Of a stretch of DNA of 64,000 nucleotides, positions 1 to 64,000 are shown in pieces. The notes beneath the pieces were generated by a model that was not told the DNA's origin, searched no databases, and worked only from the letters and a program-made list of their open reading frames with translations. The translations under genes were made by a program, and so were the position numbers. The stretch spans positions 186,001 through 250,000 of IMG/VR virus record IMGVR_UViG_3300023174_000033. One strand, written 5' to 3'. How positions within the stretch are numbered: the first letter of the stretch is position 1; every line of letters starts with the position of its first letter.

Positions 1-3000
1 TTGATGCTTGACTATGATGTGGCATCAAAGGTTAATTTCTTCACTGATGAGGGCGAGTATCGTCTTCCACAAATTGGTACATTTTCTTCTCAAGCTGCTT
101 TTACATCTGTTGCTGGAACACAGTTATTTATAGGATCAATTGCTGGTCAAAGAAGTTGGGTGAATTATTCAATGGACTCAACAAAGACTTTTAGGTATTA
201 CAGTATAATGAATGATGCCAATGCGGTTAGATTTAATGGGACATTCTCATACAGAACCACATCAGATCCGGTTGCGATTCCTGGTAATAGGATTGGTAGG
301 ACACAAAGTTTTTTTGGACCATCTACCGCACAGTCCTTGGCCCCAAGTGTTTATTCTACAACTCAATCAAAATACTTTCATCCAGATGCTGCTCAAGGTA
401 ATACTTGGAGACCCGCAACTGGAGTTGCTTATATGAGTGGTTTTCCTGGTGGGGCCTCTGCTGAAGAAACATATATAATGTTTTACGATGAAATTGGTAT
501 TGTGGTTAGAAAGTTTACATCACTTCCCTCTTGTAATACCAACAACAGAACAGAAGTTGGTGATGTTATACAAATAAGTTCTAAAGTAATCGACACTACC
601 TTCGTTGTTAACAGGATGGAGTGGTTTTCTGGGAACTTTGCAAACGCGGGCGCTTTAACTCAATATTTTGGTAGACCCGCTAATTTTCCAACCGTTGGTG
701 GTAATCTAATTTTTGAATTTCAATATTTTTATAATAATCTAAACTCATCTATTACTGCTGAATTAACGAATAGTAGTGCTAATTTAACATATAGAAACTT
801 AAACAATTATAAAACAATAACAGAATTATCCTCTAATATATCAAAACACCCAATAGGAGAGGCGTATGGATTGAGTTTTTCTCCAATATCCACTAGTGAG
901 CCTTTCATTTTTGGCAAATTCAATGATAAGACGGCTTATTATAATTTACAGGCTCAAGTTGGTTTTGTAAATGCTGGTGTGAATAATGTCTCAAAGCCGA
1001 TGGCTTACAAAGATACTTTTCTTGATTTCGGTTTTTCCCCAACTTATAATTTAAGTGATTACCTTAACAAAATCAATCCAAGTGTGTTTACCGCGACCAA
1101 AAGATTTGGTGTGTTAGCCACATTTTCTGTAACCGGTAGAGGCACTACTAATTGGACAAGAGATAAAGTTCATTTCAGCACAGCTCCGCTTTCAACCCAA
1201 ACACAGAGTAACCTTCTTTGGTTTGGTGAATATTTAAGAAATAGTTGGGAATCTTTATTAGATCATACCTTCTTGGATATAGTAGCGGTTGGTAACACAT
1301 CAACTTTCACCCTTACACAGTATTTGGTAACCGAAAAATATGAACAAAAGGTTTCTTTTAGTGATGGGGTCGGTGGGTTTATATCTGGAACAGCATATGT
1401 TTTACAATTAAATAAACAATTACCTATTACTCAAGGTATAAATTTATATCATATTTCTACAAGAAATTCTTTAGCAAATATAAGTACGGACTTACAATTA
1501 CTTAATAATATTCACCGGTCAGAAGTTGACAAAGTTGTACAAACTGGTGTTTCCTTTAAGAATCTACAATCTCCAAGAATTGGAAAGTTCCCAACTGAAT
1601 CTTATATGAAAGCATTAGTTTCTGATTATGATATACAGGAAAACATAAGTGCTATTATGTATACCGATAGAAATTTTGACATAGCTTTGAATGTAGTTAA
1701 TGTTGAAAAAGAATTGGTATTCAATGCTGATAATATACAAAGTGCCGTAATATCCGGATTTTCTGGGGGAAAGATGAGATTGAAACCAAAGATAGATTCC
1801 GCGACACAGAGTTTCAGTAGGGGAGATTTGATAAAAGTGGAATTTGGTGAAGTTGATAAAGTTTCTAGATTTAGTGGATATCAAACTGTTATCGCTACCG
1901 ATAATCAATACATCTATACTTCTAAAGATTACGCCACAACAGATCCTGCTTTTTCTACCGCAACTATATCTGTAATTAAAAGAGATCCTTTCTTTAATTA
2001 TGAACCAATTGATTTATTCAAAGCGGGATTAGATTTGAAAGTTTCAAGATCAATTGAAATATTACCAGAAAATACAATACAAAATTTAGGAACATATAGT
2101 TTGGTCAATGTTGATTTAAACAGATATAAATTTGAATTCCTTGACGGCTTGTCACTTGAGAAAGTTTTCAATAATAATCATTGGTTATTAGAGGCAGAAG
2201 TGAGAAATGCAAAGGTTGGTCAAAATATTGGAACAAATGACATTATATGGTATTCTGGCACTTGGAAGTGTGGAAGATGGTTCGGAACAAAATGGATTTC
2301 TGGCAGATGGATGGGTGGTGATTGGTATGAGGGTGAGTGGAATTCATTGCCTGTCAGAAATAATAAAATATATGATGATAGTCTTACAGATGAACAAAAT
2401 CCAAAGTTCTCTAAATGGTATGGTGGAAGATGGTTTGATGGAACTTGGAATGGTGGTAGTTGGTATAGTGGTAGGCGTTATGCTGGAGATTGGAATTCTG
2501 GTATCTGGTATAATGGAATTTGGAATGATGGAAACTGGAACAATGGCAAATTCCTTGGTGGAATTTGGGTACAAGGAAAATGGAAGACTGGAATACTAAA
2601 TTGTGATTCAAAACCTTCTTATTGGTTATATGGAGAATTCCAAAGTGGGGATTTTGAAAATGGAATGTGGTATAATGGTTTGTTTGGAAATGACCAAGGA
2701 TCATTATCAAGATTTGGAACTAGATCGTCCAACACAAGACCTTCAGTTTGGCATAGTGGTAGATGGATAAATGGTGAGTTTCATTCTGGATTGAATGTTG
2801 ATCAAACTACAAATATACCCGATGTATCAAGAGTTCATAAATATTCAATTTGGAGAACTGGACTTTGGAATAAAGGAGATTGGTATGGTGGAATAGCTTA
2901 CAATATTGATTTTAGGGGAGGTGTTTGGCACGGTGGAATTTTAGAGGAAATACAAGTAGTTGGTGTCGATCAAATTGCTGATTTAACTAACCCATCATTT

Positions 3001-3414
3001 GTTCCGACTAATAGAATTTATCTTAATGGCACATTCCGATTCAATCCTGGTGATGAAATTTGGATAATTGATGATGATCGTGGTATGACTTTTTCGGTTT
3101 TGGGAAGCAATACAATTCCTAGGAATTATAGAATAAACAAAATTTCAGAGCATACAACTACCTCTGGTCAGTATACCGGTTTATACTTAAATTATCAATT
3201 AAAAAGTTTACCATTCTCTCTGACTGAAAGGGCAGATGAAAAAGCTTTCACACCGGAGTTTGGAAATCTCGGTGAAATGGGTGTTAGAGTTGTTAGTAGA
3301 TTCAAAGACAGCAATTGGAAGACGGGTATTTGGACAAATGGTATAATGGAGGGAGGATCCTTTGAAACTGGTATCTGGTATAATGGTATAATGAATGGAA
3401 AATGGGGTCAATAA
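1..3414 (+). CDS. Large virion structural protein, 5'-truncated by the window edge, with C-terminal Trp/Gly pentapeptide repeats (W-x-x-G-x)
   Basis: ORF is open from base 1. The C-terminal third is tandem WxxGx units (WYSGTWKCGRWFGTKWISGRWMGGDWYEGEW...). It lies in a structural gene cluster. Confidence 0.6.
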   Translation: MMLDYDVASKVNFFTDEGEYRLPQIGTFSSQAAFTSVAGTQLFIGSIAGQRSWVNYSMDSTKTFRYYSIMNDANAVRFNGTFSYRTTSDPVAIPGNRIGRTQSFFGPSTAQSLAPSVYSTTQSKYFHPDAAQGNTWRPATGVAYMSGFPGGASAEETYIMFYDEIGIVVRKFTSLPSCNTNNRTEVGDVIQISSKVIDTTFVVNRMEWFSGNFANAGALTQYFGRPANFPTVGGNLIFEFQYFYNNLNSSITAELTNSSANLTYRNLNNYKTITELSSNISKHPIGEAYGLSFSPISTSEPFIFGKFNDKTAYYNLQAQVGFVNAGVNNVSKPMAYKDTFLDFGFSPTYNLSDYLNKINPSVFTATKRFGVLATFSVTGRGTTNWTRDKVHFSTAPLSTQTQSNLLWFGEYLRNSWESLLDHTFLDIVAVGNTSTFTLTQYLVTEKYEQKVSFSDGVGGFISGTAYVLQLNKQLPITQGINLYHISTRNSLANISTDLQLLNNIHRSEVDKVVQTGVSFKNLQSPRIGKFPTESYMKALVSDYDIQENISAIMYTDRNFDIALNVVNVEKELVFNADNIQSAVISGFSGGKMRLKPKIDSATQSFSRGDLIKVEFGEVDKVSRFSGYQTVIATDNQYIYTSKDYATTDPAFSTATISVIKRDPFFNYEPIDLFKAGLDLKVSRSIEILPENTIQNLGTYSLVNVDLNRYKFEFLDGLSLEKVFNNNHWLLEAEVRNAKVGQNIGTNDIIWYSGTWKCGRWFGTKWISGRWMGGDWYEGEWNSLPVRNNKIYDDSLTDEQNPKFSKWYGGRWFDGTWNGGSWYSGRRYAGDWNSGIWYNGIWNDGNWNNGKFLGGIWVQGKWKTGILNCDSKPSYWLYGEFQSGDFENGMWYNGLFGNDQGSLSRFGTRSSNTRPSVWHSGRWINGEFHSGLNVDQTTNIPDVSRVHKYSIWRTGLWNKGDWYGGIAYNIDFRGGVWHGGILEEIQVVGVDQIADLTNPSFVPTNRIYLNGTFRFNPGDEIWIIDDDRGMTFSVLGSNTIPRNYRINKISEHTTTSGQYTGLYLNYQLKSLPFSLTERADEKAFTPEFGNLGEMGVRVVSRFKDSNWKTGIWTNGIMEGGSFETGIWYNGIMNGKWGQ

Positions 3415-3417
3415 TTT

Positions 3418-3425
3418 AATATATA
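3418..3425 (+). promoter_or_regulatory. Phage promoter octamer AATATATA (representative copy)
   Basis: Lies 4 nt before ATG 3430. The same octamer precedes at least 22 genes in the correct orientation (listed in findings). Confidence 0.65.
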
Positions 3426-3429
3426 AATT

Positions 3430-3792
3430 ATGCGTTTCCAAAAGTTCTATGAATTCATTGCAGAAAAGAATGAAAATGAGTCAAATTACTCTGATGTAAT
3501 ACAAGAGTTGGACTCAATGATTGAGAAGTCTCTTAAAACTTCTGATGAAAAAACCAGAGAAGATTTTATTTCTGCTTATTTAAGAGATTCTGAAAAAAAT
3601 CAGATTGAAGGTTTGATAAATGATTCCGATGTTTATGAATTTTATTTGAAATATCGTAATGAAATAGATCAGAGATTATCAGAACTGAAGTTTTACGAAG
3701 AGAAACCATCTGATATGGATTCTTTCAGTCTTTATGATTATTTAGTAAAGGGTACAAAGAGAGCTATTAAGGATTTTTTAGAATCAAAATAG
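3430..3792 (+). CDS. Hypothetical protein with capsid-targeting-like leader (probable internal head protein)
   Basis: N-terminus MRFQKFYEFIAE closely matches the T4 IPII/IPIII capsid targeting sequence MKTYQEFIAE. Confidence 0.6.
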   Translation: MRFQKFYEFIAEKNENESNYSDVIQELDSMIEKSLKTSDEKTREDFISAYLRDSEKNQIEGLINDSDVYEFYLKYRNEIDQRLSELKFYEEKPSDMDSFSLYDYLVKGTKRAIKDFLESK

Positions 3793-4236
3793 TGAAATAG
3801 AAATCTTTTTTATTTCTTCAAATAAATCCATGTGTAGATGGAAGTGATTTATCACTAGCAATCCAATTGAAACTGTCATCAAAATTAATTTTAGAAAGTT
3901 AAAAGATTTTAAAAAAAGTTTATTATTTGATAGATTTAATAAAAAGTTGAAAATTAACATTATAGCAATTGTGAGTAGTGAAAATTTCCAATTGCTAGTT
4001 ATTATTCCAAAAAAAACCCAAAAGAAGTCAGCTAGAATTACTGAATTATAATTCATTAAATCTTTATATTGTTCGCTTTGCATATCAGACTTTTCAGGTT
4101 GTTTTTTTGTAACTTTTGAAAAAGCTCGTGACCATGATTGCACTTTCAAAATACTATTGATTTTTGTAAGCAATCCTATATTTGCAAGAAATAATAGCAA
4201 ACCAGAAAAATAAAACAAATGGCTGAGGAACATCAT
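3784..4236 (-). CDS. Hypothetical membrane protein
   Basis: 150-aa ORF with about four hydrophobic segments. Confidence 0.55.
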   Translation of the reverse strand: MMFLSHLFYFSGLLLFLANIGLLTKINSILKVQSWSRAFSKVTKKQPEKSDMQSEQYKDLMNYNSVILADFFWVFFGIITSNWKFSLLTIAIMLIFNFLLNLSNNKLFLKSFNFLKLILMTVSIGLLVINHFHLHMDLFEEIKKISISLF

Positions 4237-4320
4237 AGACCTTTTATGTATTCATGAATATAAAGTTTTATAAGAAATCTTTGATTTTTAATATATAAAA
4301 AAACTTCCAAAAAATTACCT

Positions 4321-7026
4321 ATGACTCCGTTATATAAGGCACTAAAAACAAATGGCACGTCTTTTTACGCGTTTCCTGGAGCAGCAGAAGATATATCAGC
4401 TGCTTATCAGAATTCAAATTATAAAATGTATTTTTCAAAATACGCACTTTTGAATTTTCCGAAGCAGGATACTCCATCAGCAAATGATCCAGCTTATTTT
4501 GACTTTGTAAATACATCCAGTTACGCTCTGGGAGCAGCTACTGTAAAAAGAGGATTGGGATTTCAAATGCCTTCCGCATATGTACAACCAACAACTTTCA
4601 AAGATCAACTGATTGAATCTTTAAGAAACTATGTGGCGAATCATGAAGTTTCTATGAAGGAGGCTAGATTGAATTCAACTGAATATTATTATGATAATAC
4701 TATTACAAGTACCCCAACTGAAAAAATATTTTGGAAGTGGTGTAGGAAATTAGGTTTGTTGAGTTTAGAGCCAGCAAACGACGGTGATGAATTTTTCGGC
4801 AATCTTGTTGAATTTAATGCCAATAATACATCAAATGATTATTTCCCTGAAATACTTTGGAGAGAAAGAGAAACAGTAGATTATTCAATTTTTCAATATA
4901 GTAGGAATGCAACTACAGGAACACTTGTAATCCAACTACAATCTGACGAATATGCTTATTTTCAAGTTGGTGATGTAATTGAGATTTCTGGAACTACCCC
5001 ACCGACTGGAATTACGATTCCTCGTAGAATGATCATAACTGCTATAACACCGAGAACGGCATCAGTTGGTATGATTATAACTACTAACCTTACCTACGGA
5101 GGAGCCACTGTTCTGACTAATAATGATACCACATTCGTAACTTTGGTTTACCACAGATTGGTTCAATACATTGGTGAGGTAAATGGTATAAATAACGTTC
5201 AACAATCAAACAGAGCCTATACAGAGGTTTATGCTCACATACCGGATTCAACTGGTAAAACTCCTGATATTTTATTTAGGATTAAGGATGATAAGAATTA
5301 TAAACCTTTGATGACTTTTCCAATCTTGCCTAGTCAAAATCAGCCAGAAATTGTCGGAGCGGAGTCATTTACAAATCCACTTGTTAGTAATCCGAACAGT
5401 TACCCTGGTGGTTATTATGGTCATTTTGATACTGCTGATTTTACTTACACAACCGCTGATGGCGATTCTACAAGGAGGTCCGGTGATTATTATGGTATAA
5501 GTGGAACAAGAGATATACCAAAGTCTGACTCAAGACTTATTGATGGGATGAGTTTGGATTTTGATCCTACACACTATGTGAAAATGAATATTGCTGGTCA
5601 AACAATCACTAATTTTGACCAATTCAATGCCATGATGATAAATGGTGAACCACCTGCTGATTTTGAATTCAATGCAATTTTGTGGTACTATACAATTGAG
5701 GACACTCTTGGAAATAAGACAAACAACCTTTATGGTATTTCATTTGTGGATAATCCAGATAATAACCCAATTCCAATTGAAACTGGAAAACGTATCGGAG
5801 CATTTAGAAAGTTAGCTGCTAATGACGTTCAAGATGGTGTTTCTTATGCCTTCTCCTTGAATTTAAATTTTAACATAATAAATGAAAATCCACAAGATAC
5901 TTACAATCCAGAAGCTATAAATTCACTTTTTAGCTTTAATCTATTCAACGATGCTATGCGTAGGATGGGTGAATTAGATGATGCTTTCATGAGAATTTTG
6001 AGTAGTCAGACCAAGTTACAATCTGATATAGGAAATATGAAACAACTTCTATACACACAGAATGATTTTCAAACAATAAATGCTAGAATAAATAATTTGG
6101 ACACATTACTAAAATTATACTCCACAAATCAAATTGATAGTACAGATAGTATTTTTGTTAGTAGAGACGATAGTCAAAGACCTCCAAGAATAAATTTAAC
6201 TAATGTTGATGCTAATTATGGTGTAGTTTATAACTTCAATACAACTGCATTGTATGGTGTGAATGGGATTATACCAGGTTATGTTTCTGTCCCTAAAAAT
6301 AAAAACTTTTTGATAAATGTTAAAAATGATGATGTTAATGATTTTGCTTTACCAAGCGACCAAAGGTTAACTTTAATACTAGACAAAGATTTGTCATATA
6401 GACAAACTGTGGATATTGTTGTAGATGGTTCTGCTAATTCAACTCAAAACAAACAATTAGACATTTTCATAAATTTCAAATTTGGAGACTCTCAAAACCC
6501 AGTTGAATCACAATTGGTTGAGACTATTAATTTACCGGTTTATTATAATAATAATTTGGGTTCGTTGAATACGGCAGCTACTCGCGAGAGATTTGCTTTT
6601 GATATAGACACCTATGAAAACATAAGACTAACGATTGGGGGATTATTGGAAGTGAAATTACAAGCAACAAGTAGTTTAGTTTATAATGCAATCAATAAAG
6701 GTGATGAAATTATCCTTGACGATTTTATAATTGGAACATCTTCAAGGTTGAATTTCTCTGGTCAGTATAAAGTTAATAGTGTTGGTAGCACTAATTCTTT
6801 AGTATCATTGGATGTTAATAATAATGATTCACTAATTAATTTTGGCAATCAATCAGGAATTACATTGCCTTATACATTTAATGATCCGAATAAATATTTA
6901 ATTTCAAGTGTGCCCTTCTTCAAATTAAATAAGGGGGTTAAATACAGAATTACCAGGATATCACCAAGTGATACTACTCAATTGGTTGATAGGTATTTTG
7001 TTGAGAAATATGATTTGGGTAATTAA
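4321..7026 (+). CDS. Large virion structural protein (baseplate/tail-associated, putative)
   Basis: 901 aa, beta-rich N/T/S composition, AATATATA at 4290..4297, located between structural genes. No enzyme motif recognised. Confidence 0.5.
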   Translation: MTPLYKALKTNGTSFYAFPGAAEDISAAYQNSNYKMYFSKYALLNFPKQDTPSANDPAYFDFVNTSSYALGAATVKRGLGFQMPSAYVQPTTFKDQLIESLRNYVANHEVSMKEARLNSTEYYYDNTITSTPTEKIFWKWCRKLGLLSLEPANDGDEFFGNLVEFNANNTSNDYFPEILWRERETVDYSIFQYSRNATTGTLVIQLQSDEYAYFQVGDVIEISGTTPPTGITIPRRMIITAITPRTASVGMIITTNLTYGGATVLTNNDTTFVTLVYHRLVQYIGEVNGINNVQQSNRAYTEVYAHIPDSTGKTPDILFRIKDDKNYKPLMTFPILPSQNQPEIVGAESFTNPLVSNPNSYPGGYYGHFDTADFTYTTADGDSTRRSGDYYGISGTRDIPKSDSRLIDGMSLDFDPTHYVKMNIAGQTITNFDQFNAMMINGEPPADFEFNAILWYYTIEDTLGNKTNNLYGISFVDNPDNNPIPIETGKRIGAFRKLAANDVQDGVSYAFSLNLNFNIINENPQDTYNPEAINSLFSFNLFNDAMRRMGELDDAFMRILSSQTKLQSDIGNMKQLLYTQNDFQTINARINNLDTLLKLYSTNQIDSTDSIFVSRDDSQRPPRINLTNVDANYGVVYNFNTTALYGVNGIIPGYVSVPKNKNFLINVKNDDVNDFALPSDQRLTLILDKDLSYRQTVDIVVDGSANSTQNKQLDIFINFKFGDSQNPVESQLVETINLPVYYNNNLGSLNTAATRERFAFDIDTYENIRLTIGGLLEVKLQATSSLVYNAINKGDEIILDDFIIGTSSRLNFSGQYKVNSVGSTNSLVSLDVNNNDSLINFGNQSGITLPYTFNDPNKYLISSVPFFKLNKGVKYRITRISPSDTTQLVDRYFVEKYDLGN

Positions 7027-7096
7027 TTGATTCTTTTTTCAATTGATAGATTTTTATATACGTTTTCTTAATATATAAGAAAATAAAATTTTCAAA

Positions 7097-8239
7097 ATGG
7101 GTTGCCCAATTGGACAGAATTCATTATTTTACACCACTACGGATAATTATATAAAATTTCAAAATAGTGATTTAATCGCCATTGAGGGAGTAAATACTGT
7201 TGAAAGACAGATGTTGAGTGGTTTAAAATTCCCATATAAGCAACTTCTCAAGGGAAGAATTGTTTTGAAGGCGGGTCAAGTTAATTACTTACTCAATCAC
7301 CTTGGTATGGGCGATAACGCAACATTTATTTCAATTACTGCTAAATATGATGCTAAATCAAAAGTTGAGGAAGATAATTATGTGAACTGGAGTTTCTATG
7401 ATGATTTAACTAAAGTTTATGCATTTGCTCAATATATGTGTTTGACTGGTAATTCTACCAATAGGGTCAAACAACTTTATTTAACAAATCCCAATCAAAA
7501 TTATCCAGTCATACTTGATGTGATGGTTGCTAATTTAGATGATGCCTATAATTACTTCGGTGATACAATTAATCAATCTGGCACAACATTTACTAATCTT
7601 GTATACACTGATATCAAGAAACACGTAATTGGTGAATCGTTTAAGATTGTGGATGTGAATGGAAAGGCTCTAATTTATATAATTATATCAAATATAGAAT
7701 CAATCCAAATTTCCGATAAAATTTTGACAATAGATGATTCAGCTTTGGGTACAATATTTTTAGCTTTTAAAACGGTAAATGATGCTAAACAAGCTAATTC
7801 AATATTAAATTACCTTTTGGAAAATCCAGATGCTGACATTGATAATTTACCGGAAGATGATGTTAATCCAGTTTTATATTGGTATAGCAATGTTGGCAAT
7901 ACTTCTTCTTATGGTTATGTAACTTTTGATGGAGCAACTGCTGGGCCATATTCAAGTACATATGGAACTACATTTTCAGCAACTATGTCATTAGACATTC
8001 ATGGTACAAATTCAGTGATTACTAAAAATAATTTAATTGAATTATTAATTAGTAATATTTATGATACTAGAGATGGTACTATGTCTCTAACCGGATCCTC
8101 AATAAACCTCACCGGTACATACGGAACTGTGGTTGAACAGATAAATGGAGTTGGTAGTTACTCAATGACCTTTAATCTGATGGATATAGCTGGTAATGGG
8201 CTTGATGGAGTAATTTTAAATTTAACAATAACACCCTAA
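7097..8239 (+). CDS. Putative virion structural protein
   Basis: 380 aa, beta-rich, Ig-like end (DIAGN). AATATATA at 7070..7077. First gene of the fibre operon. Confidence 0.5.
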   Translation: MGCPIGQNSLFYTTTDNYIKFQNSDLIAIEGVNTVERQMLSGLKFPYKQLLKGRIVLKAGQVNYLLNHLGMGDNATFISITAKYDAKSKVEEDNYVNWSFYDDLTKVYAFAQYMCLTGNSTNRVKQLYLTNPNQNYPVILDVMVANLDDAYNYFGDTINQSGTTFTNLVYTDIKKHVIGESFKIVDVNGKALIYIIISNIESIQISDKILTIDDSALGTIFLAFKTVNDAKQANSILNYLLENPDADIDNLPEDDVNPVLYWYSNVGNTSSYGYVTFDGATAGPYSSTYGTTFSATMSLDIHGTNSVITKNNLIELLISNIYDTRDGTMSLTGSSINLTGTYGTVVEQINGVGSYSMTFNLMDIAGNGLDGVILNLTITP

Positions 8240-8255
8240 TAAATAATTTTTGAAA

Positions 8256-11200
8256 ATGGCATTTAGTTACGATAAGTTTTTAAGACCAATAAGTATAGGA
8301 GATAAAAATCTATTCATTTATAATGATGATGGTGTTTTAGTTTATACTATAAATCCATATTCAGTAGTTAACACATTTACAAATAATAATTTACTAAAAA
8401 TTAGTTTGAAAAGTCAGAGGGTGATTACTTTGGATTTTTCAAATGCTGTACTTGCTAAAATAGCTTTAACTGAATTACAATCCCAAATTGATCATTTGAA
8501 GGCTAATAATCCTTTGGAAAAATTAGCAGGTCCAACTGGGGTACAAGGTTATAGTGGTCCACAAGGTCCACTTGGACCAGAGGGTGGGACCGGCCCTCCT
8601 ACAAGAAACGACGAATTCCTTAACGTAACATATTCAATAATCACCCATAGTACGGGTAAGTACCCAATAGTACAGGTTCTAGATGAACAAGGATTGATGA
8701 CCATATCTTATAATGTGAGGCATATATCCACACACTCGTTCATGGTTGAGTTTACCGAACCAACTTCTGGTACAATTATTACCGGTGGTGCTTTTGGCCC
8801 ACAAGGTGCTACAAGTTACGGTGACACTGGTCCACAAGGCCATACAGGACCACAAGGTGTTCAAGGTGGATACGGAGCTCCAGCATTGAAGACCACACTT
8901 GATGATGGGATTGGTGGCGCGACAAATTCAATAACAGTCAATCATAATTATGGTTCATATCCAATTATTCAAGCAATTTATGATGATGGTTCAAATATCT
9001 ACAGTATTCAACAAAGTTCTTATTCAATAACATATGTTGACCCAAATTCATACACGATAACTTTTGATTCTGATTATACGGGATTTGTTTTGAGTGGTGG
9101 TGGGTTAACTGGTCCACAAGGTGAATATGGATTCCAAGGTGATACTGGCCCTCAAGGTGACACAGGTCCACAAGGTGAGATTGGTCCCCAAGGTAATACT
9201 GGATTTCAGGGGGCCACTGGATTTCAAGGGGACACTGGTCCACAAGGTTTTCAAGGTTATGCTGGTACAACTGGTTTGCAGGGACCAGGTGCTCCTGGAG
9301 CATTGAATACAAAAATAATATCTTATCAGAATGGAGCAACGAATTCATTGTTGATAAATCACCAATTTGGAGCCTATCCTATAATTCAAGCAATTGATAA
9401 TTCTGGTAGAATAATAAATCCTGGTTCTTATTCAATACTTCATATAAACCAAAATTCTTATAGAATAACTTTTAATGATAATTATAGAGGTTGGGTTATA
9501 AGTGGGGGTGGACTTACTGGTCCACAGGGCCCAACTGTTGATAACGATAATCCATTATTTTTCGTACCTGGTTTCACAGCTATGTCATTTAATAGTGTCA
9601 ATACAAGTGGTACAATTTCTATATGGGGGGATATAATTCCAGCAACCGACTATACAGAGAGGGGTTACAATCTCGGTTCTCCAACAAATAGATGGGAAAA
9701 TGTCTATGTTAGAGATGCTATTGTATCATCACAATCTATTTATTTAGGGAATATTAAATTGAGTATGGGTAGCAATGTAAGTACTGGACAACCCTCGCTC
9801 GTAATTAACGATATTTTGAATGATAATTCAATAGAATTAGCACCAAATACATCAAACACCTTCTTGATTGGCTCAGCCACAATGGCTATGGAGGGTAACT
9901 TTATACCGGTAACCAGCTCTACATACGATCTTGGTACTAATGATAATCACTGGAACCATCTTTACACAAAAGATGTTGTCTTGTTAAAAGATGGTAAGTT
10001 ATTCTTTGAGTTTGACGAATCTCTATATGTTGCAGATGGTGTGTTATATGTGAACGATGTACCCTTTTCTGGGGGTGGTAGTGGATCTGGTACAATCGGC
10101 CCACAAGGTAGAACTGGTCCACAAGGTAGAACTGGCCCACAGGGTAGTACTGGACCACAAGGTAGAACTGGCCCACAGGGTAGTACTGGACCACAGGGAA
10201 TTTCTTATGAAATTGGAGAACCAATTTATTTCACTGGTGGTTCAACTGCTTTATCTTTCGATTCATCTACAATATCTTCTTGGTCAAATTTTGTTCCCGC
10301 AATTCCAAATTTGAATTTGGGATCGACAAGTTCGAGATGGTCAACATTATTCGCTGATAATATTTTTGCTAATGGTGATATCTATCTACCAGAGGGAAGT
10401 AATCTTTACATAGGTGGTCTTAAATTCTCCACTAGACTTACTGGCACTTCTGATGATTTGTTGACCGTACTAGACGCCGGGTATTATCTTGAATTAACAA
10501 CTCAAAAATATCTCTCATTTGAGAGGGGCACATCTGTAATTGTTAGTAATGGATTAGAAGATTTCTATGTTGATGATGATTATTACGAAGACACCAGTGG
10601 TGCTGTAATGTTAGCGATTGTAGATTCATACGACATAGAAACAGGAATATTGGGTTTGATCGTTGAGAGGCCAATTGGTCTCGGAAAAACTGCTAGTTCT
10701 TGGACAATAAACATTTCGGGCAGACAGGGAGTTTCTACAGGAACTGCTAGTGGTGGTGGTGGTGGTACACCAACTTTGAATATTGCTTTTTCCGCAGTTG
10801 GAAGTTATAGTGTATCACACAATAGTGGCTCTTATCCATTGATTCAGATTCTAGATAACACTGGTAATTTCTTCATACCTCATTCTATCCTGCACACTTC
10901 AACATCATCATTTGATGTATTTTTTGCGACGAGTTCTACTGGCACTATATTAGTTGGTGGTGGCAATGGGTCAATGGGGGACACTGGTCCACAGGGGGTA
11001 CAGGGATATCAAGGAGAAAATGGCCCACAAGGATTACCGGGCGAGACTGGTCCACAGGGACCAGAAGGTCCTTTTGGTGGTATGACTGCGACTGCTTCAT
11101 TTACTGAACTTACAGTCACTGGTACAACAATTTTACAACAAGTAGTTGAGAAGTTGAACACGTCTACACAATCATCAAATATTGTTTATGACTTTAACCT

Positions 11201-12128
11201 GGGTAGTATATGGTATCATAATGATTTAGCAAGTGACTATAATGCTGACTTTATAAATGTCCCAACTTATAGTAATACAGCTATTTCTACAAATATAATA
11301 ATTGAACAATCCGGAACAGGATATTTACCAACAACACTATCAATAAATGGCGCAACACAAAATATTACATGGATTGGTGGTACACCATCGATGGGGACTC
11401 CAAATGTGACTGAAATTGTTGGTTTTTCATTCATAAACTATGATGGAACTTTTGTTGATATTTTAGGACAAGTATCTAATGGTCTAGTAGCTGGTGGTGG
11501 ATCTCCTGGTCCACAAGGAAATCAAGGTCCTAAAGGTAGTACTGGTAACCAAGGTAATACTGGTCCACAAGGTGTTCAAGGAGGTGCTGGGGGTGCTACT
11601 GGTAACCAAGGTAATACTGGTCCACAAGGTTTCCAAGGTAATCAAGGAGTTCAAGGTGTGACTGGCCCACAAGGTTTTCAAGGTCTGCAAGGTCCACAAG
11701 GTAATCAAGGAGTTCAAGGTGTGACTGGCCCACAAGGGTTTCAAGGTATGCAGGGTCCTTCGATATCACCCATTGTGGGAAGTTGGAGCTTATCCGCAGG
11801 TGGAAATACTGTTAGCTTTACAGTTACTGCGGGTCAATCATATGTTATGTGGGTAAATGGAAATATCCCAAATGGTATTGTTAATTGGAATGCGACAGTT
11901 ACACTATCAAACACAAACGTACCCGCGATAGGTGCACAGTATGGGTGGTATTATATTGCAGGAAATGCTTTGGTTTTAACATCAATACCAAGTCAGATAG
12001 TTGGAAGTCCGGGAAGTATCAGTACCGCATCACCACCGATTACAAATTCAAATACCTTTACGTTTGGTATAAATAATAACAGTGGTTCATCTAAAGTAAT
12101 ATATTACGGATACACTCAAGTGAGTTAA
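8256..12128 (+). CDS. Collagen-like (Gly-X-Y) tail fibre protein
   Basis: Several GPQG/GxTG triple-helix tracts, four copies of an H-x-x-G-x-YP-x-(I/V)Q domain and three P...(Y)xLG(S/T)...W fibre motifs. ATG 8256 is preferred over TTG 8250. Confidence 0.8.
10098..10199 (+). repeat. 18-bp tandem repeat encoding GPQG(R/S)T
   Basis: Five-plus copies of ggNccacaRggtagWact inside the collagen gene. Confidence 0.8.
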
Positions 12129-12149
12129 AATAAAAATACGGAATATTTA

Positions 12150-14423
12150 ATGTTTAGTAGACTTTCTAATTTTTCCGGACCTCTTAGTCGTTTTTCTAGT
12201 GGGGGTTTAGGGGAGGCGCAACCAAATCTATTATTAAGTTTAGATTCATTCAACTATGATTTATATGGCAAATCATTTACTTTTGATCCAGTTAATAACT
12301 ATGGTGTAACTTTTAGTTCCAATACAGTAACAGCATTAATTTCTGAAGGATGGAATCCATATGCTCGTTCAGTCCAATCATATAATGGACCTGTTAAATT
12401 AAAATTTCAAAGGGGTTCAGTTTCTGGACCATTGATGTGTGGTTTATCTAATTTAAGCGAGGTTGTGACTTACACTAACGTAAATTTTGGGTTTTATATA
12501 CAAACTGATAATTTGGTAACAATAGTTGAAAATCAAAGTAATTTATCAAATGTTGTGCCTTTTTTTCAAATATATGAAATATCTGGAACATTTTCATCAT
12601 CTACTATTTATAGTATTATTTTTGATGGGATAAGGGTTAGGTATTATATTGATGATGTTTTAGTGTATACATCATATTCTAGTCCAATGGTTACTCCTTT
12701 ATACTTATTTGTAACATTTTTAAATACTGCTGGGTTAGGTTTGACTAATATTGAATTTGGTTCATTTTCTCCTGTTTGGAATGACACATCTGGTAATGAT
12801 AGAAACTTTACTCTTGTGGGCGCACCAAGATATGCGAATAATTCTTTTAAATTTGATAGTGATTCAAGTCAATATGCAACAGGTAGTGATCTTGGAACAT
12901 TAAATCAATTCACTGTTGATACTTGGTTTAAGTTAAATTCATTACCAGCAACTGAATTTAATATACCACAAATTGTAACCGATATTTATGAAGCTGGTGG
13001 CAATTTAAACTTTTCATTGGGCTTTCAAACCGATTTCAAAATATTTGGCGGTTTCTTTATCTTCCCAATTTGGTATTATACGGATGGGTTTACACCAGAA
13101 ATTGATACTTGGTATAATGTTACTTTAACATATGATCAAGAACATCTGAATTTATATTTAAATGGTAATATTTATTCTTCTACTAGTTATGCTCTACAAG
13201 TATCTTCAGGTGGATTGGGTATTAACATAGGAAAACGATTTGATTTATCAGAATTTATAGATGGTCAGATTGATGTTGTTAAGATATGGGATGGATCATT
13301 AACATCAACTCAAATTTTAAATAACTATAATAGTATCAATACAAGATATATCTCTGCCACTACTAGCATAGTATTAAATGGTAGTTCCGCCATTGAAGTT
13401 CCTAGAGGTAACGATTTAGCATTAGGTACTAGTTATACTATAGAATTTTGGAGTAAAGCTGCAACTATGAGTACCCCTGGTCGAATTTTCACTGTTATGG
13501 CTCAAAGAGATGGTGATTCCAATATAGATATATTCTACCAATCTGGTAATTTAATTATCAGAAATGGTCAGAATGTAACTGCTGAACCAACTCCTGGTGT
13601 TTGGACACACGTTGCTATAGTATCAAACAATACCACTCTATCAGTATATTACAATGGTGTTGCTCAATCTGTTTCTGGTAATGGTGGCAATCTACAAGAT
13701 AATAGATTTCCTTTAGCAATTGGTTCTAGAGGACCTTACAATAATTTCCAATATTTTAATGGTTCTTTATATGGTATAAGAATAAATAATACTGTAGTTT
13801 ATACAACAGATTTCAACCCATATGAAGTTGCCCTACCACCAGCTAATATTCCTGGCACAGTTCTATTAATTAATGAATATCAAGTTTCCACTGGTAACTT
13901 TATAGATTCAACTTATAATAAATCTTTAGTTAATAAGGGTGCCACACATTCTACAGATGTGCCAGAAATACCTCAGTATCGATATCTCAGATGGGTAATG
14001 ACTCAAACAAGAGGTGCTGATTTTTTAGCGGGTGCAATACAAGTTGCTAGTTTGGTTTTATTATACCAGGGAGCTACAGTTAGTTGGGGTCCATCCGCAA
14101 GTGCTAGTAACCCGGATGGAACTACATTCCCTAATGAAACACCAATAAAGATTTTAGATTCTAATATATATACAAAATGGTGTAATACAATTTTTGGAAC
14201 TACAAGTTTTGGAACAGCAAGTATCTACATAGATAATGTTAATCCATTAAGATTTGACTCTTATTATTATGTGACTGCTAATGATGAAGAAATAAGAGAT
14301 CCTGTCAGTTGGACCTTAGCTGTTTCAAATGATAATTCTACTTGGTCAATACTAGATACTCGGTCAAATGTTGGTATAACTTATAGTAGACAAGCAAACA
14401 CACAGATATTTAATATATCTTAG
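12150..14423 (+). CDS. Fibre/receptor-binding protein with concanavalin A/LamG-like lectin domains
   Basis: Two LamG-like signatures (FTVDTWFK...WYNVTLTYD...LYLNG...IG...FIDGQIDVVKIW and YTIEFW...WTHVAIV...YYNG) plus a C-terminal F5/8-like segment (DPVSWTLAVSND..TW..LD). Confidence 0.75.
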   Translation: MFSRLSNFSGPLSRFSSGGLGEAQPNLLLSLDSFNYDLYGKSFTFDPVNNYGVTFSSNTVTALISEGWNPYARSVQSYNGPVKLKFQRGSVSGPLMCGLSNLSEVVTYTNVNFGFYIQTDNLVTIVENQSNLSNVVPFFQIYEISGTFSSSTIYSIIFDGIRVRYYIDDVLVYTSYSSPMVTPLYLFVTFLNTAGLGLTNIEFGSFSPVWNDTSGNDRNFTLVGAPRYANNSFKFDSDSSQYATGSDLGTLNQFTVDTWFKLNSLPATEFNIPQIVTDIYEAGGNLNFSLGFQTDFKIFGGFFIFPIWYYTDGFTPEIDTWYNVTLTYDQEHLNLYLNGNIYSSTSYALQVSSGGLGINIGKRFDLSEFIDGQIDVVKIWDGSLTSTQILNNYNSINTRYISATTSIVLNGSSAIEVPRGNDLALGTSYTIEFWSKAATMSTPGRIFTVMAQRDGDSNIDIFYQSGNLIIRNGQNVTAEPTPGVWTHVAIVSNNTTLSVYYNGVAQSVSGNGGNLQDNRFPLAIGSRGPYNNFQYFNGSLYGIRINNTVVYTTDFNPYEVALPPANIPGTVLLINEYQVSTGNFIDSTYNKSLVNKGATHSTDVPEIPQYRYLRWVMTQTRGADFLAGAIQVASLVLLYQGATVSWGPSASASNPDGTTFPNETPIKILDSNIYTKWCNTIFGTTSFGTASIYIDNVNPLRFDSYYYVTANDEEIRDPVSWTLAVSNDNSTWSILDTRSNVGITYSRQANTQIFNIS

Positions 14424-14496
14424 TATTATTTTTACCCATTTTTAGAAAAAAACATATTGTTAAAAGTAATATATAAAACAAAAAAATAATATAATC

Positions 14497-14730
14497 ATGG
14501 AAATTACATTAAATTCGCCTAAAAAAATTGTTCTCCAAGAAGAGAAAAGCAAAAATATCACCAAATTGACTGTATCTAGAGTTGTTGATTTACCAAAGCA
14601 GAAAGTAGTAAGATGTTTCATCGAAGAATTGGAAGAGCCAGTTGTTCTTTGGGAAGGTGCTGCTTATGATGCTGCTGGACAGTGGACTGATGCTGATGTT
14701 GAAGCTAGATTAGCTGCTTTATACGCTTAA
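14497..14730 (+). CDS. Small hypothetical protein (fibre-associated)
   Basis: 77-aa ORF with its own AATATATA at 14468..14475. Confidence 0.55.
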   Translation: MEITLNSPKKIVLQEEKSKNITKLTVSRVVDLPKQKVVRCFIEELEEPVVLWEGAAYDAAGQWTDADVEARLAALYA

Positions 14731-14781
14731 TATTAAACTTCTATACCACTTTTCAATATCATAAAGAAAAGAATAATTTAA

Positions 14782-15657
14782 ATGTATTCAATCTTTCACT
14801 GTGAGGGTGGTATAGGCAAAAATATTTTAGCTACTGCAGTCGTATCATCACTCAAAAGCTCAGATCCTGACAGACAAATTATAGTTGTTTCTGCTTGGCC
14901 ACAAGTTTGGTTTAATAATCCTGATGTCCATCAGATTTACCCAATGGGTCAAGTTGCAAACTTCTATAAAAATTACGTAAAGGACAAAGATACTAAAGTC
15001 TATCGTCTTGAACCATACCACACAGAGGATTATATCCTCAACAAGAAACACTTAATTAAAATTTGGTGTGATTTACTTGGAGTGGATTGGAATGGTTCAG
15101 GACCTAGACTTTATTTTTCGCCCCTAGAACTAGAGTATATAAAAATAAAAATGCTGAATGGTGTTACTAAACCAATATTTTTATTACACACAAACGGTGG
15201 CGGTGGTCAAGGTCGACCATATTCTTGGTACAGGGATTTGCCAACACCAAATGCTTTAGATGTAGTTGAACACTTTAAAAGTGATTACCATATCTATCAC
15301 ATTGGTTATGAGGGTCAGCAAGTCTTAAATGGTTGCCATAAACTAACATTAGAAACAAGGGAAATATTAGCAGCTATCAATTTTTCACAAAAAAGACTTT
15401 TAATTGATTCATTCTCCCAACATGCCTCAGCAGCATTTGATTTAAAATCTGTTGTTTGTTGGGTTGGTAATGATTCATCAGTTCTTGGATATAATACAAA
15501 CGTGAATATCAAACCAAATATTGAACCTAAGTTTGATACATTACATTCATCTTATCTTGATGATTTTGATATTGGTGGTAATCCAGTTCAATTTCCTTAT
15601 GATAAATTAAGACTATTCGACTCAAATGAACTAATAAAAGAACTAAATAATTTATGA
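14782..15657 (+). CDS. GT-B glycosyltransferase, GT9/heptosyltransferase-like
   Basis: N-terminal GGIGK..(S)LK...PD..IIV...P..FNNP pattern, R(D)LP motif, and C-terminal IDSFSQHASAAF matching the GT9 DS..MHLAAA motif. Confidence 0.65.
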   Translation: MYSIFHCEGGIGKNILATAVVSSLKSSDPDRQIIVVSAWPQVWFNNPDVHQIYPMGQVANFYKNYVKDKDTKVYRLEPYHTEDYILNKKHLIKIWCDLLGVDWNGSGPRLYFSPLELEYIKIKMLNGVTKPIFLLHTNGGGGQGRPYSWYRDLPTPNALDVVEHFKSDYHIYHIGYEGQQVLNGCHKLTLETREILAAINFSQKRLLIDSFSQHASAAFDLKSVVCWVGNDSSVLGYNTNVNIKPNIEPKFDTLHSSYLDDFDIGGNPVQFPYDKLRLFDSNELIKELNNL

Positions 15658-16472
15658 GAAAAATCCATTACATATCTGGATTGCCAAGAAGTGGTTCAAC
15701 CCTTCTAACAAATATCCTTCTCCAAAACCCAAAAATCCAAACAACGGCAACTTCTTCTTTATTGGAGTTCATGTTGCAGGTCAGGGACAATTGGACAAAA
15801 CTAGAAGGACATACAGCACATCCAGATGGTCAAGATAAGTGGGCTGTTATTAAAAGTATTATGCAAACTTATCACAAAACAGATAAGGAAATTATTATTG
15901 ATAAAAACAGAGGATGGTCAAACCATATTGAGTTTGTTGAAAAGGTTACTGGTGAACCAGCGAGGATAATTGCTTGTGTTAGAAATCTTGAAGAAGTATG
16001 TGCTTCATTTGAAAAACTTTATAGGAAAAATAGAGCTAGTGGTGAAATTCATGGTGAGTTCTCAAACCCTAAAATGAAAACAATTGATGGTCGTGTATCT
16101 GTATGGACTTCTGACGAAGGCGTACTCGGTAGACCTTATGTATCTTTATTGGATACTGTTCAGAGAGGACTTGGTGATAGAATTTTATTCTTCCCATATG
16201 AGGAGTGGACAAATCAACCAAACAAATGGTTTAAAGCTCTTTATGATTTCCTTGGTGAAGAATATTATCAACATGACTTTGATAACATCGAACAAACTAT
16301 TAGGGAAAACGATGCTGGGTATGGTTGGGGATCTGATCTACATGAAATTAAAACTGGTAAGTTAAGACCAGCTGCATCTGAAGCTATTCAAGTAATTGGT
16401 AGAGATTGGTCTACAAAACTCCACAACACCGAGTTTTGGAAAAAGAAGAACGAAAAAAAGAGTATCATTTGA
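15654..16472 (+). CDS. PAPS-dependent sulfotransferase
   Basis: 5'-PSB loop SGLPRSGSTLL, DKNR, 3'-PB motif IACVRNLEEVCASF, YEE...P...LYDFLG. Overlaps the upstream GT (ATGA). Confidence 0.85.
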   Translation: MRKIHYISGLPRSGSTLLTNILLQNPKIQTTATSSLLEFMLQVRDNWTKLEGHTAHPDGQDKWAVIKSIMQTYHKTDKEIIIDKNRGWSNHIEFVEKVTGEPARIIACVRNLEEVCASFEKLYRKNRASGEIHGEFSNPKMKTIDGRVSVWTSDEGVLGRPYVSLLDTVQRGLGDRILFFPYEEWTNQPNKWFKALYDFLGEEYYQHDFDNIEQTIRENDAGYGWGSDLHEIKTGKLRPAASEAIQVIGRDWSTKLHNTEFWKKKNEKKSII

Positions 16473-16484
16473 TACTCTTTTTTT
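16453..16484. terminator. Bidirectional intrinsic terminator
   Basis: aaaaaaagagtatc-attt-gatactcttttttt between convergent genes. Confidence 0.8.
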
Positions 16485-16924
16485 TATCTACCAAGTTTAC
16501 CAAACTTAAACCACAATCTCTCATGGAAGAAATATAGTATCATTTTGGTTAGGACTTCTGTACCACCAATGGCCATTCCGATTTTCCAATCACCAGTGAT
16601 TAGCGCACTTAATATCATAGTATCAATAGTCCCAACGATTCTCCAAGTTATAGTTTTAGCTAGGTGTCTAGCTACAAAGTTATCAGGCTTCTTATAATCT
16701 ATATGAGCTACCCCATCTTTAATTGTCAGTACTCCTTTACAGGTAACATGCCATTTTTCACCAACACCTTCAATATAATCTTTGGTTGTTTTGGTCTCAG
16801 CATTGATAATAATATCAGATACTTGGATTTCTTCACCATCACGAAGTAATCTCCATCTGTTAGAATCATCAGTAGATACTGTGTTGTACCTAATTTGAAA
16901 TACTTGTTCTTTATTAGAGTTCAT
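16484..16924 (-). CDS. DUF2061-type membrane protein fused to an unknown N-terminal domain
   Basis: C-terminal RHLAKTITWRIVGTIDT...E..TK..LYFFHERLW is the DUF2061 pattern. Start moved to MNSNKEQ (16924) because the ORF-track start lies in the promoter region. Confidence 0.7.
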   Translation of the reverse strand: MNSNKEQVFQIRYNTVSTDDSNRWRLLRDGEEIQVSDIIINAETKTTKDYIEGVGEKWHVTCKGVLTIKDGVAHIDYKKPDNFVARHLAKTITWRIVGTIDTMILSALITGDWKIGMAIGGTEVLTKMILYFFHERLWFKFGKLGR

Positions 16925-16942
16925 AATTAATATATAAATCAT

Positions 16943-17827
16943 ATGAATAATGTTGTAATTTATTGTATAAAAAATATATTAACAGAAAAAGTTTACATTG
17001 GATCAGCGATTGATTACAAATCAAGATGGAGAAATCACAAGAACCAATTGAAGAATAATTTCCACCATAATATCAAATTACAAAATTCTTGGAATTTATA
17101 TGGTGATAATTCTTTTCTATTTGAAATATTAGAATATGTTGAAGATAAAAATATATTGATAGAAAGAGAACAATACTATTTAAACACAATATTATTTGCT
17201 TCAGAAAATGATGATAGATTTGATAAGTTGGGATATAATATATTGCGAGAAGCTGGAAATTCTATGGGTTATAGACATAGTACTGAAACTATTCTAAAAT
17301 TAAAAGGTGAAAATAATCCAATGTTTGGTAAATCTGTTTGGATTGGTAGGAACCACACTGAAGAATCAAAGGAATTAATATCTTTATCAAAGAAAGGTAA
17401 GTTAATAAAAAGTGATAACCACTTTTATAATAAAAATCATACTGATGAATCTAAAATAAAAATGTCCTTTAGTAGTAAAAGATTGTCTGGTTCTGATAAT
17501 CCAAATTTTGGTAAAGAATCCAAAAACAGAAAAATAGTAATACAACTTGATAAAAGTGGAAAAATAATAAAAGAGTGGTCACATGCTGGAGAAGCATCCA
17601 AAGCTTTGAGTATAAACTCACAGAATATAGGAGCTTGTTGTTTGGGTAAACAAAAAACTTATAAAGGTTTTATGTGGCAATATAAAATTGAAAAAGTAAA
17701 GAGTGACTCTGAAATCCAATTAGAAATTATATCATTGTATAACGAGACAAATATTACACAAAGAGAGATTTGTAAATTATACAAAATGTCTCCAAATAAA
17801 GTATCAAAACTATTAAAGACAACTTAA
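16943..17827 (+). mobile_element. Free-standing GIY-YIG homing endonuclease with NUMOD3/NUMOD1-like DNA-binding motifs
   Basis: VIYCIKN...KVYIGSA...RW..H...L...H.N..LQ.SW..YG...E..REQYYL...GYN, repeated H(T/S)xE(S/T)K..(I/M)S and NPMFGK motifs, and a C-terminal A.K.L.I....I..CC.GK.KTYKGF.W segment. Inserted antisense within the cysC operon. Confidence 0.85.
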
Positions 17828-17843
17828 GTTGTCTTTAATAGTT
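17808..17843. repeat. Perfect 36-bp palindrome at a convergent gene junction
   Basis: aactattaaagacaacttaagttgtctttaatagtt. Both flanking ORFs end in LLKTT* and share the central TTAA. Confidence 0.9.
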
Positions 17844-18243
17844 CTACTAAACTCTCATGTATTGATTCACTAACAAATTCTTTCCAAGAATCGTCATCAT
17901 TTCTAATTTTATACCTAATTTCCGTGGCTGAAATATTCGCAATATTTGAATCAACAATTATTTCTTCGACTCGATATCCCACGCCCCTTCCGTAATTAAC
18001 AGACGCAATATCTGGTATGATAATTATCTTAACCAATCCCCTTTCTATTTCATTTCCATATACTTTTTCCCAAAGTGATTTAACTTCTTCTGGTGTGAAT
18101 GGGTTTTTTTCATCTGTTGGTACATCTCGTATCATTATTAATACGGGTTCATTAATGTCCAAAAATTTAGAAAAAATTGTTTGATGTCCTTTGTGTGGAG
18201 TTTGGTACCTTCCTATAAATGCGTTGTATGGTTTTGTGTTCAT
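17824..18243 (-). CDS. HIGH/HxGH-family nucleotidylyltransferase (cytidylyltransferase-like); candidate minimal ATP sulfurylase
   Basis: FIGRYQTPHKGH, NPF, YGRGVGY and ISATEIR motifs. Overlaps the cysC stop codon. Confidence 0.7.
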   Translation of the reverse strand: MNTKPYNAFIGRYQTPHKGHQTIFSKFLDINEPVLIMIRDVPTDEKNPFTPEEVKSLWEKVYGNEIERGLVKIIIIPDIASVNYGRGVGYRVEEIIVDSNIANISATEIRYKIRNDDDSWKEFVSESIHESLVELLKTT

Positions 18244-18827
18244 TTTATATAATTTTTATTTTTTAGATATTGTATTAAAAAATCAACATTCTTTTCAATA
18301 TCTTCTTCTACATTATTTTCCAAATGGATAGCATTTTTTGGAATCTCAAATGGTGATGAAATACCCGTGAAATCTTTAATCTCACCAGCTCTTGCTTTTT
18401 TGTACAAACTTTTTGGATCTCTTGTCTCACAAGTCTCAAGTGATGCATCCACAAAAACCTCTGCAAATCTTTCACCAATAATTTCTTTTGATAATTGTCT
18501 ATTTGATTCAAAGGGTGAAATAAAAGAACAAATAACAATAAGTCCAGCATCATTCATAAGTTTACAAACTTCGGCGACTCTTCTTAGGTTTTCAATTCTA
18601 TCTTCATCTGAAAATCCAAGGTTTTTATTCAAACCAAGTCTTGTGTTATCACCATCCATTATGTAAGTGTGGTGACCCATTTCAAAGAGTTTTGATTCGA
18701 GTACATTTGCAATTGTGGATTTTCCAGAGCCAGAAAGGCCAGACATCCATATAGTGCAGGATTTTTGATTTTTCAAAGTTTCTCTGTCTACTTTGGATAC
18801 TTTGAAATCGTGCTTAGTTATATTCAT
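18240..18827 (-). CDS. cysC: Adenylyl-sulfate (APS) kinase
   Basis: IWMSGLSGSGKST P-loop, DGDN.R.GL..NLGFS.EDR.EN.RRVAEV, FISP, RDPK.LYKKARAGEIK.FTGISSPFE.P. Confidence 0.95.
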   Translation of the reverse strand: MNITKHDFKVSKVDRETLKNQKSCTIWMSGLSGSGKSTIANVLESKLFEMGHHTYIMDGDNTRLGLNKNLGFSDEDRIENLRRVAEVCKLMNDAGLIVICSFISPFESNRQLSKEIIGERFAEVFVDASLETCETRDPKSLYKKARAGEIKDFTGISSPFEIPKNAIHLENNVEEDIEKNVDFLIQYLKNKNYIK

Positions 18828-18914
18828 ACATAAAAGTATATTTAATTTGAATTTTTTGTTTAAAAATAAATTGGAGTTTTAATATATACGATAATAAAAC
18901 TATACTCATAAAAT

Positions 18915-21900
18915 ATGTCAACTTACAGTTTAACCCTTAGACAAGATGTGGGAAGGAAATTAACGATTCAAGAACTGGATCATAACTTTCTATATCTTGA
19001 AGATCTCACATCAGAAGGTGGTGGTTCAGTAAATTTACCAAAAGGATATGTGGTCATTGGTGGTGGTCTGACAGGATCAGCAACTGGATCAGAATCGTTC
19101 ACATTTGATAGTACAAAACAAAATATAATAGTTGGTTATAGCTCCAATATTACTGGAACTACATCGTATTCATCTATCGTGGGTGGTACGGATAACACAA
19201 TAGATTTATCTTCTAAATCTGGTATATTTTCTGGTGTTAGTGCTAAAATTTGTAATAATTCAGAAAGGTCTGTAATTATTGGTGGTTCACAAGATAAGAT
19301 TTTAGATTATTCTTGTAGGTCAACTGTTATTGGCGGTTTTAGAAACTGTATTACTGATTTTTCTTGTAATTCTTCTGTAATGGCTGGATGTTGTAATAAA
19401 GTTCAATGTAATTCTTGTAATTCATCTATTATGGGTGGATGTTGCAATACAATTTGTGATAATTCTTGTGCTTCAAGTATAGTAGGGGGATATAGAAACA
19501 CCATCTGTTACGAATCTGATTATTCATCAGTAATTGGTGGGTGTTGTAATAGAATCTGTGATTACTCTGACCACTCAGGTATATTCTCAGGTGGTTGGAA
19601 TAAGATACAATATTCTGACAAATCAGTTGTATTAGGTGGTAATAACAACCACATATGTATTTATTCTGATAGGTCTGGTGTTTTAGCTGGACGATGTAAT
19701 CAAATCATTGGTTTTTCTAATTATTCAACAATTGTGGGTGGATGTTGTAATGGAATAGCTTACTATTCTTGTTCATCAACCATCACTGGTGGTAGTTGTA
19801 ATTTTATTGTTGGTAGAATTGGTGGTCCATCTGCATCTTGTTATGGATCTTGTGATTCATCAATAATTGGTGGGTGTTGTAACCATATTTATGACCAATC
19901 TATGGCTTCTTCAATATTGGGTGGATGTTGTAATTCAATTACTTGTCAAACTTGTAATTCAAGTGTGTTAGGTGGTATATGTAACACAATTACTTGCCAA
20001 AGTTGTAACTCATCAGTTATTGGTGGGTGTTGTAATACTATTTACTATTCAAGTCAATCCACAATAGTTGGTGGTCAATGTAACCAAATCTGTGGATATT
20101 GGGATAGTAATTGTGAACCTAATTATAATTCAATCATTGGTGGTTGTAGAAACTGTATAGTTACTTCTGACTACGCTTCTATTATTGGTGGATATTGTAA
20201 TTGTATAATGGGATATGATGGTGATTACTCATCTATCATTGGTGGTGGTTATAATACCATTTGTTATAACTCACAACATTCTTCTATAGTTGGTGGGCAT
20301 TATAATACAATTTATACTTCTAACTTCTCATCTGTGATTGGTGGATGTTGTAACTGGATTTGTGACTATAGTTGCAGCTCAATAATTGCAGGTGGCCACT
20401 ATAACTACATTTTTAATTCTTGTTGTTCAGCAATGGTTGGTGGATATGAAAGTTGTATCTGTGACGAATCTTGTCTTTCAACTGTTATTGGGGGTTCTAG
20501 AAACTGTGTTATTGACAATTCTTGTGGATCATCTATTTTAGGCGGTAATTGTAATAGAATCTGCTGTTCTAATAATTCTGTAATTATTGGTGGTTCAAAC
20601 TTAACATTAGCTACTCAAAGTAACACAGTTTTAGTTCCCTATCTAAAAATTAATAATTTAGATCAGTGTAACGCTAATACGAAAATCCTAGTCGTTGATA
20701 GTCAAGGTAATGTAAATTACAGAACTGCTGAGTCTTTAGGTGGTGGTGCTTCTCTATATGGAATTAATAATATTTTGACTGATACTACATTTTCAAACAT
20801 ATTGGGTGGTAATGCAAATAGAATAACCTGTGTTTTTTCATCTTCAATATTAGGTGGTTATCAGAACTCTATTTGTTGTTATTCTGATAATTCAACAATA
20901 GTTGGTGGTTCTGCTAACCTAATCAGTGAAAATTCTGATTCTTCAACAATAGTTGGTGGTTATGAGAATTCTATTTGTTGTTTTTCATCCTATTCTTCAG
21001 TAATAGGTGGAGCCAATAACAGAATATGTGATAATTCTTGTCAATCAAGTATAGTAGGTGGTGGTTGTAATGTGATTTATTTTGATTCAGGGTATTCATC
21101 TGTGATTGGTGGGTGTTGTAATAGAATCTGTGATAATTCTTGTAATTCTGGTATATTCTCAGGTGGTTGGAATAAGATACAATATTCTAGTAAATCAGTT
21201 GTATTAGGTGGTAATAATAACCACATATGTTACTATTCAGATAGGTCTGGTATATTAGCTGGTCGTTGTAATCAAATTAAAGATTATTCTTATTATGCAT
21301 CAATCGTTGGTGGTAGATGTAATAAAATTTGTGGAAAGGAATGTCTTTGTGACCCAGGGTTCTTGTATGGTTCCTGTGAATCTACTATAATTGGTGGATG
21401 TTGTAACAGTATTTGCGATACATCTTTTAGGTCATCTATCTTAGGAGGGTCTTGTAACACAATCACTTGTCAAAGTTGTAATTCCACTATTATGGGTGGT
21501 TATGAAAATGATATTAAAGAAAGGTCTAAAAATAGTACCATAATTGGTGGTGGATGTAACACAATTGGTGTTTGTTACACAAATCCAGTTTGTAATTCAG
21601 CTATTATATCTAGTTATGGAAGCTGTATAGAAAACTATACTTGTAATTCAACTATACTAGGTGGTGCTAATAATAAAATTTCTGGTGACTATGTAGTTGG
21701 CCCAACTGGAGATAGATCTAATGGTGATACTGTAATAGGTGGATATCGTAATACAATATGTTATAATTCATGTTACTCATCAATTGTTGGTGGTAGATGT
21801 AACCTAATCTGTGATAATTCTGATTCTTCTTCAATTGTTGGTGGATGTTGTAATAGAGTTTATTGTTCTGATAATTCAACAATCACTGGTGGTTGTTTCA

Positions 21901-24371
21901 ATGTAATTGAACAAAACTCATTTAGATCAACAATATCTGGTGGTGATTGGAACTCAATCGAAAGTTGTTCTAATAAGTCTGGTATCTTTGCTGGTGCTGG
22001 TAACCACATCTGTGATTACTCACAGAGGTCAGTAATTGTTGGTGGACACTGTGCTAGAATAACACAAGATTCGTGTAGATCAACAGTATCTGGTGGTTTT
22101 AGAAACTGTATCAGAGTTGACTCTTGTGATTCAGCTATTGTTGGTGGATACTGTGGTCAAATCTGTGAATCTAGCTGCAAAGCAACTATTATTGGTGGTG
22201 AATGTAATGAAGTACTTTATAATTCAAACAACTCTTCAATAATTGGAGGTCGTTGTAATACCATCTACAGTGCTGTTAATTCAGCAATAGTTGGTGGTTG
22301 TAACTTATACTTAAGTACTTCTAACACTGTATTGGTTCCTAAATTGAGAATTAATAGTGTTATAAACTCACCATCTGATGATACAATCTTAACAAGAGAT
22401 AATTCAGGAAATGTAAACTTTAGGTCAGTTGCTTCATTACAACCAAGTTTTGGTGGTATAATTAATGGTGCTACTGAATCAATGACTGGTTTTATGAACC
22501 AGATTTGTAACTCAAATAACTCATCAGTTATTGGTGGTTCTTATAACTGTGTTTGTTGTTCTTCTAATCAATCATCAATAATTGGTGGTTACAGTAATGC
22601 AATTAATTTTTACTCAGTAAACTCAACAGTATTAGGTGGTACTGATAATAAAATTTGTTGTTCAGTCGTATCATCTATAATTGGTTCATATGTTTCTATT
22701 ATAACAAAATCAGTTGCTTCCAATATTATGGGTGGGGCTGGAAATCAAATACGTTGTTGTTCTAGTGGTTCATCCATTATTGGCGGACAAGGTAACGGTG
22801 TTTTATACTACTCTTGTGGTTCATCTGTAGTTGGTGGATGTTGTAATGCGGTAGTTTATGGGTCTAATGTATCATCAGTAATTGGTGGTTCTTGTAACAT
22901 AATCTATTCTAGTGACCATTCATCAATAGTAGGTGGTTCGTGTAATTGTGTTACTTACTGTTCTGATAGAAGTTCCATTTTAGGTGGATGTTGTAATAAA
23001 GTATGTAGCTATTCTTGTTACTCATCGATAATTGGTGGTGCGTGTAATCAAATTTGTGGAGCATTCTATGGTTATGGTTATGGTCCAGGAGGTTATCAAT
23101 ATGGTTCTTGTTATTCATCTATAGTAGGTGGAAAGTGTAATAGAGTAATGTTTGACTCAAGCTATTCATCTGTAATTGGTGGGTGTAGAAATGAAATTTG
23201 TACATACTCTGACAACTCATCAATTTTTGGTGGATGTAGTAACTACATAGGTTGTGAAGTTAATATGTCCTCAATAATTGGTGGATATGAAAACAATATC
23301 TACTGTCGTTCTTGTAGATCTACTATTGTTGGTGGATATAGTAATAACATATCATATGGTTCATGTGATTCAACTATAGTAGGTGGATATGATAACTACA
23401 CTACTTCTTACAGTAAATATTCAACTATAGTTGGTGGTTATAATAACTCTATTTGTGCATATTCTTGTAATACAACAATCTCAGGTGGTTGTGGAAATCA
23501 AATTTGTTCATACTCTTGCAACTCATCTATATTTGGTGGTAGTTGTAACTGTATCTGTGGTTGGAATGGACCTGGTCCAACGTTTGTTTTTGGATCTTGT
23601 AATTCTACTATTGTCGGTGGGTGTTGCAATAGAATTCAAAGAGATTCTAGTTTCTCAAGTATTATTGGTGGGTGTTGCAATACGGTTGATTATTACGCCG
23701 ATTTTTCAACAGTTATTGGGGGTTATAGAAATATAGTAAACGATGGTTCATGTTATTCATCTGTAATAGGTGGTTGTTGTAATAGAATCTGTTATAGTTC
23801 AGAACACTCCGGTATATTTGGTGGTGGTTGGAATAAAATTGAACGTTCAGACAAATCTGTTGTGTTGGGTGGTAATAATAACCACATATGCCAAAATTCT
23901 GAAAGGTCTGGCATCTTAGCTGGTCGTTCCAATCTAATTAAAGATTATTCTTGTTATGCATCAATCGTTGGTGGTTGTCGTAATAATGTTTGTTACTACT
24001 CTTGTTCTTCTGCTGTGATAAGTGGTTGTTGTAATATGATATGTGACTATAGTTATACTTCAACTATAATTGGCGGAGCTTGTAACTGTATTTGTAACTC
24101 TTGTTGTTCAACTATAATTGGTGGATGTTGTAATACAATAAATCAAGATACAAATAACTCAGTCATACTTGGTGGTGTTGGACTTTGTTTAACATCAAGC
24201 AATAGTAATACTGTTTATGTTCCAACACTTATGACTACTACTATTTCAAATGTGAACCCTGTTTCTTGGAAACTCGGTACAACAGCTTCTGGTTCAGTAA
24301 CTGTTGATACGACACAATATATTGAAGTTTCGATAAATGGTGTTATATACAAACTGGCAGTTGTTCAATAA
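18915..24371 (+). CDS. Very Cys-rich beta-helix/beta-roll fibre protein (about 15-aa S-S-I-I-G-G-C-C-N repeat)
   Basis: 1818 aa. N-terminal LRQ..GR.LT..ELD.NF.YL fibre anchor, then three long repeat blocks separated by NTV(L/Y)VP.L linkers. AATATATA at 18881..18888. Confidence 0.75.
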   Translation: MSTYSLTLRQDVGRKLTIQELDHNFLYLEDLTSEGGGSVNLPKGYVVIGGGLTGSATGSESFTFDSTKQNIIVGYSSNITGTTSYSSIVGGTDNTIDLSSKSGIFSGVSAKICNNSERSVIIGGSQDKILDYSCRSTVIGGFRNCITDFSCNSSVMAGCCNKVQCNSCNSSIMGGCCNTICDNSCASSIVGGYRNTICYESDYSSVIGGCCNRICDYSDHSGIFSGGWNKIQYSDKSVVLGGNNNHICIYSDRSGVLAGRCNQIIGFSNYSTIVGGCCNGIAYYSCSSTITGGSCNFIVGRIGGPSASCYGSCDSSIIGGCCNHIYDQSMASSILGGCCNSITCQTCNSSVLGGICNTITCQSCNSSVIGGCCNTIYYSSQSTIVGGQCNQICGYWDSNCEPNYNSIIGGCRNCIVTSDYASIIGGYCNCIMGYDGDYSSIIGGGYNTICYNSQHSSIVGGHYNTIYTSNFSSVIGGCCNWICDYSCSSIIAGGHYNYIFNSCCSAMVGGYESCICDESCLSTVIGGSRNCVIDNSCGSSILGGNCNRICCSNNSVIIGGSNLTLATQSNTVLVPYLKINNLDQCNANTKILVVDSQGNVNYRTAESLGGGASLYGINNILTDTTFSNILGGNANRITCVFSSSILGGYQNSICCYSDNSTIVGGSANLISENSDSSTIVGGYENSICCFSSYSSVIGGANNRICDNSCQSSIVGGGCNVIYFDSGYSSVIGGCCNRICDNSCNSGIFSGGWNKIQYSSKSVVLGGNNNHICYYSDRSGILAGRCNQIKDYSYYASIVGGRCNKICGKECLCDPGFLYGSCESTIIGGCCNSICDTSFRSSILGGSCNTITCQSCNSTIMGGYENDIKERSKNSTIIGGGCNTIGVCYTNPVCNSAIISSYGSCIENYTCNSTILGGANNKISGDYVVGPTGDRSNGDTVIGGYRNTICYNSCYSSIVGGRCNLICDNSDSSSIVGGCCNRVYCSDNSTITGGCFNVIEQNSFRSTISGGDWNSIESCSNKSGIFAGAGNHICDYSQRSVIVGGHCARITQDSCRSTVSGGFRNCIRVDSCDSAIVGGYCGQICESSCKATIIGGECNEVLYNSNNSSIIGGRCNTIYSAVNSAIVGGCNLYLSTSNTVLVPKLRINSVINSPSDDTILTRDNSGNVNFRSVASLQPSFGGIINGATESMTGFMNQICNSNNSSVIGGSYNCVCCSSNQSSIIGGYSNAINFYSVNSTVLGGTDNKICCSVVSSIIGSYVSIITKSVASNIMGGAGNQIRCCSSGSSIIGGQGNGVLYYSCGSSVVGGCCNAVVYGSNVSSVIGGSCNIIYSSDHSSIVGGSCNCVTYCSDRSSILGGCCNKVCSYSCYSSIIGGACNQICGAFYGYGYGPGGYQYGSCYSSIVGGKCNRVMFDSSYSSVIGGCRNEICTYSDNSSIFGGCSNYIGCEVNMSSIIGGYENNIYCRSCRSTIVGGYSNNISYGSCDSTIVGGYDNYTTSYSKYSTIVGGYNNSICAYSCNTTISGGCGNQICSYSCNSSIFGGSCNCICGWNGPGPTFVFGSCNSTIVGGCCNRIQRDSSFSSIIGGCCNTVDYYADFSTVIGGYRNIVNDGSCYSSVIGGCCNRICYSSEHSGIFGGGWNKIERSDKSVVLGGNNNHICQNSERSGILAGRSNLIKDYSCYASIVGGCRNNVCYYSCSSAVISGCCNMICDYSYTSTIIGGACNCICNSCCSTIIGGCCNTINQDTNNSVILGGVGLCLTSSNSNTVYVPTLMTTTISNVNPVSWKLGTTASGSVTVDTTQYIEVSINGVIYKLAVVQ

Positions 24372-24384
24372 AATTTGAATAAGT

Positions 24385-25326
24385 ATGATTATTAGTTACA
24401 GAGATTTCATAAAAGAATCATACGGTGGTTTTAAAACTATTGGTGAGTATATCGAAAATTTATCCAAAGATAATGATTATGCTTTGAATATAATTTCTCA
24501 ATATACACAGGACTTCGATCCAAAGGTTCGACTCGCTAATGTGGTTAATACCCTACCAAAGTCAACTCAAGATTTGATTTTGAAATTGATTATAGATGAG
24601 AAATCTGGAAAAGAGGAACCAAAAGATGCTGATGTTATCGCTTATACCAGTGTGAATCTAAATGAGTCCACGACAGTAGTTGGTGGCAAACAAGTATTGC
24701 AATGTTTCCTTAAAGTAATTACAGCTCTTGGTCAAAAGAGTATTTCTTACAATCCAGAGAACACACCAAAAGATTTTATATTTTATTTCGAGACTTCTTT
24801 ACTTCAAGTTGACGATGTGAAGTCGGTGATGAGTAGATATCAATTTTTTGATAAAGTAGTTAATGAAATTGATTATACTTTTAACTTCTGTAATTTATAT
24901 TACGGAATTAAAACTGATGGTAAATTTGAATACGGTATAAAGACGGAAACAGAGATGTTGATAATAGGTCAATTTGATTTGACAGTTGGTGTCTTGAAAT
25001 ATTTACTTTTATTGAATTCGCCTTCAGCTAATGGTTTGAAAAAACAAATAGCGACTCTAAATATGAATCAACTTAAATTACTTGGTAAAATTAAAAACTC
25101 AATGGGAGATTTCAATCCTGGAACTTTCCAAAAGAAAATGAAACCTGTAATTACTGATAATATTATATCATATTCATATCATGATGAAAATATAGATATT
25201 AATGAAATTGAAAACATAAAAAGCAATTTCAAATCCTTTCTTATCCCAAACAGATGGTCGGATAAGGTACAGGTAAGTGTGTCTATAAATGGTAATTATC
25301 TTTTTCTAAATATAAAGATTAAGTAA
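24385..25326 (+). CDS. Hypothetical protein with capsid-targeting-like leader
   Basis: N-terminus MIISYRDFIKE/S and an internal LNES site. Confidence 0.55.
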   Translation: MIISYRDFIKESYGGFKTIGEYIENLSKDNDYALNIISQYTQDFDPKVRLANVVNTLPKSTQDLILKLIIDEKSGKEEPKDADVIAYTSVNLNESTTVVGGKQVLQCFLKVITALGQKSISYNPENTPKDFIFYFETSLLQVDDVKSVMSRYQFFDKVVNEIDYTFNFCNLYYGIKTDGKFEYGIKTETEMLIIGQFDLTVGVLKYLLLLNSPSANGLKKQIATLNMNQLKLLGKIKNSMGDFNPGTFQKKMKPVITDNIISYSYHDENIDINEIENIKSNFKSFLIPNRWSDKVQVSVSINGNYLFLNIKIK

Positions 25327-25328
25327 TC

Positions 25329-27215
25329 TTAATATTTGAAATTCTTGAAAGATTTGAATCTGATAGATTCACCAACTGGCGTACTTCCTAAATTAACACG
25401 ACTCCAATCCATTATTGACTTCACCATCTCTGATTTGTGCTTTTCATCAATGATGTCTGAATTGGTAATATAAGTAATTATATCTCTGGTGAATACCTCA
25501 GGATCCTCCATAGATTTATCCTTCAATCTTTTTAATTGATCAAATATAAATAATACGGAATCAATTTTACCAGCGGCAGCCGCCCATTTTAAAGCCATCC
25601 ATCTTCTTTCAGTTACGATTGTTAATTGTTTTTGTTCAATTGACAATTTATCACCTGGCATGTTATCTGCATATTTAAGTAATAATTTCATTGATTCTAC
25701 ATCTCCCGCTTTCGAAGCTGCTCTGAAAGGATACCCCCTGTCAAAATTCGGGTCTAGACCAGCTTTCAAAAGATATTCAACAGCTTCTGTGTTAGTCGCT
25801 AGATTTCTAAAGACACTTGAATTTAGTGTGGCGCCATGAGAAACCAATAGTTTTACCATTTCCAAATCTTTAGCATATGACACTGCGGTGTCCGCACTAC
25901 TACCATCTGTAATGTTTGGCATTGCCCCCCTCTTTAAAAGGATACTCACAAGTTCTTTGTTATCAGACTTTACTGCATTTTTCAATGGTAATCCACCTCT
26001 TGAATTCGGATCAGCTCCATTTTCCAAGGCCTCTTGGGCTTCTTCAATAGTAATGTTTGTTTCAACAATTTTTCTTGATGCTAGAATCCTTTTTCTTTTT
26101 ATCTCTTGCTCCTCTTTTGACATAGGTCCAAAGACATCCATCGGTAAACCCCAGTCTTTTATTATAGTTTTAAATGAACTTTGAACACTAGCATCCAACT
26201 TGTCATGTGCTGCACTTATATCACCATTTGGTTTTATGGTCATTCCAATTACAGATCTGGAATTAGTTGGATCTAAATTGAAGTTATATACGTAGTATTG
26301 TTTATTGTATTCCTGTAAATAATTATCCCAATAACCCTGGCTTCTAGCAATACAATGAGAGGTGTGACCATTTAATTCTCTATTTGCGATATAAGTAAAT
26401 ACTTCTATCACTAAATATCCATCTTTATCATATACAATTTTTGCACCATTTTGAGGGCCAAATTTGGTATTTACTTCATCAATTTTCTGCATGAATTTAC
26501 TAAATTGGCCGTTGTTTAAAGATTTCAAATAATTTAAGGCATAATCAATAAGTTCATCCAACTTCTTAAAGTCTTTAAGTTTTGAATAGAAAACTCTTTG
26601 AAGAGATTTTTGTGACTTCTCATCAACTTTGCCACTTTCATCTCTCCCCATCTCACCAAAAGCTATACCGATTTCTCTAATCTTTTCCTTTTGTTGATTA
26701 ATTGCCTCATCAATCCATTTCTTTTGATTTGGTAATAATTCGTTATAGAATTTCTTATAAGATTTTTCAAGTAATAATTTATCAATATCATCTGAAATTC
26801 TTTCAGAAATCGGCCTTTGATCGTCATCAGTTGGTTTAATCGCTGCGTATCTATCCAATGCCATAGGTAAATCCTTGACCATAGTTCCTAGTGATTTTAC
26901 TCTGTCGAATAAACTTTGCAATTCAAGAAACTTTTCTTGATCTGAATAATCTTGATTTGGATCTAATTCTTCAAAAAATATTTTGGTAAAAAGAAAGGTA
27001 TATCCTGGCGCATCTTTACACAAATCTTTTATTTTTAAAAACTTTGGATTTGTTTCAGCTGCTCTTACCTCATCGGCGGATAAACTCACAGGTTGATCTG
27101 TCTCACCAGCTTCTGCTTTTTTCTTTTTAAATGCGAGATTTTTTAAATATACTTTAGCTTGTTGGACATTCTCATTTAAGCTATCTTTGAAATCAAAATA
27201 TTTTTTCTGTAACAT
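25329..27215 (-). CDS. Ankyrin-repeat protein with capsid-targeting-like motifs at both termini
   Basis: Ankyrin repeats (GADPN...PLKNAV...ELVSILLKRGA; EMVKLLVSHGA; YLLKAGLDPN...PFRAA). N-terminus KKYFDFKDSLNE, C-terminus GESIRFKSFKNF. Confidence 0.75.
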   Translation of the reverse strand: MLQKKYFDFKDSLNENVQQAKVYLKNLAFKKKKAEAGETDQPVSLSADEVRAAETNPKFLKIKDLCKDAPGYTFLFTKIFFEELDPNQDYSDQEKFLELQSLFDRVKSLGTMVKDLPMALDRYAAIKPTDDDQRPISERISDDIDKLLLEKSYKKFYNELLPNQKKWIDEAINQQKEKIREIGIAFGEMGRDESGKVDEKSQKSLQRVFYSKLKDFKKLDELIDYALNYLKSLNNGQFSKFMQKIDEVNTKFGPQNGAKIVYDKDGYLVIEVFTYIANRELNGHTSHCIARSQGYWDNYLQEYNKQYYVYNFNLDPTNSRSVIGMTIKPNGDISAAHDKLDASVQSSFKTIIKDWGLPMDVFGPMSKEEQEIKRKRILASRKIVETNITIEEAQEALENGADPNSRGGLPLKNAVKSDNKELVSILLKRGAMPNITDGSSADTAVSYAKDLEMVKLLVSHGATLNSSVFRNLATNTEAVEYLLKAGLDPNFDRGYPFRAASKAGDVESMKLLLKYADNMPGDKLSIEQKQLTIVTERRWMALKWAAAAGKIDSVLFIFDQLKRLKDKSMEDPEVFTRDIITYITNSDIIDEKHKSEMVKSIMDWSRVNLGSTPVGESIRFKSFKNFKY

Positions 27216-27224
27216 AAAATCTTA

Positions 27225-28604
27225 TTATTTTAAATATTGGGATAACATTCTTACTTTCTCAAAATCACCAGCATCAATAGCATCATCTATTAACTCTTGG
27301 ATTTCACTCTGTGACATATCTTCAATTGACTTTTCTTTTTGTTGAAGTTGTTGGATTTCAGATGGTTTTTCAGTAGTTCCACCACTTTTTTGTGATTCTT
27401 CCCACTCTTTCATCTTTCTCTCATAATCTTTCATCTCCTCTTCGTATCTCCTCATCTGACCTTCGTAATCTAAATCATTAATCAAGTCATCAATCATAGA
27501 ATCAACTTTAGCTCTAGCTTCTGGTGTTTTTGTTAAAATACCTTTAACCAACTCTAAGAAATCTTTAGTTTCCATTGTTTCTCTGTCTAAAAGAGTTCTG
27601 AAGAATTCTTCTCTGAGATTTGGGATTTCATCAATCCTTTCATTTTCATTTAGAAATGCAGTTAAATCTTTTGCAATTCTTGGACCATATTTCCAATCTT
27701 CAGGCTCATCTGATAAACCAGTATTTATTAATACAGTTTGAGCAACTGATTCTTCTTCTGGAAGACCAGGTGCTGATAATAACTCATAAATACCTTTAAC
27801 GGTCTCATGTAATAACATAGGAAAATCAACACCAACAGCTTTGATAACAGGAGTTGTTTTTAACTCATCCATTTCCATATCAAACATATCATCTTCTGAT
27901 TCATCACCGGTATATTCTTTATATTCTTCCTCTGATTCCTCTTCCTCTTTTGGTTTCCAAGCTACATAAGAAGCTCCAGCAAATCCTTCTGGATTCACTT
28001 CCATCATCGCTGCTCTTTGTTGTGGGTCTGCTAACCAATCTAATTTGTCAGCACTATCCGTCATCCTTTTCCAAATAGTTAAAATCTGTTCCGATTGGTC
28101 GCCAAAAATATCTCTAACACCATCTTGAACGATTGAAGATTCCAATAAATCTTTTATCCCTTTAGCTTTTCCTTGGATGAGTAAGTTAGCAATCTTTCTT
28201 TTGTGAATTTCATCCTTAACATCCTCATCAGTTATTTCTCTGAATGATTCCATATCTGGTTCTGATTCTTCAGCTTCATCCATGAAATTTTTAACTTCTC
28301 TTGGTTTAACAAGTTTAAGGTCAAGTTCTATTTCATATCTTTTTAGTAAGTCTTGGTAGATTGATGTTATCAAATCAGTGGCTAGTTTGGAAAGTTCTTC
28401 CTCTTTACCCTGTGTTAATCTCTGAGACTCTCCTAAATCACGCATGAGTTGCATACCAACTTGCATTTCTTGTCCTCTATCTCCTTGTCTAACACCCATT
28501 CTTTGTTGCTCTTCTCTTTCAATACCTGATTTGTATCCACCAGGCACGGCTGGATTGTCTTCAATCGATGCTTCCTTTAAAAATGTTGTATATTTCTTTA
28601 ACAT
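27225..28604 (-). CDS. Acidic hypothetical protein with capsid-targeting-like leader
   Basis: MLKKYTTFLKE/A, central FPMLLHETVKGIYE motif, C-terminal IDDAIDAGDFEKV. Confidence 0.6.
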   Translation of the reverse strand: MLKKYTTFLKEASIEDNPAVPGGYKSGIEREEQQRMGVRQGDRGQEMQVGMQLMRDLGESQRLTQGKEEELSKLATDLITSIYQDLLKRYEIELDLKLVKPREVKNFMDEAEESEPDMESFREITDEDVKDEIHKRKIANLLIQGKAKGIKDLLESSIVQDGVRDIFGDQSEQILTIWKRMTDSADKLDWLADPQQRAAMMEVNPEGFAGASYVAWKPKEEEESEEEYKEYTGDESEDDMFDMEMDELKTTPVIKAVGVDFPMLLHETVKGIYELLSAPGLPEEESVAQTVLINTGLSDEPEDWKYGPRIAKDLTAFLNENERIDEIPNLREEFFRTLLDRETMETKDFLELVKGILTKTPEARAKVDSMIDDLINDLDYEGQMRRYEEEMKDYERKMKEWEESQKSGGTTEKPSEIQQLQQKEKSIEDMSQSEIQELIDDAIDAGDFEKVRMLSQYLK

Positions 28605-28606
28605 AA

Positions 28607-28849
28607 TTATTTAATATATTTTTCTACAGATTCACCTGCTTTTGACATTTCAGCGATGAAAGTATAAGCTACTTCCTCGGAAAGTTCCTTTTCAGCTTTT
28701 GGACCTGGTTTAACTTTTGGTTCTTTGATAGTTCTATCCTTTCTCTCTGGTTTAACAGGTGCTATTGGCTTAGAAGGAGCGATTTTTGGTTTTGATGGAG
28801 CTATTGTATTCTCTTTTAGGAATTTATGATAAGTTTTGAGACGTTTCAT
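28607..28849 (-). CDS. Small Pro/Lys-rich protein with capsid-targeting-like leader
   Basis: MKRLKTYHKFLKE/N followed by IAPSKP repeats. AATATATA on the minus strand at 28867..28874. Confidence 0.6.
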   Translation of the reverse strand: MKRLKTYHKFLKENTIAPSKPKIAPSKPIAPVKPERKDRTIKEPKVKPGPKAEKELSEEVAYTFIAEMSKAGESVEKYIK

Positions 28850-28922
28850 AGAATATTGAGTTTTTTTATATATTAAAAATTGAAATTAAAAATAAATATA
28901 TACAGAAATATAAAATAGAATT

Positions 28923-29417
28923 ATGAAGAAATTCTCTACATTTAAATTCAAACATCTACGTGTTTTTGAACAAGACGAACAAAATAATATCCAAACTATT
29001 GAACCTCAACAACCTGAGATTCAAAATACTGAGGTTTCTGGAGCTTCAAAATTCTTTTCAAAGTTGTTTGAATCGAGAGAAATGGCACACGTATATCATT
29101 TATCCGTAAAGGGTGATATGGGATCATATGCAGCTCATGTTGCTTTAGGATCGTATTATGACAGTATTCTTGGCCAGATAGATAGCTTAATTGAAACATA
29201 TCAGGGCCAATATGGATTGGTTGAAAATTTTGAGATTATCAACACCGCTGATACAAAAACAAAAGAGCCAATAGCATATTTTGAAGAATTAGTTGAGTTT
29301 GTCAAAACTGAAAGACACACTTGTTTGAAAGATGAAGATACACATCTTCAAAATATGGTTGATGAAGTTATCGCTTTGATTTATCAAACACTTTATAAAT
29401 TGAAGTTCAACAAGTAA
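28923..29417 (+). CDS. Dps/ferritin-like four-helix protein (DUF5856-type)
   Basis: H..H.......Y..H.AL..YY.......D.L.E.YQG..G pattern and C-terminal N..DE......TLYKL. Promoter at 28895..28902. Confidence 0.65.
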   Translation: MKKFSTFKFKHLRVFEQDEQNNIQTIEPQQPEIQNTEVSGASKFFSKLFESREMAHVYHLSVKGDMGSYAAHVALGSYYDSILGQIDSLIETYQGQYGLVENFEIINTADTKTKEPIAYFEELVEFVKTERHTCLKDEDTHLQNMVDEVIALIYQTLYKLKFNK

Positions 29418-29421
29418 TCAA

Positions 29422-29841
29422 TTATATTAATTGATTTAACTTTTCGTTTCTCGTATATGACTTTTTATACTGGTCATAATCAATTTCTGCAGTTTGGAAC
29501 ACTTTTGGCAAAGAAGCCCATCCATTATTGTTTGTAATTTGTTCGTAGGTAAAGCTTAAAACTTTCCCCTTTTTTCTTTGTGAGAATTTTAAATCCTCAC
29601 CATGTAAATCCAATTGCAATTGAAAAGTTTTATCTTCTTGAAATATCTGAACTGTTAGTGACCAATCTTTTGATTTCGTTTTCTTGATATTGAAATCAAA
29701 AAAGTCATCAGAATAGATAATCTCTATTTTTTTAACTTTATTTTTACCTCTCTCTACAAGATTGATGTCAACAATATCATCGTATTTTAAAATAAGAAAA
29801 TTTGGGGAACTATAAAAATATACCTTATAAAGATTTTTCAT
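29422..29841 (-). CDS. Hypothetical protein
   Basis: 139-aa ORF directly downstream of the 29843..30148 gene. Confidence 0.5.
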   Translation of the reverse strand: MKNLYKVYFYSSPNFLILKYDDIVDINLVERGKNKVKKIEIIYSDDFFDFNIKKTKSKDWSLTVQIFQEDKTFQLQLDLHGEDLKFSQRKKGKVLSFTYEQITNNNGWASLPKVFQTAEIDYDQYKKSYTRNEKLNQLI

Positions 29842-29842
29842 A

Positions 29843-30148
29843 TCAGTATAAATATTTTCTCCCGTTATCCTTATAGTCCTCTAAATTTTTATATACTGTA
29901 TCTAATAAACTCAAAGCATCAAGAAGATTTGTATCAACTTTTTCAAAATTTAAAATTGAATCATCAATCTGGTCGTTTTTTTTCTTTTTCTTATCTGAAA
30001 AAGCAGATAAATCGGTTGAAATCTTCTTTATTTCCTTTTTCTTCTCGTCAATTATTTCGGAAATATCTTTCAAATTCTTTATCATTTCTTCAACCTTTTC
30101 AGAAGAAATATCTTGTACCATGTCTTCACTAATTTTTCTTATTCGCAT
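29843..30148 (-). CDS. Small coiled-coil hypothetical protein
   Basis: Start moved to MRIRKISED (30148), downstream of minus-strand AATATATA at 30174..30181. The ORF-track extension overlaps the divergent gene. Confidence 0.55.
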   Translation of the reverse strand: MRIRKISEDMVQDISSEKVEEMIKNLKDISEIIDEKKKEIKKISTDLSAFSDKKKKKNDQIDDSILNFEKVDTNLLDALSLLDTVYKNLEDYKDNGRKYLY

Positions 30149-30188
30149 ATGATTTGAAAATTTTAATATATAGTATATATTACAATCA

Positions 30189-30869
30189 ATGAAGAAGAAA
30201 ACTAAACTTATACTTGAATTTACCGAATTCAATGCTCAAAGACTTAATCCGGATTCGGCTCAAATGGGAATTGCGGTTGATAACCCACAATTATCTATAA
30301 ATGCCTTTGACAAACACGAAGATGCCATCAGAGCAGGAATTTCAAAAATAAACTCTATAATTCACTCACTTGCAAATAGTTCTGGTTATAGATCCTTGAA
30401 ATCAAAATTAGCCCTTGAAGATCAGAAGATTCAATCCATGAAAATTCAAAGAATTATAAAATCAAATGAAGTAGATTATAATATTTATTTCAGTTTTGTG
30501 ATTGGTGATGAGGAGTATTATGGAGTTTTAAAGAATCTATTCAATAGAAATCCGATCTTACAATCGGAAGTTTTCAAAGATTCAGATTTAATTCAAACTA
30601 AAGAATGGGTCATCAGAACTAGGGGGTTACTTTTGAAAGCTATTAAAATGTGGATGAAACCCGAAAGGGGGATTTACAAGGTTTTGAATGATAAAGTTTA
30701 TTGTTATTCACAAAAAACTGGCAATATGATTGAAATTGAAAAGGGAGAAGAAGTTGAGGTTATAAATTCTTCAGATCGTAAGATAATTATTACTTACGAT
30801 GGTGAACAGTATAATCTACTCAATGACAACTTTGTCTACTTCAATTGGTGGTTTGAGAAAATATCTTAA
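30189..30869 (+). CDS. Hypothetical protein (capsid-targeting-like leader, SH3-like C-terminus possible)
   Basis: 226 aa, N-terminus ..LILEFTEF, promoter at 30165..30172. Confidence 0.5.
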   Translation: MKKKTKLILEFTEFNAQRLNPDSAQMGIAVDNPQLSINAFDKHEDAIRAGISKINSIIHSLANSSGYRSLKSKLALEDQKIQSMKIQRIIKSNEVDYNIYFSFVIGDEEYYGVLKNLFNRNPILQSEVFKDSDLIQTKEWVIRTRGLLLKAIKMWMKPERGIYKVLNDKVYCYSQKTGNMIEIEKGEEVEVINSSDRKIIITYDGEQYNLLNDNFVYFNWWFEKIS

Positions 30870-32455
30870 ACATTTGAAATCAATTCGTTTGAATATTCAG
30901 TTCTCCACACACCACTTCTTAATACAGAAAATATTACCGAAGGGGCAGATACAGTTCCGAATGCAAAATCTGGAGTAAAGTCATTTCTAAATCTAAATTT
31001 CACTTTGAAATCCATATTTGCTGGAACTATCGCAGAGTTTGAATAGTATCTCATAGCGTAGCTTGAAGTTGCACCTGACTCATTGTTGTAGTTATCTAAA
31101 TTGCCAGTTTCGGAGATTCCTATTTTTTTCCAATTAACTCCATCATCATTGCTTAAATACCAAGTTAATTCATGTGTTATGTGATACCCACCCGATTCAT
31201 TGTGGAAATAAAATATTCTATCATATGGTTTTTTTGTAGATGTCCAAGAACTGATAGCATCCTTTGAAGTGTACCCATTTGTTATGAACATAAATTGAGT
31301 GTCTTGTGAAGTCTCCGTGGTATTTATAAAAACCCTAACACCACCGGTCTCTGATGAATCGTTATAGGAATCTCCAACTAGGGGCAATCTATGCCAATAA
31401 TTATCCGATTGACTAGTTGGACCATTTGAGTCTACATTAAAAGAGTTGTCCCACAAATTGGTTTTATTTTTCGTTTGAAAATTTCCCAAAACAGAAAATG
31501 TTGAACCTAGGTCTGTCTGAATTGTATAGTCACTCGACCCAATAAGAATTGATTTGTCACTGATAACAAAAGATCTTGTATTATTATTATTGAAAATACT
31601 AAATTCTTCAAGTCCTTTTGTGATACCTATTCCAATTCCTTGATTAGCCACCGACATAAATGTGTCGTATGGTCCTAAAACTACACCCATTGTTCTAACT
31701 ACACCATTTACATCCATAGTGAATTCATGGTCAGTATTGTAAAATATCACAGAATGTGTGAAGCTATTTGAATTAGTCGCTATGTGGTTGATACTCAAAA
31801 CCTGGTTAGTGAATCTGATAAAGGATGATCCGATTGATTGGTAATCTTTTACACCAACCCAATTATACCCAAAATTAACACTTTCAGAAGAATTACTTAT
31901 GTTTAATGAAGCTGTCAGAGATGGTGTTGGCTTAAACCTAATAACCCCATTTGAATCTATCTTAAATCTTTCATATGTATCTATGAGACCAGTGCCAATA
32001 GCTAATCCTCCTCTAAAAGTTGGTAATAGTGGATCATCACCAGGATTGAATTCAATATAAGGACCACTGAAAGTTCCAATCAAAAAACTATTTCTATATC
32101 TTACATCGCCAATACTATTCCTAGAAAAATTTGATACGTAATTAAACACTTCATTTGATGAAGAAGCACTCAATATAAATTTATATGTTTCGTCAGTAGA
32201 ATTTGTTCCAATAAATCCACCGTCAATGTGTGTATCTCCAATCAGGCTACCACTACCACCATATATACCATTTGATGAAATTTCCCATGTAGAACCATCC
32301 CAAACATATTGTAGTTGAGTATCTGTTCTATATACAGTTAATCCGGCATATTTATACTCCATATTATTCAAACCATCTGGTCCGGTCGCTACCAACCTTG
32401 TGTCAATTGGTTTATCTGAATTAATCTTGAAATTTGTTATTAATGATATTGACAT
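30866..32455 (-). CDS. Putative tail fibre/structural protein
   Basis: N-terminal NF.I....PID.R...Y.GL.VY..D....Y.WDG..W and ERF.I.S.G motifs typical of phage fibres. Confidence 0.6.
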   Translation of the reverse strand: MSISLITNFKINSDKPIDTRLVATGPDGLNNMEYKYAGLTVYRTDTQLQYVWDGSTWEISSNGIYGGSGSLIGDTHIDGGFIGTNSTDETYKFILSASSSNEVFNYVSNFSRNSIGDVRYRNSFLIGTFSGPYIEFNPGDDPLLPTFRGGLAIGTGLIDTYERFKIDSNGVIRFKPTPSLTASLNISNSSESVNFGYNWVGVKDYQSIGSSFIRFTNQVLSINHIATNSNSFTHSVIFYNTDHEFTMDVNGVVRTMGVVLGPYDTFMSVANQGIGIGITKGLEEFSIFNNNNTRSFVISDKSILIGSSDYTIQTDLGSTFSVLGNFQTKNKTNLWDNSFNVDSNGPTSQSDNYWHRLPLVGDSYNDSSETGGVRVFINTTETSQDTQFMFITNGYTSKDAISSWTSTKKPYDRIFYFHNESGGYHITHELTWYLSNDDGVNWKKIGISETGNLDNYNNESGATSSYAMRYYSNSAIVPANMDFKVKFRFRNDFTPDFAFGTVSAPSVIFSVLRSGVWRTEYSNELISNV

Positions 32456-32470
32456 TATTGATTAATTTTT

Positions 32471-34117
32471 TTATGATGATGTTGCAAAGATGAATTGCCA
32501 TTTGTTATAAGATACTGGAACACTTGTAGATGCTGATGAAACATAGAATAAATATTCAATGTCTGACCACCATCCATTAGGACTAGTTATTGGGAAAGAT
32601 TGAGTATAGAAATCAGAAGACACACTTCCAATTTGTTGTTCAAATCCATTTTGGTCAAGTATTTGCACCAATTGTGGATAAGAAGAAGGATATCCAAAAT
32701 ATATGAACCCCTTTCCATCACCACCAGAACCGACACCATTTGTCGTAATATATTCTAATTTGTTTACCCCTGATGTAGGTGTCCCAACTATTGGTTCATA
32801 AAGTGTAGGTGTTAACTTATTCAGTTCGGGACCAGTTCCTAAAATTGAATTCATCATAGTTGAGTAGGTTGCCTCTGTTGTGCTACACCCGTGAAAAAAT
32901 GGCAATACCATCATCAAAGTTGATGTGGAATCCTTTGCAGTTGGGTATCCATCAATTAGTGATAAAGTCCAACTTTGAATTAAATAGCTCTGTGAAGTTC
33001 CCAAAAATGGACCACCATTTGCATTCAAACTTACTGTGCCGGTTGTTTGACCATCTGGAATAAGTACTGGGGTTGGCAATGATCCCACATATGCAGGAGA
33101 ACCAGTAGCAAAATCCAAATAGTTTATTGAATAAGTTGCATTTCTAGTTATTGAGTAGTGTAGATTAAGTGAATAATAGGTAGATGAATCACCTGCCTCA
33201 ATTTTGGATACCTTATTACTATTTAAAAGGATATCTGTTGTTAGGACTGGTTGTACATATGTGTAGATAATTCTTCTCAACATATCCAAAACCTCAACAT
33301 CACTGAATGTTTCTCCAGCTTGAATACCACCGATCGAAGTGGCAACAACCCTTTCATCAGAAAATCTATACCCACTTATTAGAACAGGATTTCCGATTAT
33401 ACTAACTGTAGCAGCTGAAACCATTGAGGTTATTGACTGGCTGTAAGCATCCTCCCAAAATCCATAGGCTTTTCCAGAAATCCATCTATATCTTAAAACT
33501 TTTCCCTCATGTGATGATGTTATTTGATTTGTCTTTGGGAAATGAAAGTTATTTATAACCACATATCCATTTTCACTTTTCACATTTATATCACCACCAT
33601 AATAATTACTTTGGGTATCACCCACAAATGAGGGGTTTGTTATGTTGAAATTTATGTAATTACCATCAACAGTTGATTCAACCTTTGATTGGATATATGG
33701 TGTAACTAAAGAACCATTTGACCAATAGGAAGAAGAACCAGCTAAAAAACTAACCTTTGTATCATAATTACCACCGCTAGTATCTTTTGTCGTGAAGAAA
33801 AAGAAATCTACATCACTGCCTAGTAAATCATTAGACATGATTGGGTTACTGTCAACTTGTTTTTGACCGAAATATATTTTCGGGTACCAATTTATGTCAT
33901 TGAGAATTAAAGTTGATTGGTCAATTCCGATGTAACTAGTACCTAGTCCCGTCGCGGTAGTGGGCTTAAATGCGGTATTTTCCCAAAGAGTATAATACCC
34001 ATCACGGAAGTTTTTTGGTACAATTACGCCAGTACTATTATCAGGGATATAGTTTATTACATCTTGTATTCCATTTAATTTATTAGCTATAGTGCTACCT
34101 GAGCTAAAAGTACTCAT
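32471..34117 (-). CDS. Putative virion structural protein
   Basis: S/T/G-rich 548 aa with PDN.TG.I.P...RD N-terminus, GGI.AG.TF motif and C-terminal YFGYP..Y..L..I.DQNGF. Confidence 0.55.
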   Translation of the reverse strand: MSTFSSGSTIANKLNGIQDVINYIPDNSTGVIVPKNFRDGYYTLWENTAFKPTTATGLGTSYIGIDQSTLILNDINWYPKIYFGQKQVDSNPIMSNDLLGSDVDFFFFTTKDTSGGNYDTKVSFLAGSSSYWSNGSLVTPYIQSKVESTVDGNYINFNITNPSFVGDTQSNYYGGDINVKSENGYVVINNFHFPKTNQITSSHEGKVLRYRWISGKAYGFWEDAYSQSITSMVSAATVSIIGNPVLISGYRFSDERVVATSIGGIQAGETFSDVEVLDMLRRIIYTYVQPVLTTDILLNSNKVSKIEAGDSSTYYSLNLHYSITRNATYSINYLDFATGSPAYVGSLPTPVLIPDGQTTGTVSLNANGGPFLGTSQSYLIQSWTLSLIDGYPTAKDSTSTLMMVLPFFHGCSTTEATYSTMMNSILGTGPELNKLTPTLYEPIVGTPTSGVNKLEYITTNGVGSGGDGKGFIYFGYPSSYPQLVQILDQNGFEQQIGSVSSDFYTQSFPITSPNGWWSDIEYLFYVSSASTSVPVSYNKWQFIFATSS

Positions 34118-34158
34118 TCAGTTTTATTCCTTTTGAAATATATATAAAAATTTAGAGA

Positions 34159-34560
34159 TTACAAATTGAAAAGAAACTCCAATTTCATTAAATCTCTAAC
34201 TTTTATTGAAGGTAAATCTAATGAATCGGCATCCAATCTTTCAAACGGTAGTTCGGTTTCAATTGAATTAAGTTCTTCCATTTCCGAATTGAAAGCCGCC
34301 ATATCATTAATTTTGAATGTGTTAGGGATTGGATTTCCATTTTGGTCTTGTCCTAGGATCGGATTTCCTTCAAGATCTCTTTCAACATACTTATCAAGAA
34401 TTTTCTTTTCTAGCTTAATTTTGTCGTCTATGATTGAAGATAGTTCTTTCATAATTCTTACTAATGAGAAAGCGGTTTTTGTAGGGAGATCCAAGTCTAA
34501 AAGTAAATTTAGTGATTTGATGGTATCTTGACCCAATTGTGCATTTATTACGGTGATCAT
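34159..34560 (-). CDS. Small helical hypothetical protein (possible fibre chaperone)
   Basis: 133 aa with L...DLP.K.AF.L.R...K...KY...D..GNP pattern, directly upstream of fibre-like genes. Confidence 0.45.
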   Translation of the reverse strand: MITVINAQLGQDTIKSLNLLLDLDLPTKTAFSLVRIMKELSSIIDDKIKLEKKILDKYVERDLEGNPILGQDQNGNPIPNTFKINDMAAFNSEMEELNSIETELPFERLDADSLDLPSIKVRDLMKLEFLFNL

Positions 34561-34587
34561 TTTTTTTTTTATTATTTTTATTTATAT

Positions 34588-35283
34588 TTAATTTTTTTGT
34601 TTAACTCTCTTTTGTATCATTTCAAAAAATACTTGGTTATTTTCCATTATGACAAAATTTCTTCCACTATTTATACAAGATATCGCGGTTGTTCCGCTTC
34701 CGCCAAACGGGTCTAATATAGTATCTCCAATGTTTGAATGTTTCAATATGAGATTATCAATTAATTTTAAAGGTTTTTGTGTTGGGTGTTCCAACCTTTC
34801 CTTTCCGTGACAGAGTGGATAATGATAGATACCTTTATCATATTCTGAATTGAAGGTTGGTTTACCACCTTTTACAAATGTGTAAAAGTATTCAAGAGCA
34901 TTTGATAAGTAATTTATTTTTGAATTTATTGGAACAGGATTAGTTTTAACCCACTGGCAAATTCTTAATTGTTTGAATTTCCATTTTTCTGCATAAAATT
35001 TTATTGTGTTAGATTTCCAAACATCATAAAAAATTATACAAGTGCCCCCTTTTTTAAGGACACGTTTGAATTCGGAAAAAAGTGGATCTAAATCAATTTC
35101 TTCTTTATCCCATTCCCCAAACTCCAATGATATATTATTATATTTTTTGTTATTGGAACCGTTCTTAAAATTTGATTCCCTTGAAATATTATAAGGTGGA
35201 TCTGTTAGAATCAGATCAATTGATTCTGATTCAAGTTCTTTTAGTAATAAATAACAATCTCCAAATAATATTTTATTGGACAT
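34588..35283 (-). CDS. Amino (N6-A/N4-C) DNA methyltransferase, beta class
   Basis: GDC, DLILTDPPY catalytic motif, HPTQKP, then LDPFGGSGTT SAM-binding motif. Confidence 0.92.
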   Translation of the reverse strand: MSNKILFGDCYLLLKELESESIDLILTDPPYNISRESNFKNGSNNKKYNNISLEFGEWDKEEIDLDPLFSEFKRVLKKGGTCIIFYDVWKSNTIKFYAEKWKFKQLRICQWVKTNPVPINSKINYLSNALEYFYTFVKGGKPTFNSEYDKGIYHYPLCHGKERLEHPTQKPLKLIDNLILKHSNIGDTILDPFGGSGTTAISCINSGRNFVIMENNQVFFEMIQKRVKQKN

Positions 35284-35297
35284 TAGTTATATATTAG

Positions 35298-36071
35298 TTA
35301 TGACTTCTGCCAGATTTTTTCTAAATTTAGATTGGTCTTAACATCTATAAGATTATTATTAAATTTGAGCTGATATCCAATCATTCCAATAAACGAATTA
35401 ATAATTGATTTGATTTTGTTTTTTTCATGATCGTCAATATCAAAATTAAAAATAGTAATAAGATTTTCAATCTCGGAGAATGTTAAAGTGTTTTTTACCC
35501 CTAGGAAAAAAAGGAAGTCATAGGAATAATTGGTGAAACTTTCCGAATCTTCTTTATTTGATTTTGAAAGCAAGAACTGTGATAAGCAGTTTTCCACACC
35601 AACCGATGGCATTGAAAATTTATAACCTTCAATTTCAAAAACCCTTTCTTCTTCATTATAAAGTTTTTTTAAATTTTCAAAATTGAAATAGTTAAAGTTA
35701 TTTGAGGAAAATTCAATAAAATCAATTTTACTCATTTCATCATTGAAAAACTCAATCTGTATTTGTCTATTTGTAGTAAATTTTACAATTTCTAAAAATA
35801 TAAAAATTATATCAACACTTTTTAAATCTTCAAAATTGTAAGAATTACTAAATATAGTATTCTTTTGTACTATATTTTTCACACACTCAACAATTTCCAT
35901 TAAATTATCAGAGTCATATTTCAACTCATATTCAATGATATCTTCATCTTTTGCTTTCTTAATCTTTATAAGAAAGTCTTTGGGATAGAAATATCCTTTC
36001 GTTGGTAAAGAATTTACTTCTAAACCTTTGGAACCATCAATAAGATTTCTGATTAGAGAAATTAAACTCAT
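35298..36071 (-). CDS. Baseplate hub assembly protein, T4 gp26-like (putative)
   Basis: LP(T/S)KG.FYP N-terminal motif and L...D...IFL.I segment. Promoter at 36078..36085. Confidence 0.5.
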   Translation of the reverse strand: MSLISLIRNLIDGSKGLEVNSLPTKGYFYPKDFLIKIKKAKDEDIIEYELKYDSDNLMEIVECVKNIVQKNTIFSNSYNFEDLKSVDIIFIFLEIVKFTTNRQIQIEFFNDEMSKIDFIEFSSNNFNYFNFENLKKLYNEEERVFEIEGYKFSMPSVGVENCLSQFLLSKSNKEDSESFTNYSYDFLFFLGVKNTLTFSEIENLITIFNFDIDDHEKNKIKSIINSFIGMIGYQLKFNNNLIDVKTNLNLEKIWQKS

Positions 36072-36134
36072 TCAAAATATATATTTTTTAAAAATATAAT
36101 ATTTTATATCAAATAATTAATAAATGTTTAAATG

Positions 36135-36196
36135 TGGGAGTAGATGGACTCGAACCACCGGTATCAATTCTGCAATAGCCACTATGCGATACTCCC
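36135..36196 (-). ncRNA. tRNA-like RNA lacking the anticodon arm (62 nt)
   Basis: Perfect 7-bp acceptor stem GGGAGUA/UACUCCC plus A73, D arm GCAUAGUGGCUAUUGC, canonical T arm GGUGG-UUCGAGU-CCAUC, but only 12 nt (AGAAUUGAUACC) between the D and T arms. Confidence 0.75.
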
Positions 36197-36202
36197 AGTT
36201 TT

Positions 36203-36412
36203 CCCCACAATGAGATTACTTGTGAGTAGTTAATTCGGTTTTCTTTCTTTCAATAAACCTGTGGGGCATCCCCCGTGAAATTAGTCAAACTACTTGGAGC
36301 CTCTGTTACCTAGCTTTATCCCAACGAGACTGGCGTTTAAGGATGTCCAGTCCAATACCCTACCCATTGTTTAAGTCTTGGATTAAAGACTCTGAGTATC
36401 TCTTACTCATTG
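36203..36412 (-). ncRNA. Structured ~210-nt RNA with predicted pseudoknots in the tRNA array
   Basis: GC-enriched, no ORF, at least seven complementary pairs, two of them crossing (see findings). Confidence 0.55.
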
Positions 36413-36483
36413 TTATCCGACAAGGATTCGAACCTCAACTAACTCCGTCAAAGGGAGGTGTGCTACCGCTACACTATCGGACA
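36413..36483 (-). tRNA. tRNA-Gln(UUG)
   Basis: Cloverleaf: acceptor UGUCCGA/UCGGAUA, D arm GUGU-AGCGGUA-GCAC, anticodon loop CU-UUG-AC, T arm UGAGG-UUCGAAU-CCUUG. CCA is not encoded. Confidence 0.92.
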
Positions 36484-36489
36484 ATTTAG

Positions 36490-36558
36490 TGGAGCGTCAT
36501 CTTTCGATTATCCACTTCTGTTACGTTACCCGAAGATAAGAGGCTTTACAGAGCTCCA
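36490..36558 (-). ncRNA. Small (69 nt) structured RNA between two tRNAs
   Basis: Terminal helix UGGAGC/GCUCCA, internal UCUGU/ACAGA, a cUUCGg hairpin and a GAAA-tetraloop hairpin. Confidence 0.5.
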
Positions 36559-36562
36559 TTTG

Positions 36563-36634
36563 TAGTCCCACGGGTAGTCGAAACCCGATTGCCAGGATGA
36601 AAACCTGGATTCCTAACCATTAGAAGATGGGACC
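36563..36634 (-). tRNA. tRNA-Glu(UUC)
   Basis: Acceptor GGUCCCA/UGGGACU, anticodon arm CCAGG-UU-UUC-AU-CCUGG, T arm CGGGU-UUCGACU-ACCCG. CCA is not encoded. Confidence 0.93.
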
Positions 36635-36638
36635 ATGT

Positions 36639-36676
36639 GTAACTTTTTTTATGTCAGTGGGTAAGTTACCAACCCA
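36639..36676 (-). ncRNA. H-type pseudoknot 4 nt upstream of tRNA-Glu (the RNA may extend to ~36750)
   Basis: S1 UGGGU/ACCCA, S2 GUAACUU/AAGUUAC, L1 2 nt, L2 0 nt, A-rich L3 12 nt. Confidence 0.45.
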
Positions 36677-36753
36677 TCCTACTTACGATTAGGCTCCCAA
36701 CTTGAGATTTCTCACAGAGGTTAGAGGAACTACGATCCTGCCGCGGACAGACT

Positions 36754-36948
36754 CTACGGTCTTTCTTGTTCTGTGTAATGGTCCAATTGGTCCTCATTAA
36801 AAATATGAAGAAGACCATAATCATCCATTTCAGCAACTACTCTCACATTACCACCAACAGTTTTAAAAACTGAAACTATTGTACAAGGAAATTTATATCC
36901 TTTTGGTTTGTGAGCTTTATCTCCCACTTGAAATTTTGTTTCATTCAT
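36754..36948 (-). CDS. Small hypothetical protein (KOW/SH3-like)
   Basis: 64 aa with KFQVGD..K..GYKF motif, heading the tRNA array. Confidence 0.6.
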   Translation of the reverse strand: MNETKFQVGDKAHKPKGYKFPCTIVSVFKTVGGNVRVVAEMDDYGLLHIFNEDQLDHYTEQERP

Positions 36949-36952
36949 AATA

Positions 36953-36960
36953 CAAAGGTA
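36953..36960 (-). promoter_or_regulatory. Bacteroidota primary-sigma -7 element TAnnTTTG (TACCTTTG)
   Basis: Exact match 4 nt upstream of ATG 36948. It would drive the 64-aa gene and the tRNA array. Confidence 0.55.
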
Positions 36961-36968
36961 AGATTAAA

Positions 36969-37184
36969 TTATTTTACTTCCAAATTTTTTTCTACTTTTT
37001 CCTCTTGGATTTCGTAGGTTTTCTTTGCCAAAATATCCTTTATGATATTCTTGATATCATTCACATCGTTATATAGGTTCACCAAACTATCTTGGTTTTT
37101 AACAATCTTTTTCCGATTTAGTTTTGAAACTAAATTGATTGTTTTTTTCAACTCTTTCTTGATTTGCTTCTTTTTAAGTTTCAT
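36969..37184 (-). CDS. Small basic hypothetical protein
   Basis: 71-aa Lys-rich ORF filling the gap in a minus-strand run. Confidence 0.45.
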   Translation of the reverse strand: MKLKKKQIKKELKKTINLVSKLNRKKIVKNQDSLVNLYNDVNDIKNIIKDILAKKTYEIQEEKVEKNLEVK

Positions 37185-37231
37185 AATAATTTTATTTAAG
37201 TGAAACTTATATTCCCCAAAGACTAGATTGT

Positions 37232-38164
37232 TTATAGTGGTAAGTTATATCCACCAAATTTTTCTATGTATTCCGTGATTGGAGTTCCGTACCCATCTTT
37301 GGTCACAATTCCATGGTCTAGGAATTTTTTCACGTTAGATGGTCCTAACAAGTGAGCGCCAGCTAGTAGACCAGATTTAGTTATCTTAACACCTTTCTTG
37401 GTTTTCCCAACCCACTTATCAATATAATCTCCTAAATAAGCTTTATTATTTTTGAGGAGTTGTTTCATAGCCAAGTCTTGCTTATGTTCTGGCCAAAAGT
37501 CGGTCCCTTTATTACTGAATTTAGATTTGAAAAAATTATAGTCAGCCTCAGTTTTCACCAGTCCAAAGTTTTTCGGCCAAAATGTTTTGATTCGTGACTT
37601 ATATTGATCTTCGGTTTCTCCTGGTTGTTTTTTCAAAATGTCTCTCAAAGCAACTTCACCGAATTGATATTTACCCATATATCCCAAACTATTTATAGTA
37701 TCAGCTCTTCCGGTTGATTCCTTATCAGCCATAGCTTTTAGGAATTTTTTCGCACTACCACTAATCGGTGCATTGTATTTCACAACATCCTCCGATTCAC
37801 CTTCTTCTTCTTCAATCCAAGAATCTGGTAAAGATTCATCCATTGATCTTTGATATAATTCTTCAGCGGAAACTACTGTGTCTTGTGGAATCATCCCAAT
37901 CAATTCTTGCTTGGTGAAATGATGCTTAGCTGCTAAAAGACCTATCACAAAAATAAGAACTTTAGGATTTGCTTTGAAATATCTAAATATTTTAACAGCG
38001 ACGGTTGTGAGAAACCTATCTCCTTTTTTAGCAGCTTCTTCTATGTAGTGGAATATCTTCTCACTAAGTTCCTCCCAATCAAAACCTTCGTTCAATCTTT
38101 CAAAATGATTTTGCCAGTTTTTCAATTCTTCTTGGATTAAAAAGTCAGTGTAATTATTAATCAT
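37232..38164 (-). CDS. Lysozyme-like/lytic transglycosylase-fold protein with capsid-targeting-like leader
   Basis: Catalytic-like KESTG, GYMGKYQFG, AGAHLLG, DGYGT..T.Y. Start moved to MINNYTDFLIQE (38164) because the longer ORF runs through the terminator and promoter. Confidence 0.7.
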   Translation of the reverse strand: MINNYTDFLIQEELKNWQNHFERLNEGFDWEELSEKIFHYIEEAAKKGDRFLTTVAVKIFRYFKANPKVLIFVIGLLAAKHHFTKQELIGMIPQDTVVSAEELYQRSMDESLPDSWIEEEEGESEDVVKYNAPISGSAKKFLKAMADKESTGRADTINSLGYMGKYQFGEVALRDILKKQPGETEDQYKSRIKTFWPKNFGLVKTEADYNFFKSKFSNKGTDFWPEHKQDLAMKQLLKNNKAYLGDYIDKWVGKTKKGVKITKSGLLAGAHLLGPSNVKKFLDHGIVTKDGYGTPITEYIEKFGGYNLPL

Positions 38165-38190
38165 ACAAATATATATAAGATTATTGAAAT

Positions 38191-38223
38191 AAAAAAGGAC
38201 TCTAATCAAAAGAGTCCTTTTTT
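38191..38223 (-). terminator. Intrinsic terminator after nrdA
   Basis: aaaaaaggactct-aatcaaa-agagtcctttttt. Confidence 0.8.
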
Positions 38224-38243
38224 AACTTTAGAAAAAAACATAA

Positions 38244-40802
38244 TTATCCAGAGCACGAAATGCAAGAATCTGGATCATCCAAGGAACAACTGATTTCAGA
38301 TAACATTTCTTCTTGTGTCTTAACTGCAACTTCTTCTTTCTGAACTGTGAACTTCACCGCATCGGCCGCAGACTTTGTCCTCAAGTAGTACATACCTGTT
38401 TTTAAGTTGTATTTATTGTCTCTGTAAAATTTTGGACTCCCATCTTTATCGTATGTAATTTCAATACCATCCCCATTTGGTATAATTGTCTCACCATTTG
38501 GACCGGATAAAAAGGATCTTCTTCCCCATCCATAAAAGTGCATTGAAGTTAGTTTAGCAAAGTTTACATTTTCCATGAAGATATTCATTGATTGTGTTTG
38601 GTCTATGAAAGCTCCTCTGTCAGCAGCTAGTTCAATCACATCTTTTTGTTTTACCTCCCAAACGGTTTTGAAAATCTCCTTTAGATTTGTTGGTATTTCT
38701 GGAATGTTTTGAACTGAACCATTTTGATTCATAATTTTTGATTTTATAGAATCTGTCCAAATACCTAATTTAACTAATTCTTTCACAAGATATTTGTTTA
38801 CACAAATAAATTCTCCAGATATAACACGCCTTACATAGAGATTTGAAGTTTGTGCTTCGCATGAAGCTTCATTTCCTAAAATTGATGCGGTTGATGCGGT
38901 TGGCATTATACAAGTTGTTAGTGAATTTCTAACACCCCACTTTTGAATGTCTTCTCTTAATTTTTTCCAATCCCATCTATCAGATGTGGTTGCTCCCCAT
39001 AAATCAAATTGAAATTTTCCTTGAGAGATTGGACTTCCTTGGTAAGTTGCATAAGCACCTTTTTCTTTTGCCAAATCACAAGACGCTCTCATTGATGCAA
39101 AGTAAATTGTTTCAAAAATCTGTTTGTTTAGAGATTTTGCTTCAGTTGAGTCGTAAGAAACACCAGTCAAGAAGAAAACATCTGCTAGACCTTGTACTCC
39201 CAATCCAATTGGTCTGTGTAGCACGTTTGAAAACTTTGCGGCCTTTGAGGGGTAGTAATTAACATCAATTACATTATTTAAATTTACAACTGCCTGATAA
39301 GTAACATCATAAAGTTTATTATAATTATAAGTCTTATTTTTATTTACAAACTTTGTTAAAGATATTGATGCTAGGTTACAAACAGCAGTTTCATTAACCA
39401 ACTCTTCTCCATAAAATTCACCAAGTCCTAAAGACTCCAAAAGTTCTTTATTGTTTAGAATCTCCTTCTGTGTTTTGGTCACACCAGTGGCTTCTACAAT
39501 TTCAGCACACAAATTAGATGATTTTATGATACCGATATTTTTTTGATTGGATTTTTCATTGATAGAATCTTTATAAAGAATATATGGTGTTCCTGTTTCA
39601 ATCTGTGATTCAAGAATCTTATTCCATAAGTCCCTAGCTTTCACAGTTTTTTTACCATACCCTCTTGATTCATAATCTAGATATAAAGTATTGAACTCAT
39701 CACCATAGGTTTCATTCAAACCAGGACATTCGTGTGGACACATTAAAGTCCAATCTTCATCCAAATCAACTCTTTTCATGAAAATGTCATTAGTCCAAAG
39801 TGCTAAAAATAAATCTCTAGCCCTCAATTCTTCCTTACCTTGATTTTTACGTAGATCTAAAAAATCATAAATATCAGCGTGCCAAGGCTCCAAATAAATC
39901 GCGATTGAGCCCTTACGCTTCCCACCACCTTGGTCAACCGCTCTTGCGGTCTCATTATAAATTTTTAGGAATGGGATAATACCATTTGAAGTGCCGTTAG
40001 TTCCAGCAATATAAGTATTCTTGGACCTTACTTTATTGAAGCTAATTCCAATACCCCCAGCATTTTTAGATATCTGTGCTGATTCTTTTAGTGTGTTGAA
40101 GATTCCCTCAATTGAATCATCTTCAACATCTAATAAGAAACAAGATGAAAGTTGGGGTCTATTAGTTCCAGAATTAAAAAGAGTAGGGGTGGCGTGTGTA
40201 TAGTATCCTTCCGAAAGAAGATTATAAGTTTCAACCACCTTTTCAATATTATCTCCCCAAATTTGGATAGCAGTCCTCATATACATATATTGAGGTCTTT
40301 CTGCTACTTTCCCATTTAGTTTCAGGAGATAACTTCTTTCTAACACCTTGTATCCGAAATAGTCAAAATTGTGATCTCTTGAGTGAACGATAGCTGAATT
40401 AAGTTGGTCCGCATATTTCATAACTAATTTATAAAATGATTCAGAAACTACTGGAGAGCTTTTTCTTGTTTTCGGATCAACGTAATTGAACAAGTCCTTC
40501 ACAGTTTCAGAGAAACTTTTTTTAGTTTCTTTGTGGAGAGAAGTGATGGCAATTCTCGCGGCGAGCGTTGCGTAATCAGGATGCTTAACAGTCAATGCGG
40601 CAGCTGTCTCCATTGAAAGTGTATCCAAAACTCTAGTTTCTATGTCTGGTGTGATTCCCTCAATAACTTTTTGAGCAACGTCAAAGGATTGGATCCACTT
40701 TGAATCAAGTCCATAAGTTTGTTGATTAATTCTATCCAATATTTTATCGAGCATTAGAGGCTCTTTTTTACCATTCCTTTTTGTTACTTTTATGTTCATC
40801 AT
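38244..40802 (-). CDS. nrdA: Class Ia ribonucleoside-diphosphate reductase alpha subunit with ATP cone
   Basis: VTKRNG ATP cone, ATPTLFNSG, LSSCFL, SNLCAEI, VCNLAS, MPTAST, KTGMYYLR, C-terminal CISCSG. Confidence 0.97.
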   Translation of the reverse strand: MMNIKVTKRNGKKEPLMLDKILDRINQQTYGLDSKWIQSFDVAQKVIEGITPDIETRVLDTLSMETAAALTVKHPDYATLAARIAITSLHKETKKSFSETVKDLFNYVDPKTRKSSPVVSESFYKLVMKYADQLNSAIVHSRDHNFDYFGYKVLERSYLLKLNGKVAERPQYMYMRTAIQIWGDNIEKVVETYNLLSEGYYTHATPTLFNSGTNRPQLSSCFLLDVEDDSIEGIFNTLKESAQISKNAGGIGISFNKVRSKNTYIAGTNGTSNGIIPFLKIYNETARAVDQGGGKRKGSIAIYLEPWHADIYDFLDLRKNQGKEELRARDLFLALWTNDIFMKRVDLDEDWTLMCPHECPGLNETYGDEFNTLYLDYESRGYGKKTVKARDLWNKILESQIETGTPYILYKDSINEKSNQKNIGIIKSSNLCAEIVEATGVTKTQKEILNNKELLESLGLGEFYGEELVNETAVCNLASISLTKFVNKNKTYNYNKLYDVTYQAVVNLNNVIDVNYYPSKAAKFSNVLHRPIGLGVQGLADVFFLTGVSYDSTEAKSLNKQIFETIYFASMRASCDLAKEKGAYATYQGSPISQGKFQFDLWGATTSDRWDWKKLREDIQKWGVRNSLTTCIMPTASTASILGNEASCEAQTSNLYVRRVISGEFICVNKYLVKELVKLGIWTDSIKSKIMNQNGSVQNIPEIPTNLKEIFKTVWEVKQKDVIELAADRGAFIDQTQSMNIFMENVNFAKLTSMHFYGWGRRSFLSGPNGETIIPNGDGIEITYDKDGSPKFYRDNKYNLKTGMYYLRTKSAADAVKFTVQKEEVAVKTQEEMLSEISCSLDDPDSCISCSG

Positions 40803-40908
40803 CTATAGCTTTTAATTTTTTCGTAAGAGTATATATATGGTCCGATTTTAAAGGTTTGTATCAGACCGAAAAAAATTTGAGATTTTTTATTGACCAAATA
40901 ATATTTTT

Positions 40909-41832
40909 TTATAAGAAGTCAATATTATTTAATTTGTTTAAATTATACTTAAATTTGGTGTTATTGAGTATTTGTGTAACATAATCTATGGTTATATCAT
41001 AGACCCTTTCATAAGAATCAACTCTGAATACATAACTCTCATAGTCAACTTCTACCACAACACCGGTTATGTGTATTGGATTTTCTAATTGATCAAAAGG
41101 ATCGGGGTGTAAAAATTCAATTTCTGTACCGATGTGAATATTTCTATTTCTTAATTCTTTTGAGTAGTGTTGTTTTCCAATATGATCTTGTAGTTCGGTA
41201 ATTATCATATTCCTCCATTTATTATCTAAAAGTTTAAACATATTAAATAAGTTATCGGAAAAGTAAACAGCTAATTCATTGAATAATTCAACATTTGTAA
41301 AATTGTCATCTTTGAGATTTGATTTGAGTAAGAAATAATAATGGTTGAAATCAGAACGGGACGGCTTTCTGCGATTATTCATGAAGTTTAAATCAGTCTT
41401 TTCTGCTAGAACTTCATAGACTCTCTCCTTAATTCTTTTTTCTTTAATATAATTTTCGTTATCAACTGATTCATGCCAGTAAATTGAAGATTTATCAACT
41501 TCAAATGTTTCATTGAAAGATCCAATGTTTTCATAGTGATCCTCTGTTAAGGGGTCTTCTTTTCTACCCTTGAATATTGAATCGTAATTTAAACTGTGTT
41601 TTTTGTGTATTGAATGTTTAGAGAAAACCGCATCATCCGTATTTGATTCACTTGAGATTTGTTCAACTTCTGATTTATCTTCAGTTTGAATTTCATCATC
41701 ATCTATAAATTCCTCTTCTATAATTTCATCGTCAACTTCTAAAATAATATCTTCAAAATCTTGTTCAGATTCTTCCGTGAAATTTTCTTCATTTTGAGGC
41801 TCATCTTCTAGGTTGAGTTCTTTGTTCTCCAT
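40909..41832 (-). CDS. Hypothetical protein with acidic N-terminus
   Basis: 307-aa ORF between the helicase and nrdA on the same strand. Confidence 0.55.
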   Translation of the reverse strand: MENKELNLEDEPQNEENFTEESEQDFEDIILEVDDEIIEEEFIDDDEIQTEDKSEVEQISSESNTDDAVFSKHSIHKKHSLNYDSIFKGRKEDPLTEDHYENIGSFNETFEVDKSSIYWHESVDNENYIKEKRIKERVYEVLAEKTDLNFMNNRRKPSRSDFNHYYFLLKSNLKDDNFTNVELFNELAVYFSDNLFNMFKLLDNKWRNMIITELQDHIGKQHYSKELRNRNIHIGTEIEFLHPDPFDQLENPIHITGVVVEVDYESYVFRVDSYERVYDITIDYVTQILNNTKFKYNLNKLNNIDFL

Positions 41833-41848
41833 CTTTACTTGTTTTTTT

Positions 41849-43183
41849 TTAAATATCTAAAAATTGATCATTTTCAAGTGTTAGATATGTTGGGTTCAAA
41901 TCCAACTTTACTTGGGATTTCAAAAAATCTCCATCCCTCTGTTTAAGCAATTTGAACCTATAAATATTCTGTCTTCTCATTTCTTCCGTTCTAATGATAC
42001 CAAAAAAAGTATCACAAGTTTCAACAATAGCCTTTGATTCTGGTACAGATTCTAAAGTTAAATCAGCAGAATTCCAAGCATCTTTAGCTAATTGAACCGC
42101 GGTAATGATGGGGAAGTTCCATTTGGCCGCTAAAGCTCTCAATCCCTCGGCTACATATTTTCCCTTTGTGTATAAATTATCACCACCAGAATTTCTAGGC
42201 AAAGCGATCAAAGCAATATAGTCTACAACCAATAAATGTATTTTTATACCTTTTTTCTCTTTGAGTTTTTGTATATAATTATCAATGTCAGATATCTGAA
42301 CTGTACCAGCTGCCCAAAATTTAGTTATTATTTTTCCTATTTTTTTATCAAATAAATCGGCACCTGAGGCAGACTTACTTAAAGAAGCAATTTTTTTCCT
42401 TATCATTTCAGTATCTTTTGATAATCTGTCATAATCATTAATTGGTATTGATAATCTCATTGATCCCAATCTTTTCATTACCTTTTTTTCAGACATTTCC
42501 AGCGTAACATATAATACATTATATCCCAAGTTAGCTGTTCTGACTGCAAAGTTTTGCATCCATAAACTTTTACCAGCATTAGACATTCCCATGATTATGT
42601 TAAGAGTTTGTACATCCCAACCTCCACCTAGTATATGATCTAAACTTGTGAATCCGGTTTGAACTTTGAACTTTGAGGAATCTTGTAAGTGTTGCTCGGG
42701 ATCGTCAAAATCAGATCCTAAATCTTCATCATCAGAAGCAAAGTCAGTTTTGGCCATGTTGTCAACAATAGTTCTTATTTTGTTAGCAGCTTCCATAACT
42801 TCATCAAATTCACTTATTTGATCCAAATTTCTAGTTTCGTCAATTATGTCAACGGTACCACTTTTTAATTTATTGGTCAGTATCCAAGCATTCATTTTTG
42901 GAACAATAAAATTCTTTTCGTCGTAGTCTAAAAGATTAACTGTCAGCATTGACTTTAAGATGTCTTTGGTTATCAAACCATCTTTATCTTCTAATTGAAC
43001 CATTTCCAAAATTTGTTTTGGGTGTGGAACTTCTGCTTCAGTATTTTTCTGAAAGTATTTCTTGATTATATTATAAACGAATTGAATCTCTTGATTTTTA
43101 TAAAATTGCGGTTCCACGATTGAAAAATATTTTTTATTTTTCAGAATGTAAGCGAAAAATATCTTTTCTAGGGAGATTGTCAT
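41849..43183 (-). CDS. Replicative DNA helicase, DnaB/T4 gp41-like
   Basis: Walker A GMSNAGKS, LYVTLEMSE, Walker B LLVVDY, AEGLRALA, TAVQL, K.R arginine finger. Confidence 0.9.
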   Translation of the reverse strand: MTISLEKIFFAYILKNKKYFSIVEPQFYKNQEIQFVYNIIKKYFQKNTEAEVPHPKQILEMVQLEDKDGLITKDILKSMLTVNLLDYDEKNFIVPKMNAWILTNKLKSGTVDIIDETRNLDQISEFDEVMEAANKIRTIVDNMAKTDFASDDEDLGSDFDDPEQHLQDSSKFKVQTGFTSLDHILGGGWDVQTLNIIMGMSNAGKSLWMQNFAVRTANLGYNVLYVTLEMSEKKVMKRLGSMRLSIPINDYDRLSKDTEMIRKKIASLSKSASGADLFDKKIGKIITKFWAAGTVQISDIDNYIQKLKEKKGIKIHLLVVDYIALIALPRNSGGDNLYTKGKYVAEGLRALAAKWNFPIITAVQLAKDAWNSADLTLESVPESKAIVETCDTFFGIIRTEEMRRQNIYRFKLLKQRDGDFLKSQVKLDLNPTYLTLENDQFLDI

Positions 43184-43254
43184 CGTATAAAAATTTGTAA
43201 AATATATACGAAGGAAAGTACATTAAGTTTAATAAATAGCGTTTTTGCATAGAC

Positions 43255-44004
43255 TTACTGTTCCTTGATCAATTTATTGCCGTCAGAGTCAATATGTCCT
43301 AAATCCTCAACATCAGACAGTATTGTATCCTTTGGAGATTTATTTTTGGTGTGATTTTTTATAAAGTCTAAAATAGTTTTACCTGATATAGTAGCAACGC
43401 CAGTAGCTAATGATATGAGATTTCCAGATAAGTTTTCTGGTGTTATGTGATAAGTTCCAACCAAAGAGGAAATTGCATTCATTACTGGTTGTAGGATTGC
43501 AGTGTAGGCAAACATATCAATAATATTATTTAAAGCAACCCCAAATAATTTTTGGAATTTTTTAATGAATAGAAATATTGATTGGAAACATTTTATCAAT
43601 TTATCAATTAATATTCTCGGATTTCCAAATTTCATTTGGATTTCCGCGTTCAACTTATGTTTAATATCCTCTGCCGGTATAGGTGGATTTCTGTTATTTT
43701 CCAAATAGATTATTGATAACATAGTTATGCAGAGTAAAACTATATCTTCTTGTGATGGTCTTATTTCCAATTCCATGTTTTCAATTAATTTGAAAACGAT
43801 CGGATACATTAATTTTACCCCAGTTCCAAAGGTTAACACTAAACTCATGTTGAATCCGAACTTATTAAGAATTGACTTTATTACATCAGAAAGATGATTT
43901 TCTTCACCAGATTCATGTAAAATTTCTGAATCTATCTCATTGAGAAAATTGTAAGCTATTTCTTGCCAATTTTGATAATCAGAAAATTTTAAAATATTAT
44001 TCAT
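43255..44004 (-). CDS. Hypothetical protein with hydrophobic helices and capsid-targeting-like leader
   Basis: Start moved to MNNILKFSDY (44004). Contains LNE/LHES sites and several hydrophobic segments. Confidence 0.5.
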   Translation of the reverse strand: MNNILKFSDYQNWQEIAYNFLNEIDSEILHESGEENHLSDVIKSILNKFGFNMSLVLTFGTGVKLMYPIVFKLIENMELEIRPSQEDIVLLCITMLSIIYLENNRNPPIPAEDIKHKLNAEIQMKFGNPRILIDKLIKCFQSIFLFIKKFQKLFGVALNNIIDMFAYTAILQPVMNAISSLVGTYHITPENLSGNLISLATGVATISGKTILDFIKNHTKNKSPKDTILSDVEDLGHIDSDGNKLIKEQ

Positions 44005-44073
44005 AGATATGAAATATATATAAAAAATCAAATTAAAATTTAATATATAATACAAATATTATAATTATTTCTT

Positions 44074-44586
44074 ATGAAACATCTTAAAACTTTTGAATTC
44101 TTCTCCTTTGGTCAACCAGATATGGGTAGAGAAGAAGACGACGATAACGTTTACCTCTCACATGAGTCTGAAGAGGAAATTACTGTACCACCTTTTGGAG
44201 AAGAAGAGGGAGAAGGATGTGAATCCTGTGGTTGTGAAGAATGTGAATGTGGTTCACCAAATTCTGGACAAATGGGATATCCAAATAAATGGTCTGGTGA
44301 AGAAGAGGAGGAGGAAGAAATGATGCCATCTGAAATGGAGATTATGAAATTCGAGGCAAAGAAAACCTCTAAAAAAGCTAAACCAGATTTCTTAGATTTA
44401 GATAAAGATGGTGATAAAAAAGAAACTATGAAGAAAGCTGCTGCTGATAAGAAGAAATCAGAGAAGGGTAAAGATTCAAAAGATGCTAAAAAAGATGAAA
44501 AGGCCCCAAAAGGTAAACTTTCAAAAGCACAGGAAAAACTACCACCGGCTCTAAAAAAGGCAATAGCTCAAGGAGTAAGAGATTAA
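44074..44586 (+). CDS. Low-complexity acidic/basic protein, probable head-internal protein
   Basis: MKHLKTFEFF leader, CESCGCEECEC cluster, KPDFLDLDKDGDKKETMKKAA motif, Lys-rich tail. Promoter at 44042..44049. Confidence 0.6.
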   Translation: MKHLKTFEFFSFGQPDMGREEDDDNVYLSHESEEEITVPPFGEEEGEGCESCGCEECECGSPNSGQMGYPNKWSGEEEEEEEMMPSEMEIMKFEAKKTSKKAKPDFLDLDKDGDKKETMKKAAADKKKSEKGKDSKDAKKDEKAPKGKLSKAQEKLPPALKKAIAQGVRD

Positions 44587-44589
44587 AAT

Positions 44590-44618
44590 AAAAAATCATC
44601 CTAAACGGATGATTTTTT
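44590..44618. terminator. Bidirectional intrinsic terminator
   Basis: aaaaaatcatcc-taaac-ggatgatttttt between convergent genes. Confidence 0.7.
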
Positions 44619-46277
44619 TTTCACATTAACATCTACTTTATTTATTGAGTCTAAAAACCACTTTGGAAAATAGTTTGAACTAAACCTTAACAAGTCGGAA
44701 AAAGACCCATCCAATATTATAGTATCCGCCCAATCAGTTTTACTCCTTATAGATCTACCACACATTTGTAAAAGACCAGCTACCGTCTTCCAAGAATACC
44801 ATTCTGGGTTATTCTTTTGCCTTAATTTGTTTTTCTGTGAATTTAAACTTGGATAGGGGATTTTTGAAATAACCTGAAACCTACTTTTTTCATGGTCAAA
44901 TGAAACCCCAGTGGCGACAGAAGGACTAACAAATACAAAAGGGTCTTTACTATCCATGTGTAGTTTAAGCATTTCATCTCTCGTTGAAGAATCGTGAAAT
45001 AAAAGTCTTGAATTCTCAACATCACGTTTTATCCATTCGGAAAGTTCAAACGAATTTGTGTGGATTATCCCTTTTTGCATCTCATACTTTTTTAATATCT
45101 TATGTAAGTAGGGAACATAATTTTTGAAAGTCTCTTCCTTTTTTGTAAAAGACATTTTGCCCAAAGGCATATAATAAACTTTACGGTTTTCTTGCTCAAA
45201 AGGTGAGTCAACTGAATAATAAACACTTCGGTCTGGATCAAGACCATTCAATTCTGAAAAGAGTTTTTTGTCCAAGATTGTCCCAGACATTAGAATTACC
45301 ACATCGTAATTGGACCAAACATATTTGTCCAAGTAATCATAAGCCCAAATTGGCTCAAGAGATAATTCTTTTTGTTTTGTTTTTTCGTTATAATTTGATT
45401 CTAAAACCCAATTATCTGGATTCGCATCATATTCCTTTAGAAAGATATCAATTTTGATTAGATATTGTTTCAAGTCTGAAATTATCTGCATCATTTTGAC
45501 ATCTTTGTTTGGACTATTTGTAAGAGTGGATATTTTTAGATCTCTTTTATCGGATGTTATATCTCTATTTGGGACCATTGAACCATCAATAGTTGCTATT
45601 GTAGTCTTTATTTCATTGTTGAAATATTTTAAAAACTCAATATAATTTTCAATTGACTTTACTTTTGATAGGGCTTTTACTATTTGATACTCATTGGTAA
45701 ATTTCAAACGCTTAACTAATGACTCTGTTATCTTGATTGTGATAAAGTCACTCATTACATCATCAAATTCATGACATTCGTCAACTATTAAAACGTTTGA
45801 TTCTCTTTGTTCAAACATTTTTTGATTATAGATTGCGTAAATAAGATATAGATGGAAATTTGTGAGACTAACTTTACCCCCCCAATACCCATTTTTTGAT
45901 TCATCATATGGGCAAAAATCACAAGTGGTTTTATTGAGACGATTAAATTCTTTACCATTCGAGCAAGATGTTGAATAAGATTTACAAGAGTAATTTTCTT
46001 TCCCCTTTAGATTTTTTATTGATTCGTATGTCACATCGTATTGGTCTTGTAGGATTTTACCAGCGGTTATAATATCAACCTTGGCACTCTTATCAACTTT
46101 TGATGTGTACCAATCTGAAATCATCATAGCCAAGTGGCTTTTTCCACTACCAACCGGCATATTCATCAAATAGAATTTCGTACTTGGTGATTCACTATGA
46201 GTCTTCATAATAAATTCTAGAGCCTCGTTCTGTTCAGCTCTTGGGGTATATTTGATAAGGTCTTTTTTTAACGACAT
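44601..46277 (-). CDS. DinG/YoaA/XPD-family Fe-S helicase
   Basis: Q motif PRAEQ, PVGSGKS, LQDQY, KG..NY.C with further Cys, DECH, MSGT, K.PYP, Q..GR.IRS..D......LD. Confidence 0.9.
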   Translation of the reverse strand: MSLKKDLIKYTPRAEQNEALEFIMKTHSESPSTKFYLMNMPVGSGKSHLAMMISDWYTSKVDKSAKVDIITAGKILQDQYDVTYESIKNLKGKENYSCKSYSTSCSNGKEFNRLNKTTCDFCPYDESKNGYWGGKVSLTNFHLYLIYAIYNQKMFEQRESNVLIVDECHEFDDVMSDFITIKITESLVKRLKFTNEYQIVKALSKVKSIENYIEFLKYFNNEIKTTIATIDGSMVPNRDITSDKRDLKISTLTNSPNKDVKMMQIISDLKQYLIKIDIFLKEYDANPDNWVLESNYNEKTKQKELSLEPIWAYDYLDKYVWSNYDVVILMSGTILDKKLFSELNGLDPDRSVYYSVDSPFEQENRKVYYMPLGKMSFTKKEETFKNYVPYLHKILKKYEMQKGIIHTNSFELSEWIKRDVENSRLLFHDSSTRDEMLKLHMDSKDPFVFVSPSVATGVSFDHEKSRFQVISKIPYPSLNSQKNKLRQKNNPEWYSWKTVAGLLQMCGRSIRSKTDWADTIILDGSFSDLLRFSSNYFPKWFLDSINKVDVNVKKKSSV

Positions 46278-46324
46278 AGTGGTTATATGTTTTTACTAAA
46301 TTTAGTTTTTGAATATATACTTGG

Positions 46325-46984
46325 ATGAAATATCTCAAGCTTTTTGAAAATTTTGGCACCAATGACACCCTTTATATCTTTGATTTTGATGATACATTGG
46401 TGGATACACCTAGTTTTGAAGAGTTGGCTATACAATATTTGACTGAAAGTCAGAACATTGGAGATTTGATAAAAAGATCTTTACAATTTGTTAATAAAGA
46501 ACAGAAAGACTTGAAGATTGAAAATGGTAGGATATACATTGAAGATCCAAATCAAACTATTGATCCAAAGGGTAATTGGGTTAGAAAGGGGTTGAGAGTT
46601 TATATGGTCACTCCAAACGTTTATCACTTTTTAGATATTTCACTACCGACAAAAGTAAAAGAACTTTCTGAACTATATAAACAAGTCCAAAATAAGTCAA
46701 TTGTAACAGGCAGAATGGTTGACTTGAAAGAAAAAGTAATAGAATCATTGGAAAAATTTGGATTAGAATTACCTAATCATGGTTTGTTTTGTTATCCATC
46801 AAAAGATGATAGAACAGATAGAGTTGCTGAATGGAAAGCTAAAACTATAGTTCAACTTCTAAAAGATACTGGGTTTAAAAAAGCTAAGTTCTATGATGAT
46901 AAACCAAAATGGGTTAAGAAAGTAGTAACAGCAGTAAGAACAGAATTACCAGAGGTTGAATTTGAAGGTATAAGAGTTCATTAA
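46325..46984 (+). CDS. HAD-superfamily phosphatase (RNA-repair-like HAD) with capsid-targeting-like leader
   Basis: FDFDDTL motif I, VTGR motif II, K motif III, FYDD motif IV. N-terminus MKYLKLFENF. Confidence 0.75.
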   Translation: MKYLKLFENFGTNDTLYIFDFDDTLVDTPSFEELAIQYLTESQNIGDLIKRSLQFVNKEQKDLKIENGRIYIEDPNQTIDPKGNWVRKGLRVYMVTPNVYHFLDISLPTKVKELSELYKQVQNKSIVTGRMVDLKEKVIESLEKFGLELPNHGLFCYPSKDDRTDRVAEWKAKTIVQLLKDTGFKKAKFYDDKPKWVKKVVTAVRTELPEVEFEGIRVH

Positions 46985-48474
46985 AGCTCTGCTTCCAAAG
47001 CTTTAATTTCATCCATGACTTTTTTCAATTCCTCTTTTTTCTGCATCATTATCTTTTTATTCTTTTTCCTATCTGAATAAACATCCTTTAACATTTTAAT
47101 AGTTGGTGAATTTCTTTTTCTGAAAACAACACCATTAACACAAACCACATGGTCATCTTTATCAATCTTAGCACCATTATCACAAAATTCAGGATTTTTT
47201 GGATCTCGTACTCCAATAAAATTCTCAGGAGCTATAAACCATTGAATTTGACTTGTTGGGTAAAGCGAAGCGAAGTCATACGTTACGCACCACTGGTTCA
47301 TACCAACAATTGGATCTTTTACCCAACCACCAGCAATACCAACATTTTCCTCAGTATTTTTCTCACCTTTAAAAAGTACTATATTTTCTTGTTCCCTAAA
47401 TCTATTTCTCAATACACCCTCGGTAATTGCCAGCGATGCAAGCGCATTATTCATTTGGGACACAACATCAACAATTTTTATTTGAGCGAGTGATGAAATC
47501 GCATAGATGATTGAGATATAATTTTTAGATTCGTGTATCTTTTGAACAAGAACTGAGTCAACCGCGTTATAGTACATAAATGTTTCAAAATCATCTTCAT
47601 ATAACTTTTGAAGTGAGCCGGCATATTTAATCTTTTCAACCCCCACCAACTTACTTGAAACAAAGTCAAGTGAAGAAGATTCTTTTACTTTAATAGTAGT
47701 ATCACACACTTCATAAAGTTGCATATAATCAAAAATCATTCTATGTGCTGGCATTTCATAATCGGTCATCCATACTTTATTCATTCTTTTTGTTAAGGAT
47801 GAAACAGCGGGGTCAATTTTATATTCCTTACCATTTACTACTTTTTTTAATTTCTTTGCCCTATTAACAAGATACAACCAGTCATAGTTTACAAAGTTCC
47901 ACCCTGTAATCATTGGCATTTTTGGGATCATTTTGTAAAAGAAATTATACATCATGTCAAATTCATCATCATATTTGATATATTTGAACTTGTAATCAGC
48001 ATTGAATTTCTTAAAATACTTATTTGTATTATCTTTTATTCTTTGCTGCATATCTTCGGGCATCTCCCTTAATCCAAGTAGTATGATTTTATCTTCATAA
48101 ACAATTGAAATTGATAAAACTTGAGTTGGGGCCGTTTCGGCATCTGGAAACCCATCAACAATCTCAGTTTCAATATCCACAAAATATATTTTAGGAGTAT
48201 TGTATTCAAATATTTCATTTTTTTCATCATCGGGTAGAGAATCCAAAAACTCATAAATTGAATATCTATCCGGATGGCTTACAGGTTCTAACTTAACTGA
48301 TTTACCATCCCACGATTTAAAGACTTTATGCCTATCGGAATCACTATCATCGCATATTACATACTTCATTGGATTATCCCAATTGTAATATTTCAATTTT
48401 ATATCTCCGGATTTGTCAACGTAACTTACGATTAGTTTTTTACTACTTGAAAGGTATTGGGTATCTACTAACAT
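46981..48474 (-). CDS. Family B DNA polymerase, N-terminal subunit only (3'-5' exonuclease, palm motif A, first finger helix)
   Basis: ExoI DIETE, ExoII GWNFVNYD, ExoIII YNAVD, motif A YDFASLYP. Ends before motif B (K...NS.YG) and motif C (YGDTDS). Confidence 0.85.
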   Translation of the reverse strand: MLVDTQYLSSSKKLIVSYVDKSGDIKLKYYNWDNPMKYVICDDSDSDRHKVFKSWDGKSVKLEPVSHPDRYSIYEFLDSLPDDEKNEIFEYNTPKIYFVDIETEIVDGFPDAETAPTQVLSISIVYEDKIILLGLREMPEDMQQRIKDNTNKYFKKFNADYKFKYIKYDDEFDMMYNFFYKMIPKMPMITGWNFVNYDWLYLVNRAKKLKKVVNGKEYKIDPAVSSLTKRMNKVWMTDYEMPAHRMIFDYMQLYEVCDTTIKVKESSSLDFVSSKLVGVEKIKYAGSLQKLYEDDFETFMYYNAVDSVLVQKIHESKNYISIIYAISSLAQIKIVDVVSQMNNALASLAITEGVLRNRFREQENIVLFKGEKNTEENVGIAGGWVKDPIVGMNQWCVTYDFASLYPTSQIQWFIAPENFIGVRDPKNPEFCDNGAKIDKDDHVVCVNGVVFRKRNSPTIKMLKDVYSDRKKNKKIMMQKKEELKKVMDEIKALEAEL

Positions 48475-48478
48475 TTTA

Positions 48479-49024
48479 TTAAAAGTCTATGTCAAAGTAA
48501 TCAATTAATTCTCCTTTTTCTGTTGTTAGAGTCAAATCACTTCTGTGATAAACGGTTACTTCATAATTCCTTCCGAGTTTAAAAAGTTTTTTTATGAAAG
48601 GAATATCAATATTGTTTTTGTTTACTCTTTCCTCGTCAACCATTACACACAGTACTCTTTTATCATCTTCATCTGTATAGTTTACCACTTCGTCTAAATG
48701 ATCTTTTTCAAGACCCTTTTTGGCAAAGCAAATAAATTTAGCTTCCATTTTCTCGTTACCTGGTAGGTAATTAAAGAAAATCGTTGTATTTGGTTCAATT
48801 TCTACTTCCTCCTTTGTGTAAATTCTTACCCACAAAAAAACAGCTTGCTTTTGAACAATTTTTGATTTAGGTATGAAATCTTCTTTTTCAAAATCTATAG
48901 TGTCCAATTCTATTTTTTGAGATTGTTCAACAATATCCTGATACATTAATTTGTCATCGGATACAATTTTCTTTAAATCCTTTCTATCCGGGAAGATTTC
49001 GTTATCAAAAAATAAGGCAGACAT
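48479..49024 (-). CDS. Hypothetical protein
   Basis: Start moved to MSALFFD (49024). Directly upstream of the polymerase gene. Confidence 0.5.
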   Translation of the reverse strand: MSALFFDNEIFPDRKDLKKIVSDDKLMYQDIVEQSQKIELDTIDFEKEDFIPKSKIVQKQAVFLWVRIYTKEEVEIEPNTTIFFNYLPGNEKMEAKFICFAKKGLEKDHLDEVVNYTDEDDKRVLCVMVDEERVNKNNIDIPFIKKLFKLGRNYEVTVYHRSDLTLTTEKGELIDYFDIDF

Positions 49025-49119
49025 AGTAAATTTTTTATTTTTTATATAAATCAAGCTTAAATTGTTTTCTTTCTTTTTATACTTGATTTTTAATATATAT
49101 CCTATAAATTATTTGTTTC

Positions 49120-49866
49120 ATGTTTATTAAAATTTTTGAAGAATTCACACAGGCTCAATTTGAACCAATAAAATCTTTCAGGTTACAAGATGATTTGAAC
49201 TCTGAATTTTGGGATGATTTTAATTTAGACTCTGAAATAAAATCCGAGTTGCTGAATTTAGCAAATGATTATTTTGAGAATTTAGATTTGGGTAATGTAG
49301 AATTAAAAGATGTGATTTTCACTGGATCCTTGGCTAATTACAATTGGAGCAAATACTCTGATATTGATTTGCACCTAGTTTTTGATTTTTCTGACGTGAA
49401 TGAGGATGTTGATTTGGTTAGAAAATACTTGGATGCTATTGAGAAGAGTTGGAAACTGCAACATGATATTCAAATAAAGGGATATGATGTAGAAATCTAT
49501 TGTCAAGATTCTAATCAGGAACATCATTCAACTGGCATTTATTCACTAATAAATGATGAGTGGATTAAGAAGCCAACCAAAGAAGATTTTGAACCTGATG
49601 AAGATTCAATAAAAAAGAAAGCTTCAATCTATATGGGTTCAATAAATGACCTTGAAAAAGACGTAGAATCTGGTAAATCTTATAATATTCTCAAATCCAA
49701 GATTAAAAAGATATGGAAAAAAATAAAAGATGCCAGACAAGCTGGACTTGAAAGAGAGGGTGAATTTTCTGTAGAAAACCTCGTTTTTAAATTGATGAGA
49801 AGGAATGGATACATAGAGAAATTTATGAATCTAAAAGCTAAATCTTATGATAAACAATACAAATAA
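49120..49866 (+). CDS. Pol-beta-superfamily nucleotidyltransferase with capsid-targeting-like leader
   Basis: FTGS.ANYNW...SDIDLH signature (GS...DxD) and third acidic residue in VEIY. N-terminus MFIKIFEEF. Confidence 0.8.
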   Translation: MFIKIFEEFTQAQFEPIKSFRLQDDLNSEFWDDFNLDSEIKSELLNLANDYFENLDLGNVELKDVIFTGSLANYNWSKYSDIDLHLVFDFSDVNEDVDLVRKYLDAIEKSWKLQHDIQIKGYDVEIYCQDSNQEHHSTGIYSLINDEWIKKPTKEDFEPDEDSIKKKASIYMGSINDLEKDVESGKSYNILKSKIKKIWKKIKDARQAGLEREGEFSVENLVFKLMRRNGYIEKFMNLKAKSYDKQYK

Positions 49867-49868
49867 AT

Positions 49869-50555
49869 ATGATTAGAATTTCAGAAATAGAACAAGTATT
49901 TAAAGATTTATTTGATGAGGAAGAGGGTAAAGTAGGTTCGGTTGAAACTGTTTATGAACTTTCCAAAGATGAAGAATTTTATAAACTAGTTATTTCATTA
50001 CAAAATTTAATGACCGAAAATACTATTCTCATTCATACAAAATTTATATTCAAGTGTGACATAGATAAAAAACATCTAATTGATAGCTCCTTTATTTATT
50101 TATATGACATAAATTGTGTTTACAATAAAGTTGACTTCAAAAACACAATTGAGTTAAAACAGAAAATTGAAGATATTATTGATTCAAATGATTTTGGAGA
50201 GGATATTCAAATATTGTCAGACTTCATAGAAGCTCCGGCCATGTTCTTGAATTATTATCTAAAAAGGTCAAAGATAACAGAATATAGTGTCCATAATGTA
50301 AAATATGACCCGAAATTTAAGACTACTCCTTGTGATAGAGTAAGTTTTGATTTTGAAATCAATATTAATAATAACTATGATATTGATTTATCCATAACAA
50401 AAAAAGAAAAGACTGATCCAGAATCCAATGATGTTTATACTTTTCAATTCAAATTCTTTGAAGAATACAAAACTGTTGAATCTGATTCACTAAAAAATAT
50501 ACATTATATAATTGGTAGTAACATAGCCAAGATACTGGATGAAAAATTGAAATGA
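49869..50555 (+). CDS. Hypothetical protein
   Basis: 228-aa ORF starting 2 nt after the nucleotidyltransferase. Confidence 0.55.
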   Translation: MIRISEIEQVFKDLFDEEEGKVGSVETVYELSKDEEFYKLVISLQNLMTENTILIHTKFIFKCDIDKKHLIDSSFIYLYDINCVYNKVDFKNTIELKQKIEDIIDSNDFGEDIQILSDFIEAPAMFLNYYLKRSKITEYSVHNVKYDPKFKTTPCDRVSFDFEININNNYDIDLSITKKEKTDPESNDVYTFQFKFFEEYKTVESDSLKNIHYIIGSNIAKILDEKLK

Positions 50556-50594
50556 TTTCTAAATATATAGAAACATATAAAATAATAGATTTTT

Positions 50595-51359
50595 ATGAGA
50601 AACGATAGTAGTCAAAATTATAAAACACCTTATAGTAATATTTCTAATTTTAGAGAGTTCACAGATAATGTCCGTAAAGAAAAGGATGAATTGAAAAAAT
50701 TAGATAGAAAATTGAAGAAGCAAGATAGGGAAATTACAAACCCGCATCCGGATGGTATGAATTTTAATACTATAACTCATAAAATGGATAAAAATATCAC
50801 AAAGAAAGATTTAGAAGATAGAATCAAAGCTTTGGAAGATGATGGTGTTGAAGATACTGACCACAAATATAAAATTTCAGAGTCCAAAAGAAGGGTGAGA
50901 ACCTTTGAACATATGGATATGGAACACCATCACGAAGAAACACCATCCCATATGGATCACTCTGGTGAGACTACTTCATATATGTTCTTCACAAATATAA
51001 AAACAATACATCGTTTAGTTAGCGAAATGTTACAATTTGACAAACAATCAGTTAATACCCTATTGAACGATGGTCACAATTGGGCCGAAGATCATTTATC
51101 CGTAGCAAAAGAAAGTGTTAGTCACGTTTTCAATTTCCTTACAAACAAAACAATTAAGGAAAACCACCAAGGATTTAATTATATGTTCTTTGAAAATATT
51201 GAATCAATTCATAAAATGTGTGAGAAAATTTTACAAATGGGTGAATCTGAAATTGATATGATTCTACAAGATGGTCACGATTGGGCAGAGGATCATATAT
51301 CCGCCGCTAAAGAAAATGTGGAACAAGTCCACGATTTCCTAGAAAATGAAATGATGTAA
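50595..51359 (+). CDS. Hypothetical protein with a duplicated ~65-aa domain
   Basis: Two copies of YMFF.NI..IH.......DGH(N/D)WAEDH(L/I)S.AKE.V..V..FL.N. Confidence 0.6.
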   Translation: MRNDSSQNYKTPYSNISNFREFTDNVRKEKDELKKLDRKLKKQDREITNPHPDGMNFNTITHKMDKNITKKDLEDRIKALEDDGVEDTDHKYKISESKRRVRTFEHMDMEHHHEETPSHMDHSGETTSYMFFTNIKTIHRLVSEMLQFDKQSVNTLLNDGHNWAEDHLSVAKESVSHVFNFLTNKTIKENHQGFNYMFFENIESIHKMCEKILQMGESEIDMILQDGHDWAEDHISAAKENVEQVHDFLENEMM

Positions 51360-52867
51360 TGAAACTTAGAAGATACATTGATTTTTTATTACCTATTAAC
51401 GAATCTGAATTAGTTTATTCAGATAGATTCAGAAAACTATTAAGTAAAATAGATTCACCAGTCGCTCAAGGTCTAATAGATTTGGAGAAAAAAGACCATG
51501 AATTTCCTAATAACTATATTGATATCGGAGATAATAAGAATCAAATTACTTTTATCACAGACAGAAAGGCAAAAGAATTGATTTCAAGTACAGAATCTAA
51601 AAAAGTCACACATATGGGTTCTGGTCATTTAACACACTCAGAATCCAATAATAATATTTTTGATGCTCTGGGATATACACCAGAAGGTCCACAAACATAT
51701 CATCCGCAACCAAATGAGGAAGGTGTTATAGAATCAGAATATACATCCCCAACATCAGGTAATGTATACTGTAAAGTTGTGTTCCCTGGTGGTATTTCTA
51801 TTATCAATAAAAGTAGATTGAGAACTGTTGATTTGTCAAAATTACCATTTACTAAAAATAGACAACCAGGTAGGGTTGGAGCTTCAATTCAAACTTTATT
51901 AAGAACTGCGAATGTTAGTTTTTCAAATGCTGAAATTGAACAGTTTGTGAATAAATATAAATCTGAATTTGATAAATTCAATGATGCTTTCAGAAACTTT
52001 GAATTAGTTTCTGGAAATGCAATTCACCATTGGTATCAATATGAAAATTATCTACATGGTAGATCAAAAGGACAATTAAGTAACTCATGTATGTGTTCAG
52101 CATCGGAAAGATGGTTACAAATCTATACACAAAATCCTGATGTCTGTCAATTACTTATCTTAAAAGATGATGACCAACAAGATAAAATAAAAGGGAGAGC
52201 TCTTGTTTGGAAATTATCATTACCTAAAGACATCACTTATGTTGATAGAATTTACACACATGATGATTCTGATTTGGAACTTTTCAAACAATATATTGCA
52301 CAACAAGGATGGTATTTGAAAAAGAGATATACAAGTTCTACTAATGATACCACGATGATCGCGCCAGATGGTTCGGAATCAAGACCAGCAATGTTGGAAG
52401 TCAGATTAAAGGATAAAGAATATGGTAGTTATCCATATTTGGATACTTTAAAATTCTATTCACCTACAAATGGTATATTATCTTCAGAGGGTGGTGAATA
52501 CCAATTAGAAGACACTGGTGGTGGATATTCTAACCAAGAATGTGACTACTGTGGTGGAGATGGTTATGTAGAGTGTGGTGATTGTTATGGTAGAGGTAGA
52601 TTGAGATGTGATGAGTGTAGCAATGGAAAGATTGAATGTCCAGAATGTGAGGGTGCTGGTGAACTTGAATGTAGTACCTGTGATGGTAAAGGTGTAGATG
52701 ATGAAGGAAACCCCTGTGAAGATTGCAATGGCGATGGTACAAAAAAGTGTGAAGACTGTTTCGGTAATGGTGAAAGAGATTGCCCAGATTGCGATGGTGA
52801 AGGTTATGTAGAATGTCCCAACTGTGATGGTAACGGACAGAATTCTTGCCACGAATGTAATTACTAA
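51359..52867 (+). CDS. Protein with SCM/GRALVW/DRIY/YPYLDT core (PcfJ-like) and C-terminal DnaJ-type CxxCxGxG zinc-finger repeats
   Basis: Motifs read from the translation: about nine CxxCxGxG units plus a terminal CHEC. Leader MKLRRYIDFLLPINE/S. Confidence 0.65.
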   Translation: MKLRRYIDFLLPINESELVYSDRFRKLLSKIDSPVAQGLIDLEKKDHEFPNNYIDIGDNKNQITFITDRKAKELISSTESKKVTHMGSGHLTHSESNNNIFDALGYTPEGPQTYHPQPNEEGVIESEYTSPTSGNVYCKVVFPGGISIINKSRLRTVDLSKLPFTKNRQPGRVGASIQTLLRTANVSFSNAEIEQFVNKYKSEFDKFNDAFRNFELVSGNAIHHWYQYENYLHGRSKGQLSNSCMCSASERWLQIYTQNPDVCQLLILKDDDQQDKIKGRALVWKLSLPKDITYVDRIYTHDDSDLELFKQYIAQQGWYLKKRYTSSTNDTTMIAPDGSESRPAMLEVRLKDKEYGSYPYLDTLKFYSPTNGILSSEGGEYQLEDTGGGYSNQECDYCGGDGYVECGDCYGRGRLRCDECSNGKIECPECEGAGELECSTCDGKGVDDEGNPCEDCNGDGTKKCEDCFGNGERDCPDCDGEGYVECPNCDGNGQNSCHECNY

Positions 52868-52870
52868 ACT

Positions 52871-53053
52871 ATGGAAAATATACTCTCATACGAAGATTTC
52901 ATTACAGAAGGATATAACAAACCAAGAAAGGGTATGAAATCTAGATGGTCTGTTAAATACAAGAAGAAGATAAATTGTAGTAGTCCCAATCTTGGATTTT
53001 CACAAAAGCAATATTGTAAAAGAAAGAGAAAGGGTGGAAAATATAAGTCATAA
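52871..53053 (+). CDS. Small basic protein with capsid-targeting-like leader
   Basis: MENILSYEDFITE/G then WS.KYKK.INC..P..GFSQKQYC. Confidence 0.6.
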   Translation: MENILSYEDFITEGYNKPRKGMKSRWSVKYKKKINCSSPNLGFSQKQYCKRKRKGGKYKS

Positions 53054-53081
53054 AAAAACCCACCAAATTTGGTGGGTTTTT
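53052..53081. terminator. Bidirectional intrinsic terminator (ends the tmRNA and the convergent operon)
   Basis: aaaaaaacccacc-aaattt-ggtgggttttt. Confidence 0.85.
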
Positions 53082-53086
53082 ATTTG

Positions 53087-53437
53087 TGGAGATGCGGGGC
53101 TCCGACTCCCCGGTCTTCCTCGACTAGACCTAAAATATCCTTCACAGACTTAGTCAAGTTTTTCTAAACTGACAAAATATTCAATTTGATTTTACGATTC
53201 TAACTGACAGATAACATCGTGAGTTTTACAGACTCAATACTGTTGAAAACAATTAAGCTACAGAAGCTACCTCGTTTGTCTTGAGGATGTTGTTTTGTAG
53301 GGCAAATACTAATTCTTCTTTGCTAGCTACTTCGTTTGTGTTGCCATTTACAGCTTTGATACCTTATTTAATTGGTCGATATCACCCAATGCCTGCTATT
53401 TTAACCCTACGACGCGAATCAATTCCATTTCATCCCC
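53087..53437 (-). ncRNA. ssrA: Transfer-messenger RNA (351 nt)
   Basis: 5' GGGGAUGAAAUGGAAUUGA; 3' GAC-CGGGG-loop-CCCCG-CAUCUCC-A. Acceptor stem has the G3:U70 alanine identity pair and A73. Internal tag ORF 53345..53253. Promoter at 53450..53457 and a terminator directly downstream. Confidence 0.9.
53253..53345 (-). other. tmRNA tag reading frame (A)GNTNEVASKEELVFALQNNILKTNEVASVA*
   Basis: Resume codon GGC after GUAAAU, inferred by analogy with Bacteroidota tags that begin with Gly. 30 codons to UAA. Confidence 0.7.
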
Positions 53438-53474
53438 ATTAGAGTATGTTATATATTAAAAAGAAAATAAAAGT

Positions 53475-53915
53475 TTAAAAAGGAAGGTCATCATCAAAAT
53501 CAAAACTTTTTTTACCACTACTTTCTTTGTAGTAAAAATCGAATGTAATCAATGGTTTTTTGTCCTTGGTATACCAAAGGTCCACTGCTGGCTCGTATGA
53601 TACGAGTATATCTTTATGGATTTTTTTCATCAATCCAATTAAGGAAGAAAATGTGGAAAATTTTCTATCTTGTTCTAAAATAAACTCCATAACAAAATCT
53701 TTATCATGGACAGTCACAGTGTAATTCTTTACACCAGAGTTCCTAATCATCTGTCTTATGGTGGAAGCTAAATGTTCAAATGCAACCTTCACCTCATCAT
53801 TATCATCTTCTGTCTCTTGACTTTTGGGAGATAATTCCGAATTGAAGTCAAAGTCAAACTCATCATCTGATTCATCATATTTTTCAAAAGTTCTTATGTG
53901 TTTATTCCAATTCAT
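53475..53915 (-). CDS. Hypothetical protein with capsid-targeting-like leader and SSB-like C-terminal tail
   Basis: N-terminus KHIRTFEKY, C-terminus FDFDDDLPF. Confidence 0.55.
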   Translation of the reverse strand: MNWNKHIRTFEKYDESDDEFDFDFNSELSPKSQETEDDNDEVKVAFEHLASTIRQMIRNSGVKNYTVTVHDKDFVMEFILEQDRKFSTFSSLIGLMKKIHKDILVSYEPAVDLWYTKDKKPLITFDFYYKESSGKKSFDFDDDLPF

Positions 53916-55288
53916 TAGTCGAAGCGAATTTTTATTGTATTTTCACTAAATGAAATACTAGGTTGATATCTATGTTCAGCGAATAACTTTTCTAACATTT
54001 TCACATCGTCATGGAAATCATTTAATTCACCATTTATAATTTCCATACTCATAACAAGTTTACCTTCTTCACTTGTATATTTTATTTGATTATAGGTGCG
54101 CAATCTTCTTGCTTCACCCACCATTCTAGAATACTTTTTGGAAACTTCCTCATCAATTCCAATTTTTCTTTTAACCGATAAACTGTTCCAATTGCAAGAC
54201 ACTGAAGCTTTGCAAAGTTTCTCAAGATAGGTTATATTTTGAGATTCCGAGTTTCTATGTTCATCAAAATACCCAACAGATATATTTGTACATTCTGGTA
54301 CCAAGTCAATAAAGTTTGCTGAATCGGTAAATACTCCAGTTGGGTCTAAATTCAATTTCATCCCATAATTGTTCATCTCATCACAGAGAGATTTAGCAAA
54401 CTCATTTGAGCAACACTGAACCCCCATCTGTTGGGTAATTACTGAAAAATAATTTCTTCTATCAAACGAGACTACTTTCTTTATATCTTTCATGAAAGAG
54501 TAATTTCCATAATTATTAGCAACCGCTCTAGAACCAATACCACCTCTTTCTTCTCCTATGAAGAACCAATAAACACCCGGTACATTGTTGTGGATCATGT
54601 ACATCAATACCGTGACACCAGCTTTGTCATCAGCTCCTAGAATTGATTTACCATCTGTTGCTATAAATGTCTGACCATCTTTCTCAAACTCAATAAGGTT
54701 TATTTCATTCTTTGATCTTGATGCAGTATCAAGGTGGCAAGTGAAAGCTGTATCGGACTTACCTATAACGTGGTAATAGTTACCATGTCCGTCTTTTTTC
54801 AAAAAGTTGGGTAAATACTTAACCACCTCTTCTTCATATCCGTGTGGATAAGTTTCAGTGACTAATGATAAAAATGTGCCTTTTATATCACTTGGGTCAT
54901 ATTGAAACTCTGGTATATCTACAAATTCATATTCATCCCCCTCGTCCTCACCACCGGTATCCAATAATTTATTATATGCGGTAACAAATTTCTGAATTTG
55001 TTCATCTGAAAATTGAGTTCCAAAATAGTTTTTTAAAAATGCGGTTATCCTAACATCTATGTTGTGACCTGATATAGTTACTGTAAACCTACCTTCTTTA
55101 TCCGATAGGTCAACTTTTTCTACACGCATTACGTTCCGGATAGTAGGATTTGAATCCAAGTCGTAAAGGGACCAAGCCACTTCAGAGTTCTGTGTTTGTG
55201 CTAGTTTATCTAACATAATCCAGAAATCATCGGAAAATTTAATTAGTGGATCGGGTTTATAATTTTTCCCCTTTTTATCTTTAGCCAT
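53915..55288 (-). CDS. M28/M20-clan zinc peptidase/amidohydrolase
   Basis: CHLDT, LGADDKAG, GEERGGIGS, SFDRR, FTDS, NISVGY..EH metal-binding motifs. Confidence 0.85.
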   Translation of the reverse strand: MAKDKKGKNYKPDPLIKFSDDFWIMLDKLAQTQNSEVAWSLYDLDSNPTIRNVMRVEKVDLSDKEGRFTVTISGHNIDVRITAFLKNYFGTQFSDEQIQKFVTAYNKLLDTGGEDEGDEYEFVDIPEFQYDPSDIKGTFLSLVTETYPHGYEEEVVKYLPNFLKKDGHGNYYHVIGKSDTAFTCHLDTASRSKNEINLIEFEKDGQTFIATDGKSILGADDKAGVTVLMYMIHNNVPGVYWFFIGEERGGIGSRAVANNYGNYSFMKDIKKVVSFDRRNYFSVITQQMGVQCCSNEFAKSLCDEMNNYGMKLNLDPTGVFTDSANFIDLVPECTNISVGYFDEHRNSESQNITYLEKLCKASVSCNWNSLSVKRKIGIDEEVSKKYSRMVGEARRLRTYNQIKYTSEEGKLVMSMEIINGELNDFHDDVKMLEKLFAEHRYQPSISFSENTIKIRFD

Positions 55289-55299
55289 GGACTTATATA

Positions 55300-55689
55300 T
55301 TAACTTTTGGAAACAAATATCTCGTAAGAGTTATTGTAATCTACCTTTACTTGACCAGGATTTAATTCTGGTGTCTTTTTTACATATTTCTTTTTACAAT
55401 AAACAACACAAATTTGGTCTTCCTTTGATTTTGAATTTTTTGCGGCTATTTGTGCGACCTTTTTTATAGTAAGCTCCATTGGGACTTTATCCTTAATTTT
55501 AATTAAAACATGGCTACCTGGTACACCTTTAGCATGGAACCATAAATCCTCATCTTGCCCCATTTCAAAAGTCAGATAATCGTTGGAATTTGCGTCCTTT
55601 CCCTGTAATATTAAAAACCCATCAATTTCATGTTTTTTAATCTTTGGTCGTTCTTCACTTGACTCAAAAAAAGATTTTAAATGTTTCAT
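55300..55689 (-). CDS. Stand-alone NFACT-R (RqcH/FbpA C-terminal, DUF814-type) RNA-binding domain protein with capsid-targeting-like leader
   Basis: DGF.I..GK.A..ND.LT......DLWFHA.GVPGSHV.I...A..AA..SK.....V.Y...K.V.K.....PG.V. N-terminus MKHLKSFFES. Confidence 0.85.
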   Translation of the reverse strand: MKHLKSFFESSEERPKIKKHEIDGFLILQGKDANSNDYLTFEMGQDEDLWFHAKGVPGSHVLIKIKDKVPMELTIKKVAQIAAKNSKSKEDQICVVYCKKKYVKKTPELNPGQVKVDYNNSYEIFVSKS

Positions 55690-55794
55690 CTGTTTCGGTA
55701 ATACTTATGGACAATTTTAATATATAATATATATTTTAATATTAAAATAAATAGTTATTTGTAAGCGAAAAATTTAACTCTTTATCAAAAATTT

Positions 55795-57105
55795 ATGTCC
55801 AAATTGATGAATTTGAATGATGTCCAAGATGAAAAATATTTAGAAGAGCTTCTAAATAATGAATTAGTAATAATTGAGGATATACAAGGTAGTAAAATTT
55901 TTGTCAATTGGGATGGTGAAAATTTCATAATCAAGTCAAAGTCTATAAACTCTGACCCAATAAACTTGGTTGATTTAGCTATGCAAAATTATTACAATTT
56001 CGCAATTGATTTTTTTGAGGGATTTGGGGATAGAATTAAAGGATTGATGAATAAGAAATGGTGGTTTGGATTTGAATATTTTCCAGATACTCAACCTGCA
56101 AATATTATATACAATCGTATTCCAAAAAACCATTTAGTATTGAGTTCAATTTGCAAAGGTAACAAATTCTCATATACGGTTGAGGAGTTGGATGAATATT
56201 CAAGGCTATTTGACACAGATGTTGTTCCGGTAATTTTTAAAGGCACATTGGATGAACAAGCAAAGGAAGCTATCAAATACTTCCTAAACACAAGTGAAGA
56301 AGATTTAGAGTATGTTTTCGGTGAGAACTCATTTACATTCTTCTTTTATAAACTTTTGAATCCAAATATGGAGGGTTCTTTTCTAATGGGAGATTCATAT
56401 CAAGACAACCTTGAAAAGCTAATCATAAGAACCCCTAGTAGTGATATATCATTCCAAATACTAAACCCTTTATATAAAAAAATGTCTGAAACAAATTCAA
56501 CTGAATTTGTTGAAGTCTATACTCTAATCTTGGTAAACTTCTTGAATTTTTGCCAGAGTGTTGATTTGTCTAAAATGAAAGTTACTGGAAATAGAAGAGA
56601 TGAAATTTATTTATATTTGATATGTAAAATGTTCAATATTTATTTGTCTGAAATAAAAGAAGATTTGCTGAATTTTGATTTTATAGTGCCGGAGTTTTTT
56701 GACAAGGATAAATTTAGAATAAATTCTGAACTCATACCCAATAAATTGACAAGGAACTATATAAAAGAAGACAAGAAAATTGAATATTGTTTCAAAGTTA
56801 TTTTAGGGTCTTTTAATAAAAAGAGAAAAAAACCTTTGGGTATTTTTACCGAATCTACTATTGATATATTCAATCGTTTTGTTGACTTGATACAAAAGAA
56901 GATTGATGAGCATTTGAATAAGAAGAGTGAGGTTGAATTGACTAAAAGTGGACTTGTTGACTTTGGTGAGTTCTTTGATATAAAGTATGATACCGATAGT
57001 GAGGATAAAGTCTATCCAGACGTTTATAAAGAAATAGAGGCTGGGGCAGAGAATAAAGAAAAGAAAAAGGGTGATAAATTTTCATCCAAGATCACAACAA
57101 AATAA
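55795..57105 (+). CDS. RNA-ligase-like (Rnl2-type fold) protein, apparently lacking the catalytic lysine
   Basis: Motif-I-like EDIQGS (cf. EKxDG), FGFEYF, VVPVIFKG and EKLIIR occur in the expected order. Confidence 0.5.
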   Translation: MSKLMNLNDVQDEKYLEELLNNELVIIEDIQGSKIFVNWDGENFIIKSKSINSDPINLVDLAMQNYYNFAIDFFEGFGDRIKGLMNKKWWFGFEYFPDTQPANIIYNRIPKNHLVLSSICKGNKFSYTVEELDEYSRLFDTDVVPVIFKGTLDEQAKEAIKYFLNTSEEDLEYVFGENSFTFFFYKLLNPNMEGSFLMGDSYQDNLEKLIIRTPSSDISFQILNPLYKKMSETNSTEFVEVYTLILVNFLNFCQSVDLSKMKVTGNRRDEIYLYLICKMFNIYLSEIKEDLLNFDFIVPEFFDKDKFRINSELIPNKLTRNYIKEDKKIEYCFKVILGSFNKKRKKPLGIFTESTIDIFNRFVDLIQKKIDEHLNKKSEVELTKSGLVDFGEFFDIKYDTDSEDKVYPDVYKEIEAGAENKEKKKGDKFSSKITTK

Positions 57106-57146
57106 TTTGAAACTAATTAATTTGGCTAATTATAATTTCGGATAAA

Positions 57147-58361
57147 ATGTCTGATTATAATATCAAATACCTCCATAATTACTTACCTGAAATTCTTGAA
57201 AGTGAATCAACGGCAGATTCGGTTTTGTATAAATCAAACAATCTTAAAACTTCTTATTTAATTGACCTTTCAAGTTATTTCATATCGCAATACCTTTTTT
57301 TGGGGAATGATGAAGTCCCACTATCTAGTAAAATAACCAGAGAGAAATATGGTGAAAACTATAAATTCTACATTGATTATTTAGTTGAGAAACAAATAAT
57401 ACACCTTTATAAAAATTATGTGAAGGGGAAAAGGACTAGATTATATAAATTCAATAAAAATATATTGAATGGTGAAATCGTTGGTTATAAAAACCATGAT
57501 AAATTTCTGATTAAAAAATATCTGAAAACATTTGGTAGATTGGACTCAAATAACAATTCAGATAAAATAGACTATGAAGTTAAAGAAAAACTTGTAAAAT
57601 ATTTATTTTCGGGAGAATTGGAAAAAGAATCTACTGAATATTTACTTAATATCCTCAAAGTTGATAAAGAAGTTTATTTAAGAAATAAACATAGCATTGA
57701 TTGTATAAATCAGAAACAAATCTTTTTCCACTTTGATAATTTTGGAAGAATGCATACAAATTTCACAAACTTGAAATCAATCATTCGTAAAAACTGTCTT
57801 TATATTGATGGTGAAAAATCCCAAGAAATTGATATAAAAAACTCACAACCCCTTTTTCTGAATAAATTAATTCAAGATTACAAATCAACATTTGAGTTTA
57901 ATGAAGAAGAATTACAATTATATCAATACTTGACCATGGGTGGGAAATTCTACAACTATTTGACCGATAACCTCCAAATTGAAAATAAGAAAAAATTAAA
58001 AGATGATGTTTATAAAGTGCTTTTTGGTAGGAATTTTCCAAACAGTTTTGAGAAAAAATTCTCCAAACTCTTCCCTTCAATTTATAACTTTATAAAATTC
58101 TACAAAAAAACAACTGGTAATTATAAAAATTTATCTTATAAATTACAAGAACTTGAGTCTGATTTGATATTTAACAATATAGTTAAGGAGATAATCACAA
58201 AGTACCCTAATATGCCGATAATTACAGTACACGATAGTATTCTATGTGGAAACTCATCCCTACCTTTGGTGTCTGATATATTTAATGAAAAACTTTCAAA
58301 TTACTTTAATATTAACAAAAATACAGAATTTGAAAGTAAATTTCATTTTAATATATACTAA
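57147..58361 (+). CDS. Minimal family-A-like polymerase (TV-Pol-like) with N-terminal winged-helix-like region
   Basis: FGRMHT, motif A EIDIKNSQP, motif B K...KVLFG, LQ..ES, motif C TVHDSI. Confidence 0.65.
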   Translation: MSDYNIKYLHNYLPEILESESTADSVLYKSNNLKTSYLIDLSSYFISQYLFLGNDEVPLSSKITREKYGENYKFYIDYLVEKQIIHLYKNYVKGKRTRLYKFNKNILNGEIVGYKNHDKFLIKKYLKTFGRLDSNNNSDKIDYEVKEKLVKYLFSGELEKESTEYLLNILKVDKEVYLRNKHSIDCINQKQIFFHFDNFGRMHTNFTNLKSIIRKNCLYIDGEKSQEIDIKNSQPLFLNKLIQDYKSTFEFNEEELQLYQYLTMGGKFYNYLTDNLQIENKKKLKDDVYKVLFGRNFPNSFEKKFSKLFPSIYNFIKFYKKTTGNYKNLSYKLQELESDLIFNNIVKEIITKYPNMPIITVHDSILCGNSSLPLVSDIFNEKLSNYFNINKNTEFESKFHFNIY

Positions 58362-58362
58362 T

Positions 58363-58941
58363 ATGCTTAATCTAAAAGATAATAATTTTTCCTGTATAAT
58401 TTTTGACTTGAACTATGGGGATCTTCCATCTTCCGACCGACTGAAATTAATGGAAAAGGCGACGAGTATACTCTATTCAAAGGAATTTACTGTTTATGAC
58501 TTATTCAGAACAAATCTAGAAAAAACTGAAAAATCTTTATTTGGGGTATCAGAAAATTTGGATAATGAGTCACTTCGCCGAAATGCAATCTATATTCTTG
58601 AGACATTTCATTTGGAAAAAGTTATGGTCAAATATCTCGGTGAAAATAATTACACCGAGATAAAGTCAGATGGTTCAGAATATAGATTTGAGTTAATAAC
58701 TAATATTTTGGACGAAGGAGTTGATAATTATTTTATCAATGGGTTTACATTTAGATTTGAAAGAATGAAAAGATACAATTACCCAAGACTAAAACAAAAT
58801 TTGAAAGCTGGCATGGTTGTGGAATATCTTGACAATAATAATAGATGGAAACAAAAAACTATCGTAGACTTGGAAAAAGAATACAATAGTCTTTATAGTT
58901 TGTTGATAAAATATAATAAACTGAGGTACGAAGTATATTAA
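58363..58941 (+). CDS. Hypothetical protein
   Basis: Start moved to MLNLKDN (58363), 5 nt after AATATATA at 58350..58357. Confidence 0.5.
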   Translation: MLNLKDNNFSCIIFDLNYGDLPSSDRLKLMEKATSILYSKEFTVYDLFRTNLEKTEKSLFGVSENLDNESLRRNAIYILETFHLEKVMVKYLGENNYTEIKSDGSEYRFELITNILDEGVDNYFINGFTFRFERMKRYNYPRLKQNLKAGMVVEYLDNNNRWKQKTIVDLEKEYNSLYSLLIKYNKLRYEVY

Positions 58942-59681
58942 TACTGGTACTTGTTTAAAAATCCGGATCTCGGAACAGTGGTAGATATATGAGTTTGTAA
59001 ATCACTCATAGGGTTACTATAATGTTCTAATATTTTTGAATTTCTTTCAACTAATCCGTTTTCTGGGAATTCAGGTCTATGAAACATATGGAAAGCATAA
59101 AAATCCATTTGCTTATAGTTTAACATTTTTTTAACTTTCATGTCTTGGAACCGGTTTACAAAACCATGTCCGAGTATATCCTCGTTCCATCCACCAATTT
59201 TTTCTATAGCAGTTCTTTTGAAAATAGATATACCATCCGTAAGATTTATTTTTGGAGAGAATCTTTTTTGAGAAAAAATTGTTTGAATATCATTGCTACT
59301 TTCAGGTGGAGAAAGTTGTACAATATTTGAGGTTGGGATGATACATTCGTGAGACTCTAAAGCTTTTAATGATTCAATTAAATCATTCGGATGCATAATT
59401 ACATCTGCATCACCAAATACCAAAACCGGTGACATAGTTCTTCTGATAGCCACATTGTAAGCCCAAGCTTTATTAAAAGGATATTCACTTTCAACAAAAA
59501 TGTGTCTACATTTTAAAGTTAAGGTATCAATTTTAGAATGTTTGTCTTGTTCTACGACAAGTATTTCAATTCCGTTAAAACCACTCAACCATTCTACTAC
59601 TCTTTTTAAAGCGATTACCCTATCAGGTCTGTATCTGAATGGTATAACATAAGTGAATTTGGGAACAACAGTATTTTTCAT
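58938..59681 (-). CDS. GT-A glycosyltransferase (GT2/GT7 galactosyltransferase-like)
   Basis: VIPFR...R, VVEQ, FNKAWAYN, DAD (DxD), GGWNE...G.G, H..H. Confidence 0.8.
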   Translation of the reverse strand: MKNTVVPKFTYVIPFRYRPDRVIALKRVVEWLSGFNGIEILVVEQDKHSKIDTLTLKCRHIFVESEYPFNKAWAYNVAIRRTMSPVLVFGDADVIMHPNDLIESLKALESHECIIPTSNIVQLSPPESSNDIQTIFSQKRFSPKINLTDGISIFKRTAIEKIGGWNEDILGHGFVNRFQDMKVKKMLNYKQMDFYAFHMFHRPEFPENGLVERNSKILEHYSNPMSDLQTHISTTVPRSGFLNKYQY

Positions 59682-59732
59682 TAAATAAAGTTTTTTTATA
59701 TTATATTGATGAAGAATGATTAGTTCTTTTGA

Positions 59733-59924
59733 TTATGATAATATAAGCCCTGGGTTTTTGTATCCACCTTGTTGAGCAATTTCTAACATTTGTGTTGGTG
59801 ATAAATTTTCTTTATCCCATCCTTTTCTTCTAGAGTAGTCCGATATGAATCTCTCTCTTAACATATTTGTATCTTCTTGAGAAAGCTTATCATTCTTGAT
59901 CATTTTTTCGTCGTCGTTTTGCAT
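59733..59924 (-). CDS. Small hypothetical protein
   Basis: 63-aa ORF with a TATATATA-type motif upstream. Confidence 0.5.
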   Translation of the reverse strand: MQNDDEKMIKNDKLSQEDTNMLRERFISDYSRRKGWDKENLSPTQMLEIAQQGGYKNPGLILS

Positions 59925-59949
59925 AAGTTTGATATTTTTTTGTATATAT

Positions 59950-59981
59950 AAAAAAAACCTCCCATTTGGGAGGTTTTTTTT
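59950..59981 (-). terminator. Intrinsic terminator after the major capsid gene
   Basis: aaaaaaaacctccc-attt-gggaggtttttttt. Confidence 0.85.
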
Positions 59982-59996
59982 ATAATCAGTTGAAGA

Positions 59997-61787
59997 TTAG
60001 TTAAGAAGATTCTTGCTATCTACAACGGAGATAGTCATGAATTGCTTCTGTGGATACCAACCAACTTCAGCTACTGCGTATCTTGAACGAAGTAACATTC
60101 TTGGAGCGAAAGTTGCTTCAGAGATAAGGTTGATTGATTGAGCCATTAGATAAGGTACGAAAATGATACCAGGTTGATCAGGATTATTCTTCCTACCAAT
60201 AACAATTCTGTTATCATTATACTTCATAAATGGATCTACATAAATCTGAATATCACCAATTTGACCAACTGGATAGAGTTGACCAGAACCGTTGATTTTA
60301 GATTTGGTTGGGTTAATAGTGTAACCAGCGATATCCATAAGAGCTGCTGCGAGACCTCCATTAGTTACTGCGAATTGAGCAGGTCCAACACGACCCTCAG
60401 TTGCAACGTAGTTAGAAGCATGTACCATTTTAGTGATAAGCTTTCTTTGTACAGCGTGGGTAGTTTCACCAGTAACCGCAGTGCTTGCATATGCGGTGTC
60501 AAGGTCAAAAATAGTGTTAGCTGTAGCACCCGGAGTTCCATATGCAGTCTGTGTTGTCATTAATGGAGCGCTCTTTCTGTTTAGATCACCCATTTCAAAA
60601 ATCTTTGAAACAATTTGCTTGGAGATTGTTTGAGATAGTTCATTCACAAGAATAGATTCCATTTTCTGAACGATGTCCATACCGGTGTTAGCTTTGATGT
60701 CTTCAATTTCAGTCCTTCTAAGAGCAGAAGATACTTCGATAGTACCAACAGCAATTGATTTGGAGGAAATTTTAGGACCGATATTACCAGGATAAGTAGC
60801 ATCATCGTCACTTCTCTTCATTGGATAAGAACCAGCAGCATTTTTGGTATCATCTGGACCACCAGCCCAGTTAGATGAGAAACCAGGGATATGATCTTCA
60901 AGAGCAGAAATTAGTTCAATGTTGGTAGCAGTGATTGACTGTGTTCCAATACATTTAATTTGTTGGAGCATTGAAGATGTAGCACTAGTGAAAGTATTTT
61001 GACTAGGATCAAAAGTATAAGCATATGATGGAGAGTTCACTCTTTCAGAATTAGCTTGTCTGTAAGCTCTGAAAATTGGATATCCATCAATACGAGAGAA
61101 TCCTAAAAATTCTGCAGCACCTCCATAAACTGGATTAGTAACCGAACCAGGATCGGTCTGACTAATTTGTCCTAAACCAGCAGTACTAACTCCAGTACCC
61201 CAGAAATTAGCAGCAGAACCAGTAGCTAATGTTAGCCACATTCTACCACCCTGAAGACCATCAGCAGTTTCTCTTATACCATAAGAGGTAAGGAAAGTAC
61301 GTAGGTGAGCTTCTACTTGATCAGTTGTTAAACCAGTTGAAGCTGTGAGTTTGAATACTTGAGGACGACCAGTTGATCCACCGTTAGCAACATCATCATA
61401 TTGGAAGTCAATATAAAGAAGGTCTAATTTTGGTCCTGGTGAAGGTTTTACAGCTACAAGGTCAAGACCGATAGTTTGAGCAGCAATCTTCATAGCAACT
61501 GGAAGAAGGTTTTGGCCTAAATCTCCAGAACCGAAGTTACCTCTATTGTCATAACTTGTACTAGTTTGTGTTGTTTGGTTAAAACCAGGGTATGCAGATG
61601 GTTGTGGTGAAAGTACACTACCCATACCAGCGATGGTAGCGTTTGCGTAAGCATTTTCATTGATTGAGTGGTACTCCGCATATTCTGACATCCAATCTAG
61701 TCTATCTTCGCCCTCAACACCCATGTTTTCTAAAACAGGTGACCACTTTTTAAGTGCTTTCTGTTTGTCAATTCTAATGTGTGACAT
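59997..61787 (-). CDS. gp23: Major capsid protein, T4 gp23-like
   Basis: KKWSPVLE N-terminus, probable maturation site SINE/N, DLVAVKP..GP, EDIKA..G.D, G..FVPY, TFAPR...RSRY. Flanked by a promoter (61813..61820) and a terminator, downstream of the prohead protease. Confidence 0.88.
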   Translation of the reverse strand: MSHIRIDKQKALKKWSPVLENMGVEGEDRLDWMSEYAEYHSINENAYANATIAGMGSVLSPQPSAYPGFNQTTQTSTSYDNRGNFGSGDLGQNLLPVAMKIAAQTIGLDLVAVKPSPGPKLDLLYIDFQYDDVANGGSTGRPQVFKLTASTGLTTDQVEAHLRTFLTSYGIRETADGLQGGRMWLTLATGSAANFWGTGVSTAGLGQISQTDPGSVTNPVYGGAAEFLGFSRIDGYPIFRAYRQANSERVNSPSYAYTFDPSQNTFTSATSSMLQQIKCIGTQSITATNIELISALEDHIPGFSSNWAGGPDDTKNAAGSYPMKRSDDDATYPGNIGPKISSKSIAVGTIEVSSALRRTEIEDIKANTGMDIVQKMESILVNELSQTISKQIVSKIFEMGDLNRKSAPLMTTQTAYGTPGATANTIFDLDTAYASTAVTGETTHAVQRKLITKMVHASNYVATEGRVGPAQFAVTNGGLAAALMDIAGYTINPTKSKINGSGQLYPVGQIGDIQIYVDPFMKYNDNRIVIGRKNNPDQPGIIFVPYLMAQSINLISEATFAPRMLLRSRYAVAEVGWYPQKQFMTISVVDSKNLLN

Positions 61788-61864
61788 AATTTTTTTTATT
61801 TTTTTTGTTATCTATATATTATCCTTAAAAAACTAAATTATTTTCAACCTGGATTTTTTATAGA

Positions 61865-63937
61865 TTATAGATTTTTGAATCTTTCTAAAATTGATTTCAT
61901 TTCATTGTCTGCTAACTTATCTTCTTGTATAACAGGATCCATTGAAACTAATTTCTTTGTACCGGATTCTTTTTTCTTGAGACTTCTAGTCATCCAAAAA
62001 TGTTCAATGTTAGCCTCGGAAGTTAATTCCGGATATAGCCTAGCTTGAGACATGATTGATTTTTTAGAAGACTCATTGAGTTGGGACCAGATTGGCTTTA
62101 TGTTTTCGGGCATCAATCTAATCAATCTTTCTTCTAGGGTTTCATCCTTAGTTGAAAGAGATTCTTGTATTAGTCTTAAAACGTCAGACTGTGAGAAGTA
62201 ACTTTTTTCGTTTATATAAAGTTTAACTTGCTCTTGCTCATCAATTGATAGATTATAAAAATCATCAGATTGACGCTTGCTTAAGAATTTCAAAAAATGC
62301 ATTTCATTTGTTTCGGAAACTTTACGCTTGGTTGCTTCCTGAATTAATTTATCAATTTGCTTGGATAAGTCAGTGTCAGAATTTTTCTCATATGTATGAG
62401 CTTCCTCTTCTTCTTCAGAACTCCAAGCCTCCTTTTCTTCTTCACTTTCTTCGGCCATATCCATATCGGTTGGGTCCATTTCCATGTTGTTGGTTTCCTC
62501 TTCCTCTGTAGCCATCAAATGTGGTAATTCTTCCTCTTCACTTTCTTCAACTTCCATAGGATTCATTTCAAATCCCATTTCCTCTAAAGTTGGAAGTGGT
62601 TTTTGAGATTTACTTTCATTGATTTTACCAGAATTCAAATGCTCGGAAATCATACCAGTGTAAGAAACTGCCTTATCTAAATTTTCAGCAATATACTCTG
62701 AATAAGCGATGTTGTCATCTAGGTGTTCAGCAATATACTCTGAATAAGCAATATTACCCTCAATGTGTTCAGCTAAATACTCTGCATATGCAATTGAGTT
62801 ATCTAGGTGTTCAGCAATGTACTCGGAGTAAGAAATACCTCTATCTAAATTTTCAGCGATATATTCTGAATAAGCAATGTTCTTATCTAAATTTTCAGCG
62901 ATATATTCTGAATAAGCAATGTTCTTATCTAAATTTTCAGCAAGATACTCAGAGTAAGAAATATTCTTATCAAGGTTCTCGGCTAGGTATTCAGAATAGT
63001 CAATATTCTTATCAAGGTTCTCGGCTAAATATTCTGTATAGTTGATAGCCTTCTCTAGGTTTTCAGCTAAATAATCATTATGAGAAATTAATTTCTGTGC
63101 AGTGGATTTCAAATTAGAATTTTCATTTACTACTAATTGTACCTTTTCAGCTAAATAATCAAGATATTTAACGATTTGAGAATTAGTACTATTTAGTTCC
63201 TCATAGTATTCTAAAAGTTGCTCTAATTTCTTTGGATTAATACTACCGCTCTTTACAGCACTTTTTACTTGATTTTTAGTGGTAGATATCTCATTGATGA
63301 GATATTTTGAATAATCCGTCAGTTGTTGTTTGGTAACGAATTCGCTCTTGTTCATATTGAATATATCATTTATTTTGGACTCATCGGACATTTCATATAT
63401 CCTAAAGTTAGCTTTGCCTGAATAGTTTAGAGACTCATTTATTGAACTCATTTTAGCTGACGCGAATCCTGGATCGGCAACAATATCATATGTGAATAAT
63501 TTCTTCAAAGTTACTGTTCCGTCGGCCTCAGTCACACCAGCTGCTCTTGAAGATACAAATACTGGACAGTTATCCTCAACTAGAGCTTTTGCTTCTTTTC
63601 CCCAATAAGTATTGAGTAATTTGATTTGACCCTCAACTCTGTTAGCTTCTTTCACAAATTTTACATTACGTACAATGTGTGAAGATCTAGATAAAGAGGT
63701 GTCAAAAACATCAGGGTGATCAAATTCACCGTATACAACACCCATTGTGTTAATTCTTTCATTTAGTTCCTGTAAACATGGAATAAATTTTTCAGCAGTA
63801 TAAATTCTTTCATTGCGGTTTTTTTTATCAAACTCTGTGAAAATACCCCCTAAAACATACTCCTTTTTACCGTTTTGATTGCTAATACTCTCCTTCAAAG
63901 GATTGGTATTATTTTCAACGATCAAGATTGGTTTCAT
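61865..63937 (-). CDS. gp21: Prohead core protease (T4 gp21-like) fused to a coiled-coil scaffold region
   Basis: GIF......NRNERIY, GEFDHP, VSSRAAG, YDIVADPGF..A, followed by 14-aa repeats and an acidic tract. Confidence 0.88.
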   Translation of the reverse strand: MKPILIVENNTNPLKESISNQNGKKEYVLGGIFTEFDKKNRNERIYTAEKFIPCLQELNERINTMGVVYGEFDHPDVFDTSLSRSSHIVRNVKFVKEANRVEGQIKLLNTYWGKEAKALVEDNCPVFVSSRAAGVTEADGTVTLKKLFTYDIVADPGFASAKMSSINESLNYSGKANFRIYEMSDESKINDIFNMNKSEFVTKQQLTDYSKYLINEISTTKNQVKSAVKSGSINPKKLEQLLEYYEELNSTNSQIVKYLDYLAEKVQLVVNENSNLKSTAQKLISHNDYLAENLEKAINYTEYLAENLDKNIDYSEYLAENLDKNISYSEYLAENLDKNIAYSEYIAENLDKNIAYSEYIAENLDRGISYSEYIAEHLDNSIAYAEYLAEHIEGNIAYSEYIAEHLDDNIAYSEYIAENLDKAVSYTGMISEHLNSGKINESKSQKPLPTLEEMGFEMNPMEVEESEEEELPHLMATEEEETNNMEMDPTDMDMAEESEEEKEAWSSEEEEEAHTYEKNSDTDLSKQIDKLIQEATKRKVSETNEMHFLKFLSKRQSDDFYNLSIDEQEQVKLYINEKSYFSQSDVLRLIQESLSTKDETLEERLIRLMPENIKPIWSQLNESSKKSIMSQARLYPELTSEANIEHFWMTRSLKKKESGTKKLVSMDPVIQEDKLADNEMKSILERFKNL
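62663..63082 (-). repeat. Ten tandem 42-bp repeats encoding YSEY(I/L)AE(N/H)LDKNIA
   Basis: 420 nt = 10 x 42, read from both the translation and the DNA. Confidence 0.9.
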
Positions 63938-64000
63938 TTATAGCAATTTATTTTTATTATATATCTTCTCTAAAAAACCACTATTTTTCAAGAGGGATTT

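What the first reader, a model, noticed from the sequence alone, without database searches (positions are those of the whole stretch)
3430..55689. About 18 unrelated proteins share a T4-type capsid-targeting leader: a candidate large injected proteome
Seen: N-termini fit M-(K/R)-hydrophobic-(K/R/S)-x-(F/Y)-x-(E/D/x)-F-(I/L)-x-E in 3430 (QKFYEFIAE), 24385 (ISYRDFIKE), 27215 (KKYFDFKDSLNE), 28604 (KKYTTFLKE), 28849 (LKTYHKFLKE), 28923 (KHLRVFE), 30189 (ILEFTEF), 38164 (NNYTDFLIQE), 44004 (ILKFSDY), 44074 (KHLKTFEFF), 46325 (KYLKLFENF), 49120 (IKIFEEF), 50595 (ISNFREF; internal RVRTFEH), 51359 (RRYIDFLLPINE), 52871 (ILSYEDFITE), 53915 (KHIRTFEKY), 55689 (KHLKSFFES) and weakly 30148. Replication enzymes and fibres lack it. 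Known: T4 IPII/IPIII use MKTYQEFIAE to enter the prohead, and gp21 cleaves after (I/L)-x-E. Inference: this phage has attached the tag to many enzymes (HAD phosphatase, nucleotidyltransferase, NFACT-R, muramidase, Dps-like, ankyrin and zinc-finger proteins) so they are packaged, matured and delivered with the DNA. That is far more cargo than T4's few internal proteins.
Basis: partly seen in the sequence, partly recalled or inferred. Interest (0 to 1): 0.82.

Follow-up and report, generated by a model that had tools for sequence, protein, structure and literature searches.

The report
Capsid-targeting-like leader on many megaphage proteins
A freshwater megaphage puts a short N-terminal tag, resembling the one phage T4 uses to load proteins into its head, on about a quarter of the genes in this window and on 13-22% of a relative's genes, so it may inject a very large set of ready-made proteins, though packaging is not shown.

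Summary
Sixteen of 56 genes in the window start with a 9-15 residue leader: basic start, aromatic pair, then hydrophobic-x-Glu. Thirteen are strong and three are supported by orthologues. Internal matches are near zero. Selection acts on the peptide, not the RNA.

The window belongs to a 465-kb lake megaphage with a T4-type head: a gp23-like capsid protein and a gp21-type protease with the catalytic His and Ser.

In the 635-kb relative LR745206.1, 120-204 of 938 genes carry the leader, in 123 unrelated families. T4 has only IPII/IPIII by the same pattern, and Tenacibaculum phage pT24 has none.

Evidence for capsid targeting:
- 88% of leaders end in a gp21-like site.
- The leader lies outside the fold.
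- Orthologues keep it.
- Tagged genes share the head operon's promoter-like motif.
- Their mature parts are depleted in [IL]xE.
- The protease carries about ten tandem YSEY[IL]AE repeats, close to T4's YQEFIAE.

Packaging, cleavage and injection remain untested. Verdict: partly supported; a new variant of a known kind.

The parts
3430..3792 (+). 120-aa protein with leader MRFQKFYEFIAE|K. FYEFIAE is the closest match in the window to T4 YQEFIAE.
   Evidence: The orthologue in LR745206.1 starts MIKKYLQFIKE. AATATATA lies 12 nt upstream.
24385..25326 (+). 313-aa protein, leader MIISYRDFIKE|S
   Evidence: Orthologue MIIKKYIKFIKE. No Pfam or PHROG hit.
25329..27215 (-). 628-aa ankyrin-repeat protein, leader MLQKKYFDFKDSLNE|N
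   Evidence: Orthologue MKLHKYNHFLGIKPLNE.
27225..28604 (-). 459-aa protein, leader MLKKYTTFLKE|A
   Evidence: Orthologue MKNFKDFMNE.
28607..28849 (-). 80-aa basic protein, leader MKRLKTYHKFLKE|N. It fits both leader styles at once.
   Evidence: (9.7 bits). First gene of a three-gene tagged operon, with AATATATA 25 nt upstream.
28923..29417 (+). 164-aa DUF5856 protein. The leader is displaced: MKKFSTFKFKHLRVFE|Q.
   Evidence: Orthologue MKKFSDFGGKKPVKRINE.
30189..30869 (+). 226-aa protein, probable leader MKKKTKLILEFTEF
   Evidence: 10.1 bits at residue 6. The N-terminus is conserved in LR745206.1 as MKRKNKLILEFTEF.
37232..38164 (-). 310-aa lysozyme-like protein, leader MINNYTDFLIQE|E
   Evidence: phrog_27932 (tail lysozyme part), 6e-7, over residues 123-301.
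43255..44004 (-). 249-aa protein, probable leader MNNILKFSDYQNWQE
   Evidence: The orthologue holds MKIQRYQEYENYDE. Weakest of the accepted items.
44074..44586 (+). 170-aa acidic protein, leader MKHLKTFE|FF
   Evidence: 17.0 bits.
46325..46984 (+). 219-aa HAD-like protein, leader MKYLKLFE|NF. It sits directly before the DFDDT motif.
   Evidence: 16.6 bits. HAD_2 hit is weak. Orthologue MNINRFEKY + DFDDT.
49120..49866 (+). 248-aa nucleotidyltransferase-like protein, leader MFIKIFE|EF
   Evidence: Twelve orthologues start MK.xK[YF][FY]EF. Pfam NTP_transf_2 hit is weak.
51359..52867 (+). 502-aa protein with a DnaJ-type zinc finger, leader MKLRRYIDFLLPINE|S
   Evidence: Orthologue MIKKYLDFIKES.
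52871..53053 (+). 60-aa basic protein, leader MENILSYEDFITE|G
   Evidence: Orthologues are 95-97% identical.
53475..53915 (-). 146-aa very acidic protein in the head module, leader MNWNKHIRTFE|KY
   Evidence: 14.1 bits. Thirty-three orthologues carry MKLKKYNNYLKE- or MIQKYKRFIER-type leaders.
55300..55689 (-). 129-aa NFACT-R domain protein next to the capsid gene, leader MKHLKSFFE|SS
   Evidence: NFACT-R_1 1e-15. About 90 distinct homologue N-termini all carry the leader. AF2 pLDDT is 49 for residues 1-10 and above 90 for the fold.
61865..63937 (-). 690-aa prohead protease (T4 gp21 type) fused to a scaffold-like helical tail
   Evidence: phrog_207 1e-29. Peptidase_S77 hit is weak. BLAST to T4 gp21 gives 3e-4, and DHP and VSSR align with H85 and S140. 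A long helix spans residues 235-435 in a low-confidence AF2 model.
62661..63077 (-). About ten tandem 14-residue (42-nt) repeats, YSEY[IL]AENLDKNIA, inside the protease gene. Each holds a CTS-like heptad and an [IL]-A-E site.
   Evidence: All 78 orthologues have 8-13 copies. LR756501 has 13 and LR756504 has 11; the array is degenerate in LR756500 and absent in pT24.
59997..61787 (-). 596-aa gp23-like major capsid protein. Its N-terminal region is conserved, with PVLE|N and SINE|N sites.
   Evidence: Pfam Gp23 6e-27.
50595..51359 (+). ISNFREF starts at residue 16.
29843..30148 (-). MRIRKISED has no aromatic pair, so at most it is a decayed leader.
   Evidence: The orthologue starts MKIKRLYEN.

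Best explanation
The leader is a cleavable capsid-targeting propeptide of the T4 type, greatly expanded in this megaphage lineage.

Proposed mechanism:
1. Tagged proteins are made together with the head proteins.
2. Their short amphipathic N-terminal peptide (basic start, two aromatic or hydrophobic residues three or four apart, then hydrophobic-x-Glu) docks onto the assembly core of the prohead.
3. That core is built by the helical repeat tail of the protease-scaffold protein, whose 14-residue unit carries the same kind of heptad (YSEY[IL]AE).
4. After the shell closes, the gp21-type serine protease cuts after the Glu in each scaffold repeat and in each leader.
5. The scaffold leaves as small peptides. 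The mature cargo stays in the head and enters the host with the DNA.

Shown here:
- the tag, its position and its portability;
- its conservation and its absence from housekeeping and structural genes;
- the protease family and its catalytic residues;
- the scaffold repeats;
- the link to a promoter-like motif;
- the depletion of [IL]xE in the mature parts.

Inferred, not shown: docking, cleavage, retention in the head and injection.
For: 1. Likeness to the tested T4 signal.
- IPII and IPIII begin MKTYQEFIAE and IPI begins MKTFKEF in the T4 record. The CTS sequence and role are given in bioRxiv 10.1101/2021.01.19.427310, PMC5694885 and PMC3012670.
- Window gene 3430 has FYEFIAE.
- The pattern [YF]xxF[IL]x(1,2)E picks only IPII and IPIII among 157 ORFs in 100 kb of T4.

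2. T4-type head. The capsid protein is gp23-like. The protease matches phrog_207 at 1e-29 and has His/Ser equivalents of gp21 H85/S140 (residues from PMC12991175).

3. Cleavage site. gp21 cuts after Glu in I/LxE and weakly at xxE (PMC12991175). In LR745206.1, 115 of 131 leaders have hydrophobic-x-Glu at residues 7-18, against 29-31% in controls. The Glu peaks at residues 9 and 11 and is followed by S/N/E/A.

4. The tag is peptide-level and portable.
- Synonymous codon use equals the genome's.
- The 131 tagged proteins fall into 123 clusters.
- In the NFACT-R family the leader stays at the extreme N-terminus even when another domain is inserted, and cellular RqcH-like homologues lack it.
- It lies outside the fold (pLDDT 49 against above 90).

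5. Conservation of state. All 12 tagged window genes that have an orthologue keep a leader at 31-54% identity: 7 by the automatic test and the other 5 by eye. Of 24 untagged genes, 23 stay untagged.

6. Co-regulation hint.
- Of the LR745206.1 genes preceded by AATATATA, 35% are tagged. Of those preceded by TAnnTTTG, 4% are (Fisher p = 7e-11).
- AATATATA precedes the protease that heads the head-gene cluster there.
- In the window it precedes the capsid gene and three large unannotated genes next to the fibre-like block (4321, 7097, 18915).

7. Mature parts of tagged proteins are specifically poor in [IL]xE. Observed over expected is 1.01 against 1.17, permutation p = 0.0014. [IL]xD, [IL]xK, [IL]xQ and Ex[IL] are unaffected.

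8. Scaffold repeats YSEY[IL]AE occur 8-13 times in all 78 orthologous proteases.

9. Control phages. pT24, which has a similar AT-rich genome, has no repeats and no leader in 170 genes.

10. Annotated cargo looks like entry or counter-defence tools: an Acb1-like 2H phosphoesterase fused to an exonuclease, an Rnl1-type RNA ligase, a SMODS-associated NUDIX, GH108, an M15 peptidase and a lysozyme.
Against: - There is no virion proteome, no cultured relative and no direct sign of cleavage.
- At least 120-200 different cargo species would exceed any known phage head. SPN3US has about 50 head proteins (PMC7411985).
- Tagged proteins are acidic (median pI 5.0, only 10% above pI 8). T4 internal proteins are described as highly basic.
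- The majority style (MKYLKxFNES) matches the T4 CTS only in spacing. Several window leaders end in T-F-E.
- A strict matrix built from the scaffold repeats finds few leaders: 3-5-fold enrichment only, and only gene 3430 in the window. The leader-repeat likeness is therefore at the level of a loose pattern, and that pattern was relaxed after the repeats were seen.
- AATATATA also precedes non-head genes, so its timing is not established.
- LR756504 has full repeats but few leaders in the 50 kb sampled.
- The [IL]xE depletion is modest (14%). Its replication in the IMG/VR loci is confounded by the protease repeats in the untagged set.
Confidence: 0.55

Rival explanations
1. The leader is a propeptide removed by a phage peptidase but is not a packaging signal. 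Candidates are the head protease or the M20-like peptidase at 53915-55288. It could keep enzymes inactive, or mark them for timed activation or destruction late in infection, in the cytoplasm.
For: - The hydrophobic-x-Glu end and the depletion of [IL]xE in mature parts show only an encounter with such a protease, not residence in the head.
- A second peptidase (phrog_4191, 1e-67; weak PepT/M20 similarity) sits between two leader genes in the head module.
- Many tagged proteins are enzymes that could harm the phage's own processes if active early.
Against: - In T4, gp21 is part of the prohead core (PMC5694885), and its activity is restrained by autoproteolysis (PMC12991175).
- This reading does not explain the conserved basic-aromatic part upstream of the cut site.
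- It does not explain its likeness to the scaffold repeat and the T4 CTS.
Confidence: 0.15
2. The leader is a docking peptide for some other destination or partner in the infected cell: a membrane, a phage-built compartment, a chaperone or a secretion route.
For: - It is a short, conserved, structurally free amphipathic N-terminal peptide on about 120-200 unrelated proteins. That is the hallmark of any sorting signal.
- The number of clients fits a compartment better than a capsid.
- The clients are acidic.
Against: - By reading the leaders listed, none has the long hydrophobic core of Sec or lipoprotein signals. No signal-peptide predictor was run.
- No compartment genes were looked for or seen here.
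- This reading does not explain the Glu-ended site, the [IL]xE depletion, or the repeat in the head protease.
Confidence: 0.15
3. The leader is an N-terminal element that boosts translation start or early elongation, or protein stability, in a host without Shine-Dalgarno use.
For: - Upstream regions lack Shine-Dalgarno-like sequences and are A/T-rich.
- Lys at residues 2 and 5 and Tyr or Ile at residues 3-4 are A/T-rich codons.
- From my own recollection, not checked here: codons 3-5 are known to affect protein yield.
Against: - Synonymous codon use in the leader equals that of gene bodies.
- Conservation extends to residues 9-13 and includes a Glu and a small residue.
- The genes expected to be most highly expressed (capsid and the large fibre-like proteins) lack it.
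- pT24, with comparable composition, has none in 170 genes.
Confidence: 0.08
4. The pattern is chance, a compositional artefact, or a DNA-level cassette boundary for gene shuffling.
For: - K, F, Y, I, L, N and E are common in a 32% G+C genome.
- From my own recollection, not checked here: T4's internal-protein loci were proposed to swap genes through conserved CTS-coding DNA.
Against: - At 10 bits, 120 genes are observed and 0.6 expected.
- Shuffled and internal controls fail.
- Synonymous sites vary freely.
- Leader sequences differ between orthologues while the motif persists.
Confidence: 0.02

Closest known systems
[quoted passage not shown]
   Same: - A 10-20 residue N-terminal peptide on otherwise unrelated proteins.
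- The same core: Lys, aromatic-x-x-Phe, then [IL]-x-Glu (T4 MKTYQEFIAE against FYEFIAE, YRDFIKE, YTTFLKE here).
- The phage has a gp23-type shell and a gp21-type protease.
   Different: - T4 has three such proteins, which are described as highly basic. Here the count is 16 of 56 genes in the window and 120-204 of 938 in a relative, and they are mostly acidic.
- The majority style (MKYLKxFNES, MKHLKxYKIFES) differs from T4's sequence.
- The scaffold-like tail of the protease repeats a CTS-like heptad.
- Function is untested here.
Long N-terminal propeptides of ejection proteins in phiKZ-like giant phages (SPN3US, 201phi2-1, phiKZ)
   Same: A homologous prohead protease removes N-terminal propeptides after Glu from many internal head proteins that are thought to be ejected. 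There are about 50 head proteins and more than 40 MDa of internal protein.
   Different: Those propeptides are mostly longer than 100 residues, with sites such as A-x-E, and have no shared short leader (PMC5694885; S/A/G-x-E for phiKZ is from my own recollection). Here the leader is 9-15 residues and shares a motif across more than 100 families.
Encapsulin cargo-loading peptides
   Same: A short conserved peptide outside the cargo's fold directs unrelated enzymes into an HK97-fold shell.
   Different: From my own knowledge, not checked here: they are usually C-terminal, bind the shell protein itself, are not cleaved, and there is no DNA or injection.
T4 gp22 scaffold and gp21 protease as separate proteins
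   Same: A protease of the same family, plus a helical, Glu-rich core protein cut at [IL]xE into small peptides.
   Different: Here one 690-aa chain carries both parts. The helical part is a regular array of 14-residue repeats, each with one [IL]-A-E site.

Membership tests
T4-type capsid targeting sequence (CTS) propeptide | Located at the extreme N-terminus, 10-20 residues, outside the folded domain | tested here: met
   The motif starts at residues 2-6. It stays N-terminal in two-domain variants. pLDDT is 49 for residues 1-10 and above 90 for the domain. In the HAD-like protein the leader precedes the DFDDT motif directly.
T4-type capsid targeting sequence (CTS) propeptide | Sequence likeness to MKT[YF]xEF(IAE) | tested here: inconclusive
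   Eight window leaders fit [YF]xxF[ILK]..E, a pattern that is specific for IPII/IPIII in T4. The majority style shares only the Lys, the hydrophobic spacing and the Glu.
T4-type capsid targeting sequence (CTS) propeptide | Ends in a prohead-protease site (I/L-x-E) | tested here: met
   88% of 131 leaders have hydrophobic-x-E at residues 7-18, against 29-31% in controls. In the window 13 of 16 do. 44074 ends T-F-E, and in 53475 the Glu next to the motif is also T-F-E.
T4-type capsid targeting sequence (CTS) propeptide | The phage encodes a gp21-family protease and a gp23-family shell | tested here: met
T4-type capsid targeting sequence (CTS) propeptide | The leader is sufficient to load a foreign protein into proheads and is cleaved there | not testable with these tools
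   Needs expression or virion mass spectrometry. The single read-laying run gave nothing and would not have addressed this.
T4-type capsid targeting sequence (CTS) propeptide | Made at the time of head assembly | tested here: inconclusive
   Tagged genes are 14-fold enriched behind AATATATA, which precedes the head-gene cluster, relative to TAnnTTTG. The timing of either motif is unknown.
Peptidase S77 (T4 gp21 prohead protease), for 61865-63937 | Profile match and catalytic His and Ser | tested here: met
   phrog_207 1e-29. Pfam PF03420 scores only 19 bits, below its cut-off. BLAST to gp21 gives 3e-4. GEFDHP and VSSRA align with gp21 H85 and S140 and are invariant in 41 orthologues.
Long propeptides of phiKZ-like giant phages | Propeptide longer than about 100 residues, removed at a small-residue-x-E site | tested here: not met
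   The conserved part is 9-15 residues, and the domain starts by residue 12-20.
Sec, Tat or lipoprotein signal peptide | Hydrophobic core of 10 or more residues after a basic start | tested here: not met
   The leaders listed turn acidic or polar after residue 8-11. This is by inspection only; no predictor was run.

The most novel reading that the evidence does not exclude
These freshwater megaphages load a proteome-scale cargo into the head. More than 100 unrelated proteins, 13-22% of all genes, each carry a short leader that imitates one unit of the scaffold's own 14-residue repeat. One protease then dissolves the scaffold and frees the cargo. The phage would thus enter the cell with a ready-made tool kit for entry, counter-defence and takeover. 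The leader would then be a sequence key that lists the injected proteome of uncultured huge phages directly from metagenomes.
Probability: 0.4. Interest if true: 0.9.

Novelty: new variant of a known kind. Interest (0 to 1): 0.78.

Why it matters
- Huge phages are uncultured, and most of their genes have no assigned function. A readable N-terminal tag that marks a defined class of more than 100 proteins per genome would give a first functional partition of that dark matter.
- If the tag means "packed and injected", the lists are candidate first-strike effectors. The annotated ones already include an Acb1-like cyclic-nucleotide phosphodiesterase fusion, an RNA ligase, NUDIX enzymes and wall hydrolases.
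- It would also show that the internal-protein strategy of T4 can scale by two orders of magnitude.
- It suggests a simple mechanism, cargo imitating a scaffold repeat, that can be tested in vitro and might be used to load proteins into T4-type shells.
- If the tag has another meaning, it is still an unexplained sorting signal on a fifth of a viral proteome.
- I found no description of it in the literature searched.

Tried and rejected
- A first motif search that included Met1 only found the Met. It was rerun from residue 2.
- The LR745206-derived matrix misses the T4-like style, so the two styles were scored separately. Orthologue series then showed they interchange.
- The search for homologous proteins on the NFACT-R protein returned only close relatives. 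The exhaustive representative search was needed to reach cellular homologues.
- A strict matrix from the scaffold repeats does not single out leaders: 3-5-fold enrichment only. I therefore claim likeness of pattern, not identity.
- Alignment of the capsid protein with T4 gp23 did not place a Glu at the position of T4's maturation cut. Only conserved PVLE|N and SINE|N candidates were seen.
- The PDB sequence search found nothing for the protease, and only a weak PepT match for 53915-55288.
- The [IL]xE depletion test in the IMG/VR loci is confounded by 78 protease copies in the untagged set. I do not count it.
- The Lak-A1 sample (50 kb, TAG read as sense) showed essentially no leaders. LR756504 and LR756500 showed few, and the samples are too small for firm rates.
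- Literature searches for the motif strings returned only unrelated matches.

Full report
**What the window is.** The 596-aa protein at 59997-61787(-) is a gp23-type major capsid protein (Pfam Gp23, 6e-27).
- It is 68% identical to that of the 634,780-bp uncultured phage LR745206.1.
- It is 66% identical to LR756502.1, 47-50% to the 636-735-kb genomes LR756504 and LR756501, 29% to the Prevotella Lak phages, and 25% to the cultured Tenacibaculum jumbo phage pT24.
- The window is an exact part of IMG/VR contig 3300023174_000033, 464,605 bp.
- Its DNA occurs in lake and freshwater metagenomes of several studies.
- I called 56 genes. None has a Shine-Dalgarno-like upstream sequence.

They occur once and never in the 19,197 internal positions.
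- Those patterns were written after the fact, so I took a second genome as a test set. I fetched all of LR745206.1, called 938 ORFs and ran a zero-or-one-site EM motif search on residues 2-24.
- The search found K-[YH]-[LI]-K-x-[FY]-[EN]-E-F, beginning at residue 2 in most cases. The log-likelihood gain was 913, against 223 for segments that follow internal Met and 432 for shuffled N-termini.
- At 10 bits this matrix marks 120 of 938 genes (0.6 expected from internal windows). At 6 bits it marks 204 (11 expected).
- In the window it marks 5 to 7 of 56.
- The T4-like style, [YF]xxF[IL]xE, is 12-fold enriched at N-termini in the same genome.
- Typical starts are MKYLKSFNES, MKHLKTYKIFES and MIKKYLQFIKE.

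**One tag, two styles.** Within single orthologous families the two styles replace each other.
- The NFACT-R protein next to the capsid gene begins MKHLKSFFES here. Elsewhere it begins MKYLKYFES, MIKKFNSFNES, MRLKKYKQFNES or MINKYEKFLES, always followed by the same mature start, KKDKFP or KxxKPN.
- All 12 tagged window genes that have an orthologue in LR745206.1 keep a leader at 31-54% identity. Seven pass the automatic test and five are judged by eye. Of 24 untagged genes, 23 stay untagged.
I reject 50595 and the already weak 29843-30148.

**Peptide, not RNA; tag, not domain.**
- Synonymous codon use inside 120 leaders equals that of gene bodies for K, F, E, H, N, S and R. For L, I and Y it shifts only slightly (p = 0.01-0.02), in the same direction as in untagged N-termini. 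In the window the same residues are written with different codons.
- Without their first 18 residues, the 131 tagged proteins of LR745206.1 fall into 123 BLAST clusters. The window's tagged proteins are also unrelated.
- In an exhaustive search of 1.8 billion representatives, the phage-type NFACT-R proteins carry the leader at the extreme N-terminus even when another domain lies between it and the NFACT-R domain. Examples are P0123, P0135 and P0137.
- The roughly 500-aa cellular RqcH-like homologues align only from query residue 9-22 onward and have no leader.
- An AlphaFold2 model from 70 sequences gives pLDDT above 90 for the fold but 49 for residues 1-10, although M1 and E9 are nearly invariant.

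**Specificity controls.**
- In 100 kb of T4 the T4-like pattern hits exactly IPII and IPIII (MKTYQEFIAE), and the majority-style matrix hits nothing. IPI begins MKTFKEF.
- In 150 kb of pT24, 170 genes from a comparably A/T-rich jumbo phage of a Bacteroidota host, neither style occurs. The tag is therefore not a general property of such genomes.
- In 50-kb samples, LR756501 has about 8 of 57 genes tagged. LR756504 and LR756500 have one or two, and Lak-A1 has essentially none.

**Who carries it.**
- In the window the tagged proteins are:
  - an ankyrin-repeat protein;
  - DUF5856;
  - NFACT-R;
  - a protein with a DnaJ-type zinc finger;
  - a lysozyme-like protein;
  - weak HAD and nucleotidyltransferase matches;
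  - several proteins with no match.
- The untagged genes with a clear role lack it:
  - RNR large subunit, DnaB and an XPD-like helicase;
  - the PolB exonuclease domain and a DNA methylase;
  - APS kinase, a sulfotransferase and a GT2 enzyme;
  - a homing endonuclease;
  - collagen-repeat and LamG fibre-like proteins;
  - the capsid protein and the protease.
- In LR745206.1 only about a tenth of the tagged proteins have any Pfam match. Those matches are:
  - an Acb1-like 2H phosphoesterase fused to a DEDD exonuclease;
  - an Rnl1-type RNA ligase;
  - a SMODS-associated NUDIX;
  - a DHH phosphoesterase;
  - methyltransferases;
  - GH108 and an M15 peptidase.
- Tagged proteins have a median length of 169 aa and are acidic (median pI 5.0). 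They are spread over the whole genome, often in tandem arrays.

**Link to the head machinery.**
- The 690-aa protein at 61865-63937(-) is a prohead protease: phrog_207 at 1e-29 and a weak Pfam S77 hit.
  - It aligns with T4 gp21 at E = 3e-4.
  - GEFDHP and VSSRA align with the catalytic H85 and S140 (residues from PMC12991175). Both are invariant in 41 orthologues.
- gp21 cuts after Glu in I/LxE and weakly at other xxE (PMC12991175).
  - Of 131 leaders, 115 have hydrophobic-x-Glu at residues 7-18, against 29-31% in untagged N-termini and internal windows.
  - P3 is F, I, L or Y. The Glu sits mostly at residue 9 or 11, and the next residue is mostly S, N, E or A.
- The capsid protein keeps conserved PVLE|N and SINE|N in its N-terminal region. 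SINEN aligns with T4's IFEN.
- Two tagged genes, the NFACT-R protein and a very acidic 146-aa protein, lie in a conserved block right after the capsid gene.

Residues 258-418 of the protease hold about ten tandem copies of a 14-residue unit, YSEY[IL]AENLDKNIA (42-nt repeats at 62661-63077).
- All 78 orthologous proteases have 8-13 copies. The heptads are YSEYIAE (314 times), YSEYLAE (246) and variants that include YQEYIAE.
- T4's tested signal is YQEFIAE.
- The loose pattern [YF]xx[FY][ILV]xE occurs internally at 4.4e-4 per residue elsewhere. That gives about 0.3 expected in this protein.
- LR756501 has 13 copies and LR756504 has 11. LR756500 has a decayed array, and pT24 has none and also has no leaders.
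- AlphaFold2 gives one long helix for residues 235-435, then a disordered acidic stretch. Confidence is low (mean pLDDT 55).
- The protease therefore drags a regular helical array in which every unit has a CTS-like face and one [IL]-A-E site. That is what one would expect of a self-dissolving scaffold.
- Caution: a strict matrix made from the repeats enriches N-termini only 3-5-fold and picks only gene 3430 in the window. The repeats also use Tyr where leaders use Phe. The likeness is one of pattern.

**Two further indirect tests.**
- Two upstream motifs dominate in LR745206.1.
  - TTAATATATA is 15-fold enriched and lies about 12-37 nt before the ATG.
  - TAnnTTTG has, from my own knowledge, the form of the Bacteroidota -7 promoter element.
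  - Genes behind AATATATA are tagged in 35% of cases. Genes behind TAnnTTTG are tagged in 4% (odds ratio 14, p = 7e-11).
  - AATATATA precedes the protease that heads the head-gene cluster.
  - In the window it precedes the capsid gene, three large unannotated genes next to the fibre-like block (4321, 7097, 18915) and most tagged operons. The helicase and polymerase genes lack it, and the RNR gene has only the variant TATATATA.
- If tagged proteins meet a protease that cuts at [IL]xE, their mature parts should avoid that motif.
  - They do. Observed over expected is 1.01 against 1.17 in untagged proteins (permutation p = 0.0014).
  - [IL]xD, [IL]xK, [IL]xQ, Ex[IL], [AG]xE and [ST]xE show no deficit.
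  - The effect is modest. Its apparent replication in the IMG/VR loci is confounded.

**Interpretation.** The best reading (about 0.55) is a T4-type capsid-targeting propeptide that this lineage has spread over a large share of its accessory genes. The cargo docks on a scaffold made of like units and is freed by the same protease.
- What argues for caution:
  - packaging has not been observed;
  - the number of clients is unprecedented;
  - the clients are acidic;
  - the majority style is far from T4's;
  - the timing of the promoter classes is unknown.
- Rivals that keep the protease but drop the capsid, or that keep a sorting role with another destination, each deserve about 0.15. A translation or stability role deserves less than 0.1. 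Chance is excluded.

**Comparison with the known.**
- The T4 CTS is a 10-20 residue propeptide on three internal proteins and Alt, and it can carry foreign proteins into the head (PMC5694885, PMC3012670, bioRxiv 10.1101/2021.01.19.427310).
- phiKZ-like giant phages process many ejection proteins, but through propeptides of more than 100 residues with no shared short leader (PMC5694885, PMC10052503).
- I found no report of a shared short leader on more than 100 proteins, or of a CTS-like repeat array in a head protease.
- I therefore file this as a new variant of a known kind.

Noticed in passing
window 53084-53437 (-): A tmRNA gene (Rfam RF00023, 58 bits, full length) fills the gap between 52871-53053 and 53475-53915. 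ARAGORN did not report it. It lies two genes from the leader-bearing NFACT-R protein, whose domain family also acts in ribosome rescue.
   Followed up: partly
window 36412-36483 (-) and 36562-36634 (-): tRNA-Gln (TTG) and tRNA-Glu (TTC) genes.
   Followed up: yes
window 8256-24371: A block absent from the syntenic place in LR745206.1. It holds a collagen-repeat protein (1290 aa), a LamG-domain protein, a sulfotransferase (15654-16472), an APS kinase (18240-18827), a 139-aa protein with an HKGH motif near its N-terminus (17824-18243), a DUF2061 membrane protein and an 1818-aa protein. It may be a sulfation pathway tied to fibre decoration.
   Followed up: partly
window 16943-17827 (+): A GIY-YIG / NUMOD3 homing endonuclease gene inside that block.
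   Followed up: partly
window 53915-55288 (-): A 457-aa protein matching phrog_4191 'peptidase' (1e-67), with weak similarity to peptidase T (M20). It is conserved between the two leader genes just after the capsid gene. Two orthologues (in L080 and L086) have gained an N-terminal extension ending IFE|AG.
   Followed up: partly
window, upstream of many genes (e.g. 3418-3425, 28874-28881); LR745206.1 genome-wide: Two upstream motif classes. TTAATATATA lies 12-37 nt before the ATG, is 15-fold enriched, and implies very short leaders on the mRNAs. TAnnTTTG is the Bacteroidota -7 type. They probably mark phage-specific and host-type promoters.
   Followed up: partly
window 46981-48474 (-): Only the exonuclease domain of a family B DNA polymerase is present in this 497-aa protein. 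This suggests a split polymerase; pT24 also has two ORFs annotated 'DNA polymerase'.
   Followed up: no
window 63937-61865 (-), residues 456-525: A long Glu-rich disordered stretch follows the repeat array of the protease. After it comes a conserved helical C-terminal domain holding an invariant HFLKFL segment.
   Followed up: no
window 8256-12128 (+): The collagen-repeat fibre-like protein starts [11 protein letters not shown]. This has the aromatic pair of the leader but no Glu-ended site, and its meaning is unclear.
   Followed up: no

What the first reader, a model, noticed from the sequence alone, without database searches (positions are those of the whole stretch)
14782..18827. Self-contained glycosylation and sulfation module among the fibre genes
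Seen: an overlapping GT9-like glycosyltransferase and sulfotransferase pair (+) converges on cysC, an HxGH nucleotidylyltransferase and DUF2061 (-). The block sits between the collagen/lectin fibres and the Ser/Cys-rich beta-helix fibre. No PAPS/APS reductase is in the window. Known: ATP sulfurylase plus APS kinase make PAPS, the donor for sulfotransferases, and GT-B heptosyltransferases of the Aah/TibC type glycosylate serines of beta-helix repeats. Inference: the phage makes its own PAPS to coat its fibres, or the host surface, with a sulfated glycan. On this reading cysC is a virion-modification gene, not an assimilatory auxiliary metabolic gene. A second glycosyltransferase lies near the capsid gene (58938..59681).
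Basis: partly seen in the sequence, partly recalled or inferred. Interest (0 to 1): 0.8.

Follow-up and report, generated by a model that had tools for sequence, protein, structure and literature searches.

The report
Phage PAPS-making fibre sulfation cassette
A giant freshwater phage carries, beside its huge repeat fibres, a conserved five-gene cassette that most likely makes the sulfate donor PAPS itself, using a small, uncharacterised candidate sulfate-activating enzyme, and feeds a sulfotransferase and a glycosyltransferase, so its 'cysC' is probably not a sulfur-assimilation gene.

Summary
One gene was missed: a GIY-YIG homing endonuclease at 16943-17827.

The linkage is conserved. An APS kinase, a 112-156 aa HxGH nucleotidyltransferase and DUF2061 lie together in about 50 IMG/VR contigs, and 25 of these also carry the GT9-fold protein and the sulfotransferase. 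Of 69 viral contigs with canonical cysC, 32 carry HxGH and 7 carry a classical sulfurylase (CysN or Sat). None carries both, and none has cysH nearby.

The same pair occurs in cells:
- **Fusions:** HxGH is fused to bona fide APS kinases.
- **Sulfated-polysaccharide context:** it sits beside sulfotransferases, a CysQ-like phosphatase and a Wzx flippase.
- **Nitrospirales:** it sits without a kinase directly after APS reductase and sulfite reductase.

This pattern fits HxGH being an unrecognised minimal ATP sulfurylase, although its fold is nearest PPAT and NMNAT, not Sat.

The GT9-like/sulfotransferase pair lies within 1.8 kb of giant Ser/Thr-rich repeat fibres in 9 of about 11 lineages with different gene orders. 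That favours the fibre as acceptor but does not prove it.

The acceptor and every enzyme activity remain untested.

The parts
14497..14730 (+). Small conserved ORF (77 aa) upstream of the GT9-like gene. Function unknown.
   Evidence: It is 71-82% identical in the three closest relatives L002-L004, in the same position. It has no family hit.
14782..15657 (+). GT9-fold (GT-B) transferase, 291 aa. Presumed glycosyltransferase. Donor sugar unknown.
   Evidence: It has no HMM hit. The AF2 model has pLDDT 86. Foldseek PDB matches are 3tov at 5e-12, WaaF (1psw), TibC (4rap) and WaaC. Invariant residues include GGxGK at the N-terminus and KR...DS..QH in the C-half. The family has 487 metagenomic members, and JGI names some of them ADP-heptose:LPS heptosyltransferase.
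15654..16472 (+). PAPS-dependent sulfotransferase, 272 aa.
   Evidence: It scores PF13469 at 57.5 bits and PF00685 at 42.6 bits, and phrog_27463 at 2e-45. The PRxGST (5'-phosphosulfate loop) and VR[ND] (3'-phosphate) motifs are kept in 17 of 18 family members. Many viral clusters appear in the ESM Atlas.
16453..16484 (.). AT-rich 14-bp palindrome between the convergent sulfotransferase and DUF2061 genes. Terminator-like.
   Evidence: Pattern scan only.
16484..16942 (-). DUF2061 protein with a roughly 90-aa N-terminal extension. Partner of the APS kinase. The true start is probably the ATG at 16924-16922 (Met7 of the ORF).
   Evidence: PF09834 scores 77 bits over residues 94-144. It lies adjacent to the kinase/HxGH pair in nearly all viral loci. 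It is fused to APS kinase in Chitinophagaceae. Hydropathy is only moderate. The endonuclease-less variant joins at 16929.
16943..17827 (+). GIY-YIG/NUMOD3 homing endonuclease. A mobile insertion, not a working part of the cassette.
   Evidence: It scores TIGR01453 at 131 bits, and also hits PF01541 and PF07460. It is absent from L002-L004. A contig in run X25 skips exactly 16930-17823. The two flanking genes are the diverged ones.
17824..18243 (-). Minimal HxGH nucleotidyltransferase (139 aa). Proposed ATP sulfurylase analogue that makes APS.
   Evidence: The fold is nearest PPAT (Z 15) and archaeal NMNAT (Z 13). Sequence matches to NMNAT models are far below their cut-offs.
18240..18827 (-). 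Canonical adenylyl-sulfate (APS) kinase CysC, 195 aa.
   Evidence: PF01583 scores 214 bits, PRK03846 255 bits (cut-off 163) and TIGR00455 229 bits (cut-off 138.7).
18915..24371 (+). 1818-aa Ser/Gly/Asn/Cys-rich repeat fibre. Leading candidate acceptor.
   Evidence: It has no Pfam hit. It holds 71 GGxxNx[IVLA] units, mostly 17 residues apart, with near-invariant Ser at two positions per unit. Repeat fibres lie within 1.8 kb of the GT9-like/sulfotransferase pair in 9 of about 11 lineages.
8250..14423 (+). Collagen-repeat protein (8250-12128) and LamG/F5-8C lectin-domain protein (12150-14423), upstream of the cassette. Further possible acceptors.
   Evidence: PF01391 hits at 2e-25 in three stretches. 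PF13385 hits at 3e-32. Collagen-like fibres adjoin the cassette in L012 and L033.
58938..59681 (-). Second glycosyltransferase (GT2), beside the head genes. Not shown to be linked to the cassette.
   Evidence: PF00535 scores 27.5 bits and phrog_1721 hits. Its neighbours are the major head protein at 59997-61787 and the head protease at 61865-63937.

Best explanation
The block is a self-contained sulfation cassette with two halves.

**Donor half (16484-18827, minus strand).** The 139-aa HxGH nucleotidyltransferase adenylylates sulfate (ATP + sulfate gives APS + PPi). It would act as a minimal analogue of ATP sulfurylase. CysC then phosphorylates APS to PAPS. The DUF2061 protein is a fixed partner of the kinase, possibly a membrane tether, but its role is unknown.

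**Transfer half (14782-16472, plus strand).** This half runs in the same direction as the fibre genes. The GT9-fold enzyme would add a sugar, and the PAPS-dependent sulfotransferase would sulfate the product. The most likely target is the Ser/Thr-rich repeats of the neighbouring giant fibres, made late in infection.

**The endonuclease.** The GIY-YIG gene is a selfish insertion, not a working part.

**Shown here.** Gene identities, folds and conserved linkage.

**Inferred.** The HxGH reaction, the donor-to-transferase coupling, the sugar and the acceptor.
For: **1. The kinase, HxGH and DUF2061 travel together in viruses.**
- They are adjacent in about 50 IMG/VR loci. The short phage kinases still hit PF01583 above its threshold.
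- In the window lineage a canonical CysC occupies the same slot.

**2. Different sulfotransferase and GT families join the same core.**
- Sulfotransfer_3 plus the GT9-like protein is seen in 25 loci.
- Sulfotransfer_2 plus GT2 is seen in L057-L059.

**3. In cells, HxGH is tied to sulfate activation.**
- It is fused to, or overlaps, kinases that pass the apsK equivalog cut-off of 138.7 bits. Scores are 159-277 bits in Flavobacteriales, Chitinophagaceae, candidate-phyla-radiation bacteria and Pyrinomonadaceae.
- The fusion order, kinase then NTase, matches the APSK-then-Sat order of L211.
- Many APSK+CTP_transf fusion clusters exist in viruses and archaea.

**4. Its cellular neighbours fit PAPS use or APS use.**
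- Chitinophagaceae: Sulfotransfer_3 lies directly downstream.
- Flavobacteriales L129: a CysQ-like Inositol_P phosphatase, a Wzx flippase and two Sulfotransfer_1 genes follow it.
- All five Nitrospirales loci: the order is sulfite reductase, APS reductase (2goy, 2.5e-59), then HxGH, with no kinase. So HxGH stands alone where APS is consumed and is paired with a kinase where PAPS is consumed.

**5. Complementary distribution in viral cysC loci.**
- Of 69 loci, 32 have HxGH and 7 have CysN or Sat. None has both.
- No Sat or CysN was found around HxGH in about 130 loci or in the window.
- No cysH was found near any viral locus.

**6. The sulfotransferase keeps both PAPS-binding motifs**.

**7. 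Link to the fibres.**
- The GT9-like/sulfotransferase pair lies 59-1805 bp from giant repeat fibres in 9 of about 11 dereplicated lineages, with at least five different gene orders. It is often on the same strand with short gaps.
- None of about 12 core-only lineages has such a fibre within 2 kb; the nearest is 6.8 kb away in L054.
Against: - No activity has been measured.
- HxGH is closest in sequence and fold to NMNAT and PPAT. No ATP sulfurylase appears among its strong matches. JGI annotates it as NMNAT.
- In candidate-phyla-radiation bacteria, the fusion's neighbours are a NUDIX protein and a histidine phosphatase. In Thermodesulfobacteriota and Dadabacteria, HxGH sits in an uninformative housekeeping context next to a GATase.
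- About half the viral core loci show no recognisable sulfotransferase within the flanks held, up to 8 kb and less at contig ends.
- The fibre link rests on adjacency among related phages and on low-complexity similarity.
- Pfam describes DUF2061 as a membrane protein, and LPS-type GT9 enzymes act at the membrane. Both would fit a host-envelope target equally well.
- Whole genomes could not be checked for sat or cysDN elsewhere.
Confidence: 0.55

Rival explanations
1. The donor chemistry is the same, but the target is the host envelope. The GT9-fold enzyme and the sulfotransferase would modify LPS core, capsule or another lipid-linked glycan at the inner membrane. The effect would be a seroconversion-like change that blocks superinfection or stops progeny sticking to debris.
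For: - LPS-type GT9 enzymes (3tov, WaaF, WaaC) are the best or equal-best structural matches.
- Pfam describes DUF2061 as a membrane protein, and it is fused to the kinase in Chitinophagaceae.
- Flavobacterial homologues of the core sit in a Wzx/sulfotransferase polysaccharide cluster.
- Other phage loci carry NodU-like carbamoyltransferases and multi-domain GT1/GT9/FkbM proteins.
Against: - The GT9-like/sulfotransferase pair is persistently adjacent to fibre genes and often co-oriented with them, across rearranged loci. That suggests late expression with structural genes.
- DUF2061 hydropathy is only moderate.
- No flippase, polymerase or lipid-carrier gene was identified in the window ORFs that were scanned.
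Confidence: 0.2
2. The kinase and HxGH make a different 3'-phosphorylated nucleotide donor or cofactor rather than PAPS. One model is the Campylobacter Cj1415/Cj1416 route to 3'-phospho-CDP-amidate. Others are NAD or CoA-type salvage by an NMNAT/PPAT-like enzyme plus a kinase.
For: - The HxGH fold and sequence are nearest PPAT and NMNAT.
- The short phage kinases fall below the apsK cut-offs and match only the N-terminal 100 residues.
- Neighbours are NUDIX and histidine phosphatase proteins in candidate-phyla-radiation bacteria, and a GATase in Thermodesulfobacteriota.
- From my own knowledge, an APS-kinase homologue (Cj1415) phosphorylates a non-sulfate nucleotide.
Against: - The window's kinase and the cellular partners pass curated APS-kinase equivalog cut-offs.
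- HxGH is linked to APS reductase and sulfite reductase in Nitrospirales.
- HxGH is linked to sulfotransferases of four Pfam families (Sulfotransfer_1 to _4).
- HxGH and classical sulfurylases replace each other next to viral cysC.
- HxGH lacks about 30 residues of NMNAT between the PDI and ISxT motifs.
Confidence: 0.1
3. This is the standard AMG reading. Phage cysC, with helpers, boosts host assimilatory sulfate reduction and cysteine supply during infection.
For: - This is the published interpretation of phage cysC (PMC10914622).
- In Nitrospirales, HxGH does sit in an assimilatory operon.
- About half the viral core loci lack a detected sulfotransferase.
Against: - In the window the kinase lies about 1.8 kb from a sulfotransferase, with DUF2061, the endonuclease and HxGH between them.
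- No APS/PAPS reductase is in the window or in about 120 viral loci.
- PAPS is a dead end for assimilation unless a PAPS reductase is present.
- The cassette lies among late structural genes.
Confidence: 0.05
4. The acceptor is neither fibre nor envelope. It could be a small molecule, a peptide, tyrosine residues of a protein directly (TPST/RaxST-like), or phage DNA.
For: - The weak PDB matches of the sulfotransferase are to CurM-ST and to tyrosylprotein sulfotransferases.
- Chitinophagaceae operons add Asp/Asn hydroxylase, 2OG and PhyH oxygenases.
- In one phage group the core sits among primase, nuclease and kinase genes.
- The fibre is 5.9% Tyr.
Against: - Those PDB matches are not significant (E 0.03-0.5) and cover mainly the PAPS loop.
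- The strict pairing with a GT9-fold enzyme and with fibres argues for a glycan on a structural protein.
Confidence: 0.1

Closest known systems
Dedicated PAPS supply plus sulfotransferase cassettes of bacteria: NodP/NodQ with NodH or NoeE in rhizobia, and RaxP/RaxQ with RaxST in Xanthomonas (my own knowledge)
   Same: Extra copies of sulfate-activation genes are kept next to a sulfotransferase to decorate a specific product rather than to make cysteine. The window's sulfotransferase N-terminus weakly hits the NoeE model.
   Different: Those systems use CysD/CysN-type sulfurylase. Here that slot is filled by a 139-aa HxGH protein plus DUF2061. The cassette is also phage-borne and sits beside fibre genes.
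Bifunctional PAPS synthases (APS kinase fused to Sat-type ATP sulfurylase; PDB 1x6v, 2gks)
   Same: Kinase-then-NTase fusions of HxGH exist in candidate-phyla-radiation bacteria, Pyrinomonadaceae, Saprospiraceae, phages and archaea. This is the domain order of the viral APSK::Sat fusion L211.
   Different: The C-terminal domain is a 110-140 aa PPAT/NMNAT-like unit. It has no detectable Sat similarity and no PUA-like domain.
Archaeal NMNAT (NadM type) and PPAT (CoaD)
   Same: They share the Rossmann-like HxGH fold, the GRxQxxHxGH and ISxTxxR motifs, and whole-domain superposition at Z 13-15.
   Different: Scores are far below the family cut-offs, 38 bits against 127. HxGH is about 30 residues shorter. 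It has extra invariant residues (RD after strand 2, and GRGVGY). Its genomic context is sulfur and sulfation, not NAD or CoA.
GT9 heptosyltransferases: WaaC/WaaF (LPS core) and TibC/Aah (serine heptosylation of autotransporter beta-helix repeats)
   Same: The GT-B fold matches. A D-S-x-x-Q-H motif sits where GT9 enzymes bind the donor (the motif role is from my own knowledge). As with TibC-TibA, the gene lies next to a Ser-rich short-repeat protein.
   Different: There is no PF01075 hit. The protein is 291 aa against about 320-406 aa. It has no invariant Cys for a TibC-type iron finger. Its N-terminal loop is GGxGK. Donor and acceptor are unknown.
Virus-encoded virion glycosylation: mycobacteriophage capsid and tail-tube glycosylation, Mimivirus fibril and collagen glycosylation, and Bacillus BclA collagen-like glycoprotein as a bacterial analogue (my own knowledge)
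   Same: A virus-encoded transferase sits beside structural genes, and the candidate substrates are repeat or collagen-like surface fibres.
   Different: I know of no virion glycan reported to be sulfated, and none turned up in the literature searches. None of these systems brings its own donor-synthesis pathway for sulfate.
Phage cysC as an auxiliary metabolic gene (PMC10914622)
   Same: It is the same gene family, found in large freshwater phages.
   Different: In this window and in 32 of 69 viral cysC loci it is embedded with HxGH and usually DUF2061. Ten of the 69 loci also have a detected sulfotransferase. None has cysH nearby.
Campylobacter jejuni Cj1415/Cj1416 phosphoramidate-donor pathway (my own knowledge)
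   Same: An APS-kinase homologue works with a nucleotidyltransferase to make a 3'-phosphorylated activated donor for a surface glycan.
   Different: The kinase here is a canonical CysC, and the transferase is a canonical PAPS-type sulfotransferase. No glutamine kinase was seen.

Membership tests
Adenylyl-sulfate kinase (CysC; TIGR00455 / PF01583) | Full-length match above the curated equivalog and subfamily cut-offs, with a P-loop | tested here: met
   For 18240-18827: PRK03846 255 bits (cut-off 163), TIGR00455 229 bits (cut-off 138.7), PF01583 214 bits.
Sulfotransferase (PF13469 / PF00685) | HMM score above the gathering threshold | tested here: met
   57.5 bits (cut-off 27) and 42.6 bits (cut-off 22).
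Sulfotransferase (PF13469 / PF00685) | Conserved 5'-phosphosulfate loop and 3'-phosphate Arg/Ser motif for PAPS | tested here: met
   PRxGST and VR[ND] are kept in 17 of 18 relatives. The roles of the motifs are from general knowledge of the family.
Sat-type ATP sulfurylase (PF01747) | Sequence or fold similarity to the Sat catalytic domain | tested here: not met
   There is no Sat hit in Pfam, NCBIfam, the PDB profile search or the top Foldseek/VIA matches. The only match is a 76-residue partial hit at rank 21 in AFDB.
Sat-type ATP sulfurylase (PF01747) | Catalyses ATP + sulfate to APS + PPi | not testable with these tools
   This is inferred only from gene context.
Archaeal/NadM-type NMNAT | HxGH and ISxTxxR motifs | tested here: met
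   GRYQTPHKGH and ISATEIR are present and conserved across 34 sequences. Both motifs are shared by the whole superfamily.
Archaeal/NadM-type NMNAT | Score above the curated cut-off over the full length | tested here: not met
   The best score is 38 bits against a cut-off of 127 and covers only residues 9-80. The protein is 139 aa against 168-181 aa.
Glycosyltransferase family 9 (PF01075) | Match to the family HMM | tested here: not met
   The window protein and three relatives return 0 families.
Glycosyltransferase family 9 (PF01075) | GT-B fold most similar to solved GT9 enzymes | tested here: met
   All top 12 PDB matches are GT9 proteins, with E-values from 5e-12 to 4e-8 and TM 0.56-0.70.
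BAHT protein heptosyltransferases (TibC/Aah) | Cys-based iron finger and the extra elements of a roughly 406-aa enzyme | tested here: not met
   There is no invariant Cys among 17 relatives, and the length is 291 aa. TibC ranks below the LPS-type GT9 enzymes. The feature list is from my own knowledge.
DUF2061 (PF09834) | HMM score above the gathering threshold | tested here: met
   77.3 bits (cut-off 23.1) over residues 94-144.
GIY-YIG homing endonuclease | GIY-YIG catalytic domain plus NUMOD3 DNA-binding motifs, with presence/absence polymorphism | tested here: met
   It hits TIGR01453 at 131 bits, PF01541 and PF07460. It is absent in L002-L004. A variant contig lacks it.
Assimilatory sulfate-reduction AMG set | APS/PAPS reductase (cysH) present with cysC | tested here: not met
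   A jackhmmer search seeded with APS reductase finds nothing in the window or in about 120 viral loci. The rest of the 465-kb genome was not seen.

The most novel reading that the evidence does not exclude
The small HxGH protein represents a third, minimal class of ATP sulfurylase of about 110-170 aa, related to PPAT and NMNAT rather than to Sat or CysD. It would be widespread in phages, Bacteroidota, Nitrospirales, candidate-phyla-radiation bacteria and archaea, often fused to APS kinase or partnered with DUF2061. Phages would use it to make PAPS on their own and to put sulfated glycans on their giant repeat fibres. That would be the first sulfated phage virion. It would also mean that about half of the canonical 'cysC AMG' calls sampled here (32 of 69 viral contigs) are not assimilatory.
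Probability: 0.35. Interest if true: 0.9.

Novelty: new variant of a known kind. Interest (0 to 1): 0.78.

Why it matters
- **Phage ecology.** Phage cysC is routinely counted as a sulfur-assimilation AMG in ecological studies (PMC10914622). If it is instead the donor arm of a sulfation cassette, those inferences need revision for a substantial share of cases.
- **Enzymology.** A PPAT-sized enzyme that activates sulfate would add a new enzyme family to a textbook step of the sulfur cycle. It would explain orphan APS-kinase fusions in many uncultured bacteria and archaea. It would also be a compact part for enzymatic PAPS supply.
- **Virion biology.** Sulfated, glycosylated fibres would be a new kind of virion surface chemistry. 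They could bear on adsorption, on sticking to mucus or polysaccharide, and on host range in lakes.

Tried and rejected
- **Near relatives in GenBank phages.** None were found. There were only short hits to the homing endonuclease and to cysC.
- **Profile and PDB sequence searches for the GT-like protein.** These gave no hits. Only the fold search resolved it.
- **ATP sulfurylase among the structural matches of HxGH.** It was not found. I therefore do not file HxGH under Sat.
- **Hidden sulfotransferases in core-only phage loci.** hhalign of 11 neighbour families against three sulfotransferase profiles gave nothing convincing. The best was 12% probability.
- **Neighbours in L111 downstream of HxGH.** They have no PDB homologues.
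- **Literature.** I found no paper linking phage cysC to sulfotransferases, none on DUF2061 function, and none on an NMNAT-like sulfurylase. The library is incomplete.
- **Promoter and terminator scan.** Promoter-like sites were at the chance level. Only two palindromes are worth noting.
- **Metatranscriptomes.** Two RNA libraries hold pieces of DUF2061, HxGH and cysC from this phage or a 90-99% relative. Coverage is too thin, and the runs were chosen with that gene, so nothing can be said about timing or about GT/sulfotransferase/fibre expression.
- **HxGH as the ADP-heptose-forming RfaE domain II feeding the GT9-like enzyme.** I rejected this as the main reading. The kinase/HxGH/DUF2061 core occurs widely without the GT9-like gene, and its kinase is an APS kinase, not a sugar kinase.
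- **The endonuclease as a group I intron.** I rejected this. It lies between two genes on the opposite strand, and the variant junction is intergenic.

Full report
**Source and setting.**
The window is part of IMGVR_UViG_3300023174_000033, a 464,605-bp viral contig. It has about 32% G+C. It carries head protein and head protease genes, two tRNAs and a run of very large fibre-like genes. Near-identical DNA occurs in lake and freshwater metagenomes from several independent studies. No close relative exists among GenBank phages.

**What is at 14782-18827.**
Six ORFs fill the block, not five.
- **14782-15657 (+), 291 aa.** It has no HMM hit in Pfam, NCBIfam or PHROGs. A model built on 17 relatives has pLDDT 86. 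It matches GT9 glycosyltransferases first: 3tov at 5e-12, then WaaF, TibC and WaaC.
- **15654-16472 (+).** It overlaps the previous gene by 4 nt. It is a sulfotransferase, with PF13469 at 57.5 bits and PF00685 at 42.6 bits. Both PAPS-binding motifs are conserved in the family.
- **16484-16942 (-).** It ends in a DUF2061 domain scoring 77 bits.
- **16943-17827 (+).** It is a GIY-YIG/NUMOD3 homing endonuclease.
- **17824-18243 (-).** It is a 139-aa HxGH nucleotidyltransferase.
- **18240-18827 (-).** It is a canonical APS kinase, at 255 bits against a cut-off of 163.

The window encodes no APS/PAPS reductase, Sat or CysN.
- a collagen-repeat protein and a lectin-domain protein upstream;
- downstream, an 1818-aa protein with 16% Ser, 9.4% Cys and 71 units of a 17-residue repeat with two near-invariant serines.

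The GT at 58938-59681 is a GT2 next to the head genes.

**Conserved linkage in viruses.**
I searched IMG/VR with HxGH and found 50 loci. In almost all of them an APS-kinase-like gene, HxGH and DUF2061 are adjacent or overlapping. In 25 of them the GT9-like protein and the same sulfotransferase family are part of the cluster.

In most phages the kinase is a short form of about 145 aa. It still scores above the PF01583 threshold (38-71 bits) but falls below the NCBIfam equivalog cut-offs. In the window's own lineage (L002-L004) a full canonical CysC holds that position.

Other phages attach different transferases to the same core. L057-L059 have Sulfotransfer_2 and GT2. Others have a NodU-like carbamoyltransferase, a GT1/GT9/FkbM multi-domain protein or a prolyl-hydroxylase-type oxygenase.

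The reverse search, starting from canonical cysC, gave 69 viral loci:
- 32 have HxGH, and 30 of those also have DUF2061. Some are CysC::HxGH fusions.
- 7 have a classical sulfurylase fused to the kinase. Six are CysN::CysC (for example L155, matching 1zun_B at 3e-154). One is APSK::Sat (L211, matching 2gks at 9e-122).
- The two sets do not overlap.
- None of these loci has cysH within the flanks held, up to 8 kb.

**The same core in cells.**
A scan of one genome per species found 167 matches.
- **Chitinophagaceae.** Twenty-four MAGs, including megabase contigs and a 4.7-Mb chromosome, share the same order. An Asp/Asn hydroxylase gene comes first. A DUF2061::APS-kinase fusion follows (TIGR00455 at 178.5 bits, cut-off 138.7). 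HxGH comes next, overlapping its stop. A Sulfotransfer_3-like protein is last.
- **Fusions.** Candidate-phyla-radiation bacteria, Pyrinomonadaceae and Saprospiraceae have APS-kinase::HxGH fusions. The two tested score 159 and 200 bits on TIGR00455. The ESM Atlas holds many such fusion clusters in viruses and archaea.
- **Flavobacteriales.** A canonical CysC (246-277 bits on TIGR00455) sits next to HxGH. In L129 the next genes are an Inositol_P (CysQ-type) phosphatase, a Wzx flippase and two Sulfotransfer_1 genes. In L120 they are MetK and AhcY.
- **Nitrospirales.** In all five loci HxGH has no kinase. It lies directly after an APS reductase (2goy at 2.5e-59; PF01507) and a sulfite reductase-TusA gene.
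- **Thermodesulfobacteriota and Dadabacteria.** The context is uninformative.

**Reading of HxGH.**
By sequence and fold it is a minimal member of the HxGH nucleotidyltransferase superfamily. It is nearest PPAT (Z 15) and archaeal NMNAT (Z 13; profile E 1e-9). It is about 30 residues shorter than NMNAT and has its own invariant residues. No Sat-type sulfurylase appears among its strong matches, so it is not a member of that family.

Its associations point to one reaction:
- HxGH is paired or fused with APS kinase wherever sulfotransferases are the consumers.
- It is alone where an APS reductase is the consumer.
- It is never found beside a classical sulfurylase.
- In fusions it holds the position that Sat holds in PAPS synthases.

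The simplest reaction that fits all of this is ATP + sulfate to APS + PPi. That is an adenylyl transfer of the kind this superfamily performs. This is inference from context, not a measurement. UniProt/AFDB and JGI names for the family are generic or say 'NMNAT'. I found no paper describing it.

**Reading of DUF2061.**
It follows the kinase, as a neighbour or a fusion. Its hydropathy is moderate. A membrane tether or a regulatory partner is possible. I cannot decide between them.

**The acceptor.**
I dereplicated the loci by HxGH identity.
- The GT9-like/sulfotransferase pair lies 59-1805 bp from giant Ser/Thr/Gly/Asn-rich repeat fibres in 9 of about 11 lineages.
- These lineages show at least five different gene orders. 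The pair is often on the same strand as the fibre gene, with gaps under 100 bp.
- None of about 12 lineages with the core alone has such a fibre within 2 kb; the nearest is 6.8 kb away in L054.
- The fibres are of two kinds. Some are Cys-rich GGxxNxI solenoid-like repeats, as in the window. Others are collagen-like GTS/GAT repeats.

This supports a fibre-modification role and late co-expression. Three caveats apply. The lineages are related. The similarity is partly low-complexity. Adjacency is not proof. The TibC/Aah analogy is only partial, because LPS-type GT9 enzymes match at least as well and the TibC-specific features are absent. A host-envelope target therefore remains a serious rival.

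**The homing endonuclease.**
It is absent from the closest relatives. A contig in a metatranscriptome library joins 16929 to 17824, skipping exactly 894 bases. Compared with L002 and L003, the flanking genes are far more diverged than the rest of the cassette. HxGH is 45-49% identical and DUF2061 is 42% identical (to L003, over its length), against 71-82% for the other genes. The window's HxGH is instead 59-67% identical to the HxGH of other lineages and of Chitinophagaceae. This pattern fits allele replacement accompanying endonuclease invasion.

**Comparison with the literature.**
Phage cysC is treated as an assimilatory sulfate-reduction AMG (PMC10914622). My searches found no link to sulfotransferases.

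**Verdict.**
The most interesting product of the check is the candidate new ATP sulfurylase family. The acceptor and every enzymatic step still need experiments.

Noticed in passing
window 16943-17827, with junctions at 16929 and 17824: A GIY-YIG homing endonuclease is inserted between DUF2061 and HxGH. A variant contig lacks it exactly (an 894-bp skip). The two flanking genes are mosaic relative to sister phages, which suggests co-conversion during homing.
   Followed up: yes
window 18915-24371: The fibre has an extreme composition: 9.4% Cys (about 170 cysteines, often as CC pairs) and 16% Ser, in about 71 copies of a 17-residue unit (S..S[ST][IV][IVL]GG[C][C]N.I). It has no Pfam hit.
   Followed up: partly
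L019 5972-7525 and five related loci: A NodU/CmcH-type carbamoyltransferase lies directly upstream of the kinase/HxGH/DUF2061 core in phages that lack the GT9-like/sulfotransferase pair. This hints at other glycan decorations built around the same core.
   Followed up: no
L012 11164-14040 and seven related loci: A 959-aa multi-domain protein (GT1, a weak GT9 match and an FkbM methyltransferase) lies a few kb from the cassette.
   Followed up: no
L018-type loci (L018 2693-5923): In one phage group the core sits among a SegE-like GIY-YIG endonuclease, a primase, a PD-(D/E)XK nuclease and a zeta-toxin-like kinase rather than among structural genes.
   Followed up: no
L055, L062 (Chitinophagaceae): The bacterial DUF2061::APSK, HxGH and sulfotransferase genes are surrounded by an Asp/Asn beta-hydroxylase, a 2OG-Fe(II) oxygenase and two PhyH proteins. 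This looks like a hydroxylation-plus-sulfation pathway for an unknown product.
   Followed up: partly
window 25329-27215 (-): A 628-aa protein with ankyrin repeats lies just downstream of the fibre block.
   Followed up: no
window 34588-35283 (-) and 36412-36634 (-): An N6/N4 DNA methylase (PF01555) and two tRNA genes (Gln-TTG and Glu-TTC).
   Followed up: no
window 17805-17846 and 16453-16484: There are two long AT-rich palindromes. One has a 19-bp stem and lies exactly over the HxGH / endonuclease 3' junction. The other has a 14-bp stem and lies between the convergent sulfotransferase and DUF2061 genes.
   Followed up: no
L057 11868-12371: An ART-PolyVal ADP-ribosyltransferase domain protein and an IS605 OrfB/Cas12f-like TnpB lie near the Sulfotransfer_2/GT2 version of the cassette.
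   Followed up: no

Follow-up and report, generated by a model that had tools for sequence, protein, structure and literature searches.

To our knowledge, only two types of ATP sulfurylase, the enzyme that makes APS and PPi from ATP and sulfate, are recognised: the homo-oligomeric Sat type (Pfam PF01747, e.g. Thermus 1V47 and yeast 1J70) and the heterodimeric CysD/CysN type, in which CysD has a PAPS_reduct/ATP-pyrophosphatase fold and works with a GTPase partner. Sat enzymes are about 390 aa long, with a PUA-like N-terminal domain, carry the motifs QxRNPxHxxH, GRDHAG and (I/L)S(A/G)TxxR, and belong to the HIGH-motif nucleotidyltransferase superfamily. In bifunctional PAPS synthases (Sat-CysC and CysN-CysC fusions), the APS-forming enzyme is joined to APS kinase so that APS is consumed at once. 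The archaeal NMN adenylyltransferases (NMNAT/NadM, TIGR01527; MJ0541, PDB 1F9A; 1EJ2) belong to the same superfamily and serve in NAD synthesis. In Campylobacter jejuni, Cj1416 and Cj1415 pair a nucleotidyltransferase with a CysC homologue that 3'-phosphorylates the product to give a phosphoramidate donor for capsule synthesis, a pathway that also needs a glutamine kinase and an amidohydrolase and yields a CDP-phosphoramidate (PMC11800397). Metagenomic surveys report phages that encode cysC, describe them as large and transcriptionally active, and treat cysC as a lone booster of host assimilatory sulfate reduction (e.g. PMC10914622).

Here we examine a 139-aa HxGH protein encoded next to cysC in a 64,000-nt stretch of viral DNA (the window; positions 186,001 to 250,000 of IMG/VR record IMGVR_UViG_3300023174_000033). 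A preliminary description made from the sequence alone proposed that this protein is a stripped-down enzyme making APS for CysC, and as such an unrecognised class of ATP sulfurylase. What it observed in the sequence is confirmed in every particular that we examined. The ORF starts with ATG, and bases 18240-18243 read tcat on the plus strand, so that the start codon overlaps the TGA stop of the upstream cysC as ATGA. The three motifs it named are present: GRYQTPHKGH at residues 11-20, YGRGVG at 84-89 and ISATEIR at 104-110. The absence of Sat and CysD extends from the window to the whole 464,605-bp record, a T4-like jumbo phage (CheckV 98% complete), in which we find no match to PF01747, PF01507 or TIGR02039; CysN was not searched on its own. 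The ORF is not a chance frame, as it has more than 2,858 homologues in 90%-identity clusters, all about 132-143 aa, and 1,005 representatives of 50%-identity clusters at E<=1e-3. Across 135 diverse domains, G11, R12, H17, G19, H20, R39, P48, G85, R86, V88, G89, S105, T107 and R110 are at least 90% conserved. Source annotations of the homologues say NMNAT or NaMNAT. A megablast of the region against deposited phages found no match. The features of the locus are collected in the table.

Features of the candidate sulfate-activation locus (window coordinates)
Coordinates	Strand	Feature	Support
14782..15657	+	291-aa ORF of unknown family, possibly GT9-like glycosyltransferase (a lead only), travelling with the module	No Pfam hit; homologue in 29/80 viral module loci and in L109, the syntenic, endonuclease-free relative; atlas features link it to viral clusters that partly carry PF01075
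15654..16472	+	PAPS-type sulfotransferase, likely consumer of the module's product	PF13469 at 57.5 bits, PF00685 at 42.6 bits; PRSGST 5'-phosphosulfate-binding loop in the translation; only sulfotransferase in the genome
16484..16942	-	DUF2061 protein (about 90-aa N-terminal part plus two-helix DUF2061 domain), third conserved component of the module	PF09834 at 1.2e-21; directly follows the HxGH gene in L109
16943..17827	+	GIY-YIG/NUMOD3 homing endonuclease inserted between the HxGH and DUF2061 genes; not a functional part of the module	PF01541 and PF07460; absent from L109, where cysC, HxGH and DUF2061 are contiguous
17808..17843	.	36-bp perfect palindrome spanning the convergent stop codons of the HxGH and endonuclease genes; terminator-like	Both proteins end in LLKTT
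17824..18243	-	139-aa HxGH nucleotidyltransferase, proposed sulfate adenylyltransferase (APS-forming)	AF2 model pLDDT 88.5; NMNAT-like predicted fold
18240..18827	-	cysC, canonical APS kinase, translationally coupled to the HxGH gene	PF01583 at 214 bits (1.3e-63); NF003013 at 255 bits (cut-off 163); TIGR00455 at 228.6 bits (cut-off 138.7); only APS kinase in the phage

By sequence and predicted fold, the protein is a shortened relative of archaeal NMNAT and not a truncated Sat. It has the superfamily hallmarks, a Rossmann-like fold with an N-terminal HxGH and a C-terminal SxTxxR (H17-x-G-H20 and S105-A-T-x-x-R110, at least 96% conserved), although PF01467 scores only 19.3 bits for this copy, just under the 21-bit cut-off, while matching 33 of 39 diverse relatives. 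Structural comparison of the model gives Z of 13.5, 13.0 and 11.8 to NMNAT, PPAT and NadM (VIA Z 13.5 with rmsd 2.8 A over 130 residues for NMNAT), against Z 7-10 for Sat, with the Thermus structure at 10.1. Profile-profile alignment with hhalign gives 98.5% probability (E 2.6e-15) to NMNAT, with the GRxQPxHxGH, NP, PDI, GY and SxTxIR elements aligned, and a profile search recovers 1F9A at E 4e-7. Against 10 Sat sequences, hhalign gives a probability of 17%, over the C-terminal half only. The window protein has no PF01747 hit, no QxRN motif (there is no R-N before the HxxH) and no PUA-like N-domain, being a single domain about a third the size of Sat (MGIII forms are 112-114 aa); 12 of 39 diverse relatives give weak PF01747 hits (best E 6.4e-6), and one relative, P0184, reaches 26 bits against a cut-off of 24.3. 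Nor does the protein resemble CysD (PF01507, TIGR02039). The motif argument of the preliminary description does not carry the case: HxGH and ISxTxxR are common to the whole superfamily, GRxQPxHxGH is the archaeal NMNAT form, and the proposed equivalence of YGRGVG with the VGRD of Sat is rejected on the only, weak, alignment available, where the GRDHAG loop falls on PDIASV; in NMNAT the position of YGRGVG reads F(K/R)xAGY. The protein is not a standard NMNAT either. It scores 30.9 bits against a cut-off of 181.2 for TIGR01527 and 38.1 bits against 127 for NF002243, with only residues 9-80 aligned. A 25-residue segment after strand 3, following PDI, is deleted, which removes a helix and the VYSGN strand, the NMNAT GSAQ motif is replaced by I-R-D with the nearly invariant R39, and the GRxVG loop is conserved (R39 and G85-R86 at least 94% over the 135 domains). 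The two arginines, R39 and R86, are family-specific. In 1EJ2, the nicotinamide contacts (Ile81, Asn84, Trp87) reportedly lie at and just after the PDI motif, and Trp87 falls in the deleted segment.

The functional proposal rests on comparative genomics, which supports it in every test that we could run. Amongst the 150 best representatives of the 50%-identity clusters, 51 are fused to APS kinase, 38 in the order CysC-NT and 13 as NT-CysC (NT being the HxGH domain), and 2 are NT-DUF2061; phrog_10255 is a fusion with APS kinase. APS kinase is adjacent or fused on the same strand in 68 of 80 cellular loci and in 74 of 80 viral loci, often with DUF2061 and a sulfotransferase. The viral loci include DUF2061 in 60 cases and a sulfotransferase in at least 33, and none has Sat or CysH. 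In the closest relative, L109, cysC, NT and DUF2061 overlap. DUF2061 is fused to CysC in Chitinophagaceae. In 50 carrier genomes, we find APS kinase in 50, Sat in 4 and CysD in 3, whereas in 150 sampled Chitinophagaceae without the gene, 55 have APS kinase, of which 41 have CysD and 13 have Sat. That is 7/50 against 54/55 (Fisher p = 6.9e-21). Most carriers are MAGs or SAGs for which we had no completeness values. Restricting the comparison to the 15 large Chitinophagaceae-type carriers gives 1/15 (p = 1.1e-12), and these include a complete 4.74 Mb chromosome (G009) with cysC, the gene and a sulfotransferase-like neighbour but no Sat or CysD. An independent context is provided by Nitrospirales, where in 5 of 5 loci the order is sulfite reductase, CysH, NT with no kinase adjacent, and that CysH has the CC...CxxC cysteines of Fe-S type, APS-using reductases. 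(TIGR02039 does not detect CysH, as the Nitrospirales genomes scored nothing with it, and CysH was assessed with PF01507.) The gene is not needed for NAD: NadD is present in 44 of 45 bacterial carriers, a separate true NMNAT is found in 3 of 5 archaeal carriers, and the phage has no NAMPT. The remaining solo loci are not informative, with TerB-like and M23 peptidase neighbours in Marinoscillum, and SAM synthetase and AdoHcy hydrolase neighbours in one MGIII locus.

Our preferred interpretation, which we consider probable, is that the 139-aa protein is a sulfate adenylyltransferase of a class not recognised so far, a minimal HIGH-motif enzyme derived from the archaeal NMNAT/NadM lineage. The interpretation of the preliminary description is thus supported, with the two corrections given above on motifs and on descent. 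A canonical sat or cysD elsewhere in the genome had been named in advance as evidence that would overturn the idea, and none was found. In this view, the enzyme keeps the ATP-handling elements GRxQPxHxGH and ISATxIR, and R39 and R86 hold a small dianion. APS would pass to CysC, and PAPS would feed the neighbouring sulfotransferase, probably with a glycosyltransferase-like partner, so that the phage could sulfate some acceptor without the sulfate-activation genes of the host. The operon originally also included the DUF2061 gene, and is now split by the homing endonuclease. What our analysis demonstrates is the gene structure, the homology, the fold (on a predicted model), the fusions, the neighbourhoods and the phyletic patterns, while the catalytic activity, for which there is no biochemical evidence, the roles of R39 and R86, whose position in the pocket we did not measure, the role of DUF2061 and the identity of the acceptor are inferred. 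Electrostatics were not mapped on the model. Some observations weigh against this reading. The nearest relatives by sequence and structure are NMN adenylyltransferases and PPAT, and similarity to Sat is only at the superfamily level. Seven of 50 carriers also have Sat or CysD, and the Nitrospirales carriers have a Sat-CysC fusion as well, so the gene is not always the only candidate. Without a GTPase partner, the enzyme would depend on CysC, an APS reductase or a pyrophosphatase to pull an unfavourable reaction, as Sat does. In Sano-like phages, the fusion sits among early genes with no sulfotransferase in view. Literature searches on DUF2061, on novel, phage- or sulfotransferase-associated and cytidylyltransferase-like ATP sulfurylases, and on NMNAT with APS kinase found no description of this family as a sulfurylase, with most subscription journals outside their reach.

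Other explanations seem to us unlikely. The database annotation, an NMN or NaMN adenylyltransferase for NAD synthesis or salvage that merely happens to lie next to cysC, has in its favour the best sequence and fold matches, but these fall far below the family cut-offs, the active site is remodelled, the 51 independent-looking fusions are to APS kinase with none seen to NAD enzymes, carriers keep their own NadD or a true NMNAT, and it does not explain why carriers lack Sat and CysD; we regard it as very unlikely. Slightly less improbable, though still unlikely, is that the pair makes a PAPS-like donor that is not PAPS, by joining AMP or another NMP to a different anion or phospho-compound that the CysC-like kinase then 3'-phosphorylates. 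The Campylobacter pathway is a precedent, the partner kinases in Marinimicrobia and MGIII archaea are short and divergent (E about 1e-17, covering positions 3-110 of 152), and the Sano-like fusions lack a nearby sulfotransferase. However, the kinase in the window passes equivalog-level APS kinase thresholds and its neighbour is a PAPS-type sulfotransferase. The five conserved module genes (the GT-like ORF, the sulfotransferase, CysC, the HxGH protein and DUF2061) include nothing that resembles a glutamine kinase or a gamma-glutamyl-CDP-amidate hydrolase, although dedicated models for these were not used and homology of Cj1416 to this family was not tested. The Nitrospirales context and the anticorrelation with Sat/CysD both point specifically to sulfate.

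The least likely alternative is that the protein is an accessory or regulatory partner of APS kinase, such as an APS- or PAPS-binding, proofreading or PAP-recycling subunit, with APS coming from elsewhere (the CysDN of the host or an unknown enzyme). For the phage alone a host ATP sulfurylase could supply APS, and a predicted complex of the HxGH protein with CysC, scoring 0.00, gave no information either way. The conservation of the catalytic residues over the whole family fits an active transferase, 43 of 50 cellular carriers have an APS kinase but no known APS source, and in Nitrospirales the gene occurs in a reductive operon without an adjacent kinase. A known defence-system reading is not supported, as PADLOC gave no hits for the five module proteins.

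If the activity is real, it arose independently of Sat within the superfamily. The reaction and the logic of coupling it to APS kinase, to which Sat too tends to be fused or adjacent, are already known; what would be new is a different, much smaller APS-forming domain, usually accompanied by DUF2061. We consider it likely, with slightly less assurance than for the phage protein itself, that a third, independently evolved class of ATP sulfurylase exists, a 112-139-aa NMNAT-derived nucleotidyltransferase that together with APS kinase and usually a DUF2061 protein forms a compact PAPS (or APS) synthase. It would be the only sulfate-activating enzyme in many Chitinophagaceae, marine Flavobacteriales, Marinimicrobia, MGIII archaea and at least several hundred phages, where it has been mis-annotated as NMN adenylyltransferase. 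Metabolic reconstructions score sulfate activation by the presence of Sat or CysDN, and many abundant uncultured lineages now read as unable to make APS or PAPS would be re-scored, including SAR406/Marinimicrobia, MGIII archaea, marine Flavobacteriales and activated-sludge Chitinophagaceae. The puzzle of orphan APS kinases would be solved, and DUF2061 would gain a first functional context. At 112-139 aa, it would be the smallest known sulfate-activating enzyme, useful for PAPS regeneration in biocatalysis, and a clear case of a nucleotidyltransferase changing its acceptor from a mononucleotide to an inorganic anion. Phage cysC, now counted as an auxiliary gene for host sulfur assimilation, would instead belong to a self-sufficient module of candidate sulfurylase, kinase, DUF2061 and sulfotransferase, whose lack of CysH points to sulfation rather than assimilation, and which implies sulfated glycans or other sulfated products in phage infection.

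The gene described in the preliminary description is real, and the observation holds as it was made. The ORF encodes 139 aa and starts with an ATG that overlaps the stop codon of the upstream gene as ATGA (bases 18240-18243 read tcat on the plus strand). The upstream gene is a canonical APS kinase, with scores of 214 bits for PF01583, 255 bits for NF003013 against a cut-off of 163, and 228.6 bits for TIGR00455 against a cut-off of 138.7. The three motifs reported for the protein, GRYQTPHKGH (residues 11-20), YGRGVG (84-89) and ISATEIR (104-110), are all present. The window covers bases 186001-250000 of a 464,605-bp virus record estimated to be 98% complete. The record has a T4-type Gp23 capsid gene and no NCLDV capsid gene, so it is a jumbo myovirus-like phage of the T4-like kind. 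A canonical sat or cysD gene linked to the module from elsewhere had been named in advance as a finding that would count against the proposed function, and we searched the whole record for one. It has no Sat (PF01747) and no gene of the CysD/CysH family (PF01507); CysN was not searched for on its own. It includes one APS kinase and one sulfotransferase, but no NAMPT and no second HIGH-type nucleotidyltransferase. The coordinates of the features are collected in the table below.

Features of the module, its surroundings in the phage, and related loci in other genomes (locus labels precede the coordinates where these are not window positions)
Position	Strand	Feature	Details
8250-12128	+	1292-aa ORF	full of collagen-like G-x-y (GPQG) repeats
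12150-14423	+	757-aa ORF	its relative in L109 has Laminin_G_3
14782-15657	+	291-aa ORF	no Pfam match
15654-16472		sulfotransferase	PAPS-type, PRSGST loop
16453-16484		terminator-like hairpin	14-bp stem with A/T runs on both sides, between the convergent sulfotransferase and DUF2061 genes; looks like a bidirectional terminator
16484-16942	-	DUF2061 protein	extra N-terminal part of about 90 aa with no family match
16943-17827	+	GIY-YIG + NUMOD3 homing endonuclease	on the opposite strand between the HxGH and DUF2061 genes; its start abuts the DUF2061 start with zero spacing
17808-17843		36-bp perfect palindrome	spans the convergent stop codons of the HxGH and endonuclease genes
17824-18243	-	HxGH protein (NT)	candidate ATP sulfurylase
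18240-18827		cysC	canonical APS kinase
18915-24371	+	1818-aa ORF	cysteine-rich repeats of roughly 20 residues
about 60021-60785	-	T4-type major capsid protein	Gp23 family, 604-aa frame; record positions 246021-246785
L042 2647-6420		Nitrospirales unit	sulfite reductase with C-terminal TusA domain, Fe-S type CysH and HxGH gene
L095 1450-1794	-	MGIII archaeal copy of the family
L096 1396-1734	-	MGIII archaeal copy of the family
L107 3593-4330		kinase-HxGH fusion	Xylella phage Sano gp35
L108 3611-4342		kinase-HxGH fusion	Stenotrophomonas phage DLP_6

By homology, the protein is a shortened enzyme of the NMNAT lineage and not a truncated Sat. Pfam gives only a sub-threshold CTP_transf_like hit (19.3 bits against 21), and NCBIfam gives sub-threshold hits to archaeal NMN adenylyltransferase over residues 9-80 (38 bits against 127, and 31 bits against 181). 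A family profile built from an alignment of 29 sequences finds the MJ0541/1F9A NMNAT at E 4e-7 among solved structures. An AlphaFold model of the protein has pLDDT 88.5, and its best structural matches are archaeal NMNAT (Z 13.5, rmsd 2.8 A over 130 residues), PPAT (Z 13.0) and NadM (Z 11.8). Sat catalytic domains come lower, with Thermus 1V47 at Z 10.1 and others at 7-8.5. A profile-profile comparison with three genuine archaeal NMNATs taken from carrier genomes gives a probability of 98.5% and E 2.6e-15. There is one large difference, a 25-residue deletion directly after the conserved PDI of strand 3, which removes a helix and the VYSGN strand of NMNAT; the gap is also visible in the match to the solved structure. 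The same comparison with ten Sat sequences gives a probability of only 17%, and in that alignment the GRDHAG of Sat falls on PDIASV and not on YGRGVG. The preliminary description had compared the motifs of the protein with those of Sat. Those equivalences are either superfamily-wide (HxGH, ISxTxxR) or unsupported (YGRGVG with VGRD).

Across 135 diverse domains of the family, the residues conserved at 90% or more are G11, R12, H17, G19, H20, R39, P48, G85, R86, V88, G89, S105, T107 and R110. R39 sits where NMNATs have the GSAQ motif, and the G85-R86 pair is essentially invariant, whereas NMNATs are variable at that position. We read the lost segment plus two new fixed arginines as a change of acceptor from a mononucleotide to a small anion. 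This is an inference, because the coordinates of the model were not inspected. In the 1EJ2 structure, the nicotinamide contacts of NMNAT reportedly lie at or within the deleted stretch.

The family is large. It has more than 2,858 clusters at 90% identity, all about 132-143 aa and variously labelled NMNAT, NaMNAT, “adenylylsulfate kinase” or hypothetical, 1,005 representatives at 50% identity, at least 576 viral contigs and 116 species genomes. Four independent lines connect it to sulfate activation. Fusion to, or adjacency with, APS kinase had been put forward beforehand as a way of examining the proposal, and both are found. Among the 150 best representatives, 38 are CysC-NT fusions, 13 are NT-CysC and 2 are NT-DUF2061. 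The PHROG family phrog_10255, about 36% identical to the window protein, is such a fusion. It occurs in cultured Xylella, Stenotrophomonas and Xanthomonas phages, annotated as “kinase”, “adenylylsulfate kinase” or “hypothetical protein”. In the Sano-like phages it lies among early and nucleotide-metabolism genes; in Sano the neighbours include a MazG-like pyrophosphatase and an annotated cysteine dioxygenase. No sulfotransferase is nearby in these Sano-like phages. This branch is divergent but experimentally accessible.

The neighbourhoods give the second line. In 68 of 80 cellular loci, APS kinase is adjacent or fused on the same strand, and one more locus has a divergent adjacent kinase. In 80 viral loci, APS kinase is adjacent in 74, DUF2061 is present in 60, a sulfotransferase in at least 33 and a homologue of the 291-aa ORF of the window in 29, and none has Sat or CysH. 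In Chitinophagaceae the operon consists of a DUF2061-CysC fusion, then NT, then a weakly sulfotransferase-like 321-aa gene. DUF2061 also occurs fused to the HxGH domain, and this is to our knowledge the first functional context for this domain of unknown function. In the closest relative of the window (locus L109, 79% identical), which is syntenic, cysC, NT and DUF2061 overlap one another and the endonuclease is absent. The endonuclease of the window is therefore a mobile insertion that splits that operon. Because the palindrome spans both stop codons, the HxGH protein and the endonuclease end in the same pentapeptide, LLKTT. The palindrome scores as a terminator-like hairpin on the minus strand; we have not distinguished whether it came with the endonuclease or is its target site. 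Short forms of the pair also occur. The MGIII archaeal copies L095 and L096 are only 112-114 aa and end right after ISATxIR, and the partner APS-kinase-like genes in Marinimicrobia and MGIII carriers (genomes G022, G028 and G032-G041) are about 150-170 aa, matching only positions 3-110 of the Pfam model. We have no data on whether these minimal pairs still make PAPS.

The third line is phyletic complementarity. In 50 carrier genomes, all 50 have an APS kinase match (49 over the Pfam cut-off), while Sat is found in 4 and CysD in 3. Most of these carriers are MAGs or SAGs for which we have no completeness values. As a control, we sampled 150 Chitinophagaceae relatives of the complete carrier chromosome G009. 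None of them has the gene, and 55 have APS kinase. Of those 55, 41 have CysD, and 13 of the remaining 14 have Sat next to cysC; the one exception has its cysC at a contig edge. A known ATP sulfurylase therefore accompanies APS kinase in 54/55 non-carriers but in only 7/50 carriers (Fisher p = 6.9e-21). Among the 15 large Chitinophagaceae-type carriers the figure is 1/15 (p = 1.1e-12). CysH-family genes occur in only 6/50 carriers, and in most carriers the product must therefore serve sulfation, not assimilation.

The fourth line is a second context, without an adjacent kinase. In all five Nitrospirales loci (L038, L039, L042, L044 and L046), the gene directly follows a sulfite reductase (NIR_SIR + TusA) and a CysH. 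That CysH carries the CC...CxxC and ECGLH signatures, which in assimilatory APS reductases mark the Fe-S enzymes that reduce APS directly. The operon needs exactly one more activity to run from sulfate to sulfide, which is APS formation. These Nitrospirales also have a Sat-CysC fusion elsewhere in the genome, and they may therefore have two parallel sulfate-activation routes.

Taken at face value, the database annotation would make the protein an NMNAT, but this reading is disfavoured. The scores are far below the cut-offs and the acceptor side is remodelled. NadD is present in 44/45 bacterial carriers and a separate true NMNAT in 3/5 archaeal carriers, the phage has no NAD-salvage partner, and none of the fusions seen involves an NAD enzyme. 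A PAPS-like but different donor, by analogy with Campylobacter Cj1416/Cj1415 (PMC11800397), remains possible for divergent branches, namely the short kinases of Marinimicrobia and MGIII and the Sano-like phage fusions. It does not fit the window, where the kinase passes equivalog thresholds and the neighbour is a PAPS-type sulfotransferase, and it explains neither the Nitrospirales operon nor the anticorrelation with Sat/CysD. A non-catalytic accessory role is unlikely given the conserved catalytic motifs and the lack of any other APS source in 43/50 carriers; a prediction of the complex gave no verdict. As for a defence system, the module matches no PADLOC model.

The protein would work like a Sat, with the same proposed reaction, the same superfamily and the same habit of fusing with CysC. 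It does not satisfy the criteria for membership in Sat, CysD or NMNAT, and it satisfies only the definition of the superfamily. The source annotations, PHROGs, NCBIfam and the ESM-Atlas cluster names call it NMNAT, cytidylyltransferase, kinase or hypothetical. No paper describes it in the literature we searched, a collection without most subscription journals, and metagenomic work treats phage cysC as a lone assimilatory auxiliary gene (PMC10914622). We therefore regard it as a new class of a known enzyme activity within a known fold superfamily. The interpretation in the preliminary description, a small enzyme making APS for CysC, is supported by the comparative evidence, and we are fairly confident of this function. 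What the analysis shows is the gene, its homology and the comparative patterns; the reaction itself, which was not assayed, is inferred from them, and seven carriers also have a classical sulfurylase.

In the mechanism we propose, the enzyme binds ATP through GRxQPxHxGH and ISATxIR, as other HIGH-motif transferases do. It would bind sulfate in the pocket vacated by the deleted NMN-binding segment, using R39 and R86, and form APS + PPi. The reaction is unfavourable, so in this view the enzyme is kept next to, translationally coupled with, or fused to a consumer, which is APS kinase in most lineages and APS reductase in Nitrospirales. DUF2061 is a two-helix hydrophobic domain that occurs fused to either partner; it may tether or organise the pair, although no role is known for it. 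Three very large ORFs that flank the module (1292, 757 and 1818 aa) are probably virion fibre or surface proteins and conceivable targets of glycosylation or sulfation, but the acceptor has not been identified. In this phage, PAPS would then feed the adjacent sulfotransferase. The co-travelling 291-aa ORF may build the acceptor that is sulfated; Atlas features link it weakly to viral clusters that partly carry Glyco_transf_9 (GT9 glycosyltransferases), which suggests a sulfated glycan.
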